NCBI GenBank assembly: GCA_963729625.1
Contig: CAVSOU010000008.1
Location: 960,001 to 1,024,000 of the forward strand
DNA from: an uncultured bacterium
GTDB lineage: Bacteria > Chloroflexota > UBA5177 > JANWHV01
Direction: 5' to 3'
Length of the DNA stretch: 64,000 nt
Made by a program: the position numbers and the translations under genes. Below the pieces are notes generated by a model. The model was not told the DNA's origin. It did not search any database and saw only the letters and a list, made by a program, of their open reading frames with translations. Below are positions 1 through 64,000 of this stretch, piece after piece. Position 1 is the stretch's first letter. Each line of letters starts with the position of its first letter.

Positions 1-1133
1 CCCTGGTAGACGATCTGCCCGTTGGCCAGCACCATGTTCTGCGCGTCGTTGCCGCCGAGCAGCACCACCACCGCATCGGGATGGTAGTTCTCCGCTTGCT
101 GCTTCGCAACGAGCGACCAATCCACGAAGTCCGGACGGACCAGGCCCGTGCCGTAGTGAATGTCCACGGAGCCCCTGACCATCCCGTTCGAGCCGGCTAG
201 GTCCACCAGGTCGGGACCGAAGTACTCGCTCAGCGAGTCGCCGGTGACCAGGAGACGCAACGGCCGGTCTGCAGTGATGCGGGGCAGTGGCGGCCCGGGC
301 GGCGTCGCGGTGGCCGTGGGCGTGCGGGTAGCCTTGCGAGTATGGATAGGCTCGGGCGTGCTGGTAGCCGTGCGAGTAGCGGTGACCCTGGGCGCGTGCG
401 CAGCTCTGGCTGTGCGGGTCGCACCGTACGTGCGGGTCGCGTTGAGGGCTCTGGTGGTCGCATAGACACCTGCGGAATCCGGCGCGTCCGGCGGCGTGCC
501 GGCCGAGTGCGCTCGCCTGAGCGGTGCAGGGACGAGCCCGGTGGCGCGCGAGGGCGATTGGCTTCCGCCGGAAGGGTCACACGGGTGAGCGGGTCCGGCA
601 CAATCCGAGAGCCCCGAGCTGAGCGGATTCCGCGCGACCGCGACGGAGCCGCGGCCAGGCGGCGCGGCATGAGTGGGAGTGCTCGCAGCCGCCCTCGAGG
701 CGTTCTTCACGACATCCTGCCGCGTGGGATGACGTGCAAGGCTCGTGGCGCGAGCGGTGGGCGCCTGGCCCGTGGAGACCACCTGCCGTGAGGAAACCAT
801 GACCACTCGCCGCAGCACGCGAGCCGGTTCCGTGGCCGGCGCCGTGGTTGCGCCGGACGTGTCATCTGCGCTCGCCAGCAGCAGCGGTGCAGTCGCCGGC
901 TGCGGCTCGTTGCCAAGAGCGGCGTCGATCCGATCGCGCGGCCAGGTGAGGCCTGTCGGCTCCGCGACCCAGACTGCCGCGCGACCGATGACAAGCGTCG
1001 AGTCGTGCATGAAGCCGGCGGGCATCTCGCTCGCGTCGTGCACGACGGAGTGGGCGCAGAGCAGCAGCGCCAGGCTCAGTGCCAGGTAGACGGTCACCAG
1101 CACCTGGCGAATGGAGCTCAGCGGCGACGGCAC
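1..1133 (-). CDS. DUF459/SGNH-hydrolase-like membrane-anchored protein with long P/T linker (3' end runs off window)
   Basis: GTG at 1133 after GAAGGGA. N-terminal hydrophobic helix, TAT/TPR-rich linker, then LRLLVTGDSLS...GTGLVRPDFVDW...VVVLLGGND (SGNH blocks) in the same frame. Confidence 0.75.
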   Translation of the reverse strand, partial: MPSPLSSIRQVLVTVYLALSLALLLCAHSVVHDASEMPAGFMHDSTLVIGRAAVWVAEPTGLTWPRDRIDAALGNEPQPATAPLLLASADDTSGATTAPATEPARVLRRVVMVSSRQVVSTGQAPTARATSLARHPTRQDVVKNASRAAASTPTHAAPPGRGSVAVARNPLSSGLSDCAGPAHPCDPSGGSQSPSRATGLVPAPLRRAHSAGTPPDAPDSAGVYATTRALNATRTYGATRTARAAHAPRVTATRTATSTPEPIHTRKATRTPTATATPPGPPLPRITADRPLRLLVTGDSLSEYFGPDLVDLAGSNGMVRGSVDIHYGTGLVRPDFVDWSLVAKQQAENYHPDAVVVLLGGNDAQNMVLANGQIVYQ

Positions 1134-1191
1134 GGCTACGAAGTCCCTTCCGTGCCTCTACACGAGCAGGTCGCCGTAGCCACGCGATCCG

Positions 1192-2424
1192 TCATGGTAA
1201 CTGGCTTGGAAACGGGCCAAGATAGGCGAACGCCGTGATGTTACGGACGGGCAGCGCGATCGGCGCCAGGGTGCCGCCGGCCAGATCGAGCACCGCCAGA
1301 CCCGTGGCATCGGTCGACGACTTGGCCACGATCAGATGGCGGCTATCCAGCCAGCCCCACGGCTCGAGGTTCAGCGGCACGCTCGTCATCGCACCTCCGG
1401 GCTGCACCAGGCGCAGCTCGCTGCCATCGCTCAGAGCGATGGTCTTCCCATCGGGCGACGCAACGCCCTCCACAAAACCGTACGCGACGCGCAGCTCATC
1501 AGAGAACGGCGTCGAGCTCCCATCCCAATGCGCGACAGAGAGGGAACCCGGCCCGCCGTTCGTGTCGCGTTGCCAGCACGCCGTGCCGGCGGCCGACAGC
1601 GGTCCTGAGGGAGAGATCCCGGTAATATAGTCGCCGGCGCATATCGTGGCCAGGCGCCGGCCGGTGTCCGGATTGACCAGATGATAGCCGTTCGCCGCGG
1701 CGTAGGGGTTTTGCCACGCGTACTGCTGGGTTCCGACCGGGCCGACCGCCACCACCAGGTTGCCCCGGTACCAGCCGACAGGCCATTCGCTCGTATTGGA
1801 ATCGAAGGTCTGCTCGAAGATCTCTTGATGATGCGCACCGCTCCCGAGATCCTCGACATAGAGGCGGAGATCGTTGCGAGCATCCACGTAGTTCGGATGG
1901 CCCGCCAACGGCAGATAAGTTCTCTCGGCCACCGCGATTCGCCGATCATCCGGGCTTACGGCGAATCCGACGAGCGTGGCAGGGCCGCCGTGTACGGTCG
2001 CCGCCAGGCGGGTGCGTCCATCTGAGCTCAGCGAGATGACGCGTGTGTCGCCGTCCAGGTAGTACACACGGTTGCGCGTGGCGCTGACCGATGTGGGATA
2101 CACCGGCACGGCGCCCGGAAAGACGCAACAGGTCTTGGCGGCGGCGCCCGGTGGAATATAGTCGCCCCCGGGCAGGCAGCACGATACCCCGCGGCCGGCG
2201 GCATGCGCGACGATACGGCCGTGCGCATCCACCAGGTAGACGGCGTTGCCCACGCCAAAGACCGCGTACGTCTGGCGAGGCACGGCAGCAGTCGAGCGTG
2301 CCACGGGCCCGGCCGCGCGCGCGGCATATGCAGCTCCAGCCGGGGCCGACGCGATCAGAGCCAGCGCGACGCCCAGGAACAGACAGCGCCGCCCAACAGT
2401 CGACAGCCGATTCAGGCTTGCCAT
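1192..2424 (-). CDS. secreted TolB/WD40-like beta-propeller protein
   Basis: ATG 2424 with GAGGAGG RBS, signal peptide, SPDDRRIAV and SPDGKTIAL blade motifs. Confidence 0.7.
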   Translation of the reverse strand: MASLNRLSTVGRRCLFLGVALALIASAPAGAAYAARAAGPVARSTAAVPRQTYAVFGVGNAVYLVDAHGRIVAHAAGRGVSCCLPGGDYIPPGAAAKTCCVFPGAVPVYPTSVSATRNRVYYLDGDTRVISLSSDGRTRLAATVHGGPATLVGFAVSPDDRRIAVAERTYLPLAGHPNYVDARNDLRLYVEDLGSGAHHQEIFEQTFDSNTSEWPVGWYRGNLVVAVGPVGTQQYAWQNPYAAANGYHLVNPDTGRRLATICAGDYITGISPSGPLSAAGTACWQRDTNGGPGSLSVAHWDGSSTPFSDELRVAYGFVEGVASPDGKTIALSDGSELRLVQPGGAMTSVPLNLEPWGWLDSRHLIVAKSSTDATGLAVLDLAGGTLAPIALPVRNITAFAYLGPFPSQLP

Positions 2425-2567
2425 GTGTCGATCCACCTCCTCACAGGTGCAGACGCCTCTACGATCATTGACACGCGGCCAAGGTTGGCCGTTGGTTGGC
2501 CCCAGGGCCATTCAGTGTGCGCCTTTCCACAGCGGAGGCCGGCTTGACAAGCAGGAGATGAGGTTTT

Positions 2568-2611
2568 GGGGACACCCCAAGCCGCCGGGGTCCTGCGGTC
2601 CCCTGCAACCC
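2568..2611. repeat. short REP/MITE-like GC-rich element, copy 1
   Basis: GGGGACACCCC...GCCGGGG...CCCCTGCAACCC; similar element at 42801-42846. Confidence 0.4.
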
Positions 2612-2672
2612 AGGTCCTACCGCCTACCCATGCTTCAACACGTTGTGACTCTGTTTCAGTCTCTCCTGTCGT

Positions 2673-4589
2673 TTATAGTCCCGGCACGTACGGAAGCTTC
2701 AGTGCCGGATCGTTCCAGTGCGTCACCACGCCGTCCACCGTTGCCTTGGCCCCCGACGAGGAATCCGTCGTGCTCGCGGTCTCCTCCACGAGGCGACTCG
2801 TCGCCGGATCCACCCAGAACGTGCCGGATCCGTTTGTGGTGGAGAACTCATAGCCCTGCACGCGCTGGCCGCCGATGGTCGAGGCGCCGATGGGCGTCAG
2901 CGGGCCGGACACGCTCCCACTGTTGAGCGCCACCTGGGGCAGGAGCTGGCCGAGGTTGATCGTGCCGCCCATCCAGCTCACGGTGTCGATGCGTCCGCAC
3001 GACCACGCGCCGCCGTTGACGCGCAGGCAACCCCTGTCACCGCGGCCGGCGGCGTCGATGGTCTCCACGGAAGTGCTTCCCAGCATATTGATGGGCACGG
3101 TGCCGGTCAGGTAGAAGGCGCCGTTCGGCGCTGCCCCGACCACCACATAGTGCAGGTGCATGCTCACGCTGCCCGCCCAGGTCGAGCCGCTGGCGTCGAT
3201 GGTCAGCTCGAAGCTCCTGCCGGCGAGCAGGGCGGCGATGATGCGCTGCACGGTCATCGGCCCGACCGGGGTGGGCAAGGGAGGTGGGGGCGGCACGCGG
3301 GTGGGAACTGTGGTCGGCGTTGCCGCGACGTCAATATAGAACGTGGTCTCGTCCGAGCCGAATCGGCCGCCTGCCAGCGAGTAGGCGTCCAGCATCAGTT
3401 TCGCCAAGCCGCTAGGCCCAGTCAGGCGGACAGTGCGGCACTGCTGGCCGCTGGCCTTCTGATTGACCAGCACGCGTGAAGCCTCTCCGACCACAACGAG
3501 CCGCACCTGGAGCCATGCCGGACTCGTCACGTTAGTACAGTAACCCACGTTCTCGCCAATTCGCGTTTCGTAATTGTTCAGACTGACCGTGGCCTGAAAG
3601 GAAGTGCCTGAGGTAGTTGACAACCGGATCCGGACGATGGGAGCAATCGTACCACTGAGCTGTGCCTGTGCGCGTTCGACGGCCATCTTGGCGAAGTCGT
3701 AGAACATCGCCGTGATCCGTAGGGCGAGCTTGGCCAGTGAGTAAGCGTCTGCTATCGCTCCCAGCTGTTTCATGGCAGCCTGGACTGCCGATGTTGTGAC
3801 GGCGACATGCCCGGCGACGCTGATGCCTTTCGCAATGAGTGGTGCCAATCGCGCCAAAGCCCACGGCTTGGCAAGCACTTTGCCGAGCGATGTGGTCAGG
3901 TCGGCGCTGGCCCAGACGATGTCAGGCAAGGACGTAGCATTGGCGTACTTGTACAGTGCAGCGAACGGAGCGGTGTAGTCATTCACGCTCATCAGTTCCG
4001 CTGCTGCCGCGAAGATGTCGGGCGCGGCGTTGAGCACGGCCGCTGGGTCCACGTCGATAGCCGGCACCGTACCGCCCGTTTGAAGGCTCTGTGCCACCAC
4101 GTAGACCTCGACCAAACTGATTCCCATCTCAAGCTCGTCGGCAAGCACTGCATTCGAATCGCAGGGATTCAGATCAACACTGGCATACTGGTCGGCGCCG
4201 CTGAAAGCCAGGTCAAGGGTCAGGTGCTGCTTGGGGCCGAAATAGCCGTATTTCCATAGCGTGGATCGGGTGCCGACGACGGCCCCGGCCCGAGAGGCGT
4301 CTACGGCGTAGAAGAGAGCCAGGTTGTTAGTAATCGGTAACGTGAAGCGGGCTGCACCACCCTGGATGGGCGCGGTCGTCACGTCTTGCGACGGGTTGTC
4401 GATAGCGATCTGCCAGTGGGCTGCCAGGGCGGTCCGCTCGTAGGACAGATCACGGCCGTGGGCGTGGGCAGCGTTGCCGCCACCGGATAGACCGGTCGTG
4501 AGCAGCAAGAAAGGCAAGGTGAGGCAGCACCAGAACATGTGACGATTGGGCCGATCCCTAAGCACTGCACCGAGTGACCTTCGCATCAC
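2673..4589 (-). CDS. secreted multidomain protein: unannotated N-terminal domain, Ig-like module, P/T linker, C-terminal LppX/LolA-like beta-sheet domain
   Basis: Signal peptide. N-domain aligns by eye with the 55657 gene. C-terminus has TIGGQRVQGYEF...TFWVDPATSRLVE...THWNDP, resembling an LppX/LolA-type fold (inference). Confidence 0.65.
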   Translation of the reverse strand: MMRRSLGAVLRDRPNRHMFWCCLTLPFLLLTTGLSGGGNAAHAHGRDLSYERTALAAHWQIAIDNPSQDVTTAPIQGGAARFTLPITNNLALFYAVDASRAGAVVGTRSTLWKYGYFGPKQHLTLDLAFSGADQYASVDLNPCDSNAVLADELEMGISLVEVYVVAQSLQTGGTVPAIDVDPAAVLNAAPDIFAAAAELMSVNDYTAPFAALYKYANATSLPDIVWASADLTTSLGKVLAKPWALARLAPLIAKGISVAGHVAVTTSAVQAAMKQLGAIADAYSLAKLALRITAMFYDFAKMAVERAQAQLSGTIAPIVRIRLSTTSGTSFQATVSLNNYETRIGENVGYCTNVTSPAWLQVRLVVVGEASRVLVNQKASGQQCRTVRLTGPSGLAKLMLDAYSLAGGRFGSDETTFYIDVAATPTTVPTRVPPPPPLPTPVGPMTVQRIIAALLAGRSFELTIDASGSTWAGSVSMHLHYVVVGAAPNGAFYLTGTVPINMLGSTSVETIDAAGRGDRGCLRVNGGAWSCGRIDTVSWMGGTINLGQLLPQVALNSGSVSGPLTPIGASTIGGQRVQGYEFSTTNGSGTFWVDPATSRLVEETASTTDSSSGAKATVDGVVTHWNDPALKLPYVPGL

Positions 4590-4804
4590 GCCCTCATTTC
4601 TGCCGTGGTTGGCAATCTTCAGACGGGCTGCCGCGTCGCCTGTTCGCGATGCCGACGGTATGGCTTATGCAGCCTGTCATTGGGATGCCTTCTTCCCCGA
4701 CAGCGCCCGTAACCACACCGGCTGGCGCGCGCTCGTCGCCATCTGTTGTCGTCTATTCAGGTCGACGCGGCCTGCCCGAGCGTGAAACTCGCGCGGTTGT
4801 AGCA

Positions 4805-4837
4805 ATCCTAGCACCCGAGCATTAGGCCGGCGTTAGG
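4805..4837 (-). promoter_or_regulatory. direct-repeat box plus extended -10 promoter (#1)
   Basis: Minus strand CCTAACG CCGG CCTAATG CTCGGGTGC TAGGAT, upstream of the 4589 gene. Confidence 0.85.
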
Positions 4838-4894
4838 CGCCGCCGCCCTGCTCGAAGCTTGGCCGGCGCCCGCTCCGCGCCCCCGATGGGCACG

Positions 4895-5485
4895 CTATCG
4901 CGTTCCCGCCTTGCAGGCAGGCTGGAACCACTGCGAGTTCCTCGCTCTGGACGGCACCCCCGCACTGGGCCCAAACTCGGTGCTCAGAGAATCGTACACG
5001 TAAGCACGTTGCAGACGTGACGCAAACATGCGCGCGTCGATCATTCGCACGTTGCAGACCATCGGGTGCGAGGCGACCAATGTGACCGGCGCCTGGCGCA
5101 TCGGCCCTCCAGCGCAGCTCTTGGTGCACAGGTCGTAGTTATACGTGCCGACCGCCGATGCCATCGCCAGGGAGTGTCGCGTCCAGCGCAGGTTGGTAAA
5201 GCCGTCGTGGTTGTCGATCGCTATCGTCGCCGGGAAGTGCGGCCAGCTCCAGAGCCTGCCCAGCATCACACCATTGAGAACGTACAGCTCCGGCTGCTGG
5301 ACGGCCACATGCGTGGCCGGCGAACTGGACCATATTGGCCCGCTGGATGTGATACCATCGGCGGACCATCGGGCAGGAGCCACCCGTGCTGCTACCTGTC
5401 CCGCTCCGTCGCCCTGATAAAGTGCAACGCCCATGATCGCCAGGCCGAGCACGGCCAGCCGCTGAGCTCCTCTGGCAGTTCTCAT
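4895..5485 (-). CDS. secreted hypothetical protein with Cys pairs
   Basis: Signal peptide; NLRW...ASAVGT...CTKSCAGG motif. Confidence 0.6.
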   Translation of the reverse strand: MRTARGAQRLAVLGLAIMGVALYQGDGAGQVAARVAPARWSADGITSSGPIWSSSPATHVAVQQPELYVLNGVMLGRLWSWPHFPATIAIDNHDGFTNLRWTRHSLAMASAVGTYNYDLCTKSCAGGPMRQAPVTLVASHPMVCNVRMIDARMFASRLQRAYVYDSLSTEFGPSAGVPSRARNSQWFQPACKAGTR

Positions 5486-5564
5486 CGTCGGGTATCCTCC
5501 CTAATCTACTGGCGTTCGGATCCAGGTGGACGGGCGCGGCGCATTCGCGCCGGTCATCGCGCAC

Positions 5565-5596
5565 ATACTGGCACGCGAGCATAGGCCGGCGTTAGC
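5565..5596 (-). promoter_or_regulatory. direct-repeat box plus -10 (#2, second heptamer one A short)
   Basis: GCTAACG CCGG CCTATG CTCGCGTGC CAGTAT, upstream of the 5485 gene. Confidence 0.65.
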
Positions 5597-5608
5597 CGGC
5601 ACCGACGC

Positions 5609-8600
5609 CTATACAGGACGCCAGTCCATGCTGGTCTGACCGACGTAGTACACGCGGTTCCCCTCCAGCGCCAGCACGGTGATGGTCATGGGAGTGCCTG
5701 CTGATGGCGGCGTGCCGCTGCCTCCCGGCAGGAAGTCCACGTGAAGTGTGGCCGCCTTACCGGCCTGCACCACGACCGGCGCGCTCTTGGCCAGATAGGT
5801 GACCGGGTACGCACCCTGGGGTACCGGCAGGGTGTGCTGCGCGTGCTGGTACGTGACGACAGCCTGGAAGATGGCCCCAACTTTCCCCGCGCGCACCGGT
5901 ACGTCGAGCGTCGCCGTGTGCGTCTGCAGCAGGGCCGCCTGCTCCTGCATCACCAGCTTGCCGAGACTGCCGGTCGGCGCCGGCGGCACCTTGCCCCTCT
6001 CAAAGCCCGCGAGCACAAGCTTCGCATTCGTCGTGATCGACGCCGCCAGCGGGATGCCGGAGAGGGAGGTGGCAGTCGCCGTGCTCACCAGCTGCGCGTC
6101 CTCCGCCTCCTTCCCCAGCGCCTGCAGCGCCTGGAACGCCAGCTTGGTCCCCTTGTAGGCCAGTCCACCCCAGCCTCCCACGGGTAGCGAGAGCGCCGTC
6201 AGGCTCCAGCAGAGCGCCGTATCCGCGAAGAAGTTGTCGAACACGGTCGTGTCTTTGTCGGAACTCGATCGCAGGGTGTAGGCCGTGGTGAGCAGATTGG
6301 AGAGGGCTTCGAGCTCGCCGGCAAGGCGGTTGTTGGCGCTGGTCACCGACGCCAGCGCCGCCTCCATCGCTCTAGCCTGGCTCGTCGAAGGGGGATGGGC
6401 ACGCACGGCTGCCTCGGCCGCTTTCGCCGCCGCATCGACCTGCTGCTTATCGGCCTGGATCTGCGTGCTCAACGCCGCGCCGGCGCGCGGATCTCCGGTG
6501 ATGAGCCAATCGACCAGCCCGGCCACGCCTGCGTCGTAGCCCGCCTTGGCCAGGTGCTTGGCCGCGTCCTTGCCCAGGTGCCGGGCGGCATCGGCAACGA
6601 GCGCCTTGGTGTTGGTGAGCGACATCTGCCCGATGAAATCGTGCAGGCTGCCCTGCCAGAGGTCCTTGGCCGCACTCCCGGCGGAGAGCGCATCGAGGAT
6701 GATCGTGGCTGCTCCCTGCAGGGCATCGCTCTTCAAATGCTGGCGAAAGTAGAGTACCGCTTGCCGTCGCGCCGCCTCTCCCTGCTGCAGTTGGTCCAGC
6801 CCCTTGTCGCTGGTGGCGCGCAGGTGCTCGATCGCCGCGAGGAGGCTGTCCAGCTGCTGGGGCGGGGGCGCGACGGGTTGGAGGGCGAAGGAGCTATAAG
6901 TAGCGCCTTGCTCGGTGCCGACGCCAGATGCGATCATGCTTGGGCGATGGGACTGCAGGCTGTACAGATAGAGCGTCGACGTTCTATTAGGATATGCACC
7001 TAGCGGTTGCTGCAAGATGAGGCCGCGGTCACCATCCACGAACGCAGTAGGATAACCTGGGAATGCCAGGCGCTGTAAAGAACCGGAGCCGATAGTGAAC
7101 ACGAAACACGCCGGTTCCTGGAGACCGCGATACGCGTCCAGGAGATCAGCAAACGCGAATCCGGAACTATCTGGCTGCCAAACTACGAGGGACGGCAGCG
7201 TGCCGTAGTAAGCCCAGTACGGCATCTGCGCGTTGCCAGTGTAGACCTCGCGTGTCACGCTACCCACTGCGACAAGCTTGAGCACGTAGTGCTGGGAATT
7301 GCTGGTATATGCGCTGGCAAGGACGTGCCGCCCGTTCGGCGCCCACGCTAGAACCAAGTCAGCTGGAGGCACAACCGTCCGAAGGATGTGCCCTGACCGA
7401 TCGAGCAGCCAGCGATCAAAGACGTAGCCGCCCGGGAGAGACACCCACTGATTGTTGTTTGCCATCCACTCCGCCGCAGGGTCAAGCAAGGTCGCCCGGC
7501 CCCCACCGGCTGGCATGACCATCTTGCGACCACTGCAACTGGTGTTGGTGCAACTTGAATACACCGAGTACGCTATGAGGCGGTCATCCGGCGACCACGA
7601 TGGAATGGCGCCCTGCCCAATGCGTGCCAGGACATCACCTTTGAGCGAGAGCACGACCAGCTCGGGGTCACTGGCAGGCATGCCCGCTCGGAAACTCGTG
7701 GCACCCTCGGCAACTACCAGGCGAGTGCTGTCATGCGACCATGCAAGGGAAGACCACGCGGGGAGTGCGAATCTAGAAGCCATACGTTGCGCCTGGCCAG
7801 TCATACGGTCCCAGATCCACAGGTCTGCCGTGTCCGCGCTCGTGACCTCCTTTGGAAACGCCAGATACCGCCCGTTAGGCGACCAGGTATCGTCATGCCA
7901 CCAGGCCCTTTCAAATGAGCGTGCCTCCGACAGCACGACCTTCGTCCCGTCTAGAGGGTCAACCACGGCGAGCTGGCCGGCCGTACCCATGACGGCAATT
8001 CGTGATCCGTCGGGGGCCCACTGAAGACCTTGAGCCGGCCACGGCGTGCCGAGCACTCGTGCGGGGCCGCCACTAATCGGCTTAACGTACGGGACGCCGC
8101 TGGCTACATAGGCCACCAACTGGCCGGGCGAAGCCTGGATCGGTCTGCCAGGGCTGGCGCCGGCCGCCTGAGGCGCCTTATAGATCTCAGCGTCGGTCGT
8201 CGGCACGGAGTGCGCTCCCCCCGTCCACCCACCTGTAATCAGCTCGCACCCGTCATTTAGCGAGACGAGCTGCGCTCCTGTATGCGGCGCCAGCAGCGGG
8301 GCGTCGAGCGACCACTTCCCCGTAGACGGGTCATAGATCTCGCTCTGCAGTATCGGATTGCCTCGCGCGTCAGTGCCGCCTGCCACGAGCACGCGTCCGT
8401 CTGCGAGAGTTGCAACGCCGAATCCCACGCGGCCGACGTGCAGCGAGCCAGTGCGCGACCACTGGCCGGTAGAGGGATCATAGACCTGCGCGTCGGGGTA
8501 GGCAGTGTTGTTGGCGGAGCCGCCTATCAACAGCACCCGACCGTCATCCAGCAGGGACAGCTCGAAGCTCCAGCGCGGATTTGCATAGCTGCCAGTGATC

Positions 8601-9368
8601 GACCAACGGCCGGTCGCCGGGTCGTAAAGCTCGGCCTGTGGACTGGTCTTGTTCCACGGGCCTTCGCCTCCAACCATCAACACACGACCGTCGTGCAGAA
8701 GCACGCCTGTGAGGTTGCCCTCGCGCGCTATGTTGACGTCGCCGGTGAAAGTCCAGCGGCCGGTGGCGGGATCGTAGAATCTCGGAGCTGTACTGGAAGC
8801 GGTTCCCGTCGGGAACGCCATGCCCGCCGGTGGCAACCAGTACGTTCCCATCTTGAAGAGCGACGACGAGCGAATTGCGACGCGGGACGTTCAGGCTTCC
8901 GGTGCTCGACCACGTTCCCGTAGCCGGATTGTAGAGCTCGGCGGATGCGAGGTCGCCACTGCCATCCCACGCCGTGGCTCCGCCGACCAGGAGGATTCGT
9001 CCGTCCTTGAGCGGCACAGCCGAGTTCGTCCAGGTAGACCGCGGTTGATTCACCCTACCTGTTGGCGTCCATCGTCCGGTTGCGGGATTGTACAGATCGG
9101 TAGCACCGGTGAGCACACTGTTGCGGCTGTCGGAGTACCCGCTGATCGCGAGCACCCGGCCATCCCGGAGCTTGACAAGCGAGCCCGCCGAGTGTGCCGC
9201 GAGCATGGACCCGGTCTCCGACCATGCGCCGGCGTAGGTCATGGGCGCTGCCGTGCGCATCGGGGCGCTCGCGAGCGTGGACCGGTTCGGGGCCAGAAGG
9301 CCGGACACGAGTACGGCCGCGGAACAGAGGGCTGCGCCATTCGGATGCCACCAGCGTTTCACGTCCAA
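5609..9368 (-). CDS. large secreted Kelch-repeat, TolB/WD40 propeller, alpha-helical and Ig-like protein (frameshift ~8779)
   Basis: ORFs 8544-9368 and 5609-8851 join at SEI/YDP, where GAGATTCTAC has one extra base. Repeated LxDGRVLxxGG...ELYDPATGxW Kelch motifs and WSPDG motifs. Confidence 0.8.
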
Positions 9369-9375
9369 TTCCCTT

Positions 9376-11938
9376 CTACCCCGACAGGGCCCGGATCCAC
9401 GCCAGCTGGCGCGGGGGGTTAGGACTATTCAGAAACTGCCGCCACTGCGCGTCCGAGTAGCGCAGCTCCGCCTGTCGTAAACTCGTAGTAGCTGTACACC
9501 TGGCCGCGGGCTAGCCACTGCCAGCCGTCGATCGGCACCAGTACCCAGATGTCGTGCACGCGCCCTTCGCCGACTTCTAACACGCTCCCGTCCACGGGAC
9601 TGGTCGCTACGTCGGCGATCTCCGCCGCCTGTTGCGCCTCAGGACCCGTCAGTGGATCCGGCGTCCTGGTGAAGAACACACCCATCGGCCGGCCAAGCAC
9701 GGGCGAGGGATCGTGCAACAGGCGCTTCTGCGCCGCAGTCGGTCCCTTGCCCTGCAGCTCCTCCGTGGAAATGGCCGCGAAGGACTGCAGGCCGTCGCGG
9801 TAGACGCGCGCCGCCGCCGTCAGGGCACCGCGGTCGGAGCCCGGGAGGTGGCTGAGCAGACCGGCGGAGCGACTGACCGCCAGCAACCGATCGGTCAGCG
9901 CCAGCAAGTCCTTCCACGCGGCGGGAATCGGCTCGACGTAGCCGGTGCGGTAGATTGGCGCGGCGCAGGGGCCGCCTGCGCCATACCCGCCGTTCTGCGC
10001 GGCGTAGAGAATAGTGTCGTGCCGCAGCTCGGACCACGAGGCGAGTGCCGTCTGCAGCTCCTTATCGGCCCAGGCCGCCGTGTGCATCGCCGGCGGCGCC
10101 GCCTTCGGCATAGGCTGCGCCAGCGGCTTGAGCGCCGCCAGCCACTGCGCGTAGATCGTCGGCGCCTTCACGGCCTTCGCGAACGCCGGCGTCGCCTTCT
10201 TGAGCGCCGTCGCGTAGCGCGCCGAGGGTCCGGACTTCTCCGCGATCTGGGCGGCCCGCGGCGAGCCCAGCGCCGCCATCACGTCGAGTCCGCTCGGAAG
10301 ACCACGCGGATTGGACTTGGTGCCCACGTTCGGCCAGGTGAGCGCCGCCGCCAGGCTGCCGTCCGGCGTCTTGCGGGCCGGGAACAGCGACAGGGCACGG
10401 ACCCTGCTGAAGCCGGCCGTGTTCAGGTACGCAGGCGAGGCAAGCATGTGCACACGGCGCTGGAAGGCGGAGAGCTTCGACGCACTCCCCAGCGCGGCCG
10501 CCGAGGGCGCTTTGCCGTAGACCTGCTGCACGAGTCGAGCGAGATCGGGCATGGAGCTTCCCACCGGCTGGCCGATCAGCGTAGTGATCGGGTCGGCGAG
10601 CTGGTGCCAGCGCTGCAGCAGCGTCTGGCCGCCGGATTTCTTGCCGAGGAGCGCCGCCAGCAGTACCGCACGCTGCGCACCGGCCCGCGCCTGGGCGGGG
10701 GTTGCAACGTCTTTCTTCGCCTCCAGGGGCGCCTGCACCAGCGCCAGCCAGTTCATCGCTTCGAAGTAGGTCGAGAGATCCTGGGCGTAGGCGTAGTGGC
10801 CGCGCGGGGTGAACAGTCGGTAGTCAAGCGGGGCGCCCATAAAGGGGGATTGTGCCCGCCCACCGTGCCGGCTCACGAGCGCCACTTCCCGGGCCACTGC
10901 GCCGGTCTCTGCGCCCGGCACCGATCCCGAGGGAGGCGCAACGCCGAGGAGCTCGAGCGCCACGGCGAGGTAGGCAGCGTTCGACGCGTTGGCGGCAAGC
11001 GGGCCGGTTCCGCGCAGAGCTGACCGCTGGGCCTTGTTGGCCAGCAGCAGATCGCTCAACAGATTGGCCAGGCGAGGTCGCAGGCTGGACGACTCCGCAG
11101 CCAGCAGCGTGCGGTCGAACAGCACGTGGAAGGTATGCAGGCCGGCATCGATGGTGACGAACGAGGGAACGCTCCCACCTATATTCGCCCCATTGTTGTA
11201 ACTGCCACCGTCAAGGTAGAAATTGAGCGCACCGTAGCCCCGTGCATCGATGACGAAGCCGTTCCTGGCGAGGGCTTGCGGACGCGATCGCGTGGACGGC
11301 GGGTAAGAGCCAGTTACCTCTACGGTGCTCCGATCCACGGTGGAGGCGAGCGAGGCGGCGAACGGGCCGCCGATTCCCGCCTCCAGCGGTTGCGGTTTGG
11401 CGATCTCATCCGCGGAGGCCAGGTAAACGGGAACACGAGCATAGGGAGTGGCCGTATTGTCCAGCGTGTAGGTGCGCACGGTCGTGAAGCGGTTGGCGGC
11501 CGGCGCGGGTCCGCCCGAGCGCGGCGCGAAGGCAACACGGACGAATACCGTGGGCTGCAAGATAGCGCACGGGGCGCTCTCCTGACCGCTGGGAGGGAAG
11601 ATCACTTCACCCACCGTGGTGGAAATTTGCAGCACCGTGCCCGGATACTCGGCACGCTGCTGCGCGAGCCGCTGGGCGATGGCCGCCGCCTCCGCCGGCG
11701 TGGCAAGGACCGACAAGCACGCGGTCGACCCCGTGTCGAAGGTCTGCACCTCCGCCCGATCCAGCGAGGCGAAGAAGGCGCTGAGCGGGTCGAGAGTGGA
11801 CGTTGCCGGGATCCGGCAACTGCTCGCCGCCCAGGCTGCCGGCAGCGCGTGACTGCCGTCGAACGGGACCAGGCTCGTAAGTATGAGACTCGCACAGACT
11901 GCCGACTTCACAAGTCGCCGCATATCAGGCATTGCCAT
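9376..11938 (-). CDS. DUF3160 domain secreted protein (frameshift ~9465 near C-terminus)
   Basis: LARNGFVI, FVTIDAGLHTFH, FTPRGHY, ALASWSELRHDTILYA, GYVEP, YSYYEF. The family-typical tail SDAQWRQFL..P.RQLAW continues in a shifted frame to TAG at 9376. Confidence 0.85.
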
Positions 11939-11951
11939 TCCTCGCTTTCAA

Positions 11952-13400
11952 TTACCGCGCGCCGGCGGGCTGGACGGCGGCTGCCGCGACGCCCCTGGCG
12001 AGCGGCGTCAGCGTGTGCCCTGCCAGCGAGTAGCGGTACACGTCGGCGGTGTCACTGCCCCTGGGCTTGGGCGCCACGATCAGGTAGCGATTGTCCGCCG
12101 TGAACTGCAGCGACATCATGGGCCAGCCGCTCAGGCTCACCGCCCTTAGCCGCCCTGCTCCCCTCGATCCTATGCTGCCGATTTGCACCGTCGTCGTGGC
12201 CGGAAACGGCGACGCAAAGGCGAAGGTGGCACCGCTCGCACTCCAGGCTGTGATGTAGCGCCCCACATACACGCCCATGTACTCCGCGTGTATCTGTTCG
12301 GTCTCGAGCACGGTCCGCTTGCCACTCGCCGACTCCAGCGCGATTCGCGCGGGCGAGGTGTCTTTCGTTCCCATGGCTGCCTCTCCCGGTGTCTCGCTCT
12401 GCACGAGCGCATATCTGCCGGTCGGCGCGACGGAGAGAAGCGGCAGCGCGCCGGATTTGGCCGCGCCTTCGCCGATCGCGTGCGTTACCTTGCCTTGCGC
12501 GTTCAGCAGCCAGCGGTCGTACAGGTAGCCGCTGCCGGCCGGGTTCTTCGCCCACGTGCTATTGTCATAGGTATCCTCGTAGTCACCCAGAGGGGTCACG
12601 GCGCGCGTCCGCATCGAGTACAAAGCGGCCTGCCCGAAGCAGCCCTGGTCGTGGAGGCAGTTCCCGTAGCGATGCAGGGCAATGTAGCGGTCGTCGGGAG
12701 ACCAGCTATCGGGAGGGCCGTAGTAGGACACTGCAACGGTCCGGCCCGTGGCAATATCGAAGACGGCGGTGGATGAGTTGACCGGAGGCGTATCCCGGCT
12801 ACTGTAGTTGGAGGCGCCGGCGGCGATCGCCAGGCGGTTGCTGTCGTGTGCCCACACCGCGACAGCATCCCCCATGGAGAGATCGTTCGCGAGTAACCGG
12901 ATGTGCCCGGACTGCTGGTCCCATAGCCAGAGGCTTGTGGTGGGCACCTTGGTGAATATCTCACCCCGGCTATAGGCGAGATAGCGCCCGTTCGGCGACC
13001 ACTCGAGCGGCCATAGGCACGGCCCGGTCCCATCCGGACACGAATCCGAGAACAGAGAGTGAAGCCTGCCTGTCGCGACGTCAAGCACGGCGAGCCGGTA
13101 CGTCTGCCCCAAGATCGTGTCACTCTCAGCGCTGATCGCCAGGTCACGGCCGTCCGGCGACCACGCGATCGACGTCACAGGCCAGGGCGTCGCGAACACT
13201 CGCGCCTTGCCGCCGGCGATCGGCTGCAGGTAAAGCCCCCGGCCCTTAGCATAGGCCAGCACCTGGCTCTTCGTGTCACCTCGCACCGGTCCGGCACTCG
13301 CCGCCAGGCCTTCGGCATGCACGTGCCATTGCGGCGCGGCAATGGTCGCGAGGATCCAGAGCAGAGTCGTCCGCCACCGCCATCGTCTTCCCATCTTCAT
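11952..13400 (-). CDS. secreted TolB/WD40-like beta-propeller protein
   Basis: Signal peptide; WSPDGRDLA, WSPNGRYLA, WAHDSNRLA, WSPDDRYIA. Paralogous to the middle domain of the 9368 gene. Confidence 0.8.
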   Translation of the reverse strand: MKMGRRWRWRTTLLWILATIAAPQWHVHAEGLAASAGPVRGDTKSQVLAYAKGRGLYLQPIAGGKARVFATPWPVTSIAWSPDGRDLAISAESDTILGQTYRLAVLDVATGRLHSLFSDSCPDGTGPCLWPLEWSPNGRYLAYSRGEIFTKVPTTSLWLWDQQSGHIRLLANDLSMGDAVAVWAHDSNRLAIAAGASNYSSRDTPPVNSSTAVFDIATGRTVAVSYYGPPDSWSPDDRYIALHRYGNCLHDQGCFGQAALYSMRTRAVTPLGDYEDTYDNSTWAKNPAGSGYLYDRWLLNAQGKVTHAIGEGAAKSGALPLLSVAPTGRYALVQSETPGEAAMGTKDTSPARIALESASGKRTVLETEQIHAEYMGVYVGRYITAWSASGATFAFASPFPATTTVQIGSIGSRGAGRLRAVSLSGWPMMSLQFTADNRYLIVAPKPRGSDTADVYRYSLAGHTLTPLARGVAAAAVQPAGAR

Positions 13401-13483
13401 CTCCAGTTGTCACTTTGCTTAGCCGAAGTAGCTGTATCGGTGATTGCTGCACCGTGAACGCGTCCTGCGCTCCAATCGGGCAC

Positions 13484-13516
13484 AGCATAGCAGCCTAGCA
13501 TTAGGCGAGCGTTAGG
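13484..13516 (-). promoter_or_regulatory. direct-repeat box plus extended -10 (#3)
   Basis: CCTAACG CTCG CCTAATG CTAGGCTGC TATGCT; heads the 13400-11938-9368 operon. Confidence 0.85.
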
Positions 13517-13858
13517 CGGCTTCGATAATCGAACGTCTCCAAGCAGGGCACGACTGGGCAAGTGCCGCCCGCGACGATTACTCTGGCGTGCACAGCCCGT
13601 TGACAGGTGATGGCCGGGCACTCGCACGGTATCTGTTACCCGCGTCGGCGCCGCGATCTGCGGCTCACGCGCAGCCTGGCTTGTCGCTCGCCATGACGGG
13701 CTCCGGATCTTGCCAACCCTTGGCGGAGCTGTGCGCGACCCGCGCTACCGCAGGCACATGCTGATAGCCGAGCGCTACACCGGCACAAACTGCCAGATCT
13801 GCCCGCTCGCTCAACGCGTGTACGCGGCTCCGTCGATTGGGCCAAGGCCAGCGCCGCG

Positions 13859-13891
13859 CCTAACGGCTGCCTAATGCCTCCGCGCTATAGT
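13859..13891 (+). promoter_or_regulatory. direct-repeat box plus -10 (#4)
   Basis: CCTAACG GCTG CCTAATG CCTCCGCGC TATAGT, upstream of 13953. Confidence 0.85.
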
Positions 13892-13952
13892 AGTCTTCAG
13901 CTTGGTCGTACGGACCAAGGTTGGGCTGTAGTGTCGAGCAAGGAAACTGAGC

Positions 13953-15813
13953 ATGATCAATTCGCTGAGCACGAGATCACTGTGCCGCGCCGCCTCGCTA
14001 TTGCTTCAACGTGTCCACTCCGCAGCGTTGCATCCGGATGTGCGCACACCTGCTGCGTGGCAACGCGAGCACCCGTGTTACGCGGCAACAAGACGAGGCT
14101 TGGCCGTCGCGGCAGTAGTCAGTGTAGTATCGATTGCGTCTGCTTCAGCACCTACCGGCGCAGCATTCTCCAGCACCGCCGATGCCAGCGCGGGCCAGGC
14201 ACGGAGTAAAGCGCCCTCGGTCACTGTCATTTCAATCAGCACGAGAACCAAGAGCTTCGATTTGCTGGGCAGCACGCAACTGCCACCGAATTGGACGTTA
14301 CCCGCCTACAACGACGCCGCGTGGGATGGGATGACGCCGGTGTCCGCAGATGTCCGCACATGCGTGAGCCAGAACATCGGCGCCTGGCACAACCTTCCCA
14401 CATATTGGGGCGCGTCACCGACTGAAACGTATCTGCTGCGGCAGAGCTTCATCCTCCCGGCGGCCAAGAGCTACTCGGGCAGCCGGATTACGGTAGGGAT
14501 TGACACCTACGTTTTCAGCGGGTCGACCGACACGATTTACGTCAACGGCACGCAAGTGGATCAGCCGAGTCACGAGTTCCTGCAGTCGTACGACATCGGC
14601 CAGCTGCTAGTGGCCGGCAGGAACGTGCTCGCCATCTACGCCAACCCCGCGAGGGACAGCCACACGCGTTTCAACGCACCCTGCAGTGCGGCTACCTTCC
14701 GCATCAATGTCGTTACTGGCAGCGCACGCGGGCACGTGATCGTTCCAAGTACCGCTGGCAAGGTACTCCGCTTCAGCATCAACTCCTCGACCAGAAGCTT
14801 CGATCTCTTGGCAGGAAGTCAACCCCCCCCAAACTGGACTAGCCCGATCTACAATGACGCCGCTTGGCAGAGCATGAGGCCGGTAACCGCAGACGTGCAA
14901 GCGTGCGTGAATCAGAACGTGGGTGCTTGGAACACTTACCCGAGTTACTGGGGCCAGATGCCCACAGAACCCTACCTACTCCGCCATACGTTCTATTTGC
15001 CAAGAGCCAAAGGCTACGGCGGCAGCTTCATCGTCGTAGGTGTGGACACCTACAACTTCAACGGCGCAGCCAATACCATATTCGTCAACGGCACGCAGGT
15101 TGACCAGCCGGGTCACGAGTTCCTGCGAGCTTACGATATCGGCCAACTGCTTTTGCCGGGCAAGAATGTGCTGGCCGTCTATGCAAGCCCATCCGCCGAC
15201 AGTCACTCACGGTTCGGCGTGCCTTGCAGTGCTGCCACGTTCCGGATCAATGCCGTGGCTGTCCAGCCTGGACCAGCGCCAACCGTGCCAACGTCGACGA
15301 GCCGCGTGGTTCGCATCGCAATCGGCCCCAGAACAAAGAGCCTTGACCTTGCGCCGGGCACGCAGCTACCAACCAACTGGATGGAAGTGCGCTACGACGA
15401 CTCCGCCTGGACGGGACTGCAGCACGTCACGGCGGACGTCCAGTCCTGTGTTCCAGCAGAACATCGGTGCATGGCAGCCGCTGCCGGGATACTGGGGCTC
15501 GGCTCCAACTGACGCATATTTGCTGCGCCAGTCGTTCAACTTGCCGGCTGCGAAGAGCTACGGAGGGAGCTTCCTCGTGGTCGGCATCGACACCTATAAC
15601 TTCAATGGCGCGGCAGACCCCATCTTCGTCAACGGTGCACCGGTGGACCAGCCGGGCCACGAGTTTCTACGGGCCTACGACATCGCCCAGCTTCTTGCAC
15701 CTGGCAAGAACGTTGTGGCTATCGACGCCAATCCAGCTTCCGACAGTCATTCGCGCTTCAACGTGCCGTGCAGTGCGGCCACGTTCATGCTGGATGCGGT
15801 CGTGACGCACTAG
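13953..15813 (+). CDS. secreted protein with three tandem galactose-binding/jelly-roll-like domains (frameshift ~15452)
   Basis: Three ~180-aa repeats: TKSFDL..PPNW..YNDAAW...YLLRQSF.LP...IYVNG...L.aG.NVLA...PCSAATF. The third is split between frames at TGTGTTCCAG. Confidence 0.75.
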
Positions 15814-16013
15814 GAGCGGGGCACGGCTGTGCAGGCTGCGCCGTTTAGCGACAGCGAACATAGCGTCGCCTTGGGCCGTTGCGCGACTCCGCGTTGACGG
15901 GCTCTCGATACATCGCCCTACAAGAGCCTTGACATAGAGAGAGTCGGATCAGGTCCAGACGCGCCGGCGTGGAAGTAGCTGGACCAGCTACAAGCAGGCA
16001 ACGAGGTGGACGG

Positions 16014-17525
16014 CTATGCGAGCGATGTGCGAGCCGTACTTCCTCGCCCCGGCATCGACGCCAGCGCCGCGATGCAAGGCGGGCTCACCGCCGGCCAGCG
16101 ATTCAGCATGCTCATATGGTTCACCGACTGGCATCTCTCGGGGGAGCCGTCCACCACGTTCAGGGTCTGAGAACGGCAAGCCGACCCCAGGGATACTCGA
16201 CGGCCCGCGATGCAATCGCCATCTCCCACGGCCAGGCAGCGGTCGGCGCTGAGGCAGGCGATGCCACGCAGAGCGTTGCCGGTGCCGGAAGACTGGGTGC
16301 TCCAGGACCTGCCGCCGTCGCTGCTCGCCAGGATGCTGCCATTTCTTTCCACAACCAGGCAGCGGTCGGCGCTGGGGCAGGCAATGCCAGACAGATCATT
16401 CGCGGCGAGGTAAGGCTGGCTGCTCCAGGACCTGCCGCCGTCGCTGCTCGCCAGGATGCTGCCATTTCTTTCCACAACCAGGCAGCGGTCGGCGCTGGGG
16501 CAGGCAATGCCAGACAGATCATTCGCGGCGAGGTAAGGCTGGCTGCTCCAGGACCTGCCGCCGTCGCTGCTGGCCAGGATGGTGCCGCGATCTCCCACAA
16601 CCAGGCAGCGGTCGGCGCTGGGGCAGGCAATGCCACGCAGACTGTTTCCTTGAGGTAGGGGGTTGCGCCATGCCCACAAGGCGCTTGTCCACACAATCGC
16701 CACCCGTGCGGAGCTCGCGGCAAGCGCGCCGCCGTCACGCACCTGCGCTGCGAGACTGGCCTGCTTGTCGGTTTTCAGGGACAGGTGAGCACTGCAGGAC
16801 GCTGTGTGCCCGCAATCCTTGATCGCTTGGCCGGAGGCCGTGTCCACGATCGCAAGCGTGTAGCGAGAGAAGTCGATGGCCTCATTGGCGCGCGCGACGA
16901 GTGTGACCGTGCCCCCCGGGCGGACCTGAGTCCTGTCGGTTGTAAGCTGCAAGTTCCAGTCCCGCCATGCCACGGGAACCGTGTCCGAGCGCGCCTGGTC
17001 GCCGATGGTCACGACGAAGCTCTCACTGGTCGGCTTGACGCGCATCGCGGTAGCGATGCATGTGCTGCCTTGCTGGCATACGGCCACCTGGGCGCCGGTA
17101 TCGAGGTCCTTGATCGTCATGAAGTGGGCGGAGCCGTCCACGCGCTTGTTCGCCTGAGCCGTCAGGCGCACTGCCGATCCGGTGCCGACGGACGACCAGT
17201 CTGCCTTCAGCGAGATCTGCCAGCCGGCATTCCGGTTTTGCACGACGAAGTACGCTCCCACGGCTAACAACGTAACGACTACCAGGGCAATCATCAGTGT
17301 GCGAGAACCGAGCTTTGGTGGGGTCGCGACAGGGCCTGCGGCGATACCGGGCTCGGCCGGCGCGCCTTCACTAGTTGCGGCGCCGGCAGCCTGGAGCCCC
17401 GTGCTCGCCGCGCCCTGCTGCTGCACCGCTGGTCTTTCTGGCCCGGCGTTCGCCACTTGCCGGCCACACGACCCACAGAAGAGGGCGGCTTCAGGCAGCC
17501 GTGCTCCACAGTTGCTGCAAATCAT
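16014..17525 (-). CDS. zinc-ribbon, TM, 2x Ig-like, BNR/Ycf48-like repeat protein, 3' truncated
   Basis: CSNCG...FCGSCG, a TM helix, then SDGGRSW BNR repeats. The repeats break off at ~16220 into unrelated sequence. Confidence 0.7.
   Translation of the reverse strand: MICSNCGARLPEAALFCGSCGRQVANAGPERPAVQQQGAASTGLQAAGAATSEGAPAEPGIAAGPVATPPKLGSRTLMIALVVVTLLAVGAYFVVQNRNAGWQISLKADWSSVGTGSAVRLTAQANKRVDGSAHFMTIKDLDTGAQVAVCQQGSTCIATAMRVKPTSESFVVTIGDQARSDTVPVAWRDWNLQLTTDRTQVRPGGTVTLVARANEAIDFSRYTLAIVDTASGQAIKDCGHTASCSAHLSLKTDKQASLAAQVRDGGALAASSARVAIVWTSALWAWRNPLPQGNSLRGIACPSADRCLVVGDRGTILASSDGGRSWSSQPYLAANDLSGIACPSADRCLVVERNGSILASSDGGRSWSSQPYLAANDLSGIACPSADRCLVVERNGSILASSDGGRSWSTQSSGTGNALRGIACLSADRCLAVGDGDCIAGRRVSLGSACRSQTLNVVDGSPERCQSVNHMSMLNRWPAVSPPCIAALASMPGRGSTARTSLA
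16298..16571. repeat. near-perfect 123-bp tandem repeat (41-aa BNR unit)
   Basis: TGCTCCAGGACC recurs at 16298, 16421 and 16544 with identical intervening sequence. Confidence 0.9.
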
Positions 17526-18371
17526 GTCTGGTCCCTTGCCCGGTTACGGCTCGGCGCGGTGACCTCACCGGACCTGGCGTGCGCCCGACTCGATTGCCCA
17601 AGTGACGCCGACCGCATCGCCGAGACGGTGATGCCTCGGTCCGCTGCCCGCGCGATGTGCCCAACGTGACATCGCTGGGCCGCCCCCCAGCCGCAGCACG
17701 AACTGGCCGCGAGAGCGTCCTCCAGCCCGCATTGTGCACTTCGAGCGGTCGGCGTTGCTGAGATTTGCGGCCCCCCGGGCCAGGCCATGCGCATGCAGCT
17801 ACGTGCCGGTACGAAGCCAAGCAGCACGCGCAGCCGGCCGAAAGAGGCATTGGTCACATGTGTCGGGAGCAACGGACTCGAATGTTTGCCCGCGCATCAT
17901 TCTCAACTCCGAATCTCTATCGAGGCTGAAGCTATGCAGAATCTTCCCGAGCGCGGCCGGTCGCTTCCTGCCCGCGTGGTCGTCGCCCCCGCCCGCGGCC
18001 CGGTTCAGCTCGAGCGCTCCGGCAACGATCCGGCCCAGCGACTCGTCCGCTCCGGCCAGCGCTTCAACGTGCACGTCTGATCCACCGACTGGCATCTCTC
18101 GGGCGTCTTGTCCACCACGTACGGTGTCCGAAAACGGCAGGCCAGCCTGCAGGGGCGAACGGCGGCCCGCAACGAAGTCGCGCATGCCTTACTCGGACAG
18201 GCAATCGGTGGTGGGCTGGCCCGCGTGGCACCCGGAGCATGCCGCTGGGCGTCGTCTCGAGCTTGACGCAGTTCCCCGCGCGGCCGCATCCTCGAGTCTG
18301 ACGCGACCAATGCGCAATGAAGCCGATGCCGCGCTCCGGCGATCGACGTCACCCACGACTTCGGGACGTCG

Positions 18372-18743
18372 GTGCGGCGGGTGACCGGAGCGCAGATGAC
18401 TTCCACCCAGGATCCCATCGCCGCCGGAAGGCCATTGCTGCACGACGGCAACCTGATCGCCCGCGCGGGCGCGGATCTCGCTGCCCGCTTCCAGCTCGCA
18501 GACCGGCTGATCGTCGTGTCCGGCAGTGGCGACATCCTGCACCTGCCTCGGGCGGTCTGCGATCTCGCCGGGCAGGCCGTAGACAGGGCATGCGAAGCAT
18601 TCCAGCGCATGAGCCTGGTGAGCAACGAGCAGATCACGCGCTACTACGAGTGCTTCGCCGCGCACCTCGCACCGGACGACATCTGGACGGCGATCGCCGC
18701 GCTATGTCGTTGTCGCTTCGGGGATGAATCGGCGGCTACCTAG
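18372..18743 (+). CDS. hypothetical protein (possibly 5' truncated)
   Basis: Protein-like composition (DPIAAGRPLL...GDILHLPRAV); no motif recognised. Confidence 0.4.
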   Translation: MRRVTGAQMTSTQDPIAAGRPLLHDGNLIARAGADLAARFQLADRLIVVSGSGDILHLPRAVCDLAGQAVDRACEAFQRMSLVSNEQITRYYECFAAHLAPDDIWTAIAALCRCRFGDESAAT

Positions 18744-18810
18744 CTACGCCGCTCAGCCATTGCTGCCTGACGCGTACTGTCACAACCACGCCACGTGGAG
18801 TCCTGCTGCT

Positions 18811-20307
18811 TCAACTGGTCGTCGTGTCCTGGCAGCTCCAGCTATAGGGATCGTTGATGTCGCCCACCACGGCCGTCGCGTTCATGTCCGCGAACTGCCA
18901 CTGGCAGGCCTCGTTCACATCGATATCCTCCCGATCGCCGTTGCTGTCGATGCAATGCCAGTCGTAGGCCGTCGAGCCGTCGAGACTGGCGCCCTGTCCG
19001 CCCAGATACTGGCAGTAGCCGTTGAGGTCCAGCGTTCCCAGGTTCGTGCCGGACGTCCCGCTGGATTGGCCCGAGGATGAACCGTCCTCCCATGTCACCT
19101 GCACCGGGTCCGACTGGGCGACCACGTTGCCGTCCACATCCGCGATCTGCGCCACGAAGCTGTCCGTGCCGGCGGCGTCGGCCTCCGCCGGGCCGGAACA
19201 GCTTTCGCCGCTACCGCACCCCGCGATCTGCATGCCGGTGCCCTGGTCGAGGATGACGATGTAGTACGGTGTCGGCCAGACGTCCTGGCTCGCCTGCGCC
19301 GTGAAATTGACGGTGTCACCGGCCTGCACGTCCGTCTGGTCCGCGCTCAGCGTCACGGTCCAGTCCCCGCCATCGTTGCCCTCGTCCGAGCTGCCTACCC
19401 AGGTGATCTGTTGCGGCGAGGACTGGGCCACGACGTTCCCCGACAAATCGGAGACCTCGGCCACATACGATGCGGAGTCCGTGCCGTCGAACGGAATCTC
19501 GGCGGTGCACGCGCTGCCATCCCCGCAGGTCTCCACGGCTTCGCCGCTCGACTGGTCGGTAATCACGATATAGAACGGGGTGAATGCCACATCCAGGCTC
19601 GCATCGGCTGTGAGGTTCACGGTTGTCCCCGCCGGCACGTTGGATGGATCGGAGGCATCCGTGGTGAGGCTGACGGACCAGAGATACGCCGTGTCGTCGA
19701 AGCCAGGTAAGTGGTTGTCAAAGTAGTCGTTAGGACGGCCAAGCGACAGGCTGGCCACCGGATCGTCCGGCAGAACGGCGCCGTAGGTTTGCAAGATCTT
19801 AACTGCTTTCGTCAAGCAGTCGTTCGCGGCCACAGTCGGATGGTGGAGCAGGTCCAGTATCCAGAACCCGCTCGTAGCTTGCTTGCCGACCTCCGTCTCC
19901 GCGTCAGTTACGTCCGCCTTCGGCGGTTTACCGCAGCGGTACTGAAGGTACGCGATACTGGCCGGCCTGCCGTAGGGACTTCCATTCGCGAACGTCTGCA
20001 AAAGGTCATTCCACGAGCCGTGCCTCTCCCAACTGTGTGTCCAGTCCCAACTTGGGTTCGGCTCATACTGCTTAGGATTGTTGTTGTTGGCCTCGGTGCT
20101 GCCGAAAGCCCAATCATTCTCGCCGTCAGCAAAGGCCCAGCCGACGTGCCCAAGGTCGTACACGTCATTCGGCGCATCGATCATGCAGACTCTGGCCCAT
20201 GAAGGGGCGGAACTCGCTGCTCGCGCACGATGGCTGGAAGGGGTTGTGAGCCCGACCAGCCCGGCAAGCACGAGCGCCCACCGGATGCACGCCAATATCC
20301 TTGCCAT
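18811..20307 (-). CDS. secreted protein: putative permuted papain-like domain, 2x Ig-like, Cys-rich C-terminal domain
   Basis: ATG 20307 with GGAGGGAG RBS; GHVGWAF ... NDCL; two W.V.L.aD...V..TA.A...Y.IVI.DQ..G....CG.G..C repeats; LDLNGYCQ...WHC...ACQWQ tail. Confidence 0.7.
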   Translation of the reverse strand: MARILACIRWALVLAGLVGLTTPSSHRARAASSAPSWARVCMIDAPNDVYDLGHVGWAFADGENDWAFGSTEANNNNPKQYEPNPSWDWTHSWERHGSWNDLLQTFANGSPYGRPASIAYLQYRCGKPPKADVTDAETEVGKQATSGFWILDLLHHPTVAANDCLTKAVKILQTYGAVLPDDPVASLSLGRPNDYFDNHLPGFDDTAYLWSVSLTTDASDPSNVPAGTTVNLTADASLDVAFTPFYIVITDQSSGEAVETCGDGSACTAEIPFDGTDSASYVAEVSDLSGNVVAQSSPQQITWVGSSDEGNDGGDWTVTLSADQTDVQAGDTVNFTAQASQDVWPTPYYIVILDQGTGMQIAGCGSGESCSGPAEADAAGTDSFVAQIADVDGNVVAQSDPVQVTWEDGSSSGQSSGTSGTNLGTLDLNGYCQYLGGQGASLDGSTAYDWHCIDSNGDREDIDVNEACQWQFADMNATAVVGDINDPYSWSCQDTTTS

Positions 20308-20391
20308 GCGTTTGCTCCCTCCCAGCCTGACGAGTGATGTTGCTGCCACGTTTTTCTTCGTCTGGACCCCTTCTGGCACGGCAGTGGGCAA

Positions 20392-21147
20392 TTACTGCTC
20401 CTTCGGCGGCGCCGGCCAGCTACTGCTCTGATCTGAGCTCGCCCGCCCAGATCCGACGGAGCGCGGATGCAGCAGGTGCTCCATCTCATCCTGGCTGAGG
20501 GCGCCGCTCGGTCTGCCCATCCATGGCTGCATGGGGCCCGACGCTGAGCCGCCGGCATCCTCGGGCGGCCGTGGCCAGCCGGCCGTGCCTCCCCAAGACT
20601 GCGCGGAGCCGCTCGGCTGCCACGCATGTGCCTGCTGTAGCACCCACGCGTCGCCCGTGACGAGACGCGCGAAGCCAGCCACGGCGAGCACGATGGCCGC
20701 TGCCAGCATCAGCCACAGCCCGGCGCCTGCGCCGATCGACACGTAGCCGCGCAGCCACTGCAGCGCCGAGCTGCTACTCACCGCGGACACGGCGGCGATG
20801 TTGCGCGCGCTGACGGCGATCAGCACCGCCGCTGCCAGGATATCGCCGATGCCCTGGGCCTGGCGGACCTCGCTGCAACGTATGAGAGCCGCCAGCCCGA
20901 TCAGCGCCACGGCGCCGCCCAGTGCGGGGGCATACCAGCCGTCGAGGATCTGACCGTCGAAGCCGCTCCACGAGAAGCTGGTGGTGGTGGTATAGCCATT
21001 GGCGTCCTGGTAGCTGGTCTGCGCGGTGATCCAGGGCAGGAATGCGCAGATCGCCGCGATCACACCTGCCGCCAACGCCGTGATCGTCGGCAACAACGCT
21101 ACCTCCGTCTGGGTGGACGGGACATCGTACGCGCTGCGTGCCTCCAT
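20392..21147 (-). CDS. 4-TM membrane protein (FLPW...DGW...GAGLWL family)
   Basis: ATG 21147 with strong RBS, four hydrophobic segments; paralogs at 32010 and 33739. Confidence 0.75.
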   Translation of the reverse strand: MEARSAYDVPSTQTEVALLPTITALAAGVIAAICAFLPWITAQTSYQDANGYTTTTSFSWSGFDGQILDGWYAPALGGAVALIGLAALIRCSEVRQAQGIGDILAAAVLIAVSARNIAAVSAVSSSSALQWLRGYVSIGAGAGLWLMLAAAIVLAVAGFARLVTGDAWVLQQAHAWQPSGSAQSWGGTAGWPRPPEDAGGSASGPMQPWMGRPSGALSQDEMEHLLHPRSVGSGRASSDQSSSWPAPPKEQ

Positions 21148-21290
21148 TGTCTTTCCCCCTCCTCCCGCCGCGCGCGGCAGGCGCATCGCTACCGCCGGCT
21201 CGCCAGAGCCCCGGTCCATGCATGCGGCCAACCGACCCAGCTTGGGCAAAGTACGGCGTGTCCGCGCGCCGGGTCACTGATGACACGCCC

Positions 21291-21323
21291 ATCCTAGCAG
21301 CCGAACATTAGGCGGACATTAGG
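21291..21323 (-). promoter_or_regulatory. direct-repeat box plus extended -10 (#5)
   Basis: CCTAATG TCCG CCTAATG TTCGGCTGC TAGGAT. Confidence 0.85.
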
Positions 21324-21347
21324 CGTACCAAGATAGCCGCACTAGCC

Positions 21348-21380
21348 TCATATGCGCGCCGTACGGACCTCTGCTACACT
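21348..21380 (+). promoter_or_regulatory. variant box plus extended -10 upstream of the regulator
   Basis: TCATATG CGCG CCGTACG GACCTCTGC TACACT: same 7-4-7-9-6 geometry with degenerate heptamers. Confidence 0.45.
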
Positions 21381-21416
21381 GTCCCGCAGCAAGCCCGATG
21401 CGCCTGGAGGCGGGTA

Positions 21417-23894
21417 GTGTCGAGGGGTCAGGAGCCACGAGCACGTGTCCACGGGAAGCAACGCCGGGCCGATCCGGCGCGCGGATCCGGTCGCGACACA
21501 TCGAAGCTTGCCGTGGGCGCGGATCCGATTTCCGCGCAGCATGCCCTGCCCGTGCTCCACGTGCGGACGCTCGGCGGGTTTTCGCTACTGCGTGGTGAAG
21601 AGTCGCTCATAACCGAGGCGTGGCGCGGTGATCGGCTCTGGCCGCTCTTCACCGGCCTGCTCAGTGCAAGCAACCACCGGCTCAGCCGGGACCAGGCAAT
21701 CGAGCTTCTCTGGCCGGATAAGGAGCTGGCGGACCCGGCGAACAGCCTGCGCGAAGTACTGAGCAAGCTTCGTCGGCTGCTGGCCGGCGGCTCCTCGGCG
21801 CCAACTCAGGCCTATGTGCGGAGCGACGGTGCATTCCTGGTCCTGGTGTCCGGTGCGGTGCTGATCGATGCCGATATGTTTCTTGCGGAGGCGCAAAGGG
21901 CATCGGCTACCCGGGACCTGACGGCATGCCAGACAGCGATCGATCTGTATGCCGGCGAGTACCTGCCGCAGGGGACAGTCGAACCGCTCTCCCGGCACGC
22001 CGCACTCGTGCGCGGACGTCGGAGTGCCTTGCGCCATGCCGCGAGCGACGTGCTCGCCCTGGCCGCCGAGCTCTGCGATGGAACGGACCTACGTCGTGCC
22101 GCCGCGTATTTGCAACGTGCATTCGGGCTGAATCCCAGCGCCGAGGAGAAGGCGCGCCGGCTCATGACCACGTATGCGCGCATTGGCGAGCTCGCGGCCG
22201 CGCAGGAGGTGTTCGGCACGCTGACACGCACGCTCGCGCACCAGGGCGTGCCGCCGAGCCTGGAGACAACCCGGCTGCGCGACTCGCTGCTGGAAAAAAG
22301 CGCACCTCGCGGCACCTTGCCCCAGGAGGGCCAGGCCCCGGCAGGCTTGCTCACCTGCCTGGTCGTGCTCGGAGACGGAGCGACTCCCGCCCCTGTGGAA
22401 GCCGTCGTAGCTGCGCACCACGGGAGCAGCGCCGATGCGGACCCCACGGATCGGTGCTGGCGCTTCAGCTTCTCCGATCCACATGAGGCCCTCGCCGCCG
22501 CCTTGACGCTCACCTCGCCCCCGCCCTCCGCTGCCATTCCCCGTGGCATGCGCGCCGCTGTCCATACCGGGCAAACCGGATATCGGCCTGAGCACGATGC
22601 GGGCTTCGCGCTGGCCAAGATGCTTGCCGAGATTGCACACGCCGGACAGGCATTGGTGTCGCACGTGACGTATGCGGTCGCAGGCGCCTCGCTGCCGGCA
22701 CACATGGCACTGCCCAGGCTTGATTCCTATGAGCTGCCCTACAGCTCGGAGCCGGTTGCCGTCTACCAGCTCAGCAAAGCGAACTCGGTCGTCACCTACC
22801 CGCCGCTGCGAGCACGTCGTCACCGGCCGCATAATCTGCCGGCTCCGATCACGGCCTACGTGGCGCGGCCGCGACTTCAGGCAAGGCTCGGCGCGCTGAT
22901 CGCTCCCGCCGCGGGACGCAGCACCCGACTGTTAACGCTGACCGGCGTGGGCGGCGGCGGCAAGACGCGCCTGGCAGTGGAGCTGGCGCGTGACCTGCTG
23001 CCGCGGTTTCCCGACGGCGTCTGGCTGGTCGAGCTCGCCTCGCTGTCCGAGCCGCGCGATGTGCCGGCACAGATCGCGCGCGTGCTCGGCCTGCGTGAGG
23101 AGCGCGGCGTTCCGATAATGGATTCCGTTGCCGCCTATCTGCGCGCCCGCGAGCAGCCCTTGCTGCTGGTGCTCGACAACTGCGAGCATCTGGTGGACGC
23201 ATGCGCTCAAGCCACGGCGGTGTTGCTCCAGGCCGGCGAGCTGGTCCACGTGCTGGCCACCAGTCGCGAACGGCTGCGCATGCAAGGTGAGCGCGCCGAA
23301 GAGGTGCCGCTTCTGTCGACGCCAATCCCGCGCGACGGCGGCTTTCCGCTCGCGGATATCGGCGGGGCGGAGTCCGTCCGGCTATTCTGCACGCGCTCCA
23401 CGGAAAGCGTGCCCGACTTTGCGCTGTCCGCCGCGAACGCGCAGGCTACTGCCCGCATCTGTGCACGGCTCGATGGGATCCCGCTGGCTATCGAGCTCGC
23501 GGCGGCGCAGCTTGTCCGCCTGCCCCTCACGGAGATTGTGGATGGCCTTGACCGCTCCATCGGGCTGTTGGCCGGCGGCAATACCGGCGCCTTGCCCCGG
23601 CACCAGACGCTTCACGCGGCGATCGACTGGAGCTATCGGCTGCTCAGTGCGGACGCGCAAACCTTATTCCGGAGACTCGCGGTCTTCGCCGGAGGCTGGA
23701 CGGCCCCCGCCGCTCAGGAAGTGTGCGGACTGAGAGGCCTCCATCCGGACGACGTCGGGCCGCTACTGCAGGAGCTCCTCCTGGCGTCGCTCGCGATCCG
23801 CTACAAGGCCGGTGACCAGCATCGCTACCGTATGCTCGAGCCCGTGCGACAATATGCCCTGGGTCAGCTCCATGGTCAGCTCGACACCGCTTGA
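21417..23894 (+). CDS. AfsR/SARP-like regulator: wHTH, BTAD, degenerate class III cyclase-like, NB-ARC/STAND ATPase; C-terminal TPR region missing
   Basis: LHVRTLGGF, LSRDQAIELLWPD, IDLYAGEYL, EEKARRLM (BTAD); RAAVHTG (cyclase-like); HNLPAPIT, LTGVGGGGKTRLA (Walker A), LLLVLDNCEHL, LDGIPLAIELAAA, RHQTLHAAIDWSY. Start codon uncertain. Confidence 0.9.
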   Translation: MSRGQEPRARVHGKQRRADPARGSGRDTSKLAVGADPISAQHALPVLHVRTLGGFSLLRGEESLITEAWRGDRLWPLFTGLLSASNHRLSRDQAIELLWPDKELADPANSLREVLSKLRRLLAGGSSAPTQAYVRSDGAFLVLVSGAVLIDADMFLAEAQRASATRDLTACQTAIDLYAGEYLPQGTVEPLSRHAALVRGRRSALRHAASDVLALAAELCDGTDLRRAAAYLQRAFGLNPSAEEKARRLMTTYARIGELAAAQEVFGTLTRTLAHQGVPPSLETTRLRDSLLEKSAPRGTLPQEGQAPAGLLTCLVVLGDGATPAPVEAVVAAHHGSSADADPTDRCWRFSFSDPHEALAAALTLTSPPPSAAIPRGMRAAVHTGQTGYRPEHDAGFALAKMLAEIAHAGQALVSHVTYAVAGASLPAHMALPRLDSYELPYSSEPVAVYQLSKANSVVTYPPLRARRHRPHNLPAPITAYVARPRLQARLGALIAPAAGRSTRLLTLTGVGGGGKTRLAVELARDLLPRFPDGVWLVELASLSEPRDVPAQIARVLGLREERGVPIMDSVAAYLRAREQPLLLVLDNCEHLVDACAQATAVLLQAGELVHVLATSRERLRMQGERAEEVPLLSTPIPRDGGFPLADIGGAESVRLFCTRSTESVPDFALSAANAQATARICARLDGIPLAIELAAAQLVRLPLTEIVDGLDRSIGLLAGGNTGALPRHQTLHAAIDWSYRLLSADAQTLFRRLAVFAGGWTAPAAQEVCGLRGLHPDDVGPLLQELLLASLAIRYKAGDQHRYRMLEPVRQYALGQLHGQLDTA

Positions 23895-24049
23895 TGCCCA
23901 CGAGTTGCATGCGCCCAGTGGCGCCTACGATCGGCTCTCCGGAAGACGCGAAGAAAGGAGCGCACGCAAGACCGGCCGTGTTCCATAGCGCGCTGGCGGC
24001 GACCATGCGCGAGCGGGTCGCAAATGAGCAGAGGTTCGGGTGGTACGGC

Positions 24050-24190
24050 GTGAGCAGTGAAGCGCGACAGGTGCACGTGGCGCACCGCGACTACTACCTC
24101 CGGCCCGCCGAGGAGGCCCTCGCGGCGAGGCAAAGCGAGCTGCAGGAGCAATGGCTGGCACCGCTCGCGGCAGAAGACGGCATCATGAAG
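24050..24190 (+). pseudogene. detached remnant of the regulator's post-ATPase helices
   Basis: EARQVHVAHRDYYLRPAEEA...QEQWLAPLAAEDG resembles the H..YYL.LAE.A...Q..WL..L..E.dN segment that normally follows RQYA in this family. Confidence 0.55.
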
Positions 24191-24213
24191 GACGTGCCGG
24201 CCTGTGGGTTCCG

Positions 24214-24246
24214 CCTAACGCCCACCTAACGTCCCGCTGCTATAAT
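24214..24246 (+). promoter_or_regulatory. direct-repeat box plus perfect extended -10 (#6)
   Basis: CCTAACG CCCA CCTAACG TCCCGCTGC TATAAT, upstream of the kinase. Confidence 0.9.
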
Positions 24247-24335
24247 TGGGCTGTCTCATGGGGCATAATACCCTGTCCAGCACTCCTGCGCGAGTTTGCG
24301 ACTTGCGGCCGGGCCGCGGGACTGGAGCCTGATCG

Positions 24336-26780
24336 GTGAGCCTGCCTACTGGCACCATGGTAAGCGGCTACCGCATCCTCTACGAGGCTGGGCGGGGCGG
24401 CATGGCCGTGGTCTACCGTGCTCGGCAGGAGAACCTCGGCCGCGATGTGGCTCTCAAGATGCTGTCGAGCACACTGGCCTTCGACCCTGGCTTCCTAGCC
24501 CGCTTTCATCAAGAGGCCCATTCAGTGGCCAGCCTACAGCACCCTGCCATTCTGGTCATCCATGACGTAGGGGCCTTCCAAGAGCAGCCGTACCTGGTGA
24601 CCGAGTTCATCGAGGGCGGCACACTGGTGAAGTACCTTGGAACGCCGCAGCCCCTCGGAACGGTTGTCCAGCTTCTGGGTCCCATCGCCTCAGCCCTCGA
24701 CCACGCCCACGCGAGGGGAATCCTGCATCGCGACGTCAAGCCCGCGAACATCCTGCTTCGCCAGGACGGCGGCCCGGTGCTGGCAGACTTTGGCCTGGCG
24801 GTGGCGGCTGAAGCCAATCGGCGCCTGACCCGTACCGGACTTACCATGGGCACACCCGAGTACATGGCGCCCGAGCAGGCGACGCAGCCCTCGAGTAGTC
24901 TCACACCCGCCGTTGACCGCTACTCCCTTGCCGTGATCGCTTATGAACTGCTCACCGGACGAGTGCCGTTCGAAGGGCCGACGCCGGTAGCAGTGGTCAT
25001 GGCGCAGGTCACCCAGGCGCCTCCCCCGCCGCGTGCCCTTAACCCTGCGCTCGCGCTCGGCTTGGATGCCGTTCTGCTCAGTGGTTTGGCCAAGGAGCCG
25101 GATCACCGTTACCCCAGCGCCACGGCCTATATCCAGGCCCTCGTTGCGACTGCTAACGCCGATGCACCGGAGGCTATGAATGCAGCCCTCCCACCCACGG
25201 TCGCCGTCGCCGCAAACGCGATCCCTCGAGCCGCCGGTGCCATGGCGGGCCCGCCCGCGCCAGCCGGAGCTGCGATCGTCAGCGCGCTGCGGGCGCCGGG
25301 GTCGGGGCCGGCCGACCCAATCCTCATCAACTGGCAGCCGACGCAGGTGGCCGGACGGCTGCCGCGACGGCACAGGCGCGTGTACGCTCTGATGGCAGCG
25401 ATTTTCGTGGCCACACTGGCCGTTGCGGTGGCTGGTGTGTTCGCCTGGCACGGCGGCATTCGCCTGGCCGGCAACACACCTGCGTCGGTAACGCGAAGTG
25501 CGAGACCGCCCACATCCACTGGCCAGACGACGCGGATCGCAATCGTAGTTCCGGCTGGGTCCGGTACGGCCAGCCCTGGGCCGACGGATGTTCCCACCGC
25601 GTCCGCGAGGCCCTTGCCATCGACAACTCTTCTGGCACAGCCATTGTGGGTGGCGGCATTGTCCCCGGGTGAGATCACGACTGTCGCAGGCAACAGCCGA
25701 ACGCGAATCGACAGCAACGGTGTCGATGTGGGTACGTACACGGGCAATGGTGGCCTCGCCAAGGATGCCGGTTTTTCTCGCCCGTTCAGCGTGGCCGTTG
25801 ACGCCCTGGGTAATCTCATTGTCGCTGACACTTTCAACAATCGCATTCGGAAGATCGCGTTGGACTCGGGCATCGTCACTAACATCGCCGACAATGGCGA
25901 CTACCATTTCAGTGGTGACGGCGGGCTAGCTATAGATGCGGGGATAAGTCCCAACGACGTAGCACTCGATCAGTTAGGAAACCTGTATATCGCAGACGCC
26001 GCCAATCATCGTGTGCGGAAGGTGAGCGCAAGCACCGGCATCGTCACTACCGTTGCCGGTACGGGCACGTACGGCGACAGCGGTGACGGGGGCCTAGCCA
26101 CGCAGGCGGAGATCAGCTTTCCCAATTACGTGGCTTTCGACAATGAAGGGAACATCTACTTCGTTGATTTCGGTGCGGAGCGCGTGCGGAAGATAGACGT
26201 GAATACCGGCTACATCTCCACGGTTGCCGGCGACGGCGTTGTTCGGAAGGATACCTACGGAATCTGGATCGGCAGCTACAGCGGCGACGGCGGCCCGGCC
26301 TAGGAGGCGGGACTCAATCGCCCAAGCGGTGTGGCTGTTGACCAAGCAGGGAATATCTATATCGCGGATCGCGACAACAATCGCATCCGTATGGTCCAGG
26401 CAGCAACGGGGGCTATTTCGACGGTAGCTGGCACCGGGGTCGCAGGCTTCAGTGGCGACGGTGGCCCGGCGGCGGCAGCCGAACTGTCGCAGCCAAGCTG
26501 TGTGATACTCGACACGCGCGGCGATCTCTACATATCGGACACAGGTAATCAGCGGGTCCGCATGGTGGATGCAGCAACCGGCGCAATCACGACGATCGCC
26601 GGTGCCAGGCCGATCGACAGTAGTGGCGACGGCGGATATGGCGGCGATTATGGTGCCGCCACCGACGCGCAGTTGAATCAACCTCTCGGCCTTGCGATGG
26701 ATCGGATGGGGAATCTCTACATAGCAGACAGTCTCAACAACCGAGTGCGCGTGGTGCGCGGAGTAGCGTCGGCCAACTGA
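24336..26780 (+). CDS. Hanks-type Ser/Thr protein kinase, TM, extracellular NHL propeller (in-frame TAG at 26301-26303)
   Basis: GRGGMAVVY, VALK, HRDVKPANIL, DFG, GTPEYMAPE, a TM helix, then NHL repeats continuing in the same frame past the TAG (GPA*EAGLNRPSGVAVD). Confidence 0.9.
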
Positions 26781-26972
26781 CTTTGTTCAGCCCCGGCAAG
26801 TGCCCGCGAAGCTATCGGCCGGGCGGCGCGACCGCCTGTGTCCGCGGATCGGATCGGCGAACGGTGCTGTAAGCGGCCAACTCGCGGGGCCGGCTAGGGC
26901 AGGTGGCTTGATAGTAAATATGGCCGCATCAGTAGTTACCGTGGTTGGCCCCGTGGCCCGGTCCGGCTCACT

Positions 26973-29420
26973 ATGACCGGCCCAATCCTCTGCCCCCAGT
27001 GCGGCACGCCGGTTGCTGCCGCGTCTTGCTTCTGCGGCTCGTGCGGCTGCCGCATTGCAAGGCCAGCCGCGTCGACAGCGGGTTTTCACCGCGCCCTCTC
27101 GCCCATCGATGTGCCGCAGCTCGTGGTGAGACAACCGGGCAAACAAGAGGTTGCATTTCCGCTCGTCAGCCAAAGCATGCGGCTCGGGCGGGCGGACGAT
27201 TGCGATATCCGCGTTGCCTCCCCGGGCGTCTCGCGCCTACACGCACTTATCTTCCAGCGGCAGGGCCAGTACGTACTCGTGGATCAGGGCAGCGTGAACG
27301 GCATCTACGTGGGCGGCGCGCGCGTCAAGGAGGCCGTGCTCCACCAGGGCGACCGGGTGCGTATCCCCGATCCGGTAGGTGATGCGATTGTGTTGACGTT
27401 CGAGGCGCCCGTGCCCCCAGGTGCGTTGGCAGTCGCGGCCAGCGGCCCACTCGGGTTTGATCTCGATCCCGCCAGGCCGCGGTTCACTATCGGCCGCGAT
27501 CCCGGTAGCGACTTGGTCATTGACCAGCCGTTGGTGTCACGCCGCCACGCACGGTTCGAGCGGGAAGGCCTGCAGCTCACGCTATACGATCTTGGCAGCA
27601 CCAACGGCACCTACGTGAACGGCAATTGCATCCCTGGCCACGCACAGATCGCGCCGGGCGACGAAATCCGGATCGGGCCGGCGTCGTTCATCTTCGACGG
27701 CCGGCGCCTCGTGCCGTCCACCCAGCAGCAGGGCGTGCGCCTGGACGCACTCAATCTCGTGCGCCGTGTCGGGACAAACCACTCGGATGTAATCCTGAAC
27801 AACGTGTCCCTCAGCATCCTGCCACGGGAGTTCGTAGCCCTCATCGGGGGCAGCGGCGCGGGGAAAACCACGCTCATGTACGCACTCTCCGGCGCCCATC
27901 CTGCCCAGCAAGGTACGATGCTGTATAACGGCCAGGACTTCTACCGCCAGCCGGGTCCCTACAGCGGCGCCATAGGATACGTCCCGCAAGATGACATTCT
28001 GCACCGCGATCTCCCGGTGGAACGGGCCCTCGAGTTCGCGGCGGAGCTACGTTTGCCCCACGATACGACACGCGCCGAACGCGAGCGGCGTGTCACAGAC
28101 GTCTTGCGCGACGTAGAAATGGAGGCGCACCGGTATAAGCGCATTTGCGAGCTGAGCGGTGGCCAGCGCAAGCGCGTAAGCATCGCGCTCGAGCTACTGG
28201 CCAATCCAAAGGTGCTGTTCCTGGATGAGCCGACCTCGGGTCTGGACCCTGGGCTGGACAAGGCGATCATGACACAGCTCCAGCTCCTGAGCGATCGAGG
28301 GCGCACAGTGGTCCTGGTAACCCACGCGACCGAGAACATCCAGATGTGCGATCTGGTAGCGATCATGGCCGGCGGCCGGCTGGTGTACTACGGTCCGCCC
28401 GCCGATGCGCCAGCCTTCTTCGGGGTAGGAACCTACCCCGACGCGTACCGGTACTGCGCACAGCACGCCAGCTCAATCGCGGCTATCGAGGCTGCATTCA
28501 GCCAGTCGAAGTACTTCAGGATGTACGTCGAGGACCGGTTGAAGCAACGGCGGCCGGGGCCGGTTCATGCAGCGGGAGCGCTGCCAGGAAGGGCAAGCCA
28601 GAAACGTGCTGGTGGCCTGCGCCAGTGGAAGATTCTCGGTCGCCGCTACAGCGAGATTCTCCTGCGTGACCGACTAAATCTGGCGCTTCTGCTCGGGCAG
28701 GCTCCGGTAATTGGCGTGCTCCTGCTGCTGGTCGCCGACGGCGATAGCTTTACCCTGGACAACGTCGGCTCGTCCCAGCAGATCCTGCTCATGCTTACGC
28801 TGGCGGCGATATGGTTTGGCACGATCAACGCAGCGCGCGAGATCGTCAAGGAGCGCCCGATTTACCAGCGCGAGCGCATGGTGAACCTGCGCCTCTGGCC
28901 GTACATCCTCTCCAAGTTCGGCATACTCGCCGTGCTCTCGCTGGTCCAGTCGCTCGTTCTGCTGGCACTGGTGGCGCTCAAGGCCAGCCACATCCTGGAC
29001 ACCAGCATTCTGCTGCCGGCATTCCCCGAGATATGGCTCACGCTGCTGCTGACGTCGATGGCAGGTCTCGCCTCCGGCTTGCTGATCTCGAGTCTGGTCA
29101 CATCCGCGGACAGGGCGATGAGTCTGATCCCGGTCGTGCTGCTGGCCCAGGCTATCTTCTGTGGTGGGATCTTTGCGCTGCATGGCGCCATCACCTGCGT
29201 GTCGTACCTTTTCTTCAGCCGCTGGTGCCTAGCCGCACTCGGGTCCACCGTGCACATGAACGACTTGGTTCGCGCGCCGTTGCCCGACTGGCCGAAGGAA
29301 ATGTATGCCTCACCCGACTCCATACACCTTATTGCCTACTGGCTCGTGCTCACCGGGTTCATAGTGGTATTTCTGATGGGAACGCGAGTGTCATTGCGCC
29401 GGCAGGACGCGAGGGGCTAA
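26973..29420 (+). CDS. zinc-ribbon, 2x FHA, ABCG-type transporter (Rv1747-like)
   Basis: GR...VSR.HA...S.NG FHA motifs twice; GGSGAGKTT, LSGGQRKR, FLDEPTSGLD; REIVKERPIYQRER ABC2 membrane domain. Confidence 0.92.
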   Translation: MTGPILCPQCGTPVAAASCFCGSCGCRIARPAASTAGFHRALSPIDVPQLVVRQPGKQEVAFPLVSQSMRLGRADDCDIRVASPGVSRLHALIFQRQGQYVLVDQGSVNGIYVGGARVKEAVLHQGDRVRIPDPVGDAIVLTFEAPVPPGALAVAASGPLGFDLDPARPRFTIGRDPGSDLVIDQPLVSRRHARFEREGLQLTLYDLGSTNGTYVNGNCIPGHAQIAPGDEIRIGPASFIFDGRRLVPSTQQQGVRLDALNLVRRVGTNHSDVILNNVSLSILPREFVALIGGSGAGKTTLMYALSGAHPAQQGTMLYNGQDFYRQPGPYSGAIGYVPQDDILHRDLPVERALEFAAELRLPHDTTRAERERRVTDVLRDVEMEAHRYKRICELSGGQRKRVSIALELLANPKVLFLDEPTSGLDPGLDKAIMTQLQLLSDRGRTVVLVTHATENIQMCDLVAIMAGGRLVYYGPPADAPAFFGVGTYPDAYRYCAQHASSIAAIEAAFSQSKYFRMYVEDRLKQRRPGPVHAAGALPGRASQKRAGGLRQWKILGRRYSEILLRDRLNLALLLGQAPVIGVLLLLVADGDSFTLDNVGSSQQILLMLTLAAIWFGTINAAREIVKERPIYQRERMVNLRLWPYILSKFGILAVLSLVQSLVLLALVALKASHILDTSILLPAFPEIWLTLLLTSMAGLASGLLISSLVTSADRAMSLIPVVLLAQAIFCGGIFALHGAITCVSYLFFSRWCLAALGSTVHMNDLVRAPLPDWPKEMYASPDSIHLIAYWLVLTGFIVVFLMGTRVSLRRQDARG

Positions 29421-29922
29421 CGCGGAGTGCCACGAAACCTAGTAGAGCTGGTGCGACCGGCACTGATCACGATCACCGGTAGAAGGGACGCTCGTCATCG
29501 ATGGCGCGCCCGCCATTCGCGTAACGGAGGTTGCCCACCAGGGAACCCGTGATTTATCCCCGAAGCGATAGCGATGTTGATAGCCGCCCAAGGGTGCACC
29601 AGCGAGTGTGACACTGCGGAATTGACGTTGAGCCAGTTCTCGCCGATATCAATACCAGCGCGATGTGCGATATGATGCGGCTTGGGCGCCGGAGTTAGCG
29701 AGCCGCGCACGACCTCCACGCGGACACAATCGGGTGATCGGCGCAGGTGGAGCGATGGACCGCTCTCAGGTTCGCGAGGCGGTCACGCGCAACGCGCCAT
29801 AGCTGGCCGTCGATATCCGTGGCCGGAAGTGTGGCGCCTGGCCATGGCGGAAGACGCGCCCGGTGCGTTCGGTACCGGTGTCTGTGGCCTCCCAATGCGG
29901 TCGCGTTCACACCAAAATCCGT

Positions 29923-30210
29923 TCAGTGGAACGACTCCGGCCACTGACGTCTTGCGTGGGTGGCGGCGAGGAGTTGTCCCGCGCTCATGCGACAGCGATA
30001 GGGCACGATATACGGGGTATGCGGTACGACAAGCTCGCGCGTACCGTCCACGCGTCCCGGCCGCCCCAGCGCCGGTTGCTCGAGCAGCAGCGCGGTGGCT
30101 GCGAAGATGCGCTTATACGCTCGCTCCGCGGCGTCGGGATCGTCACGCGCGATGTATGCGACAATCTCTGCCAGATCCGCTCGCGCTTGCGGCATCCAGC
30201 GAAGACGCAC
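29923..30210 (-). CDS. RelE/ParE family toxin
   Basis: LRW..QARADLAEIVAYIARDDPDAA...LGRPGRVDGTRELVV..TPYIVPY. Confidence 0.85.
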   Translation of the reverse strand: MRLRWMPQARADLAEIVAYIARDDPDAAERAYKRIFAATALLLEQPALGRPGRVDGTRELVVPHTPYIVPYRCRMSAGQLLAATHARRQWPESFH

Positions 30211-30492
30211 TTAGGCCTGCGCCTCGGTGCCGATGCTGCCGGGTCGGGCGCGCGCGTCGGTCACGATTTGCCGCATCTCCGCTTCGATCTCGTCCTGCTC
30301 ATAGCCCAAGCCGGCGTCACCTTCGGCCAGTCCCTGGCGGATCTTGGCTACTTGCCAGCGCTCTTCTGCCAGGTAACGCCGCACAGCTTCTGCTACGCGG
30401 TGATTGCGGCCACGTCCTGTAGCGGCAGCGAGTTCATCGAGTTGTGCCTTATACTCTTCCGCCATGCGGACCGCGATGTTTGTCGTTGCCAT
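30211..30492 (-). CDS. CopG/RHH antitoxin
   Basis: IAVRM....AQLDELAAATGR.RN..VAEAVRRYL..E.WQVAKIRQGLAE; directly upstream of the toxin. Confidence 0.85.
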   Translation of the reverse strand: MATTNIAVRMAEEYKAQLDELAAATGRGRNHRVAEAVRRYLAEERWQVAKIRQGLAEGDAGLGYEQDEIEAEMRQIVTDARARPGSIGTEAQA

Positions 30493-30556
30493 CGGGTAGT
30501 CTGCTCCTCACAGAAAGTGAGACAGGTGTAGAGATCTGTGGACATGTCGTCCACAA

Positions 30557-32010
30557 CTAGGTCCGGTTCGGCAACACCGTCCGCGTCCAGGTCGTGCCTC
30601 CGTCCATCGTGTGGAGCAGCACGCCGCCCGAGCCTGCGGTCCAACCCTGCCTGGCATCCACGAACGTGATACTGTACAGACCCTCGTCGCAACCGCTCGC
30701 CTGCCGCGACCAGTGCCGGCCGCCGTCGACGGTGGCGAGGATCGCACCGCTGGTGCACGCGACCCAACCATGCAGCGCATCCGCGAACGCGACTGCGTTG
30801 AATGCCTGGCTTGCCTCCGACAATTGGATCTCCCAGGTCGATCCGCCGTTCGAGGTGAGGAGAATGGCGCCGCGCCGGCTGACTATCCACGCCCTCGCTT
30901 CATCGATGCAAGCCACGCCGGACAAGTCACGGTCTGTGCCGCCGCTTTGCAGTACCCAGGTCTCTCCGCCATCGGTGGTGTGGAGGATCGTTCCTGCATT
31001 GCCAACCACCCGAAAGCGCGGCTCACGCCGCTGGCCTGCACGCTCCAGGTAACTCCGCCGTCGGTGGTGTGCACGATCGTCCCGCCGGCACCGACGGCCC
31101 ACGCGGTCAGCGAGCTGGTGCAGGCGACCGCGTGAAGCTCCTGGCGAGTAGGGCTGAGGTCCTGTTCCCACGTTCGTCCACCGTCCGAAGTGCGCAGGAT
31201 CACACCCTGACTGCCGACCGTCCAGCCATCCAGGTTGTTGGCCATCGCCACGGCGTTGTGGTCGAGCCAGTCCGGCTCCACCAAGGCCGTCCACGTGCGC
31301 CCGCCGTCCTCGCTGTGAGCCAGCCTGCCCAGCGGGCCGACTGCCACGCTGTTATTGACCCCGCCGAATGCCACGCCGAGCAAGCTGGTAGCGCGTGCCA
31401 CCCCCGCCGGTCGCCGCTGCTCTGGAGGGTTAGCTTGCGCCGGCGGAGACCATCGCGGCGCCAGGGATGGCACAGCCAGCTCCGGCCGGGACCATACACG
31501 AGCCGGTTCTATGTCAGCAAACCCTGCAACTATGCGCGTGATGCCGGCCACCGCGATGACCACCGCGGCCGTCTCCATCAGCCACAGTCCGGCGCCGGCG
31601 CCTACCGAGACGTAATTGTGCAGCCACGACAGCGCGGTGTCGGCCGCGCTTAAGGCGGCGATGTAGCGCGCACCCAGCGCGAGCAGCACCGCCGCCAGCG
31701 CCATTTCCACCATCCCCTGGGCCTGGCGCCCGTCTCGCTGGCGCAGGAGCACGGTCAGCTCGATGACCGCAGCCATGCCGCCCAGCATCAGCGCGTACCA
31801 GCCGTCGAGGACCTGCGAATCCACACCGCTCCACGAGATGCTGGTGGTGGTGGTCGAGCCGTTGGCGTCCTGGTAGCTGGACTGCGCGGTGATCCAGGGC
31901 AGAAAAGCGCAGACCGCCGCCACGGTCCCGGCGATCAGTGCTGTGACGGTAGGGCCAACCGCCAGGTCCGAGGTCGTGCTGCCGTTCCTTGCCGCTCCAG
32001 ACGAATACAT
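30557..32010 (-). CDS. 4-TM membrane domain fused to Ycf48/BNR propeller (frame break ~31010)
   Basis: ORFs 30883-32010 and 30557-31294 share the T.DGG.TW repeat series; N-terminus paralogous to the 21147 gene. Confidence 0.7.
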
Positions 32011-32069
32011 GGGGCAACCTCCAATTCGCTATCGCGCGGGCTCCCGCCGCACGGTTGGCCGGTGACAGG

Positions 32070-33029
32070 TCACTCTAGCTGCACGCTGCGTGCCGCTGCC
32101 CAGCCGGTGATGATCTGGCCGCCCGCGTTGAGTGCGGCGACGCTCCACAGGTACGTGCCCTTCGGCATATTGGCCGTGCTGATAGTGGCCCTAGTCGCCA
32201 GGACCGTGCTGGCCGCCGTCGCGACGGTCGCGGCCGTAATTGCCTGGCCGGGGTCGGCCTTCACCAGCCAGACATGGACGAGGTAGGCTGCGGCACGGGG
32301 AAACGGCTTCCATGCCAGCGGCAGGCCGGTGCCGGTGACGATCGCTTTGTCTGCCGGGAAGGTCAGGGCGACCGCAGGGCCAATGGGCGGCGTTGGCTTA
32401 GGTAGAGGTGGAGTTCCCTTGACGCCCCGCATGCGAATCGTGATGCGAAAGCCGACTGAGGTGTCGCAGTCGTTGCTACTGGTTTTGTGCTCCCAAAATG
32501 CCAGGACGTTCGCGCCCGGCTTGAGCTGTGCTGCCACCGAGAGCGTATGTAGGCTGTGATCGAGACTGTCGGCAACGTAGCTGCCGTTGAGATAGAGCCA
32601 ATTGGAGTGCTGATTGGTGTAATACTGCACGTACTCGGGTGGATGGTCGTAGTTCGCATAGATGAGGGTGCTGCCTTCGTACGACTGCGCTTCCGACACG
32701 GTGAACCTGGTGCGGAAGAGATAGAAGTCCTGTGCGTTTGGGCCGTAGAACAACGGCAGTCCGCCAAGTGGGCCGAGTGCCGTGTGCACGCAATCTGCCG
32801 TGGCGCCGAGAACAGGAACCGCGTGATCCCAGATGGAGTCATCGAAAGCGACAGTGTTCCAATCAGCGGGCCACGTATTGTTATTAGGTCCCAGATCGAG
32901 CACTTTGGTCGCGGAGCTCATCTGAATGACTATACTGCTGTCGTACGCTCGCGCTGTTTCTTGGTGCACCGGCGCCACCAGCATCAGACCGAGTATGACA
33001 ACGGCCACGAAACGGCACACGCTTCGCAT
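32070..33029 (-). CDS. secreted jelly-roll plus Ig/Fn3-like protein
   Basis: ATG 33029 with AGGAGG, signal peptide; domain homologous to the repeats of the 13953 gene (FDDSIW, YLFRTRF, LYLNG, GANVLA). Confidence 0.75.
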   Translation of the reverse strand: MRSVCRFVAVVILGLMLVAPVHQETARAYDSSIVIQMSSATKVLDLGPNNNTWPADWNTVAFDDSIWDHAVPVLGATADCVHTALGPLGGLPLFYGPNAQDFYLFRTRFTVSEAQSYEGSTLIYANYDHPPEYVQYYTNQHSNWLYLNGSYVADSLDHSLHTLSVAAQLKPGANVLAFWEHKTSSNDCDTSVGFRITIRMRGVKGTPPLPKPTPPIGPAVALTFPADKAIVTGTGLPLAWKPFPRAAAYLVHVWLVKADPGQAITAATVATAASTVLATRATISTANMPKGTYLWSVAALNAGGQIITGWAAARSVQLE

Positions 33030-33064
33030 CGACCTACCTCCTTTCAGGTTCACGCTCTTCGAGC

Positions 33065-33739
33065 TCAGATCGCTTGCTGCCGCGTCAAGCTCAGGTGCCA
33101 CACGCCTCCGATGGCCACGAGCACGCCGGCGATCGCGGCAAGCCACAGCCCGACGCCGGCGCTGATCCCGACGCCGATGGCAGAAAGGAACGCGCCGCCC
33201 AACGATCCGGCGGTGGACGATATGTCGCTGACGTCGCGCAACGCGATATACGCGACGGCCGCGCCCAGGATCAGCTCGCCGATGCCCTGCAGGGTCCGTT
33301 CCTCACGGCCACGCGCGAGGGCGATCACCTGGATCAGGACCGCGGCGCCGCCCAGTACAAGCACCCACCAGCCGTCACCGCCCACGCTCGTGCCGCTGGC
33401 GGATGCGGTCGCGCTGTAGGCGGAGCTGCCGGCCGAGACGGTGACCCAGGGCAGAAACACCGACACCGCCGCGCCGATCACCGCCGCGGCGACACCTGCT
33501 AGGAGCACGAGCCAGGCCGCGCCGGTGATCGGCGCGGGAGCGTAGACCGGCGGGGACGCCGATAACCGCGCTGGGTCGAGCAGCAGCGCGGGAACACCCG
33601 ACCGCTCCGCACCAGTATCCGCCGACGCGCCAGCTGCCACGGCCGCGCCGCAGCGTGGACAGAATCGCGCGTGCGAGGGATTTGCCGCACCGCAGAGCCT
33701 GCAGTAGCCGCCCTGCGCAGGTTCACCTTCCATAGCCAT
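33065..33739 (-). CDS. zinc-ribbon plus 4-TM membrane protein
   Basis: CRLCGAANPSHARFCPRCG; FLPW...DGWW...GVGLWL. Confidence 0.75.
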   Translation of the reverse strand: MAMEGEPAQGGYCRLCGAANPSHARFCPRCGAAVAAGASADTGAERSGVPALLLDPARLSASPPVYAPAPITGAAWLVLLAGVAAAVIGAAVSVFLPWVTVSAGSSAYSATASASGTSVGGDGWWVLVLGGAAVLIQVIALARGREERTLQGIGELILGAAVAYIALRDVSDISSTAGSLGGAFLSAIGVGISAGVGLWLAAIAGVLVAIGGVWHLSLTRQQAI

Positions 33740-33898
33740 GCTCCGCATTCCACTATGCGCGCTCAACGCATCGAGCCACGGCCGTCTCAGCCACGACGCC
33801 GCCTCGAGCCGGATCGGCGGCCGATCGAGCGTATCCGCGCTCCCGTTCTCGCGTCTGCCGGACCCGCCGCCGGCCGCTCGGCACCGAGCGCCGCGAAC

Positions 33899-33931
33899 AG
33901 CATAGCAGTCGGGCATTAGGCCGGCATTAGG
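33899..33931 (-). promoter_or_regulatory. direct-repeat box plus extended -10 (#7)
   Basis: CCTAATG CCGG CCTAATG CCCGACTGC TATGCT. Confidence 0.88.
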
Positions 33932-34069
33932 CGAGAGCGCGGTTCCGCGGAGCTTGGCCTGCGCCGGCCGCGGCACGCCAGTTCGTGGTCATGCACTGGT
34001 TCCTCAACAGTGAGCCGGCTCGCCAGGCATGCAGGGCGACCGGCAGACTTTACTCGGTTTTGCGATCGG

Positions 34070-34102
34070 CCTAATGGTCGCCTAATGCCACGCTGCTATA
34101 CT
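34070..34102 (+). promoter_or_regulatory. direct-repeat box plus extended -10 (#8)
   Basis: CCTAATG GTCG CCTAATG CCACGCTGC TATACT. Confidence 0.88.
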
Positions 34103-34215
34103 TGCGCCATCGCATGGGAACCCGGCGGTTCAGCCCGGCCGAGTAAGGGATATTCGTGTGATCGCTGCATCGGTCGTAAGGCAGCGGCGCCGGCACGCCG
34201 ACATGAGGGCGCATC

Positions 34216-35985
34216 GTGACACCACGTGATCCGGAAGCGCAACCGACCGTCACGCAAGCCGCTCCGGCGGACGCGCCGGATCCTGCGCGCCGGGCGCCGT
34301 ATCCCCCGGCCGCCCCGGTGACGAGCCGGGCGTGGCGTGGCGCCGCGCACGCGGTGCCGCCGATCCTTGTCGTGCTTTCTGCTCTCGTCATCCTCGGCAG
34401 CGTGCTGGCCATCGCCCTCTTTGCGCCTCGCTCGCGGTCGTCGCCGCCGCCAACGCCGACCGTCGACGCGAGCGCCGCCACGCAGGAGGCCGCGACCTTC
34501 GCGGCCCTTGCCTTGCAGACCGCCCCGCCAAGCGTCGCCCCAGATACCGCGACGCCGGCGTCCACCGACACGACGGTCCTCACCGACGCGCCGGCGTCCA
34601 CAAACACGCCGGTAAGCGTGCCGGCTCAGGCCAACGCGGGCGGCGTGAGCGTCTGCACAGCGGACGACTTCTCCCGATTCAAGGACCTGTGCACGCGGCC
34701 GGACGCCTCGATCTCGCCCGACCAGTACGACGCGGCGCGCCTCGTCGTCGCGGGCCCGAATGGCGGCCGGTTCCAGAATGACGGCCTGCAGTTTCTGCTG
34801 GACCAGCAGAACGACGACGGCAGCTTCACGCGCCTCGGTTCTGCCGCCGATTCAGTGCCAGTTGCCGATACGAGCGAATCGCATATGCTGTCCTGGCTCT
34901 TCGACGCCACGGGGAACACACCGGCATTCGACGGCACGCGCTACGAGGTCGAGGTAGACTCCGGCGACCAGAAGAGTCTCGGCGTCGTTGACTTCGCGCT
35001 CGCCGCTACAACCGGCGTAACCGTGCCGACGGGTACGCCTGCCGGGCCGCTGCCGGCTCCCACTTCCAGCCCGGGCGCCGGGAACGAGAGCGGTCCCGTG
35101 CGGAGCGACGGCACCGTGGCGCCTCTGCCAGCCACCGAAACACCTGCTGTATCCACGGAGCAGGACACGGCCACGAGTGTTCCCATAGCCATGGCGTCCG
35201 ACACGCCGGAGGATACACTCACCGACGTGCCGACAGACACCGAGATGCCGACCGACGTGCCAACCGAGACTCCCACGCCGCCGGACACCGACACGCCGAC
35301 CGAGATTCCCACGGAGACGCCGATCCCCACAGCGTTCGTCCCCAATCTCACCGTCGCGGGCAATGCCTGCGCCGGTGCTCGAACGGCGGCAAACACCGTG
35401 GTGCGCTTCTACCTCGCGGTAGACGAGCGGCGCTACGCCGACGCCTACCAATGTCTCAGTCCGGAGCGCCAGGCGGCGCAGTCTCTGGACGACTGGATTC
35501 ACGGCTACGACACGACCGTGGCCTCGCCGCTCGTCGTCGCCGATCAGCTCGACGCCACCACCGTGGACGACGTGCTCGACGCCGTGGATCGCAAGAACGG
35601 CGTGCTGATCGCCACGCGGTTCACGTTCCAGTGGCAGCTCGACGCCAACGGCCTGCTGTACCACGCGAAAGAGACCGGCCAGACCAGCGGGCAGGTGGAC
35701 GACATCCCGGCCACCGACCCGGCAGAGATCATCGCGGCGGACGGGCAGCAGATCGTCAGCTCTCAGGACGCCTACCTCACGGGCGGCGGCGTGCCGGACC
35801 ACATCTACATCACCGACAACGGCGGCGGCAGGCAGGTGTGGATCTATGAGGGCAACCACCTGATCTTCGCCGAGACGTTGAGCGACATCCAGGACGTGCA
35901 GCCCGCGGCGTCGAGCGACGGATTCACCATCGACTGGTCCGGCGGCAGCGAGACCTGGCGCTGGACGCCGGAGGGCTTCGCGTAA
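34216..35985 (+). CDS. membrane-anchored acidic extracellular protein with P/T-rich linkers
   Basis: N-terminal TM, PTDTETP linkers, VVRFYLAVD.RRYADAYQCLS (NTF2-like start, inference). Confidence 0.7.
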   Translation: MTPRDPEAQPTVTQAAPADAPDPARRAPYPPAAPVTSRAWRGAAHAVPPILVVLSALVILGSVLAIALFAPRSRSSPPPTPTVDASAATQEAATFAALALQTAPPSVAPDTATPASTDTTVLTDAPASTNTPVSVPAQANAGGVSVCTADDFSRFKDLCTRPDASISPDQYDAARLVVAGPNGGRFQNDGLQFLLDQQNDDGSFTRLGSAADSVPVADTSESHMLSWLFDATGNTPAFDGTRYEVEVDSGDQKSLGVVDFALAATTGVTVPTGTPAGPLPAPTSSPGAGNESGPVRSDGTVAPLPATETPAVSTEQDTATSVPIAMASDTPEDTLTDVPTDTEMPTDVPTETPTPPDTDTPTEIPTETPIPTAFVPNLTVAGNACAGARTAANTVVRFYLAVDERRYADAYQCLSPERQAAQSLDDWIHGYDTTVASPLVVADQLDATTVDDVLDAVDRKNGVLIATRFTFQWQLDANGLLYHAKETGQTSGQVDDIPATDPAEIIAADGQQIVSSQDAYLTGGGVPDHIYITDNGGGRQVWIYEGNHLIFAETLSDIQDVQPAASSDGFTIDWSGGSETWRWTPEGFA

Positions 35986-37164
35986 ATGGGGCCGGTAGCC
36001 CGGGCCTCCAGCTTCGGCAAGAGGGCAGCGGCCGTGTCAGCTGCGGCCTTGCTGCTGGCCTGCCTGCCCGGACTGCCTTCCCTGGACATGGCCAGGGCTG
36101 GCGGCGGCAGCCCCGCGACCTGCGCCTTCCAGCGACTGGACCTGCGCGCCGAGATCGGCCAGATCATCGTGGTCTCTTTCGACGGCGACCGCCCATCCGC
36201 CGGTCTGAGCGATCTGCTTCGCGCCTGGCCGGTCGGCGGCATCATCCTCTTCGATCGCAATGTCGGCAGCACAGTTGGCCTTACAGCGCTCATCGTCGGC
36301 GCGCAGCAGGTGGTTGCCGTGCCGCTCCTCGTGGCGGTCGACCAAGAGGGCGGGACGGTCGTGCGCATCCGTGCCGGCGTCACCCCGCTGCCGTCGGAGA
36401 GGTACTATGGCCGAACCAGGTCGCCGGCACGCGTCTTCGCGGACGCCCGAACCGAGGGATTGGCCCTCAAGCGTCTGGGCGTCAACCTCAATCTGGCCCC
36501 GGTGGTCGACGTGCGGGTAGCGCCGGGCAGCGCTATCGGCAGCCGGAGCTTCGGCCCCGATCCCACGCTAGATGCCACGCTCGCCTCCGCGGCCATTCGC
36601 GGCTATCAATCGGCCGGCATCGGCGCCACCGCCAAGCATTTTCTCGGCCTGGGAGAAGTGACGCTCAACGCCGATCTGGAGTTGCCGGTGGTGAGCGCGA
36701 CGCGCGGGCAGCTCGAGGCGAACGACATGCCGCCCATGCGCGCGGCCGTGCATGCCGGCGTCGCCGCGATCATGGTCACGCGGGTGGCGATTCCGGCCCT
36801 GGATCCGTCCGGCACGCCCGCCTACGCCTCGCCGGTCATGATCCAGCAGGTGATTCGTGGCGAGCTGGGCTACGCGGGAGCGCTGATTACCGACAGCCTG
36901 CTGACGCCAGCCGTGTTCGCCGGGCCCGGTCCGGCCGCGGCGGCAGTGGCTGCGCTGGGAGCAGGCGACGACATGTTGCTGGTGGGCACCGGCGCCGAGC
37001 AGTACCAGTCGCAGGTCGTGCCGACGATCGCGGCGATCTACGAGGCAGTGGAGCAAGGCGAGGTGCCAAGGAGCCGCGTCGACGACGCGGCGATGCACGT
37101 GCTGCGGCTCAAGGCCCGGCTCGGCCTGCTGCCGCCGTGCTCGGCGGGGCCGGTGAGGACGTAA
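35986..37164 (+). CDS. secreted GH3 beta-N-acetylhexosaminidase-like protein
   Basis: IGQII, AVDQEGGTV.R, NLAPVVDV, SRSFG, AKHFLGLG, ITDSL, AGDDMLL. Confidence 0.88.
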   Translation: MGPVARASSFGKRAAAVSAAALLLACLPGLPSLDMARAGGGSPATCAFQRLDLRAEIGQIIVVSFDGDRPSAGLSDLLRAWPVGGIILFDRNVGSTVGLTALIVGAQQVVAVPLLVAVDQEGGTVVRIRAGVTPLPSERYYGRTRSPARVFADARTEGLALKRLGVNLNLAPVVDVRVAPGSAIGSRSFGPDPTLDATLASAAIRGYQSAGIGATAKHFLGLGEVTLNADLELPVVSATRGQLEANDMPPMRAAVHAGVAAIMVTRVAIPALDPSGTPAYASPVMIQQVIRGELGYAGALITDSLLTPAVFAGPGPAAAAVAALGAGDDMLLVGTGAEQYQSQVVPTIAAIYEAVEQGEVPRSRVDDAAMHVLRLKARLGLLPPCSAGPVRT

Positions 37165-37266
37165 GGCCGGTCGGCCGGGCAAGAGGCCGTCTCGCACGCG
37201 TGACTGCGGCTTCGCTGCAAGGCGCCGGAGGGTGTGGCGGGAAGATGCCGGCCGGTGCGTTTTCGG

Positions 37267-37299
37267 CCTAACGCTCACCTAATGCGCGGGTGCTAGGAT
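37267..37299 (+). promoter_or_regulatory. direct-repeat box plus extended -10 (#9)
   Basis: CCTAACG CTCA CCTAATG CGCGGGTGC TAGGAT. Confidence 0.88.
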
Positions 37300-37382
37300 A
37301 GGCGTGCGCTGCCGGGGCCGCCCACGGGGCAGCCCTCGACGGAGGCGTTATTGGCGGTGCGCAAGTTGCGCAGGGAGGGCGT

Positions 37383-40300
37383 ATGTCACGCGTTACACCT
37401 CGCGTTCTCGTGGGAGTTCTTCTCGTCGCGCAGCTACTCTTGCCGCAGGTCGGGGCGCCGCGCACAGGGGCGGCGCAGGCGCACTCGAGCCGCGCCGCGG
37501 CGTCCGCTATGCCTGCGGAGTCGACGGCCGTACCGGGCGCAATCGCCACCGGCGAGGCAGCGGCGACGGATGCGGCGACAGATATACCGACGACGTCGGA
37601 GGCGCCTGCTACCGCTGTAGCCACAAGCGTCCCCTTTGCGTTGGCGACTAGCGTCACATTGCCGGTACCGTCTTCCACAGGAAATCACGGCGGGCTTGAT
37701 GGTAGCTCAGTGCCGGCAGTAGGTCCGAATTCTACTTGGACAGGGCGAGCGTGCATCATCGATGCTCCTGCCGCGGTGTACCTAGGCGTGGGTTATGCCG
37801 GGCACGTCGGATGGGCCTTTACCTCTAGCAGCACCAATTCCTCCTGGACATACGGAGCTACCGAGGGTACGGCCGCGACGGACAACTGGTCAAACGTGGG
37901 ATCCTGGGCAGACCTTGTCAATGATTTCGCGCACAAACGTGCTGCAGATAGTCCATACACGCAATACCGGTGTGTCGATGTATCTTCGCCCGATCTCGCT
38001 GCTGCCAACACGGCTGTCGATCAGCAGGACTCGCAGCCGTACGTGCTCGTTCTCAGCGATTGCTTGAGCAGGGCGGTAGCCATCCTGCGAGCCTATGGCG
38101 TATCGCTTCCCGACAGTGAATTGATATTTGCTGGTCCGAATATCTATTTCATTGACCACCTGACTAACTTCGACCAAATCATGCAGATCACCTGCGCCGC
38201 TCCGGCGCTCCTCGTCCCTAGCAGCGACGCGATCACAGACTCCGAAACGATCACCTTCACCTGGATCGGCGTCGTGATGTGCACCTCTGATAGCTACGCA
38301 GTCCACAGCTATTCGTTTCGAATCAAAGACACGAGCGACATGGACAACGGGGGCACTACCATTGTCGACACCAACGAGTCAGGCACGCAGCACACCCTTA
38401 CGCTCACAGGTCAAGACAACAAAGATCTGTACTGGGGAGTGAGAGCAGCAAATTCCCCGGCCGGCGCTCCATGGGGCGTGCGTCGATTCCGCATTCAGCC
38501 TTCGACACCCACACCCGTGGGCCATACCTCACACAACATCGCATATGTTAACTACGACGACAGTGGCTTTACTGAGGCCGGTATTCCGTCGGCAAACCTG
38601 TTTGGCAATGCAATACTGGGGGGACCTGGGCCCACCGGCTCCCCATCGGAGTCTCTGACATACAATGGCATGATGTTCACGCCTCTGACGCGGGCAGCGA
38701 TATCGGCTGCTTCGCTTGCTAGTTACGACACCTTAATTCTGTTCGAGATCTGTGACATAGCAACAGCCCTCACACCATCGCAACACGCGGCGATCAATGC
38801 ATTCCTCGCTGCTGGCAATAAGATTCTGTTGTTCGACGCGGATCGCTGCGCACCAGGAGTTGGCGGTCAGGTGGATTACTCGTGGTTTACTTACCCATTC
38901 TCCACAAGCTCGCCAGGGCCTGAAGGCGCGGAAGGCACCCTAACCGTTGTCGAGAACTCAACTCTCACGCAGGGACTTGCAGGGGATCCGTTACTCATAT
39001 GTCTGCAGGCCGCCAGCAAGACCTGGGAAGGGACAGGCCATGCCGATCGCGAATGCCCAGTTCGAGCACATCAACGCCACGGCGACGGGGTTTGTGGCGG
39101 CGGGCGAGCCGGCCATCTCCGTGGACACCAAGAAGAAAGAACTGGTCGGGGACTTCAAGAACGGGGGCCGGGAGTGGCGACCCAAAGGCCAGCCGGAGGA
39201 AGTACGGGTCTACGACTTCCCCATCGCGGGCCAAGGACGGGTGAGCCCCTATGGGGTTTATGACCTGGCCGAGAATGCCGGCTGGGTGAACGTCGGTATC
39301 GACCATGATACGGCCGCCTTTGCGGTGGCGAGTGTCCGCCGCTGGTGGCAGGAGACGGGCCAGGCGCACTACCCGCTGGCCCAGCGCCTGCTGATCACCG
39401 CGGATGGCGGCGGCAGCAATGGGTCGCGCGTGCGCCTGTGGAAGTGGGAGTTGCAGCGCCTGGCAGATGAGACCGGTCTGGCCATCACGGTGTGCCACTA
39501 CCCGTTAGTGCCGACGAGCTAGGCGACGCGAATACCGCCACGACATCGGACCCACACTGGTATGCGGCGGCCAAGACAACCAATGCCCTTGGCAACAATG
39601 GCTATTTCTTGGCGTACGCAAGCAACACAGGTCTGACAATCTACAATGGCGCCGACTACTGGTACTCAGATTACCCCACCCAGTCGCTTACGGACCTGTT
39701 TCTCAGCGAGCTTAATCAGCAGTTCAATCCAGACAACCTACCCAGTAGCACGCCGCTTGAGGTAATGGACTATAAGCAAAACTGCCCTGCGAGCATCTGT
39801 CCCAACCAGGGCGGTACCTGGGCGGGCAGCGCAACCGCCTCCCCGCCGTGGTCGGACTCCCCCAACCTTGATCTTGTGACATCATGTGACACGATTCACA
39901 AGAGTGGCTGTGCCTTGACCTCGGTGGCCAACGTCGCCTACTCGTACGGCATTCGGACGATACCAGGGACCGGCATGGCTCTAGATCCCGGAACCCTTAA
40001 CACATACCTCAACGGCAAAGGCTGGGCTAACCAGAAATACCCATGCTACATGTACTGGGATATCGCAGCTTCTAGTCTGGGTCTGGCCCTCAACAAGCAT
40101 AACGGCGTAGTCTATCCAGCAACTTTGTCAGCGCGGCTCACGCAAGCACTCAGCGACGGGAATTTGCCAATCATCGAGATCACGTGGCCGAACCCGAGTC
40201 ACCCGAACGATAGGACATGGGACAACCATCACTGGGTAGTAGTAGTAAATCAGGTTGGAAGCGATTACCGCATCGCCGATCCGTGGTATCCCGCTTCGCC

Positions 40301-41318
40301 AACCAATTTACTGAGTGCGGACTACCCCAGCCCCTCGCACACGATCACGGATGTAGAAGTGCTCGATCGTGGTTCGCATCCTGGTGGGAACTGGTCTATC
40401 ACGATGCACTCCCCAGCACAATTCCTTGTCACGGATCCCAATGGCCAGGTGACAGGATATGTCGCGAGCTCCGGAACCACAATTAGCAACATTCCGGGTG
40501 CGTATTACTCGATCTCTCAAGGGCTGTCGGACGATACGGGGGTCGACCCTCCTTTACCTGACATTCCGTTCTTCGAAAACAATTCGCCGATTCCAGGTAC
40601 CTACACGGTCCAGGTGATCGGCACCGGATCGGGACCATATACGCTCGATTTCTCTTCATCTAGCGACTCGGGATCCATCTCTCAGTCAAGTATTAGTGGC
40701 ATCACGTCGGCCGGCCAGGTGGACACGTTCGAGGTTCAAGTGAGCGGCGGCACGAGCATTATCCAGCAGCCGACGCCCCTGCCAACGTCCAGACCGTATA
40801 TACCAGTAGTCAGCATGCCAACCGCCACGTCCACACCAACCGCCACTGCCACAAGCGTGCATGCGACGAATACTGCTACCGCAACCGCCACCGCGACCGC
40901 GATACCGCCGACGGCCACGAGTACGCGCGTGCCGCCCACGGCAACTGCCACCCCCGTGCCGACGCTGATCATCTACCACAACGCGCGCACGGAAGTGGGC
41001 GGCCGCAAAGCGGACTGCACCATCGCAGGCAACACAAAGGGCGCACATGAGCCAGGCTGCGAGATCGTGTCCGGCATTTCGGCGCCCGGCGCCACGGTCG
41101 TGTATACGCTGAAGTACGCGGACGGGGCAACGCAAACGTTCACGGACACGGCCGACTTCCGCGGGCACTCGCTGCACCCGTTCAATGTCGCCTACATGCC
41201 GCCGAAGGGCAGCAAGCACGGGCAGCCGGCGACGGTGGCCTACATCACGGTCACGGCGACGCTGAAAAACGGCACCTCGCTTGGTCCGCTGGCCGCGCGG
41301 TTCGCCGTCATCCGCTGA
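37383..41318 (+). pseudogene. large secreted protein (permuted papain-like, Ig-like, GATase-like alpha/beta, C39-like peptidase, P/T linker, C-terminal domain) interrupted by a transposase fragment
   Basis: The 5' ORF reads to LAGDP at ~38990 and the 3' ORF resumes SADELGDAN at ~39507. GHVGWAF...SDCL; SGCALTSVA...DPGTLN...HWVVV...IADP. Confidence 0.75.
38994..39504 (+). mobile_element. internal fragment of ISAzo13-family transposase
   Basis: AQFEHIN...ISVDTKKKELVGDFKNGGREWRPKG...PYGVYD...DHDTAAFAV...ITADGGGSNGSRVRLWK...VCHYP. No IS ends seen; flanked by CCGTTA at 38988 and 39502. Confidence 0.88.
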
Positions 41319-41350
41319 CCACCCCGTGGGTCATCAGCCCTGCTCTGACG

Positions 41351-41380
41351 AAGGGCCGTGCTGAAAAGCGCGGCCCTTTT
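41351..41380 (+). terminator. intrinsic terminator hairpin
   Basis: AAGGGCCGTGCT-GAAA-AGCGCGGCCCTT followed by TT, just after stop 41318. Confidence 0.65.
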
Positions 41381-41650
41381 CACATCGTCCCCTCCTGTCC
41401 ACGCTGGGCACGAAGCCAACAATGCACGACGTTCGTGCCGCCGGCGTGAAACCCCGCGCTTCAGCAGGAGTCTCACTGATAACCTAACGGCGGTGTTCAG
41501 GCCGCCCTCGGCAGAGGTGTCCACCTTGCGGCCGGCGGCCGGGGCCAACGAACCGCGGAGCCGGCCTGAGTCCGCGCGCAACTGGGCGACGAGGGCCGGA
41601 GCGCTGCCCAAGCCGGCTCACGGCTACGTGCGCCGGCGTCGCTCCTCCGC

Positions 41651-42616
41651 GTGGCGCCGCCAGCCCTCGACTGCCATTGCGGCCATCCGCCTAATGCCCG
41701 CCTAATGCTCGGGTGCTATACTCGGCCCGTCACGCTGAAATGCACGAGCTTGCCAGGCCTGGTTCGGCCGCGCCGCGACTCGCCGGCCGGTGATCGACGG
41801 GCAAATGGAGAGGGTCGGAATCCATGGCAGAAGGAAGCAGAATCAAGAATTCGCAGCGGTAGTGGACGCCAGCACGGCCCGGAAGCAGACGGACCGATCC
41901 CGTCGGTCTTCTCCATTCTCCTTGCGACACTCGCACTCGTGCTGGCAACAAGCACCGCCGGCTGCTCGATCGGAGGGGGCGGCTCCAACGGCGCCGCCGC
42001 CACGCCGACACCGCGACCGCCGACTCCCCGGCCGGCCCCCACGCGCGTCGTGGTGGCCCAGCCGGCTGTCTGGAAGGTCATTGCGCCACCCGGTCCCGGG
42101 CAGCTCCCGGTGGCGCCGCCGAAAGGCAGCTATCCGTTTGCACGAAGCTTCGGCGGCCTGCTCGTCTACGTGCCCGGCACCCTGGCGCCGGTGCCCGCCT
42201 CGTGGCAGACGTACAGCAACGTCATGCGCGGCGTCAACATGTCGTACCCGCCGCGCTGGATCCAGCAGGGGGTTGCCGGCGCGGACGGCGCGCTCTTCCT
42301 CCCGCCGCCAACGACACAATCGCGTTCACAGCCGGGCGGACCACCGGCCATCGGAGTCCTGTGGTCGGCCGGCGCGGCCGGCGCGCGCAAGGCCGTCCCG
42401 CTTCCGGCGCTTGGCGACGGCATGGTGCTTGATGGCGGCATCATCAGCGCCGGGAAGGTCAGCGGCCACCTCTACACCATCGGCGGCACACCCGGCGTGG
42501 CAGCGAGGGTCGAGGTGCCCGCGAAGGGCGGCATGGTCACGCTGTTTGTTCGCGCCGACGATCCGGCCATGCTCGACGTGTTTCGCCAGATGCTTTCTTC
42601 CTTGCGGGTGGGGTGA
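41651..42616 (+). CDS. putative lipoprotein (true start likely downstream of 41722)
   Basis: Hydrophobic stretch ending LATSTAGC, P/T linker, WQTYSN...MSYPPRW (PsbP-like start). The nominal ORF start lies upstream of promoter #10. Confidence 0.65.
   Translation: MAPPALDCHCGHPPNARLMLGCYTRPVTLKCTSLPGLVRPRRDSPAGDRRANGEGRNPWQKEAESRIRSGSGRQHGPEADGPIPSVFSILLATLALVLATSTAGCSIGGGGSNGAAATPTPRPPTPRPAPTRVVVAQPAVWKVIAPPGPGQLPVAPPKGSYPFARSFGGLLVYVPGTLAPVPASWQTYSNVMRGVNMSYPPRWIQQGVAGADGALFLPPPTTQSRSQPGGPPAIGVLWSAGAAGARKAVPLPALGDGMVLDGGIISAGKVSGHLYTIGGTPGVAARVEVPAKGGMVTLFVRADDPAMLDVFRQMLSSLRVG
41690..41722 (+). promoter_or_regulatory. direct-repeat box plus extended -10 (#10)
   Basis: CCTAATG CCCG CCTAATG CTCGGGTGC TATACT. 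Confidence 0.88.
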
Positions 42617-42619
42617 GCC

Positions 42620-45184
42620 ATGCGCCACAATGCTCTGTCTTCAAGGAACCAGCGCCTCTCGACCGGCGACGCACATCTGCGTGACGCAGTCGGAGGCCTG
42701 TTCTGCTTCCCTCATGAGCGTATGTCTTCTGTGAGCAGGATTCTTCTTGCATGCGCTCGCGGCGCTTGCCGATCGGCAAGAATAGAAGAGAAGGGCTGGC
42801 GGGGACACCCCGCGCCCCGGCGGTGGCTTGCAGCCCCCTGCACCCCTGCTTCTGGGACGATACGTGCCTTTGCAAGGGTCTGCCTCCTGGTGGCTATGTT
42901 GGTCGTCGCGGCCCCTGCGCCAAGCAGCGCCGCCGGCGAGCTCGGTCACGCCGCCGCCACGGCGACGGCCAGGCCCGCGCGGCATCCCGCCACGGCGACA
43001 GCCGGACTCACGCGGCATCCCGCCGCGCACCAGCCGGCAGCGCACGCGCCCGCCCCGGCGAGCCCGGATTTGCTCGCGACGATTCTCGTCGTGGACGAGC
43101 ATGCCCTGAATAGCGCCGCCTCCGGCGTGGCTGCCGCGACCATGATCCTCGACTACTACATTCGAACCGTGCCCGGCCGTCGAGCGTTGCCTGCTGTATC
43201 AGCCATCGCGGTATACGTGCCTGAATGGGATTGGGCGCCGGGCCAGCCCGCCGGCGTCACTCCAGATACTCTGCGGCATGGTCTGGCCGGGGCGAGCCAG
43301 GCGGCGTCCGTGCACGCGCCCTTCCCGCTCACCACCACCTGGCATCAGACGGACAGTAGGGGTTGGTACGCGCGCCTGGGCGACGAGCTCGCCAGGCGCC
43401 ACCCCGTGATCGTGCTGCTCGCGGACGGCGGCCCGCTGTGGGCAGGCGCGTGGCACGCCGCGCACTTTATCGTGGTCTCCGGACTGGACCACGGAAACGT
43501 GCTCTACCACGATCCCTGGGATGGTCACGGGCATGCATTGCCCCGTTCGGCGTTCGCCGCCGTGTGGGGCGCTTCCCTGCTCGGCAATCAGCCGTGGTGG
43601 TATCTGTCCGCGGTGCCTGCTTCCGACGCCGTGGCCCGAGCCACGGCCGCGGCGCTGAGAACCAGCATCGCCGCCACCGCCACCGCTGCGGCCCGACCAA
43701 CGGCCACGATTGCACCCGCGAAGACGGCCCGGACCACCGGCACGGCGTCACCGGCGGTGCGGGGCAGCCGCACGCCCACCGCTTGGCGATCTGGCACGCC
43801 CACGTCGAAAGCCAAGTCCAAGGCGACTCCGACGCGGCGGCCAAAGCCTACCGCGCGACCGAAGCCGCGGCCCAGGCCAACCGCGCGGCCTACCGCGACA
43901 CCCAGGCCGGGCGTACGGGTGATGTACGTGTCGGTACCGCCGCCGGTCTTCCGCGCGGCAGGTGCGAATCTTCGCGCGCAGCCCAGCACGCAGTCGCCGG
44001 TCGCCACCATCGTGTTCGCCGGCCAGGCGGTCATGGCGCGCACGCCGCCGGTGATCGGTCCGGACGGTCAGCCGTGGTACCAGGTGACCTACAACGGCGT
44101 CACCGGCTACATCCTGGGCAGCTTGCTGACCACCACACCGCTGCCTACCGGCCCCGTGTTTGCCGAGCTTCCCGTGCCGACCGCGAACAGCGAGCCCGAC
44201 CGCATCATCGCCGGGCCGGGCGGCGATTTCTGGTTCGTGGAGATCTCCGGCCGCCAGATCGGCCGAATCAACCACGAGACCGGCTTCACCGAATATCCCG
44301 TGCCCGCCGATACGGGGTATCCGGCCGGCATCGTGGCGAGCACGGACGGTAATCTGTGGTTCACCGATCCCAAGAGCGACCACATCGACCGAATCACGTC
44401 CAGCGGTCATGTCGACGAGTACGACACTCCGTCGGATGGCGGCGATCCCCTGAGCATCGCCGTCGCGCGGGACGGATCGCTCTGGTACACATCGCCCACC
44501 AACGACGAAATCGTGGAGCTCGGCAACGGCGGCACGAACGTCTACCCCCTGCCCTACCCGAAGAGCAACCCGCAGCATATCACGCTCGGGCCGGACGGTA
44601 ACCTGTGGTTCACGGAGACCGAACACAACGCGATCGGTGAGATCACGCCAGGCGGGCAGATCAGCGAATACAACATCCCCAATCCCGAGAGCGGGCCGTG
44701 GGACATTACCGCCGGGCCGGACGGCAACCTGTGGTTCACCTGCGGCGGATCCAATCAGATCGGGCGCATCTCGACCGGCGGCGACATCGTCATGTTCCTC
44801 ATACCGACACTCGCCAGCAACGTGAGCAGGATCACCGCGGGGCCGGACGGAAACCTCTGGTTCACCGAGGCCGACGGCAACAAAATCGGCCGCATCACCC
44901 TGGACGGGCAGATTACCGAGTGGCCGGTGCCGACCCCGAAGAGCAACCCCGGCGGCATCGTGGTGGACCAGGACGGCACGGTGTGGTTCACCGAGCAGGA
45001 CGCGAATCAGATCGGGCAGTTGTATTTCCGCCAGCCTGCCCCGGTGCCGGAGCTTCCCACTGCCACCGCGGCGCCGAACCCAACGAACACGCCTGAGGGA
45101 CCGGGTCCGCGCGACATCGCCACGGCGACGGCGATGCCGGGAACTCCGACAGCAACACCGGGCGGGGGCCCGAGTCGAAGGTAA
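42620..45184 (+). CDS. secreted C39-like (Cys to Ser), SH3b-like, Vgb-type beta-propeller protein
   Basis: SGVAAATMILDYY...HFIVVSG...YHDPW; ANLRAQPST...WYQVTYNGVTGYI; repeated ITAGPDGNLWFTE..N.IGRIT. Start uncertain. Confidence 0.8.
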   Translation: MRHNALSSRNQRLSTGDAHLRDAVGGLFCFPHERMSSVSRILLACARGACRSARIEEKGWRGHPAPRRWLAAPCTPASGTIRAFARVCLLVAMLVVAAPAPSSAAGELGHAAATATARPARHPATATAGLTRHPAAHQPAAHAPAPASPDLLATILVVDEHALNSAASGVAAATMILDYYIRTVPGRRALPAVSAIAVYVPEWDWAPGQPAGVTPDTLRHGLAGASQAASVHAPFPLTTTWHQTDSRGWYARLGDELARRHPVIVLLADGGPLWAGAWHAAHFIVVSGLDHGNVLYHDPWDGHGHALPRSAFAAVWGASLLGNQPWWYLSAVPASDAVARATAAALRTSIAATATAAARPTATIAPAKTARTTGTASPAVRGSRTPTAWRSGTPTSKAKSKATPTRRPKPTARPKPRPRPTARPTATPRPGVRVMYVSVPPPVFRAAGANLRAQPSTQSPVATIVFAGQAVMARTPPVIGPDGQPWYQVTYNGVTGYILGSLLTTTPLPTGPVFAELPVPTANSEPDRIIAGPGGDFWFVEISGRQIGRINHETGFTEYPVPADTGYPAGIVASTDGNLWFTDPKSDHIDRITSSGHVDEYDTPSDGGDPLSIAVARDGSLWYTSPTNDEIVELGNGGTNVYPLPYPKSNPQHITLGPDGNLWFTETEHNAIGEITPGGQISEYNIPNPESGPWDITAGPDGNLWFTCGGSNQIGRISTGGDIVMFLIPTLASNVSRITAGPDGNLWFTEADGNKIGRITLDGQITEWPVPTPKSNPGGIVVDQDGTVWFTEQDANQIGQLYFRQPAPVPELPTATAAPNPTNTPEGPGPRDIATATAMPGTPTATPGGGPSRR
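42801..42846. repeat. short REP/MITE-like element, copy 2
   Basis: GGGGACACCCC GCG CCCCGGCGG...GCCCCCTGCACCCC. Confidence 0.4.
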
Positions 45185-45214
45185 GCAGAGAGCATCTGTA
45201 GTGGAGGCAGGGCT

Positions 45215-47212
45215 GTGAAAAGGGCAAAGCATCCGGTTCGGTGGACCATGGGCGCGGGTACGGCGTGCCTCCTCGCCCTGCAGATCGCGACGGCTTCCAC
45301 GGCGATCGTGGGGTTATCGGGCTGCGGGCCAGATCCCACGTCGACCGCCACACCGAATACTCAGGCTACCGTTGCAGCCGCCGTGGTCATCGGCCAGGCT
45401 ACAATCAAGGCGAAGCTGGCCGACGCCGAGGCGACGATGACGGCCATGGCCACTGAGCTCAGCACGGCGACTGCCACGATCACGCTGACGCCGATTCCCA
45501 CGCCGGCGCCGATAAGCACTTATCCCTCGGCGCCCACCGTGCAGCCGACGTCCACGAGCGTGATCGCGCCAACGCAACCTGCTGCCGTCGAGCCGCCGCC
45601 CGCCGGTTCGTGGCTGATCACCACGCACGCCGTCTCGGTCAAGCCCGCGCCGATCAAGAACTGGACGGACTTGAGCTATCGGCTGGTGTTCGCGAACGCG
45701 GGCGATAAGCTCCTCGACCTCAACGACCTCCTTGCGGTAGGGAAGCTCAAGGCCGTGTGGCGTGGTCACACACCCTACGTGGGACAGATACACATGCCGG
45801 CCATCGCCCTGCCGCCGGGCTACCGTGCGCTGGGCTCCGGCCAGGTGCGCGTGCCGACCAACGCGCTCAAGCGCGGTCTCCTGTCCTTCAGCGTGGTCAC
45901 ACCCGCCGGCGAGGAGCGCGTGCCGTATGCCGCGAGCTACCCGCCGATTCCTGCCATGCCCACGGATCTTCGCGATCAGCCGGTGCTCGGCGACACGGTC
46001 AGCCTCGACAATATCGCCGACATCACGGTCACCGGCCAGGCAGTCGGCGGGTTCTACAGCTTCGCCAACGTGAGCAGCAATTGGGCGCTGAACGTGCGCT
46101 GGACCAACGAGGGGAGCGAGAACTCGACGCTCAAGCCAACCATACGCGTCATGGAGGGCGATCACATCTACAATGCAGCGGTGCAGAGCGACAGTCCGGC
46201 GCCGCTCGTCGAGGGCCACGCGATACTGCACGTGCCAATGCTCTCCAAGGGCGACCACTTCCTGGTCATTTCCGATACGGCCAGCGGCGAGTATGGGCTG
46301 TTCCGCATCAAGCCGAGCGTGCCGGCGGAGACGTGGCAGGCGACACCTCGACAGCTCGGGACAGGAGACGACATCTGGGCGGGCACGTTCACCAGCCCGA
46401 GCCAGGGCTGGCTCGCCGGCGCCGGCGGCCTCATTCTGCACACCAAGAACGGCGGCGCCACATGGAGCCCGCAGGACAGCACGACACAGGCAGACCTCTA
46501 TGGCATGCAGTTCACCGGCCCGCTCACGGGATGGGCGGTCGGCAAAGGCGGCACGATGCTGTTCACGCCGGACGGCGGCAAGCAGTGGGCCGGCGCATCG
46601 ACGGGCGTCGACAAGTTTCTCGCCGGCGTGGCGTTCGTCGACGCGAGTCACGGCTGGGTGGTCGGCGACGGCGGCACGGTCTTGCGAACCACCGATGGCG
46701 GCGACACAATCACCACGAAGTTTGGACAAGGCGCCAAATTCCTCACCGACCAGCCTCTGGTCGGAGTGGCCTATCCCGATGCAAACGACGCATGGGCCAT
46801 CGGCGGCAACGGCACCATCGTGCACACCGGCAACGGCGGCATCACCTGGTCAAGTGAGAGCAGCGGTACCCCGAATGACCTCAATGCCCTCAGCTTTGTG
46901 GACGCGAAGCATGGCTGGGTCGTCGGGAAGGGCGGCACAATCCTGTCCACCAAAGACGGCGGCGCCACGTGGACGCCGCATCCGGGCATAGCCGGCCAGG
47001 ACCTCAACGGCGTGCGATTCCAGGACGCGAAGCACGGCTGGATCGAGGGGAACGCCGGGCTCCTCCTGCATACCGTGGACGGCGGCAGGACCTGGACCGC
47101 GCTCGCCACGAACACTTCGTCGTACCTGATCGGCATGACGTTCGCCAGCTCAAGGCACGCATTCGTGGTCGGCCAGGCCGGCACGGTCATTCAGCTCGTC
47201 AGGCTGGCATAG
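45215..47212 (+). CDS. lipoprotein with C-terminal Ycf48/BNR propeller
   Basis: IVGLSGC lipobox, P/T linker, repeated GW.VG.GGTIL.T.DGG.TW. Confidence 0.82.
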   Translation: MKRAKHPVRWTMGAGTACLLALQIATASTAIVGLSGCGPDPTSTATPNTQATVAAAVVIGQATIKAKLADAEATMTAMATELSTATATITLTPIPTPAPISTYPSAPTVQPTSTSVIAPTQPAAVEPPPAGSWLITTHAVSVKPAPIKNWTDLSYRLVFANAGDKLLDLNDLLAVGKLKAVWRGHTPYVGQIHMPAIALPPGYRALGSGQVRVPTNALKRGLLSFSVVTPAGEERVPYAASYPPIPAMPTDLRDQPVLGDTVSLDNIADITVTGQAVGGFYSFANVSSNWALNVRWTNEGSENSTLKPTIRVMEGDHIYNAAVQSDSPAPLVEGHAILHVPMLSKGDHFLVISDTASGEYGLFRIKPSVPAETWQATPRQLGTGDDIWAGTFTSPSQGWLAGAGGLILHTKNGGATWSPQDSTTQADLYGMQFTGPLTGWAVGKGGTMLFTPDGGKQWAGASTGVDKFLAGVAFVDASHGWVVGDGGTVLRTTDGGDTITTKFGQGAKFLTDQPLVGVAYPDANDAWAIGGNGTIVHTGNGGITWSSESSGTPNDLNALSFVDAKHGWVVGKGGTILSTKDGGATWTPHPGIAGQDLNGVRFQDAKHGWIEGNAGLLLHTVDGGRTWTALATNTSSYLIGMTFASSRHAFVVGQAGTVIQLVRLA

Positions 47213-47290
47213 AGCAGTTGAGATGCGGGGCCGGCGCCACGCTATACTGGACGTGTCAGCTAGCCGATTCGCCGGTCAGGGAGGTACCAG

Positions 47291-47863
47291 ATGGTCGCGC
47301 AGCGCATTGAGAAGCGACCACACCACCGTTTCGCGTTTGATGAGTATCTGGCGATGGCGGAGCACGGTCTGCTCGCGCCGGAAGAACGCGTAGAGCTGAT
47401 TGACGGAGAGATCCTCGACATGAGTCCGACAGGCTGGAAGCATGACTATGTGGTGCGCCAGCTCACGACTGTGCTAAGCGCTGCCGTACCCCCGCGCGCG
47501 GCGGTAAGCCCGGCGCAGACAATGCACCTCTCGCCGAACGACGCTCCGGAGCCGGATTTTGTGATCCTTCGGCGCGAAGCGTTGGCGCTGCGACGCCACC
47601 TGCGGGCCGATGACGTGTTCGTGCTCATCGAAGTTGCCGACACGTCACTCAGCTCGGATCTCCGCGTCAAGGTGCCACTGTATGCCCGCCTCGGCATCCC
47701 GGAGACCTGGGTTGTCGACGCGAGCCACGATCGTGTCTTGCTGTACGGAAACGCCGAGCACGGAGTCTACACGGCCGAGCGCACTATCGATCGCGGCGTA
47801 CGTCTGGTGTCTTTGGTGCTGCCAGAGCTGTCCCTTGCGGTGAGCGATCTGTTTCCAGACTAG
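47291..47863 (+). CDS. Uma2 family endonuclease-like protein
   Basis: ERVELIDGEILDMSP...H...PEPD...IEVADTSL..D..VKVPLYARLGIPETWVVD; GGAGG RBS. Confidence 0.9.
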   Translation: MVAQRIEKRPHHRFAFDEYLAMAEHGLLAPEERVELIDGEILDMSPTGWKHDYVVRQLTTVLSAAVPPRAAVSPAQTMHLSPNDAPEPDFVILRREALALRRHLRADDVFVLIEVADTSLSSDLRVKVPLYARLGIPETWVVDASHDRVLLYGNAEHGVYTAERTIDRGVRLVSLVLPELSLAVSDLFPD

Positions 47864-47873
47864 ATTGTCATCG

Positions 47874-47894
47874 TCCGCGGACCACCACCGCGGA
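47874..47894. terminator. hairpin between convergent genes
   Basis: TCCGCGG-ACCACCA-CCGCGGA. Confidence 0.4.
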
Positions 47895-47920
47895 TGAAAC
47901 GCTACCCAGCTCTGTCACCA

Positions 47921-48733
47921 TCAAGCGCCGGGCGCGGAGTCCCGTGAAATCTGACGGCCACAGCCGACGCAGAAGCTGGCGTCGGGGGCGATGGGCTCGC
48001 CGCAAGCTCCACAGCGCGGCGCGGCCGCCGCCTCCGCCGGGCCCGGCTGCTCGTCCAGCGCGGCGTCCGCGGGCGCATCGCGACTGGCGGTCAGCTGTTC
48101 GGACGCCGGCTCACCGCAGATTGGTGGCGGCGGGAAAGCGACAAGCACGGTGGGCGGCCCCGCGGCAGGCTCGGATCCGTGCGTCTCGGCTATGCCCGGC
48201 GCTGAAGCCGGCACACGCGCCGGAGGTGATTGGGGCACACCGGCGAGCGGTTGCCCACAATGCAGACAGTACCGCATGTCGCCCGGGCTCACCGTGCCGC
48301 ACGCGGAGCAGATCAGACCCGTCGGCGTTGCACGCGGCACGATGGGCGGTGCGGCCGATTCCGCCGTGGCAGGCCTGCCGCAGCGGCGACAGAAGCGCGC
48401 TTCCAGCGGGATGACCGCTCCGCAGAACGCACACTTTGGCAGTGGCTGGGCTTCCACGAATTGCTCGGTCTGTATCGCCCGAATGTCGGCCTGCAACCGC
48501 GTGACCTCTGCCTTGAGCTGGTTCATGCTCTCGCAGAGAGCCGTGACCTGCGGATGCGTGATCTCGCCACGGCCGGCGAGGTCGTAGGTCAGATACCCGA
48601 GCCGCGCCACACTCGCGCTCAACTGTTCCTGGGTGGAGGCGATGCGTGCCTGCGCACGATTCAAGCGCACGACGCGTTCCGCTTCGAAGCGGGCCCGTGC
48701 AGCCCGCCGCTTTACCTCGTCGACAAGCGCCAT
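47921..48733 (-). CDS. coiled-coil plus triple zinc-ribbon protein
   Basis: ATG 48733; helical N-terminus (LGYLTYDL), then three CxxCG...FCxxCG ribbons. Confidence 0.8.
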   Translation of the reverse strand: MALVDEVKRRAARARFEAERVVRLNRAQARIASTQEQLSASVARLGYLTYDLAGRGEITHPQVTALCESMNQLKAEVTRLQADIRAIQTEQFVEAQPLPKCAFCGAVIPLEARFCRRCGRPATAESAAPPIVPRATPTGLICSACGTVSPGDMRYCLHCGQPLAGVPQSPPARVPASAPGIAETHGSEPAAGPPTVLVAFPPPPICGEPASEQLTASRDAPADAALDEQPGPAEAAAAPRCGACGEPIAPDASFCVGCGRQISRDSAPGA

Positions 48734-49461
48734 GCGAACCCTCCAGAGAAATTCCCGGCTCTCGGGAACCTTCGCGGATCGGCACTGAGTAGGCAGCTGA
48801 CGCGATTCTCGTGCCGGCTGGCCAACAGGCGGGGTCAACGCGTCGGAGCTGCCACGCCGTACACCTCCCGCACCCGGTTGTTCAGGGTATCCGCGATGTA
48901 GAGGTTGCCCTTCCCATCGACCGCCACGCCCTCCGGAAGGCTCAGCGCCGCGCGTGTGGCCGGTCCGCCGTCGCCAGTGTGGCCAATTTGCCCGTTGCCC
49001 GCAACGGTGGCGATCACTCCGCTGCCTACGTGCACCTCTCGCACGCGGTTGTTGCCACTGTCTGCAATGAACAGGTTGCCTGAGTCGTCCACCGCCACAG
49101 CGGATGGCGAGTTCAGCCCAACCTGCGTGGCCGGCCCGCCGTCGCCGCCAAACTCTGCCAGCCCACGACCGGCCACGGTAGTGATAATGCCGCTCCCAGC
49201 GTGCACCTCCCGCACCCGATTGTCCAAGGCATCAGCCACGTAGAGGTTGCCCGCGTTGTCCACGGCAACACCGGTTGGAAGGCTTAACTTCGCCTGGTTG
49301 GCCGGCCCGCCATCCCCACCATAACCCTCCTGCCCGTCACCTGCTACCGTGGTGATGATGCCGCGACCCACGTGCACCTCGCGCACCCGGCCGTTTGGAC
49401 CTGCCCCGATTTGGTGGAGACCTGAACGCTTGGTACGTAGTCAAGTGGAGGTTCCATCATC

Positions 49462-49764
49462 GTGCCCAAGAGTCATCCCCCCTATCCACCCGAGTTCCGC
49501 GCTGAGGCCATCCGGCTGGTCCGCAACAGCGGCAGGCCGGCGGCGGAGATCGCCCGCCGGCTGGAGGTCTCGACCGAGACGCTGCGCCTGTGGGTGCGGC
49601 AAGCCGATATTGACGAAGGTCGTCGGCACGACGGCCTGACCACGCAGGAGACGGAGGAAGTGCGCCAGTTGCGGCGGGAGAACCGCATCCTGCGGGAAGA
49701 GCGGGAGATCCTGCTAAAAGCCGCGGCCTTTTTCGCCCAGGAGACCGGGATACCCCGGCGGTGA
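49462..49764 (+). CDS. IS3 transposase OrfA
   Basis: YPPEFRAEAIRL...TLRLWVRQ...LRRENRILREEREILLKAAAFFA. Confidence 0.92.
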   Translation: MPKSHPPYPPEFRAEAIRLVRNSGRPAAEIARRLEVSTETLRLWVRQADIDEGRRHDGLTTQETEEVRQLRRENRILREEREILLKAAAFFAQETGIPRR

Positions 49765-50630
49765 CGTATGCGTTCATCGCGCGCGAGAAGGCCTATGCGA
49801 TTGCCGTGCTCTGTCGCGTGCTGGGCGTCTCCCCCAGCGGCTACTATGCATGGCGGACCCGAGGTCCCTCGGCCCGGGCGGGGGCGAACGCAGCGCTGCT
49901 GGCCCGCATCCGCGCTGCGCACGAGGAGAGTCGGCGGACCTATGGGGCACCACGGATTCATGCTGACCTGGGCGCTGCCGGAGTGCGCTGCGGTCGCAAG
50001 CGCGTGGCCGGGTTGATGCGACAGGCCGGGCTGGTAGGCTGCCATCGCCGGAAGTTCGTGACGACCACCAGGCGTGCGGCGACGGCCAGAGCAGCGCCCG
50101 ACCGGGTGCAGCGGCAGTTCGTGGCCACGGTGCCCGATAGCCTCTGGACAGCGGATATCACGGCCGTCGCCACCTGGGAGGGCTTCTTGTACCTGGCCGT
50201 GGTCCTGGATGTCTATAGCCGACGCATCGTGGGCTGGGCCATGGCCGACCATCTGCGCACGGAGCTGGTGCTCGATGCCCTCACGATGGCCCTCAGGAAC
50301 CGCCATCCTGCCGCCGGGGTGATCCATCACTCCGATCATGGCAGCCAGTACACCTCTGTGGCTTTCGGCGAACGCTGTCAGTTGGCCGGTGTCCTGCCCT
50401 CCTTGGGCTCGGTCGGAGACTGCTATGACAACGCGATCACCGAAAGCTTCTTCGCCACCTTGGAGTGCGAGCTGCTGGCGCGGCAGCGCTTCCCCAGCCT
50501 GGCCAGTGCCCGCCTGGCTGTCTTCGAGTTCATCGAGGGCTTCTATAACACGCACCGCCGGCACTCCGCTCTCGGCTACCAGAGCCCCGCTGCCTACGAA
50601 CGGAGGGCCCACACATGCGCCGCGGCCTGA
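49761..50630 (+). CDS. IS3 transposase OrfB (DDE integrase core)
   Basis: YGAPRI, WTADIT, HHSDHGSQYTS, DNAITESFF, RRHSALGY; GTGA overlap with OrfA. Confidence 0.93.
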   Translation: MTYAFIAREKAYAIAVLCRVLGVSPSGYYAWRTRGPSARAGANAALLARIRAAHEESRRTYGAPRIHADLGAAGVRCGRKRVAGLMRQAGLVGCHRRKFVTTTRRAATARAAPDRVQRQFVATVPDSLWTADITAVATWEGFLYLAVVLDVYSRRIVGWAMADHLRTELVLDALTMALRNRHPAAGVIHHSDHGSQYTSVAFGERCQLAGVLPSLGSVGDCYDNAITESFFATLECELLARQRFPSLASARLAVFEFIEGFYNTHRRHSALGYQSPAAYERRAHTCAAA

Positions 50631-51665
50631 GCAGCTCCGCCCTGCCTCCATCATCGGCACCCACCGGCCGCCGTCTCCTCCCCGTGCCCGGCGAGAGCGG
50701 CGCCGTCGTGCAGGGAGCGGGGTTGACCCGCCGGCGGGGTCCCCATGCGAGGCTGCAGGGCAGCGCGGGGGGTCCTGCTCGTCCATCACCGTCTACCCCC
50801 GCGCCGCACCGACGCCGCAGCATCGGGTGCCGGCAGGGTCACACCCCCGACCGGAACAGGCGGAGCGGCCCTCCCTCGCAGGTTCTCCCACGCGGCAGAC
50901 AAAGGAGGTATCTTCATCCCAGCGACGCTATCCGATCACCCAGTCCGTATCTCTCCACTCAATCGGGGCAACTCCAGTTGCCCTCGTCCGCGATGAAGAG
51001 ATTACCCGCGCTATCAACCGCTACATCACGTGGGTAACTTAGCTCCGCCTGGGCAGCCGGCCCGCCTTCTCCGCTGTAGCCGCCCTGCGGGTTACCCGCG
51101 ACTGTAGTGATGGTCCCGCTGCGCGTGTGCACCGCTTGTACCCGATGATTCCAGAGGTCAGCAATATAGAGGTTTCCCGCCCTGTCCACTGCCACGCCGG
51201 CCGGCCCGTTCAACTCCGCCTGCGTGGCCGGGCCTCCGTCGCCAGGGTAGCCCCACCACAAAGCGCCCGCGACCCTGGTAATGGCGCCAGTTCCGGCATG
51301 CACCTCTCGGACCCAGCTGTCATCGGCGTCCGCGATGAAGACATTGCCCGCAGCGTCCACAGTTAGGCCTTCAGGTAAGTATAGCTCGGCCTGTGTGGCC
51401 GGTCCGCCGTCGCCACGATATCCACGCCGTCCATCCCCGGCTACGGTGGCGATGATGCCGTTCCCCCCGCGCACCTCTTGCACGCGCCCAGCGCCGACCA
51501 CACCGTCCGCTATATATAGATTGCCTCCACGGTCCACCGCCACGCCACTGGGGTAGCTCAGCTGCGCCAGGGCGGCTGGCCCTCCGTCGCCGCCAAAGCC
51601 GTCCTGCCCATTGCCCGCGACAGTGGTGATAGCGCCGCTGCCTGCGTAGACCTCCCGCACCCGGT

Positions 51666-52092
51666 CGTTGCCAGGAGCGGCGCCACCTCTTTCAGCAGCT
51701 TCGGCTTGGCCAGCACATTGGCGATATCGGCGCACAGGCCGGGGATCGCGGCCGCCTTGTCCGGCAGGCTGTTGGCGGCCAGGATCTTCTCGATGTCCCC
51801 GATGGGTGCGCTGTAGTCCGTTGATCCTGCCAGCTCTGCCGCCACGGCGACGAGGTCGGGCGAGGCATTCAGCACCGCAACGGGATCGACGTCCAGGCCC
51901 AGATAGATTTCGACCAGGTCGATGCCCATCACCAGCTCGTCCAGCGCCACCGCGCGCGAGGTGGTCGGATTCAGCTGCAGCAGCACCGACTGGCTGGATC
52001 CGGCGAGCGAGAGCTGCACCGTCTGCTTGGGGCCGAGCAGCCCTTGCTGCCAGAGGAGCGCCGTTGACGCGACGGCGGACTTCGCTGGATCG
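51666..52092. repeat. 427-bp near-identical direct duplicate of 54971-55397
   Basis: Same sequence from CGTTGCCAGGAGCGG to TTCGCTGGATCG; about three mismatches seen. Confidence 0.92.
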
Positions 52093-52093
52093 G

Positions 52094-52250
52094 GCGCAAC
52101 GCCGGCTGCGAAGCGCTGCTGCTTCCCTCGGCCGCACAGCTGCCCGGTGAGGATTCCCGCGTCATGGTCGTATTCGCAGACAAACTGCTCCACGGCTCCT
52201 CGCTCCGCGTGGTGCATACCGTCACACCGGATTTCACCGGCTCCTTGTAG
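52094..52250 (+). pseudogene. possible RES-domain protein C-terminal remnant
   Basis: GCEALLLPSAAQLPGEDSRVMVVFADKLLHGSSLRVV resembles the RES-domain G..ll.PSA......lvvF tail. Confidence 0.35.
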
Positions 52251-52646
52251 GCCTCGAGCCACGCGCTGGGCACAGGAGCAGCGCCGGCCCTGTAACGCGG
52301 CGACACAGCCTGCGCGGTGCCGAGATAGCTACCCTGGATCCCTGGCTGGACCGTCATGAGGCCGCGACGAGCATCCTCGTCAACGGGGAAGTCACAGAAT
52401 ATCTGAAGGGCCTCCCCGATTTTCTGGCGCGCCGGGCAGCACTGCGCCGGCAGTTGCAAGGAATACGCTCGTGCCTTCTCACGTACGCCGAAATGGAGCG
52501 GTATGCGGATCTGCGCCGGTGACTTCGGCCTCCCCGTGGACCCGGCCTGATCGGAGTTATCGACACCCTGAACGCGGCGACCGCCCTGGATAGCGGATGT
52601 TTCCGTGCATCAGGATCGATCTGCCGCTTTCTGCCCGCCGTGAGCA

Positions 52647-55600
52647 TTAACGCGCCAGGGCAGCCACGCCATAGATCTCCCGTACCCGGTTGTTGACTGT
52701 ATCCGCGATGAACAGGTTGCCCGCGCTATCTATCGCCAGACCGTACGGTCTGTTCAACGCAGCCCGAGCTGCCTGCCCTCCATCGCCGGCATAGCCCTGG
52801 ATCCCAGTGCCGGCCACGGTGCTGATGACACCGCTTCCTGCGTGCACCTCCCGCACCCGGTTGTTCCTGAAGTCCGTGATGAAAAGGTTGCCGGCGCGAT
52901 CCACTGCAGACCGTCCGGGTAGTTCAGCTCTGCTTGCGTGGCGGGCCCACCGTCGCCGCTGAAGCCCGCCTGTCCGTTACCCGCTACCGTGTTGATGGTG
53001 CCGCTGCCTGCCGGCACCTCCCGTACCCGGTTGTTGGCGGAGTCTGCGATGTAGAGGTTGCCGACGGCATCCACCGCCACGCCGGACACTATGGACAACT
53101 CCGCCTGTGTGGCCGGCCCTCCGTCGCCGCTGTAGCCATACTTGCCGCTGCCAGCTACGGCATCTATGATGCCGGTTCCCGCGTGCACTTCCCGCACCCG
53201 GCCTGTGACCTCCGCGATGTACAGGTCTCCAGCGTTATCTACAGCAACGCACAAAGGCTCAACCACATACGCCTGAATCGCTGGGCCGCCATCGCCGACG
53301 GGGGCGCCATTCGCAGGACCCTGGCCATTGCCCGCCACCACGCTTACGGTGTTGCTACGTGCATTCACCTCGCGCACCCTGTTATTACCTGTGTCAGCAA
53401 AGAAGGCGTCTCCGGCACCGTCCACGGCGACACCCATTGGATGATCCAGCTGTGCCTGGACGGCGGGTCCTCCATCGCCGCTGTAGCCCCACTCCGAGCT
53501 GCCCGCCAGTCGGGTGATGATGCCAGTACCTGCGTGCACCTCCCGCACCCAGCTGTTCTCGCTGTCTGCGATGAGCAAGTCTCCCGCGCTGTCTAAAGCT
53601 ATACCCGTTGGGTAGTACAGCTCAGCCCGCGTAGCCGACCCCCCGTCGCCACGATAGCCGCGCGATTCCATTCCGGCAATACTTGTGATGACACCGGTTC
53701 CTGCCCGCACCTCCCGTACGCGTTTGCCGCTACCGTCCGCGATGTAGAGATTGCCGGCGCTATCCACAGCCACTCCTTCGACCAGACAGGCAGCCTGCGA
53801 GGCTGGCCCTCCATCACCGCTGTAACCTCGCACTCCGTTGCCCGCCACGGTGGTGATGATGCCGCTGTCGGCATGCACCTCCCGGACCCGGTAATTGCTG
53901 TAGTCGTCGATGTAGACATTGCCCGCGCCGTCCACCGCCACGCTTTCCGGCTGACCCACCTCCGCTTGCGTGGCCGGCCCGTCGTCGCCCGCGAATCCTG
54001 CCTGCCCGTTACCAGCTATCGTGTCAATCACGCCGGTGGCCGCGAGCACCTCCCGAACACGGTGGTTCACCGAGTCGCCAACGTAGAGGTTGCCCGCGCT
54101 GTCCACCGCTACGCCACTGCCAGAGAGGCTCAGCTCCGCCTGAGTGGCTGGCCCACCGTCGCCACCATAGCCGCGTTGCCCATTGCCCACCGCCGTAGTG
54201 ATGACCCCGCTTCCCGCATGGACCTCCCGCACACGATTGTTATCCCAGTCCCCGATGTAGAGGTTGCCCGCGCCGTCCACGGCGAGGCCGTAGGGCAAGT
54301 TCAGCTCGGCCTCCGTCGCTGGTCCGCCATCGCCGCTGAAGCCAGCCTGCCCATTTCCCGCGACCGTGGTGATGATGCCGCTGCCCGCGTGCACCTCACG
54401 CACGCGGTTGTTGCCCAAGTCCGCGATGAAAACGTTGCCCGCGCCGTCTACCGCCACCCCTTCTGGCTGGGTCAGCTCGGCCTGCATGGCCAGGCCGCCA
54501 TCACCGCTGTAGCCTCCCTGCCCATTACCTGCCACCGTGGTGATGATGCCACTACCCGCATGCACCTCTTGCACCACCTCAGTCCATTCCGCGATGTACA
54601 GGTTGCCGCCGGTGTCCACGGCCATGCCGCCTGTTGGCAATAACCTCGCCTGCGTGGCCAGTCCCTGATCGCCTGTCTGCCCATTGCCCGCCACGGTGGT
54701 AATCACGCCCTTGCGCCGCACCGGCTGCGGCGGCCTTGGGGGCGATACCGGTGTTGAAACAGTGAGCCGCATGGGGATCAGCGGCGCGTACACGTTGTTG
54801 TCCGGTGACGACAGGCGGTCGGCGATCAGCTTGCCGAAGTCCAGGAACATGGCGCCGATGCGGCCGCCGATGATCAGCCGGGAAAGACCGTTGAGCACCG
54901 GGCCCACCTGCGTCATGGCCGTCGTGACCGACCCCTGCGTGACATTGGTGGCCCCGGCGGCGTTCAGCCCCGTTGCCAGGAGCGGCGCCACCTCTTTCAG
55001 CAGCTTCGGCTTGGCCAGCACATTGGCGATATCGGCGCACAGGCCGGGGATCGCGGCCGCCTTGTCCGGCAGGCTGTTGGCGGCCAGGATCTTCTCGATG
55101 TCCCCGATGGGTGCGCTGTAGTCCGTTGATCCTGCCAGCTCTGCCGCCACGGCGACGAGGTCGGGCGAGGCATTCAGCACCGCAACGGGATCGACGTCCA
55201 GGCCCAGATAGACTTCGACCAGGTCGATGCCCATCACCAGCTCGTCCAGCGCCACCGCGCGCGAGGTGGTCGGATTCAGCTGCAGCAGCACCGACTGGCT
55301 GGATCCGGCGAGCGAGAGCTGCACCGTCTGCTTGGGGCCGAGCAGCCCTTGCTGCCAGAGGAGCGCCGTTGACGTTACGGCGGACTTCGCTGGATCGAGG
55401 CTGTAGAACACAGCGAGGTTGTTGGTCAGCGTGAAGGTGAAGCCGGCGCTGGTGCTTCGAATAGGCCCGAGGGCCAGGCGATGGGTTGGAAGGACGATCT
55501 TGAGCTGCGGCAAGGCCAAGCTCTCCGGACGCGTTTGCCGCTGCCGATCTGAAGCATACATCGCAGCGGCGGTGCCAGGGAGCACTGTCAGCGCCACCAG

Positions 55601-55657
55601 GACGGCAACGAGTACCGCGCGACCCCCGCACCGGAAGATACTCTCGCACCTCTTCAT
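52647..55657 (-). CDS. secreted protein: unannotated N-domain plus ~12 NHL repeats (frameshift ~52906)
   Basis: Signal peptide; ITTVAGNG..G..GDGGPATQAEL..P.GVAVD.AGNLYIAD..N.RVREV repeats. The last repeat is in a shifted frame (CTGCAGTG lacks one G). Confidence 0.85.
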
Positions 55658-55854
55658 ATCTCTGCCTTTCCGGCCTGCCGTGCCTGGCTCGACCCGCTAC
55701 GCAGTCCCCGGCGGACAGCTGGCCCCTGAACGCGATAGGGGCTCGTGAGCTCGACAAGCCCCAACTCCTGCGACCCTGCCCAACAATTCCGGCAGTCTCC
55801 AGCTGCCGCTGCCCGTTGGCATTTGCCCGCGAGCAGATACTGCAGCACGGGCAC

Positions 55855-55887
55855 AGCCTAGCACAACGGCATTAGGCCGGCATTAGG
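55855..55887 (-). promoter_or_regulatory. direct-repeat box plus extended -10 (#11)
   Basis: CCTAATG CCGG CCTAATG CCGTTGTGC TAGGCT. Confidence 0.88.
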
Positions 55888-56398
55888 CGCAGCGAACAAT
55901 TTCAAGGCGGCCGCACAGCGGCAACCGGCCTTGGTTGCCGGCACAAGGTGTACCATGATCCTCTCGCAGAACGCCTCGTCCCGCTGTAGAGTTGGTCCTG
56001 CCTGGTGGATTCTGCAGGCGCCCCGGATCGTAGCGAACCCGCAGCCCGGCACCGGCCAAGTGCCACAGAATATCAGCCTGGCAGTTCGCGTGGACTGCCA
56101 GGCTCGGACTCGAGGAGACGCGTGGCTCAAGCGTGCACCAGCTTGGCCAGGGGCTAGCGAGGGCGAAGATGCCATTGCCTGGCGGCGGGACCCGGGCCAG
56201 ATGGCTATCACGTTGGACAGGCCCACCTGGGTACGTGCCTGCGGCTGCAACGTCTGCTCACCATCCATCGCGTGCAAGGGGTCAAAGCGCATCCAACATG
56301 GTGGTTTGCGGCGGGATCGTCCGTGACAGCACTGGCATGCATGCTCACTGCGGTTCAAGGGAAGTCAGGAGCGCCATAGGCGCTCTCGACGCTGCACG

Positions 56399-56431
56399 CC
56401 TAATGGCCGGCTAATGGTCGGCTGCTATGGT
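56399..56431 (+). promoter_or_regulatory. direct-repeat box plus extended -10 (#12), separated from its gene by IS1380
   Basis: CCTAATG GCCG GCTAATG GTCGGCTGC TATGGT. Confidence 0.8.
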
Positions 56432-56593
56432 GTATCGCGACATGTGGCGATGGTGCGAGCCAGTGCTTCTGGCGTCGGCTTGGCATCGTGTCGTGCACAC
56501 CAGGAAGCCGCGCTCGTTGCACGCACCAGAGTGGACAGCTGGGCTCGCTCCAACCGGCTGGGCAGGACGCCCGGGACAAGGAGCTCCCGCTAA

Positions 56594-58341
56594 CCTGGAT
56601 TATGCGGGACCCCTGAAGGAAGCGAGCTAAGCAAGGTTGAGGGGAGGCTCGTCGCGGCCCGCATCGCGTCGAGGTAATGTGCGCCGGCATGCAGAGGGGG
56701 CCTGGTGCGGCGGCAGGATCCAGCGTGCGTCCAGCGGTGCGTGGCTGGGCTCGCTGGTGGGGCAGTTGGCGCGGGGAGGACGGCGTGAGGGGTCGTACCG
56801 CGACAGGGACAGTCGCGGTGTCGGCAGCGATCGGCAGCAGCGGGACGGATTAGCGGAGGAACGGCGGCGCGTGGCCGGGCGGCTGCGCACCGAGCAGGCT
56901 CCAGAGGGCCTGACCAGGATGGCTGCTGGCCAGGTGCAGGCGGATGCGGTGCAGCCCTTCCCGCACCCGGCCGCCGATCTTGATGAGCTGGAGCCGCAGG
57001 GTATCGAGCTGCAGACGGGGCAGGCCGCGGGCAGTCAGCCAGCGTCGGAGGGTATCGAGGAGCCAATAGGCGGCGGCGTGCAGGATGAGGCGGCACTGGT
57101 TGGCCCAGAAGCGATGGTCGCTCAGGCGGTCGGCGAAGCAGGCGAGCTTGATGTCCTTGATCCACAGTTCCGGGGTGCCCCGATCGACATACCAATCGTA
57201 GAGGTCTGTCGGCGCGTCGGTGCGGCTGGTGACGACGAAGCGGACATTGGGCCCCTTGGCCAGGGCTTCGGTCTTGTAGACCACGCGCCGTGCGCGGTCC
57301 CAACTCTCGGCCTGGTAGGTGGTCTCGCCGCACAGGCGGACCTTCTCCGCGGCGGTGGCCTCGCGCTGGGCCTGGGCCTGCGCCAGCAGGGGCGCGGCCA
57401 GGGCTGCCAGGCGGGCATTGGTGCCCAGACCCAGGGTGTAGGTGATATGGTGGCGCTCGCAGAACTGGTAGATTCGGGGCGTGGCGCCCGCTGCGTCAGC
57501 GCGGATCTCGATCTGCACGCCGGGCCAGCGCTGCCGAAAGGCCCGGACTAGCACGCGCAGCACCGTAATCACCCCGCGGCTGCCGTGCACCGTGCCCGGG
57601 CGCAGGATGGCGGTGATCAGCTGGTCGGTCTCGCCATCGAAGACGAGCAGCGGGTAGTACTGGTGCTGGCGGTAGTACCCGTGGTACGCCGCCCCTTCCT
57701 GGTGCCCGTGCGTGGGGTCATCCGTGCTGTCGATGTCCAGCAGAATGTGCCGAGGCACGCCGTCCTGTTCCCTCGCCACCAGGTACACCTCCAGGAGGGC
57801 GTGGGCCAGGTGGCGACAGGCTTGCCGGTCCACGCTGTTCTCCAGGCGGCTGAAGGTGGACTGGCCGGCCAGCGCAGGACCACTCTCCGGCAGACGCCCG
57901 CAGACCATCTTGAGCAGGGGGTCGTGGCGCAGGGTGTTGGCATCGTTCTGGTCCTCGTACCCGCAGGCAATCTGGAACACGCGCTGGCGGACCAGACCCT
58001 CCAGGGAGTAGCGGATGTGCCGCTGGCGGCGCTCCGGCAGGCTCGCTGCCAGCCCGGCACACAGTCCCAACACCGCGTCGGCCTTGGCGAGCCAGGGCAG
58101 GCCGCCATCGCTGGTCAGGCGGCCACCATCAAAGAGGGCCTCGAGCGCCAACCCGGTCTGGGTGGCAAAGTGATAGCGCTGTGTGGCAGACTGAGTAGCC
58201 ATAGGGTTCGCTCCGCTCGTTGGTCGTCGTCTAAGAACTTGACCATAAGGGAGCGAACCCTAGCAATCAACCACGCTCAACGGTTCGTAGCCTGAAACCT
58301 GCCTCCCTGCGGCTCAGCTGCTCGTTCCCGCATAATCCTGG
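56594..58341 (-). mobile_element. IS1380-family insertion sequence
   Basis: Ends CCTGGATTATGCGGGA and TCCCGCATAATCCTGG; flanks CTAA and CTAG (imperfect target duplication). Confidence 0.9.
56850..58202 (-). CDS. IS1380-family DDE transposase
   Basis: FDGGRLTSDGGL, GYEDQND, LDIDSTDDPTHGHQEG, IRADA, YVDRGTPELWIKDIK, TLRLQLIKIGGRV. Confidence 0.93.
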   Translation of the reverse strand: MATQSATQRYHFATQTGLALEALFDGGRLTSDGGLPWLAKADAVLGLCAGLAASLPERRQRHIRYSLEGLVRQRVFQIACGYEDQNDANTLRHDPLLKMVCGRLPESGPALAGQSTFSRLENSVDRQACRHLAHALLEVYLVAREQDGVPRHILLDIDSTDDPTHGHQEGAAYHGYYRQHQYYPLLVFDGETDQLITAILRPGTVHGSRGVITVLRVLVRAFRQRWPGVQIEIRADAAGATPRIYQFCERHHITYTLGLGTNARLAALAAPLLAQAQAQREATAAEKVRLCGETTYQAESWDRARRVVYKTEALAKGPNVRFVVTSRTDAPTDLYDWYVDRGTPELWIKDIKLACFADRLSDHRFWANQCRLILHAAAYWLLDTLRRWLTARGLPRLQLDTLRLQLIKIGGRVREGLHRIRLHLASSHPGQALWSLLGAQPPGHAPPFLR

Positions 58342-58368
58342 CTAGATGGAAGGTAATAGGAGGATGAT

Positions 58369-60081
58369 ATGACCAGCGGTCTTCACGTCCTGCAAAGTTG
58401 CCGACGATTGCCGCAATCCGCGGCTGGCGCAGCACTGCTGCTACTCTTGCCTTTGCTCCCTACTCATGGCTCAGCAATTCAGGCGACCGGAACAGGTCTT
58501 GTCCTGGCAAAGAGCAGTGCTGCCATGACTTGGGCCCGCCGAGCTACCAGCACAACTGTCGATCTGTACAGTGTCAGCTGCCCGACCGCGAGGGTTTGCG
58601 TGGCCGTGGGCTACAGGCCGGGCTCGCAGCCGCAGCGCGACGGATTCGCGACCATCCTGGTCAGCGCGGACGGCGGCGCCACGTGGCGCAATCGTACCTC
58701 GGGCGCCGGCCGAGCGCTCTCCAGCAGCAGCCAGCTGCAGAGCGTCGACTGCCCGAGCGTGACCTCCTGTGTAGCGGTCGGCTACACGCATGGCCGGACG
58801 AGCTGGAACGGCACCACCCTGGTCCTGACCAGCTCGAACGGGGGCAGAACGTGGTCTCGCCACGGCCCGAAGGGGACGTACTCGCTGGATGGCGTCAGTT
58901 GCCCGAAACCCCGCGTCTGCGTGGCCGTATCCAACCAGTCACCGTCCCCGGGGATCCTCAGGACTACGGATGGCTGGACCCGGTTCACGGCACGGAGCAT
59001 CCATCTCGACGATGCTCCCTTGTTCAGCGTCGACTGCCGTCTTCCCACCTGCGTGGCGGTAGGCCACTACGGCACTATCGTCACCAGCGCGGATAGTGGA
59101 ACCACCTGGAGAATCCAGCGTCGATCGCCAACCGCGAGCGGCCTCGCGACCGAGAGCTACACAACCGTGACCTGTACAAGTGTGCGCGAGTGCGTGACGG
59201 TCGGCGCGGTGTGGGACTCCAGAAGCCGGAGATTCGTGCGGGGGTTGCTCTTGACCACGGTCGACGGAGGCCGTAGCTGGAGCAGGCAGCCGGTAGCGAT
59301 GACGAACCAGGCCAATGGGGTGAGCTGTCCAAGCAGGACGACCTGCGTGCTCGTCGGCGATCACGGCGCCATCTTCGTCGGCGCGGAGGGCGGTACAACC
59401 TGGCGGAAGCCAGGGTCGGGCACGAACCGAGATTTGTACAGGGTGAGCTGCCCCAATCCGCACCAGTGCGTGGCCGTGGGCAAGGGAGGCACCATTCTGC
59501 TCGGCCGCACTCACTCCACCGGCGCCATACCTAAGCCCAAGGTGAAGGTAACCGGCCCGGCGACCAAGGTCGTCGTGTTCCATCCAAGCGGTGTGCGCCG
59601 CGATATCGGGCAGGGCGATTGCTTCCATAGCTCTACCGTGGTCGCGCGGCCCAATGCGTGGCGGTGCGATAGTCCGGAGGGAATTGAAGATCCGTGCTTC
59701 AGCGCATCGTCCGCGGCCATGACCGTGCTTTGCGACGCCGGCCCCTTCAATCCACTGAAAGACCCCCGTGGCGATCTGCTCCATCTGACGAAGGCGCTGC
59801 CTGCGCCCCGAAGTCCTCGCGCCGGCGGTTCCCCCTGGATTTTCGAGCTCGCCGGCGGCCTGATGTGCCAGACGTATTCCGGCGTTCCGCTCCAGATCAA
59901 CAACTCCTCGGGAGGAATCGCCGGGTTCGTCTTCACACGCTGCTCGGACGGGCACTTCCTGTGGAAGGTCAACCGCGGCGCCGTGTGGACCGCCCAGGAG
60001 ATCTCGGTGTCCCGTGTCCCGGCCGGTGGTTTCCCCATCACACGCGCTATCAGCGTCAAGATCAGCAGAATCTGGGTGTAG
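58369..60081 (+). CDS. secreted Cys-rich BNR-repeat propeller plus C-terminal Cys-rich domain
   Basis: AGGAGG RBS, signal peptide; L.SVSCP....CVAVG...S.DGG.TW repeats; RPNAWRC....DPCF tail. Confidence 0.82.
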   Translation: MTSGLHVLQSCRRLPQSAAGAALLLLLPLLPTHGSAIQATGTGLVLAKSSAAMTWARRATSTTVDLYSVSCPTARVCVAVGYRPGSQPQRDGFATILVSADGGATWRNRTSGAGRALSSSSQLQSVDCPSVTSCVAVGYTHGRTSWNGTTLVLTSSNGGRTWSRHGPKGTYSLDGVSCPKPRVCVAVSNQSPSPGILRTTDGWTRFTARSIHLDDAPLFSVDCRLPTCVAVGHYGTIVTSADSGTTWRIQRRSPTASGLATESYTTVTCTSVRECVTVGAVWDSRSRRFVRGLLLTTVDGGRSWSRQPVAMTNQANGVSCPSRTTCVLVGDHGAIFVGAEGGTTWRKPGSGTNRDLYRVSCPNPHQCVAVGKGGTILLGRTHSTGAIPKPKVKVTGPATKVVVFHPSGVRRDIGQGDCFHSSTVVARPNAWRCDSPEGIEDPCFSASSAAMTVLCDAGPFNPLKDPRGDLLHLTKALPAPRSPRAGGSPWIFELAGGLMCQTYSGVPLQINNSSGGIAGFVFTRCSDGHFLWKVNRGAVWTAQEISVSRVPAGGFPITRAISVKISRIWV

Positions 60082-60262
60082 CGTCGCGCGTCAATGCCCG
60101 CCAGTAAGAAAGCATTCGTGTACCGAAACCCATGCTGCTTGCACCGGGCCGAGTCGCCTTCCAGCGTGCATGCGGTAGCGAACCGTGTGTACTCCCACGC
60201 CCAGAGTAGCTCTTGCAGGCCCGAAATATCCGGACAGTCCGACATGCTAAGGAGCGTGGCCA

Positions 60263-60295
60263 CCTAATGCCCGCCTAATGGCAGCATGCTATGCT
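60263..60295 (+). promoter_or_regulatory. direct-repeat box plus extended -10 (#13)
   Basis: CCTAATG CCCG CCTAATG GCAGCATGC TATGCT. Confidence 0.88.
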
Positions 60296-60320
60296 GCGCT
60301 GGCGGAAGGCGAGTGGTGCC

Positions 60321-62972
60321 ATGAATGACGACCGAAGACCTGTTTCCTGCCCGCGGTGCGGCAGGCAGCGCGCCTCGCACGACAAGTTCTGCGGCGGATG
60401 CGGTCGCCTCTTTGACGAGCCGCCGGCGGACCAACCGACAGAGGTCGGTGCGGTCGCGACGGTCGGCGGGGACGGCGCTCTGCCTTTGAGCCCAACCCTG
60501 CGTGTACCGCCTTCCGCCTCAACCACGCCGAGACGTACGATGGTCGAGCAATGCGCGTCCGACGCCGATGGCAGTCCGGGTCCGGGACTGGACCGCCGGC
60601 AGGGGCTTGCAGCGGTTGAGTCCTGCCGCACTTCCGCCGCGGTCCGCGCGGGCGGCTATGTCCTCGTCATCTCACAGCCGGGCAAGCCGGAGATGGCCAC
60701 GACGTTGGGGGCGAGCAGGCTCACGATTGGCCGAAGCAGCACTTGCGACATCGTGATCGACGCACCCGGCGTATCGCGCCTGCACGCCGACGTGAAACAG
60801 GGTCAGGGCGGCTACGTGCTGCGCGACCAAGGCAGTGCGAATGGCCTGGTGGTTGAAGGGGCCAGTGTCAAAGAGGTGGTGTTGCGCGAGGGTCAACCGG
60901 TACGCATCCCCGATCCGTACGGCAACCTGATCACGCTTTCGCTGCACGTCCAGAGCACCGTGTCCGCATCGGATACAGGGCTTGCCGCCGCCGAAACGCG
61001 CTGGCACACGCTGCCTCTGACCGCGCCTGGAGCGTCGCTCTCGATCGGGCGCGACGCGATAAACGACGTGCGGCTCGACCAGCCGCTCGTCTCGCGCCGG
61101 CATGCGCGCGTGGAACGCACGGACGATGGCCTTGTGGTCCGCGATCTGGGCAGCACCAACAGCACCTTCGTGAACGGCGCACGTGTCCAGGGCGCCATTA
61201 CCATCGCTGATGGCGACGAGCTGCGCGTCGGTTCGACCCGGTTTCTGGTGGAGGGCGCCGCGCTGCGCCAGTGTATCGAGAGCCAACGCGTGCGCATCGA
61301 CGGCGTGAACCTAATCCGCAGAGTCGGGCGCGGCGGCGCCAAAGTCATTCTCGATTCTGCGTCGCTCTCGATTCTGCCCGGCGAGTTCGTCGCTCTGGTT
61401 GGCGGCAGCGGAGCCGGCAAGACCACGCTGCTGCGGGCCCTCTGTGCCGTGGAGCGCGCACAGACGGGCCTTGTCCTGTTCAACGGTCTCGATTTCTACA
61501 GGAATCCGGGACCGTACCGCGACATGATCGGCTATGTCCCGCAGGACGACATCCTCCATCGGGAGCTGACCGTCGACCGTGCGCTTCACTACGCCGCGCT
61601 GTTGCGCCTGCCCCCGGACACGTCGAGTGAGGAACGCGCCAAGCACATCGAGGAGGCGCTCGCCGAGGTGAAGATGGCGGCCCAGCGCCATCAGCCCATC
61701 AGCAAGCTCTCCGGCGGTCAGCGCAAGCGCGTGAGCATTGCCGTGGAGCTGCTGGCCAATCCCGGCGTGATCTTCCTCGACGAGCCCACGTCCGGCCTGG
61801 ATCCCGGGCTCGACAAGACAGTGATGGCGCTACTGCAGCTTCTCTGCGACCGTGGGCGAACGATCGTGCTGGTCACTCACGCCACCGAGAACATCTGTAT
61901 GTGCTCGCACGTGGCATTCATGGCACGGGGCGGCCGGCTCGTGTATTTCGGACCGCCCGGCGAGGCGCCTGCCTCTTTCGGCGTTCCCTCCTTCCCGGAC
62001 ATCTACACGCTGTGCGAACAGCAGCCGGAGGAGATCACTGCGCTTGAGGAACGGTATCGCCAATCGCCTCACTACCAGCGCTTTGTGCTCGACAGGCGGC
62101 ACGAGGCAGCAGCGCTGACCGCGACGGCCAGCGCCACCGCGAGCATTCGCCGGCTTTCCGTGACGGCGGGCGCTCGCCAGTGGTGGATTCTCACATGCCG
62201 CTACGCGGAGCTGTTGGGCCGGGACCGGCTCAATCTTGCCATACTGCTGGCGCAAGCCCCGGTCGTCGCCCTGCTACTTATTATGGTCGCCTCCAGCAAC
62301 GCCTATACGGTGGCCGATGTGCCGGGGACGCAGCAGATTCTGCTGATGCTGACGCTGGCCGCCGTCTGGTTTGGCACGATCAATGCGTCGCGCGAAATCG
62401 TCAAGGAGCGCCCTATCTACCAGCGCGAACGGATGGCCTCGGTCGGCATCGTGCCGTATGTCCTTTCGAAGTTTTCCGTGCTTGCGCTGCTCTCGGTGCT
62501 GCAATCGATCGTGCTGCTGGTGATGGTCTCCTTCAAGACCGCGCATCTGCCCGCACAGGGCATGCTGCTGCCCGGCGGTGCCGAGATCGGGATAGCCCTC
62601 ATTCTCACCTCACTGGCCGGATTGACCGGCGGCCTGCTTCTCAGCAGTTTGGTGAGCACGGCGGACCGAGCGATGAGCATCGTGCCGATCGTCCTGCTCG
62701 CCCAGGTGGTGTTTTCTGGCGCTGCCTTCGAGCTCCAGGGCGCAAGCAGCCTGCTGGCGCGTCTGTTTCCTAGCCGCTGGAGCATGAGTATACTGGGACA
62801 AACGGTCGGCCTGAACGCACTGGGCGTTGCGGCACGGGTGCCAGACTTTCCAAAGCTGCTCTACGGCGGTGGCTCGGCGGCACACGTCCTGGAAAAATGG
62901 CTGGTGCTGGCAGCCTTTAGCGTGCTGTTTCTGGTGGCGACTTACTGGTCCTTGCGACGCCGTGACATGTGA
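60321..62972 (+). CDS. zinc-ribbon, 2x FHA, ABCG-type transporter (Rv1747-like), paralog 2
   Basis: Same motifs as the 26973 gene. ATG 60321 preferred because 60291 lies inside the -10. Confidence 0.92.
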   Translation: MNDDRRPVSCPRCGRQRASHDKFCGGCGRLFDEPPADQPTEVGAVATVGGDGALPLSPTLRVPPSASTTPRRTMVEQCASDADGSPGPGLDRRQGLAAVESCRTSAAVRAGGYVLVISQPGKPEMATTLGASRLTIGRSSTCDIVIDAPGVSRLHADVKQGQGGYVLRDQGSANGLVVEGASVKEVVLREGQPVRIPDPYGNLITLSLHVQSTVSASDTGLAAAETRWHTLPLTAPGASLSIGRDAINDVRLDQPLVSRRHARVERTDDGLVVRDLGSTNSTFVNGARVQGAITIADGDELRVGSTRFLVEGAALRQCIESQRVRIDGVNLIRRVGRGGAKVILDSASLSILPGEFVALVGGSGAGKTTLLRALCAVERAQTGLVLFNGLDFYRNPGPYRDMIGYVPQDDILHRELTVDRALHYAALLRLPPDTSSEERAKHIEEALAEVKMAAQRHQPISKLSGGQRKRVSIAVELLANPGVIFLDEPTSGLDPGLDKTVMALLQLLCDRGRTIVLVTHATENICMCSHVAFMARGGRLVYFGPPGEAPASFGVPSFPDIYTLCEQQPEEITALEERYRQSPHYQRFVLDRRHEAAALTATASATASIRRLSVTAGARQWWILTCRYAELLGRDRLNLAILLAQAPVVALLLIMVASSNAYTVADVPGTQQILLMLTLAAVWFGTINASREIVKERPIYQRERMASVGIVPYVLSKFSVLALLSVLQSIVLLVMVSFKTAHLPAQGMLLPGGAEIGIALILTSLAGLTGGLLLSSLVSTADRAMSIVPIVLLAQVVFSGAAFELQGASSLLARLFPSRWSMSILGQTVGLNALGVAARVPDFPKLLYGGGSAAHVLEKWLVLAAFSVLFLVATYWSLRRRDM

Positions 62973-63013
62973 GCAGGATCCGGGCTGTGGAGCACCGGTG
63001 AGGGAGGAACGAG

Positions 63014-63650
63014 ATGGATGTGATCTGGCTGCTCGTCTATTGGCTTGTCCTGCTGACCGCGATCTACGTGGCGTACTCGGCAGTGCGCGAAGCCGAGCAA
63101 TCGCTGCTACGTCGGCCGCTCTCGGTCCTGCTGACGCTCGCCGCGGTGGCGGCTGGGACCGGCTTGCTGATCGGCGCATTCAACCTCGTCACGAATAACT
63201 ACGTGGCGGGGAACTCGAGCTACCTCAACTACTATTCCAACGGGGCCCTGGCCCGAAGTGATCTCCGTGCTGCTGGCACTGGGGTCGGGATGGCTCATCA
63301 GGCGCGACGTGCTGGTCCGTGTCGGTCAGGGCCTGTGTCCCCGGTGCGGCACGCCGCTGCTCGGCCATAGCGCGTGTCCGAGTTGCGGCTGGGGCTCGCT
63401 TCCCTTGTTCAGTGCGCTGGTCGCGATGGTTCGTCGGACCATCCAGACGCCAGGGGTGTCCTCGGCTCCTGCTCCAACCGTACGTGCGCTGCCACCTGTG
63501 ACGCCAACCGCCGGCGCCGTTGCAGCGGCAGGCGGCGCGAGCCCGGCGGCTTCGCCGGCCGCTTTCTGTATCATGTGCGGCAGTCCAGTACCGCCGGGCC
63601 AGACGTTCTGCGGTAGTTGCGGCACACCCGTGCAGAGCGAAGGCTCGTAA
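63014..63650 (+). CDS. membrane protein with two zinc ribbons (frameshift ~63252)
   Basis: GGAGG RBS; ORFs 63014 and 63258 join at GALA/EVIS; CPRCG..CPSCG and CIMCG..FCGSCG. Confidence 0.7.
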
Positions 63651-63662
63651 GAGGCGCCTGCC

Positions 63663-64000
63663 ATGCCGGCCTGTGCTCATTGCGGAAGCACCAACCCGCC
63701 CGGCGCGCGGTTCTGCGGACAATGCAGTGGCGCGCTTACCGGCGCGACGGCCGTGGCCCATACGTGTGCAGACTGCGGCGGCAGCATAGCCGACGACGGT
63801 CTGAGCTGTCCACGGTGTGCCCGGCATGTTCAGACCGGCGTGGCCGCTCCCGCCGGGGATGAGGCGCTGCGCAGCGGCACCGTGCTTGCCGGGCGCTATA
63901 CCGTCGTCCGCGCGCTGGGTCGTGGCGGTATGGGCACCGTCTATGAGGTCACCGATGGTCGCCTGGGGGGCAAGCGGTGGGCCCTAAAGCTCATGACCAG
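63663..64000 (+). CDS. double zinc-ribbon Ser/Thr protein kinase (runs off window)
   Basis: MPACAHCG...FCGQC...CADCG..CPRC, then GTVLAGRYTVVRALGRGGMGTVYEVTD...WALK. Confidence 0.85.
   Translation, partial: MPACAHCGSTNPPGARFCGQCSGALTGATAVAHTCADCGGSIADDGLSCPRCARHVQTGVAAPAGDEALRSGTVLAGRYTVVRALGRGGMGTVYEVTDGRLGGKRWALKLMT

Follow-up and report, generated by a model that had tools for sequence, protein, structure and literature searches.

A set of near-identical promoter boxes in the analysed window (the whole stretch of 64,000 nucleotides) is best explained by AfsR-like activation of a regulon made up of secreted, membrane, kinase and FHA-ABC genes, with predicted binding of the boxes by SARP-domain proteins and in a host that is apparently not an actinobacterium; we put the probability of this reading at roughly 85 %. 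A type of regulator known from antibiotic-producing Streptomyces would thus most likely activate genes for surface and secreted proteins in a bacterium of another kind. To our knowledge, structures of SARP activation exist only for the control of antibiotics in Streptomyces. One account describes these regulators as exclusive to that genus (PMC11301090). The regulon of 23 near-invariant promoters offers a test set for the question whether the SARP mechanism also operates in another phylum and on non-biosynthetic genes. Many secreted proteins of unknown function fall together in one probable envelope programme, judging by the kinds of target genes. The geometry found across the family may make the targets of thousands of unannotated BTAD regulators readable from DNA, and pairs of activator and box that need no -35 could serve as orthogonal switches.

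Sequence and geometry of the promoter box

Each promoter has a 22-bp box, built from two 11-bp repeats with the core RCCTAAYG and placed 9 bp ahead of a TG-extended -10, and has no -35. The window holds 12 full boxes and one damaged copy (Table 1). The 13 sites reported in the initial annotation were all correct in coordinates and strand, including the second, which lacks one A in its second repeat and has the hexamer CAGTAT. The sequence CCTAAYG-N4-CCTAATG is exact at 10 of these 13 sites and matched with at most one mismatch at 12; compared to the 12 observed, no box arose when the window was simulated 300 times with a third-order Markov model.

Table 1 Promoter boxes with their genes, the insertion element and the candidate activators
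Feature	Position	Strand	Description
Box 1	4805..4837	-	TG-extended -10 TAGGAT; heads unit 4589-1192, secreted proteins without Pfam match
Box 2, damaged	5565..5596	-	Precedes 196-aa signal-peptide ORF 5485-4895
Box 3	13484..13516	-	Heads WD40/PD40 propeller, DUF3160 and split Kelch-propeller genes (13400-5609)
Box 4	13859..13891	+	CGC replaces TGC; divergent from box 3; precedes 519-aa repeat protein 13953-15512
Box 5	21291..21323	-	Divergent from regulator gene; heads membrane, secreted and zinc-ribbon/BNR genes (21147-16014)
Box 6	24214..24246	+	CCTAACG twice; perfect TATAAT; just 3' of regulator gene 21417; genes: Ser/Thr kinase-NHL 24336-26780 (split), FHA-FHA-ABC exporter 26973-29420
Box 7	33899..33931	-	Heads zinc-ribbon membrane, secreted and BNR-propeller genes (33733-30557)
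Box 8	34070..34102	+	Divergent from box 7; heads 589-aa membrane-anchored protein and GH3 glycosidase (34216-37164)
Box 9	37267..37299	+	Precedes secreted-protein gene 37383-41318, broken by transposase fragment ~39000-39504
Box 10	41690..41722	+	Heads SH3/Vgb-propeller and BNR lipoprotein genes (to 47212); orthologous boxed unit in L135
Box 11	55855..55887	-	Heads secreted NHL-propeller genes (55657-48835) and zinc-ribbon gene
Box 12	56399..56431	+	Second heptamer GCTAATG; divergent from box 11; IS separates box from BNR gene 58369-60081
IS element	56580..58345	-	DDE_Tnp_1_4 transposase 56850-58202; inserted between box 12 and gene
Box 13	60263..60295	+	Heads zinc-ribbon-FHA-FHA-ABC exporter 60321-62972, then membrane protein, then Ser/Thr kinase from 63663, running past window; candidate activator 2 lies 300 bp beyond kinase
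Candidate activator 1	21417..23894	+	825 aa: wHTH and BTAD (SARP domain), cyclase-like, NB-ARC/AAA ATPase; no TPR tail
Candidate activator 2	G000:C8:1025559-1026905		1.6 kb right of window; wHTH-BTAD without ATPase

All 22 full copies on the island described below have a period of 11 and a second heptamer ending 9 bp before TAnnnT. The N4 spacer had been described as varying freely, but over these copies its composition is skewed at all four positions (C15/G6, C17/T5, C13/G7 and G19/A3). The two bases preceding the first heptamer are mostly C (20) and G (19). Because the spacer and these two bases are constrained, the repeat unit is 11 bp long. The first six bases of the following N9 turned out not to be free either, as N9 has only about 3 free positions. 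TG stands ahead of the hexamer at 20 of the 22 sites, forming an extended -10, and several sites match TATAAT at 5-6 of 6 positions; the best match to TTGACA is 1-3 of 6 at 21 sites and 4 of 6 at one, which makes for a poor -35. The register was compared with that of the afs box, whose repeats lie at -40 to -30 and -29 to -19 with the first 8 bp of each contacted (PMC10936776, with a bioRxiv scaffold). With the hexamer placed at -12 to -7, the island box occupies the register of these 8 contacted bp. The layout that defines a SARP promoter, with repeats of 11- or 22-bp period, the 3' copy ending 8-9 bp before the -10 and the 5' copy overlapping the -35, was thus found.

A same-strand ORF starts 25-220 bp downstream at 12 of the 13 window sites, the start behind 41690 being uncertain. 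This agrees with the suggestion that the sites point into transcription units, except that box 12 is cut off by the IS. The placement of all copies in gaps between genes likewise holds with one exception: the 22 full island copies lie outside called genes apart from box 6 (24214), which overlaps the final 16 bp of an 83-codon TPR-remnant ORF, and the intergenic share of the island is only 22 %.

A mobile repeat or MITE was ruled out, since the 20-bp flanks show mean identities of 5.6 and 6.2 of 20, near the background of 5.4 expected. Some box pairs agree at 11-12 of the 13 variable positions or at 13 of the 20 bases downstream. The view of the box as a selected site is therefore to be amended: some promoter-leader modules have the look of copies, which points to duplication, in addition to selection, in the shaping of the boxes.

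A tRNA-bounded genomic island

The regulon is not confined to the window, as had been assumed, but is island-wide, with boxes continuing beyond the window and standing ahead of most gene groups of the inserted block. The island measures 108 kb and is bounded by a duplication of tRNA-Gly(CCC), identical over 74 of 75 bp (C8:920070-920144 and 1027948-1028022). The 3' part of the tRNA is duplicated at both ends, as in tRNA-integrated genomic islands; none of the genome's 8 Phage_integrase profile matches lies within it. The genome-wide motif scan proposed in the initial annotation found 23 boxes on the island (22 full) and one in a 94 % duplicate segment on C13. No box with up to 2 mismatches occurs elsewhere in the 5.4-Mb genome, nor was one found in 40 relatives, including 4 congeners that are 83-95 % complete.

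Two of the genome's 11 BTAD matches are on the island. None of its 9 full OmpR-type matches is, and no Trans_reg_C match was found there. An alternative sigma factor was rejected as reader of the boxes, as none of the genome's 15 sigma factor matches is on the island and the -10 is housekeeping-like. Pfam scans of 86 ORFs from the island and in part from its flanks, which covered the alpha-2-macroglobulin gene beyond its first 650 aa and all but a few short island ORFs, found no PKS, NRPS or similar family, and none of the regulated biosynthetic enzymes by which a secondary-metabolite cluster is recognized. A TGTCAT repeat at C7:621454 was considered as a host pho box and dropped, as it is not ahead of phosphate genes. 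A conserved 301-aa neighbour gene gave no usable Atlas match.

Candidate activators

Both island regulators combine an N-terminal OmpR-type wHTH with a BTAD that scores above cut-off. The SARP-domain model of the 21417 protein (residues 46-328) has a pLDDT of 90.8, and Foldseek returned AfsR first (E 1e-8) and EmbR next as sole matches with E <0.001. A single-protein PDB search with the N-terminus had missed AfsR, which was found by profile and fold searches. Paralogue 2 (candidate activator 2) matched AfsR by sequence (E 5e-7, aligned to AfsR 29-283). The middle domain of the 21417 protein is degenerate nucleotide-cyclase-like, a weak likeness, and its single-sequence model is unusable (pLDDT 37.5). 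Homologues of 21417 have the same length or the same end, and P0004 and the L129 orthologue also end after NB-ARC. A pseudogene fragment was ruled out because this TPR-less end is conserved; judged by its homologues, the 21417 gene represents an intact, conserved TPR-less form of 825 aa. It scores 35.9 bits against the SARP-NOD-TPR equivalog NF053617 (cut-off 1430) and falls outside that family. P0004 as query returned no locus in the metagenome search.

The two island regulators group together (0.95) in a tree of 69 of 140 SARP domains, in which deep support is weak, and have different recognition helices. Of the DNA-contacting residues of AfsR (W74, R87, T88, S91, R92, R94 and K95), 21417 retains most of the backbone contacts (W, R, S, R, R), whereas the base-reading T88 and R92 are replaced by E and K in 21417 and by Y and R in paralogue 2. 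A SARP-type wHTH activator, as proposed at the outset, appears the best-supported reader, considering the afs-box register, the island confinement and the recurrence beside 21417 orthologues. The attribution to a single activator may be too narrow: a SARP-domain candidate is encoded by 21417, and a second candidate lies just outside the window. The 21417 protein is probably the likelier reader of the box. It is conceivable, with somewhat lower odds, that the ATPase-less paralogue 2 reads it too; the two options are not exclusive.

The box in other organisms

In a metagenome search with the box only, all 11 high-GC loci encode homologues of island proteins. L128 and L129/L132/L133 contain orthologues of 21417 (47-51 %) whose recognition helix is almost the same and which have boxes on their divergent side, and the box is kept before orthologous targets that are only 40-68 % identical as proteins. 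In five low-GC matches (L123, L124, L126, L127 and L134), which were set aside, no homologue of island proteins emerged at the chosen thresholds; among viral contigs there were 4 single box matches, none with a wHTH match. The genome collection gave 21 exact matches to the heptamer motif, 4 of them near a wHTH-BTAD gene. Two precede phosphate-binding-protein genes (L016 and L029) and one an OmpR-type regulator gene (L022); the heptamer is not specific to SARPs. Regulators that have another helix and branch apart (L120/L121, L125 and L040) are flanked by the same box as well, so that the reader is not pinned down by the company of the box.

Wider sampling used 117 wHTH-BTAD genes chosen by protein match, the flanks of which were scanned for a repeat 9 bp before TAnnnT. 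An 11-bp-period repeat of their own was found in this geometry for 26 of the 117, 15 of them perfect, and 91 had no such box in the flanks examined. Periods of 9, 10, 12 and 13 gave 0, 0, 2 and 4 genes, none perfect, and a random-gene control gave 16 of 1000 with the 11-bp period. A broader joint reading is held with less than even confidence. Non-actinobacterial wHTH-BTAD proteins might form a large, barely studied sigma-adapting family, each with its own fixed-geometry 11-bp-period box and a partly readable helix-to-heptamer code. The island would be the extreme case: a once-mobile, self-contained 108-kb programme in which ~23 surface-protein and kinase/FHA promoters are switched as one by a conserved SARP-cyclase-ATPase without TPRs, in a manner close to that of an alternative-sigma regulon, the same box forming dispersed regulons of 12-23 sites in a Gemmatimonadales subgroup.

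Comparison with known systems

The closest known system is AfsR with the afs box of the afsS promoter of Streptomyces coelicolor (PDB 8K60, 8HVR and 8JKE; PMC10936776; PMC11301090). Both boxes are 22 bp long, consist of two direct repeats of 11 bp and lie over a poor -35 in the same register; the regulators share the wHTH and BTAD fold and, in the large form, an NB-ARC/NOD domain, and both systems have kinases encoded nearby. However, the island box has another repeat sequence, its regulators have other base-reading residues, and its promoters have a TG-extended -10. In addition, 21417 carries the extra cyclase-like domain and no TPR tail. Unlike AfsR, the island has ~23 near-identical promoters in one place, with surface and signalling targets and no biosynthetic cluster, in a host whose genome (87 % complete) has no WhiB and no RbpA matches.

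EmbR of Mycobacterium tuberculosis (PDB 2FEZ and 2FF4) is linked with the PknH kinase and an Rv1747-type FHA-FHA-ABC exporter. It resembles the island system in its SARP fold, its non-antibiotic, envelope-related targets and its linkage to Hanks kinases and FHA proteins. EmbR has its own FHA domain, whereas the island FHA domains are on two ABC exporters inside the regulon, and a similar fixed box repeated at many promoters is not known to us for EmbR. The pathway-specific activators ActII-ORF4, DnrI and RedD, all named in PMC10936776, form another comparison. Such small SARPs are cluster-situated, with 11-bp-period repeats just upstream of the -10. Paralogue 2, having neither NOD nor TPR, resembles them; they differ in serving few promoters of antibiotic clusters in actinomycetes. 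Boxes of OmpR/PhoB regulators, such as the pho box and the PmrA box, have 7-bp repeats with 11-bp period replacing the -35, as in the island box. They share a common T-x-A core with it in register, but these regulators are activated by two-component phosphorylation and none such is on the island.

Proposed mechanism and alternatives

By analogy with AfsR, from which binding, activation and start sites are inferred, SARP-domain activators encoded on the island would bind the boxes, two monomers occupying the two repeats head to tail over the missing -35. Bound activators would, as AfsR does, give sigma region 4 and core RNA polymerase a surface on which to dock, and the housekeeping holoenzyme could thereby open a promoter having just a TG-extended -10. 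About 23 promoters would be turned on together, driving secreted beta-propellers, zinc-ribbon membrane proteins, an alpha-2-macroglobulin/penicillin-binding-protein pair, glycan-active enzymes, Ser/Thr kinases and FHA-FHA-ABC exporters. The regulon is probably, as a guess, a programme of cell-envelope sensing or protection, and its input might, again as a guess, come via ATP and the island kinases.

The invariant 9-bp distance at the 22 full sites, with the same peak family-wide, is expected for polymerase contact and needless for steric repression, and AfsR in the same register activates. It is therefore improbable that a SARP-domain protein binds the boxes as a repressor, covering the -35 region of active extended -10 promoters, or that one paralogue antagonises the other. 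This option draws on the two paralogues with different helices, on the plausible basal activity of promoters with TG at 20 of 22 sites and a near-consensus -10 at several, and on the box span of ~-41 to -20, a position typical of repressors according to PMC11301090.

A chromosomal OmpR/PhoB-family response regulator might instead read the boxes, the island SARP genes being passengers. The genome has 9 full OmpR-type matches, the heptamer also precedes the phosphate-binding-protein and OmpR-type genes mentioned above, and it differs from the PmrA box by one base; the side-by-side mode is also used by OmpR-family wHTH proteins (PMC11301090). A core regulator, however, would be expected to act on core targets and to have sites next to the gene that encodes it, whereas the boxes are restricted to the island and its duplicate, and none precedes the genome's one PBP_like_2 gene or occurs in the relatives. 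Neither a linked receiver-wHTH regulator nor core-genome targets were found, and in other organisms the box accompanies orthologues of the SARP genes, which leaves this explanation very improbable. Equally slight odds are given to copies descending mainly from one promoter-leader cassette via gene duplication, and now serving as extended -10 promoters that need no activator, or surviving as relics while the island decays. A TG-extended -10 can suffice for a promoter that lacks a -35, paralogues and broken genes are numerous on the island, and the similar box pairs fit such a descent, but flank identity is near background while the cores are almost invariant with fixed spacing, and the box is kept before strongly diverged orthologues. 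SARP-mediated activation remains the preferred reading.

State of the regulon in this strain

The AfsR-like circuit may be partly dead in this strain, because several targets are split or IS-interrupted. The second NHL-propeller gene behind box 11 is interrupted by an IS3-type element, and the IS at 56580-58345 shows >99 % identity to five copies elsewhere in the genome. A short TPR remnant lies behind 21417, and a detached TPR ORF of 351 aa is located at C8:938562.

Architecture and placement of the box

The box CCTAAYG-N4-CCTAATG, followed by 9 bp and a -10-like hexamer, was found in the window ten times exactly and 12 times at ≤1 mismatch; two mismatches added none. A relaxed pattern combined with the -10 gave 12 matches versus 0 in 300 third-order Markov simulations. 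Pattern searching of the window reproduced the coordinates and strands of the 13 boxes listed in the initial annotation, including box 2 as a damaged copy with one A missing from its second repeat and the hexamer CAGTAT. All boxes had been said to point into transcription units. This holds for 12 of the 13, where an ORF begins 25-220 bp downstream on the same strand. Box 12 (56399) is the exception: between it and its BNR-propeller gene sits an IS element that recurs at other places of the genome in five near-identical copies.

Alignment of 22 full copies, with the hexamer placed at -12 to -7, revealed a conserved stretch from -41 to -20 composed of two 11-bp repeats, S-R-C-C-T-A-A-Y-G-S-Y. 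By its conservation the N4 spacer, thought to vary freely, in fact belongs to both repeats, its first part closing repeat 1 and the rest opening repeat 2. Positions -19 to -17 are free, followed by TG(C) and TAnnnT. The TG upstream of the hexamer (20/22 copies) is an extended -10, and a usable -35 is lacking (closest TTGACA match ≤3/6 in 21/22 sites). The proposal of a selected site rather than a mobile repeat stands in so far as a mobile repeat is excluded, the mean identity of the box flanks being near background, but a few box pairs agree at most variable positions, so that some promoter-leader modules were probably copied. Upstream of the 21417 gene, two weak repeat look-alikes (4-5 of 7) precede a TG-extended TACACT hexamer with the spacing of the boxes, possibly a low-affinity autoregulatory site.

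A 108-kb island

The box series, described as a window-wide regulon, is real but reaches past the window, from 926,858 to 1,020,295 of contig C8. Scanning the host genome (5.41 Mb, 87% complete) with a PWM trained on 12 window sites yielded 22 hits above the threshold of 12 bits, 21 within this stretch and one on C13. Mismatch counting gave 21 exact sites and one one-mismatch site in the stretch and 1 more on C13; two-mismatch sites were absent from the whole genome, and the 22 three-mismatch hits outside the stretch are at background level. Including the damaged copy, the stretch holds 23 boxes. At the start of C13 the box-13 segment recurs as a 94% duplicate with an intact box and a broken FHA-ABC gene; this is a second copy or a co-binned strain.

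The box-bearing stretch is flanked on the left by an intact tRNA-Gly(CCC) and on the right by a duplicate of the tRNA 3' part (74/75 bp identical), which marks it, as judged from sequence, as a 108-kb tRNA-integrated island. It looks old and immobile, since no tyrosine integrase was found within it, several of its genes are split or IS-interrupted, and its GC content (65.3%) is only slightly higher than that of the genome (63.2%). Further partial copies of the tRNA 3' end, in the host and a congener, suggest an integration hotspot in the genus. Two toxin-antitoxin-like pairs within the island, outside box control, may stabilise it. The box was absent from 40 relatives searched, 4 of them congeners, and 400 genomes of the phylum gave one exact match in each of 5, versus 3 for the reversed control.

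Genes behind the boxes

Pfam and hydropathy annotation showed that the predicted target genes encode secreted or membrane-anchored beta-propellers (BNR/YCF48, NHL, Vgb, Kelch, WD40), zinc-ribbon membrane proteins, DUF3160, SH3 proteins, a GH3 glycosidase and an SGNH/DUF459 protein. The set also has an alpha-2-macroglobulin gene that adjoins a transglycosylase-transpeptidase gene, and its signalling genes are those of two FHA-FHA-ABC exporters and three genes or gene fragments for Ser/Thr kinases. Among the island ORFs scanned, none was a gene of a biosynthetic cluster. We infer a role in envelope sensing or protection. A 301-aa protein without hits in Pfam, NCBIfam or Atlas is probably encoded by the core target of the circuit, its gene being the boxed divergent neighbour of the regulator in metagenome loci L128 and L129, with an MFS gene next.

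Candidate regulators and the comparison with AfsR

Of the 11 BTAD matches in the genome, two lie in the island, which has none of the 9 full OmpR-type or 15 sigma-factor matches. The modelled 21417 protein has a SARP-domain (wHTH and BTAD) fold (pLDDT 90.8; Foldseek AfsR E 1e-8, EmbR 3e-6), a middle region with weak profile likeness to class III cyclases (7 of 8 listed hits, E 0.07-0.9) and an NB-ARC ATPase, without a TPR tail. A 65% homologue likewise has 825 aa and the L129 orthologue ends at the same place, so the TPR-less protein is, on these alignments, a conserved form. Detached TPR-tail ORFs or remnants occur as well; the TPR sensor part may have split off from the TPR-less regulator and could act in trans or be decaying. 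Candidate activator 2 has just a SARP and a cyclase-like part. It can be aligned to AfsR (E 5e-7) and branches with the 21417 protein; its gene sits 300 bp past the kinase gene of the box-13 unit. Several chromosomal BTAD regulators carry an extra N-terminal Cys/His-rich domain (PF20586 in homologues P0005 and P0006), which neither island regulator has.

In Streptomyces, the afs box bound by AfsR has two 11-bp repeats at -40 to -30 and -29 to -19, contacted on their first 8 bp, and the SARP dimer pushes sigma region 4 off the -35 (PMC10936776). The -10 of the AfsR scaffold ends at -7 (bioRxiv 10.1101/2023.09.04.556155). On these positions the contacted 8 bp stop 9 bp before the hexamer, as does the island R-CCTAATG; the 8 bp given for this distance in the AfsR papers reflects different counting (PMC10936776, PMC11301090). 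Backbone-contacting residues of AfsR are largely kept in the 21417 protein; base-reading residues differ in both island regulators, as expected with another repeat sequence. The proposed SARP-type activator is supported by the afs-box register, two island SARP-domain proteins and the lack of an island OmpR-type regulator. By analogy, the island circuit very probably (about 0.85) operates in the manner of AfsR at the afs box. It is within the SARP domain family and outside the AfsR equivalog and the biosynthetic-cluster SARPs. WhiB and RbpA had no match in the host genome, which fits a non-actinobacterial host. Literature searches turned up no account of SARP/BTAD regulons from Chloroflexi/Chloroflexota or from Gemmatimonadota, nor of islands that combine a SARP with kinases and propellers; subscription journals and supplements, outside the search, may hold motif predictions.

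Coordinates of features (G000, host genome; other G, further genomes; C, contigs, C8 carrying the window; L, fetched loci; P, homologous proteins)
Feature	Location	Remark
Box 2	window 5565-5596 (-)	
TACACT site	window 21339-21371 (+)	approximate
tRNA-Gly(CCC); 3'-part copy	C8:920041; C8:1027948	
Further partial tRNA-Gly 3' copies	G001:C16:1188517-1188693, 1194281-1194323; G000:C4:45612	
Box-13 segment duplicate	C13:1-4963	window 58336-63315
Toxin-antitoxin-like pairs	window 29923-30492; L003:7721-8477	ParE with RHH; PIN-like ORF with AbrB/MazE antitoxin
301-aa protein	L002:1914-2819 (-)	G000:C8:926914-927819
Candidate activator 2	C8:1025559-1026905	
TPR-tail ORFs or remnants	L002:13562-14617 (+), island; window 23978-24229 (+); L129:4446-5042	
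Chromosomal BTAD regulators with extra domain	G000:C10:982685-983698, C10:834356-837562, C8:568579-571866	homologues P0005, P0006
Gemmatimonadales subgroup	G041, G042, G043; L015, L019, L024, L050-L061	CTAACG-N5-CTAACG-N9-TAnnnT, 12-23 per genome
CTAAC-type repeats	L016:10001; L029:5398	one deltaproteobacterial (L016), one Krumholzibacteria genome (L029); four in a row in L029
TGTTACGG sites	C15:339 and 1308 (-)	11-bp period
TGTCAT site	C7:621454 (+)	11-bp period

Recurrence of the proposed circuit and of its geometry

With the box as the sole query, 16 metagenome loci were retrieved. Island-protein homologues (best matches 40-68% identity) occur in all 11 loci of 59-68% GC, which are partly redundant (L120/L121; L129/L132/L133), and, at the thresholds used, in none of the 5 low-GC loci. 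L128 and L129 have 21417 orthologues with the helix NSLREVL(S/C)(K/N)LR and the box on the divergent side. L135 has three boxes, ahead of orthologues of the box-13, box-10 and 47921 genes, and L122 has one, ahead of DUF3160. In L120/L121, L125 and L040 the box is divergent from another SARP, with helix LRYTL (a full SARP-NOD-TPR protein in L120), so that the 21417 protein is one candidate reader among several. The heptamer is not proof of a SARP by itself, since of the 21 exact matches in the genome collection two lie upstream of phosphate-binding-protein genes and one upstream of an OmpR-type gene.

The geometry was examined in 115 loci fetched by protein or BTAD match without use of the motif: 88 of the matches in 20 genomes of the host class, 20 regions of genome G044 and 7 regions of three genomes from Gemmatimonadales. 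Motif hits had led to these last four genomes in the first place. The set excluded the two genes of the island and any locus that had been fetched with the box in view. A 7-bp repeat (≥6/7) with an 11-bp period that stops 9 bp short of TAnnnT was present in the flanks (600 bp upstream, 400 bp downstream, some cut by locus ends) of 26 of 117 wHTH-BTAD genes, 15 of them perfect. Control periods 9, 10, 12 and 13 gave 0, 0, 2 and 4 genes (0 perfect), period 22 gave 6, and random host genes 16/1000; the signal peaks at spacers 8-11. Of 28 boxes, 17 are upstream pointing away, like box 5 at the 21417 gene, and 9 are downstream on the same strand, like box 6; 2 point toward the regulator and 0 are convergent. 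Heptamers vary between regulators, partly tracking the helix: in post hoc contrasts among kin that are not independent, regulators with K or R in the place of AfsR T88 have GGAA (5/5 vs 0/21 others), and those with H or Y in the place of R87 have AG (3/5 vs 0/21).

Twelve of the 21 exact matches are in Gemmatimonadales. Three genomes of this order hold 23, 12 and 17 dispersed sites (reversed control 0), nearly all intergenic where inspected and frequently upstream of genes for predicted secreted proteins or lipoproteins. Among 60 further genomes from the phylum, only 3 had a site, a single one each. In L050 two tandem wHTH-BTAD genes each have a box directly upstream. These sites are predicted to form an apparently undescribed genome-wide regulon. 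CTAAC-type repeats before phosphate-binding-protein genes in the deltaproteobacterial and Krumholzibacteria genomes are a probable non-canonical pho box. Sites of similar geometry on C15 and C7 each apparently lie upstream of small secreted-protein genes.
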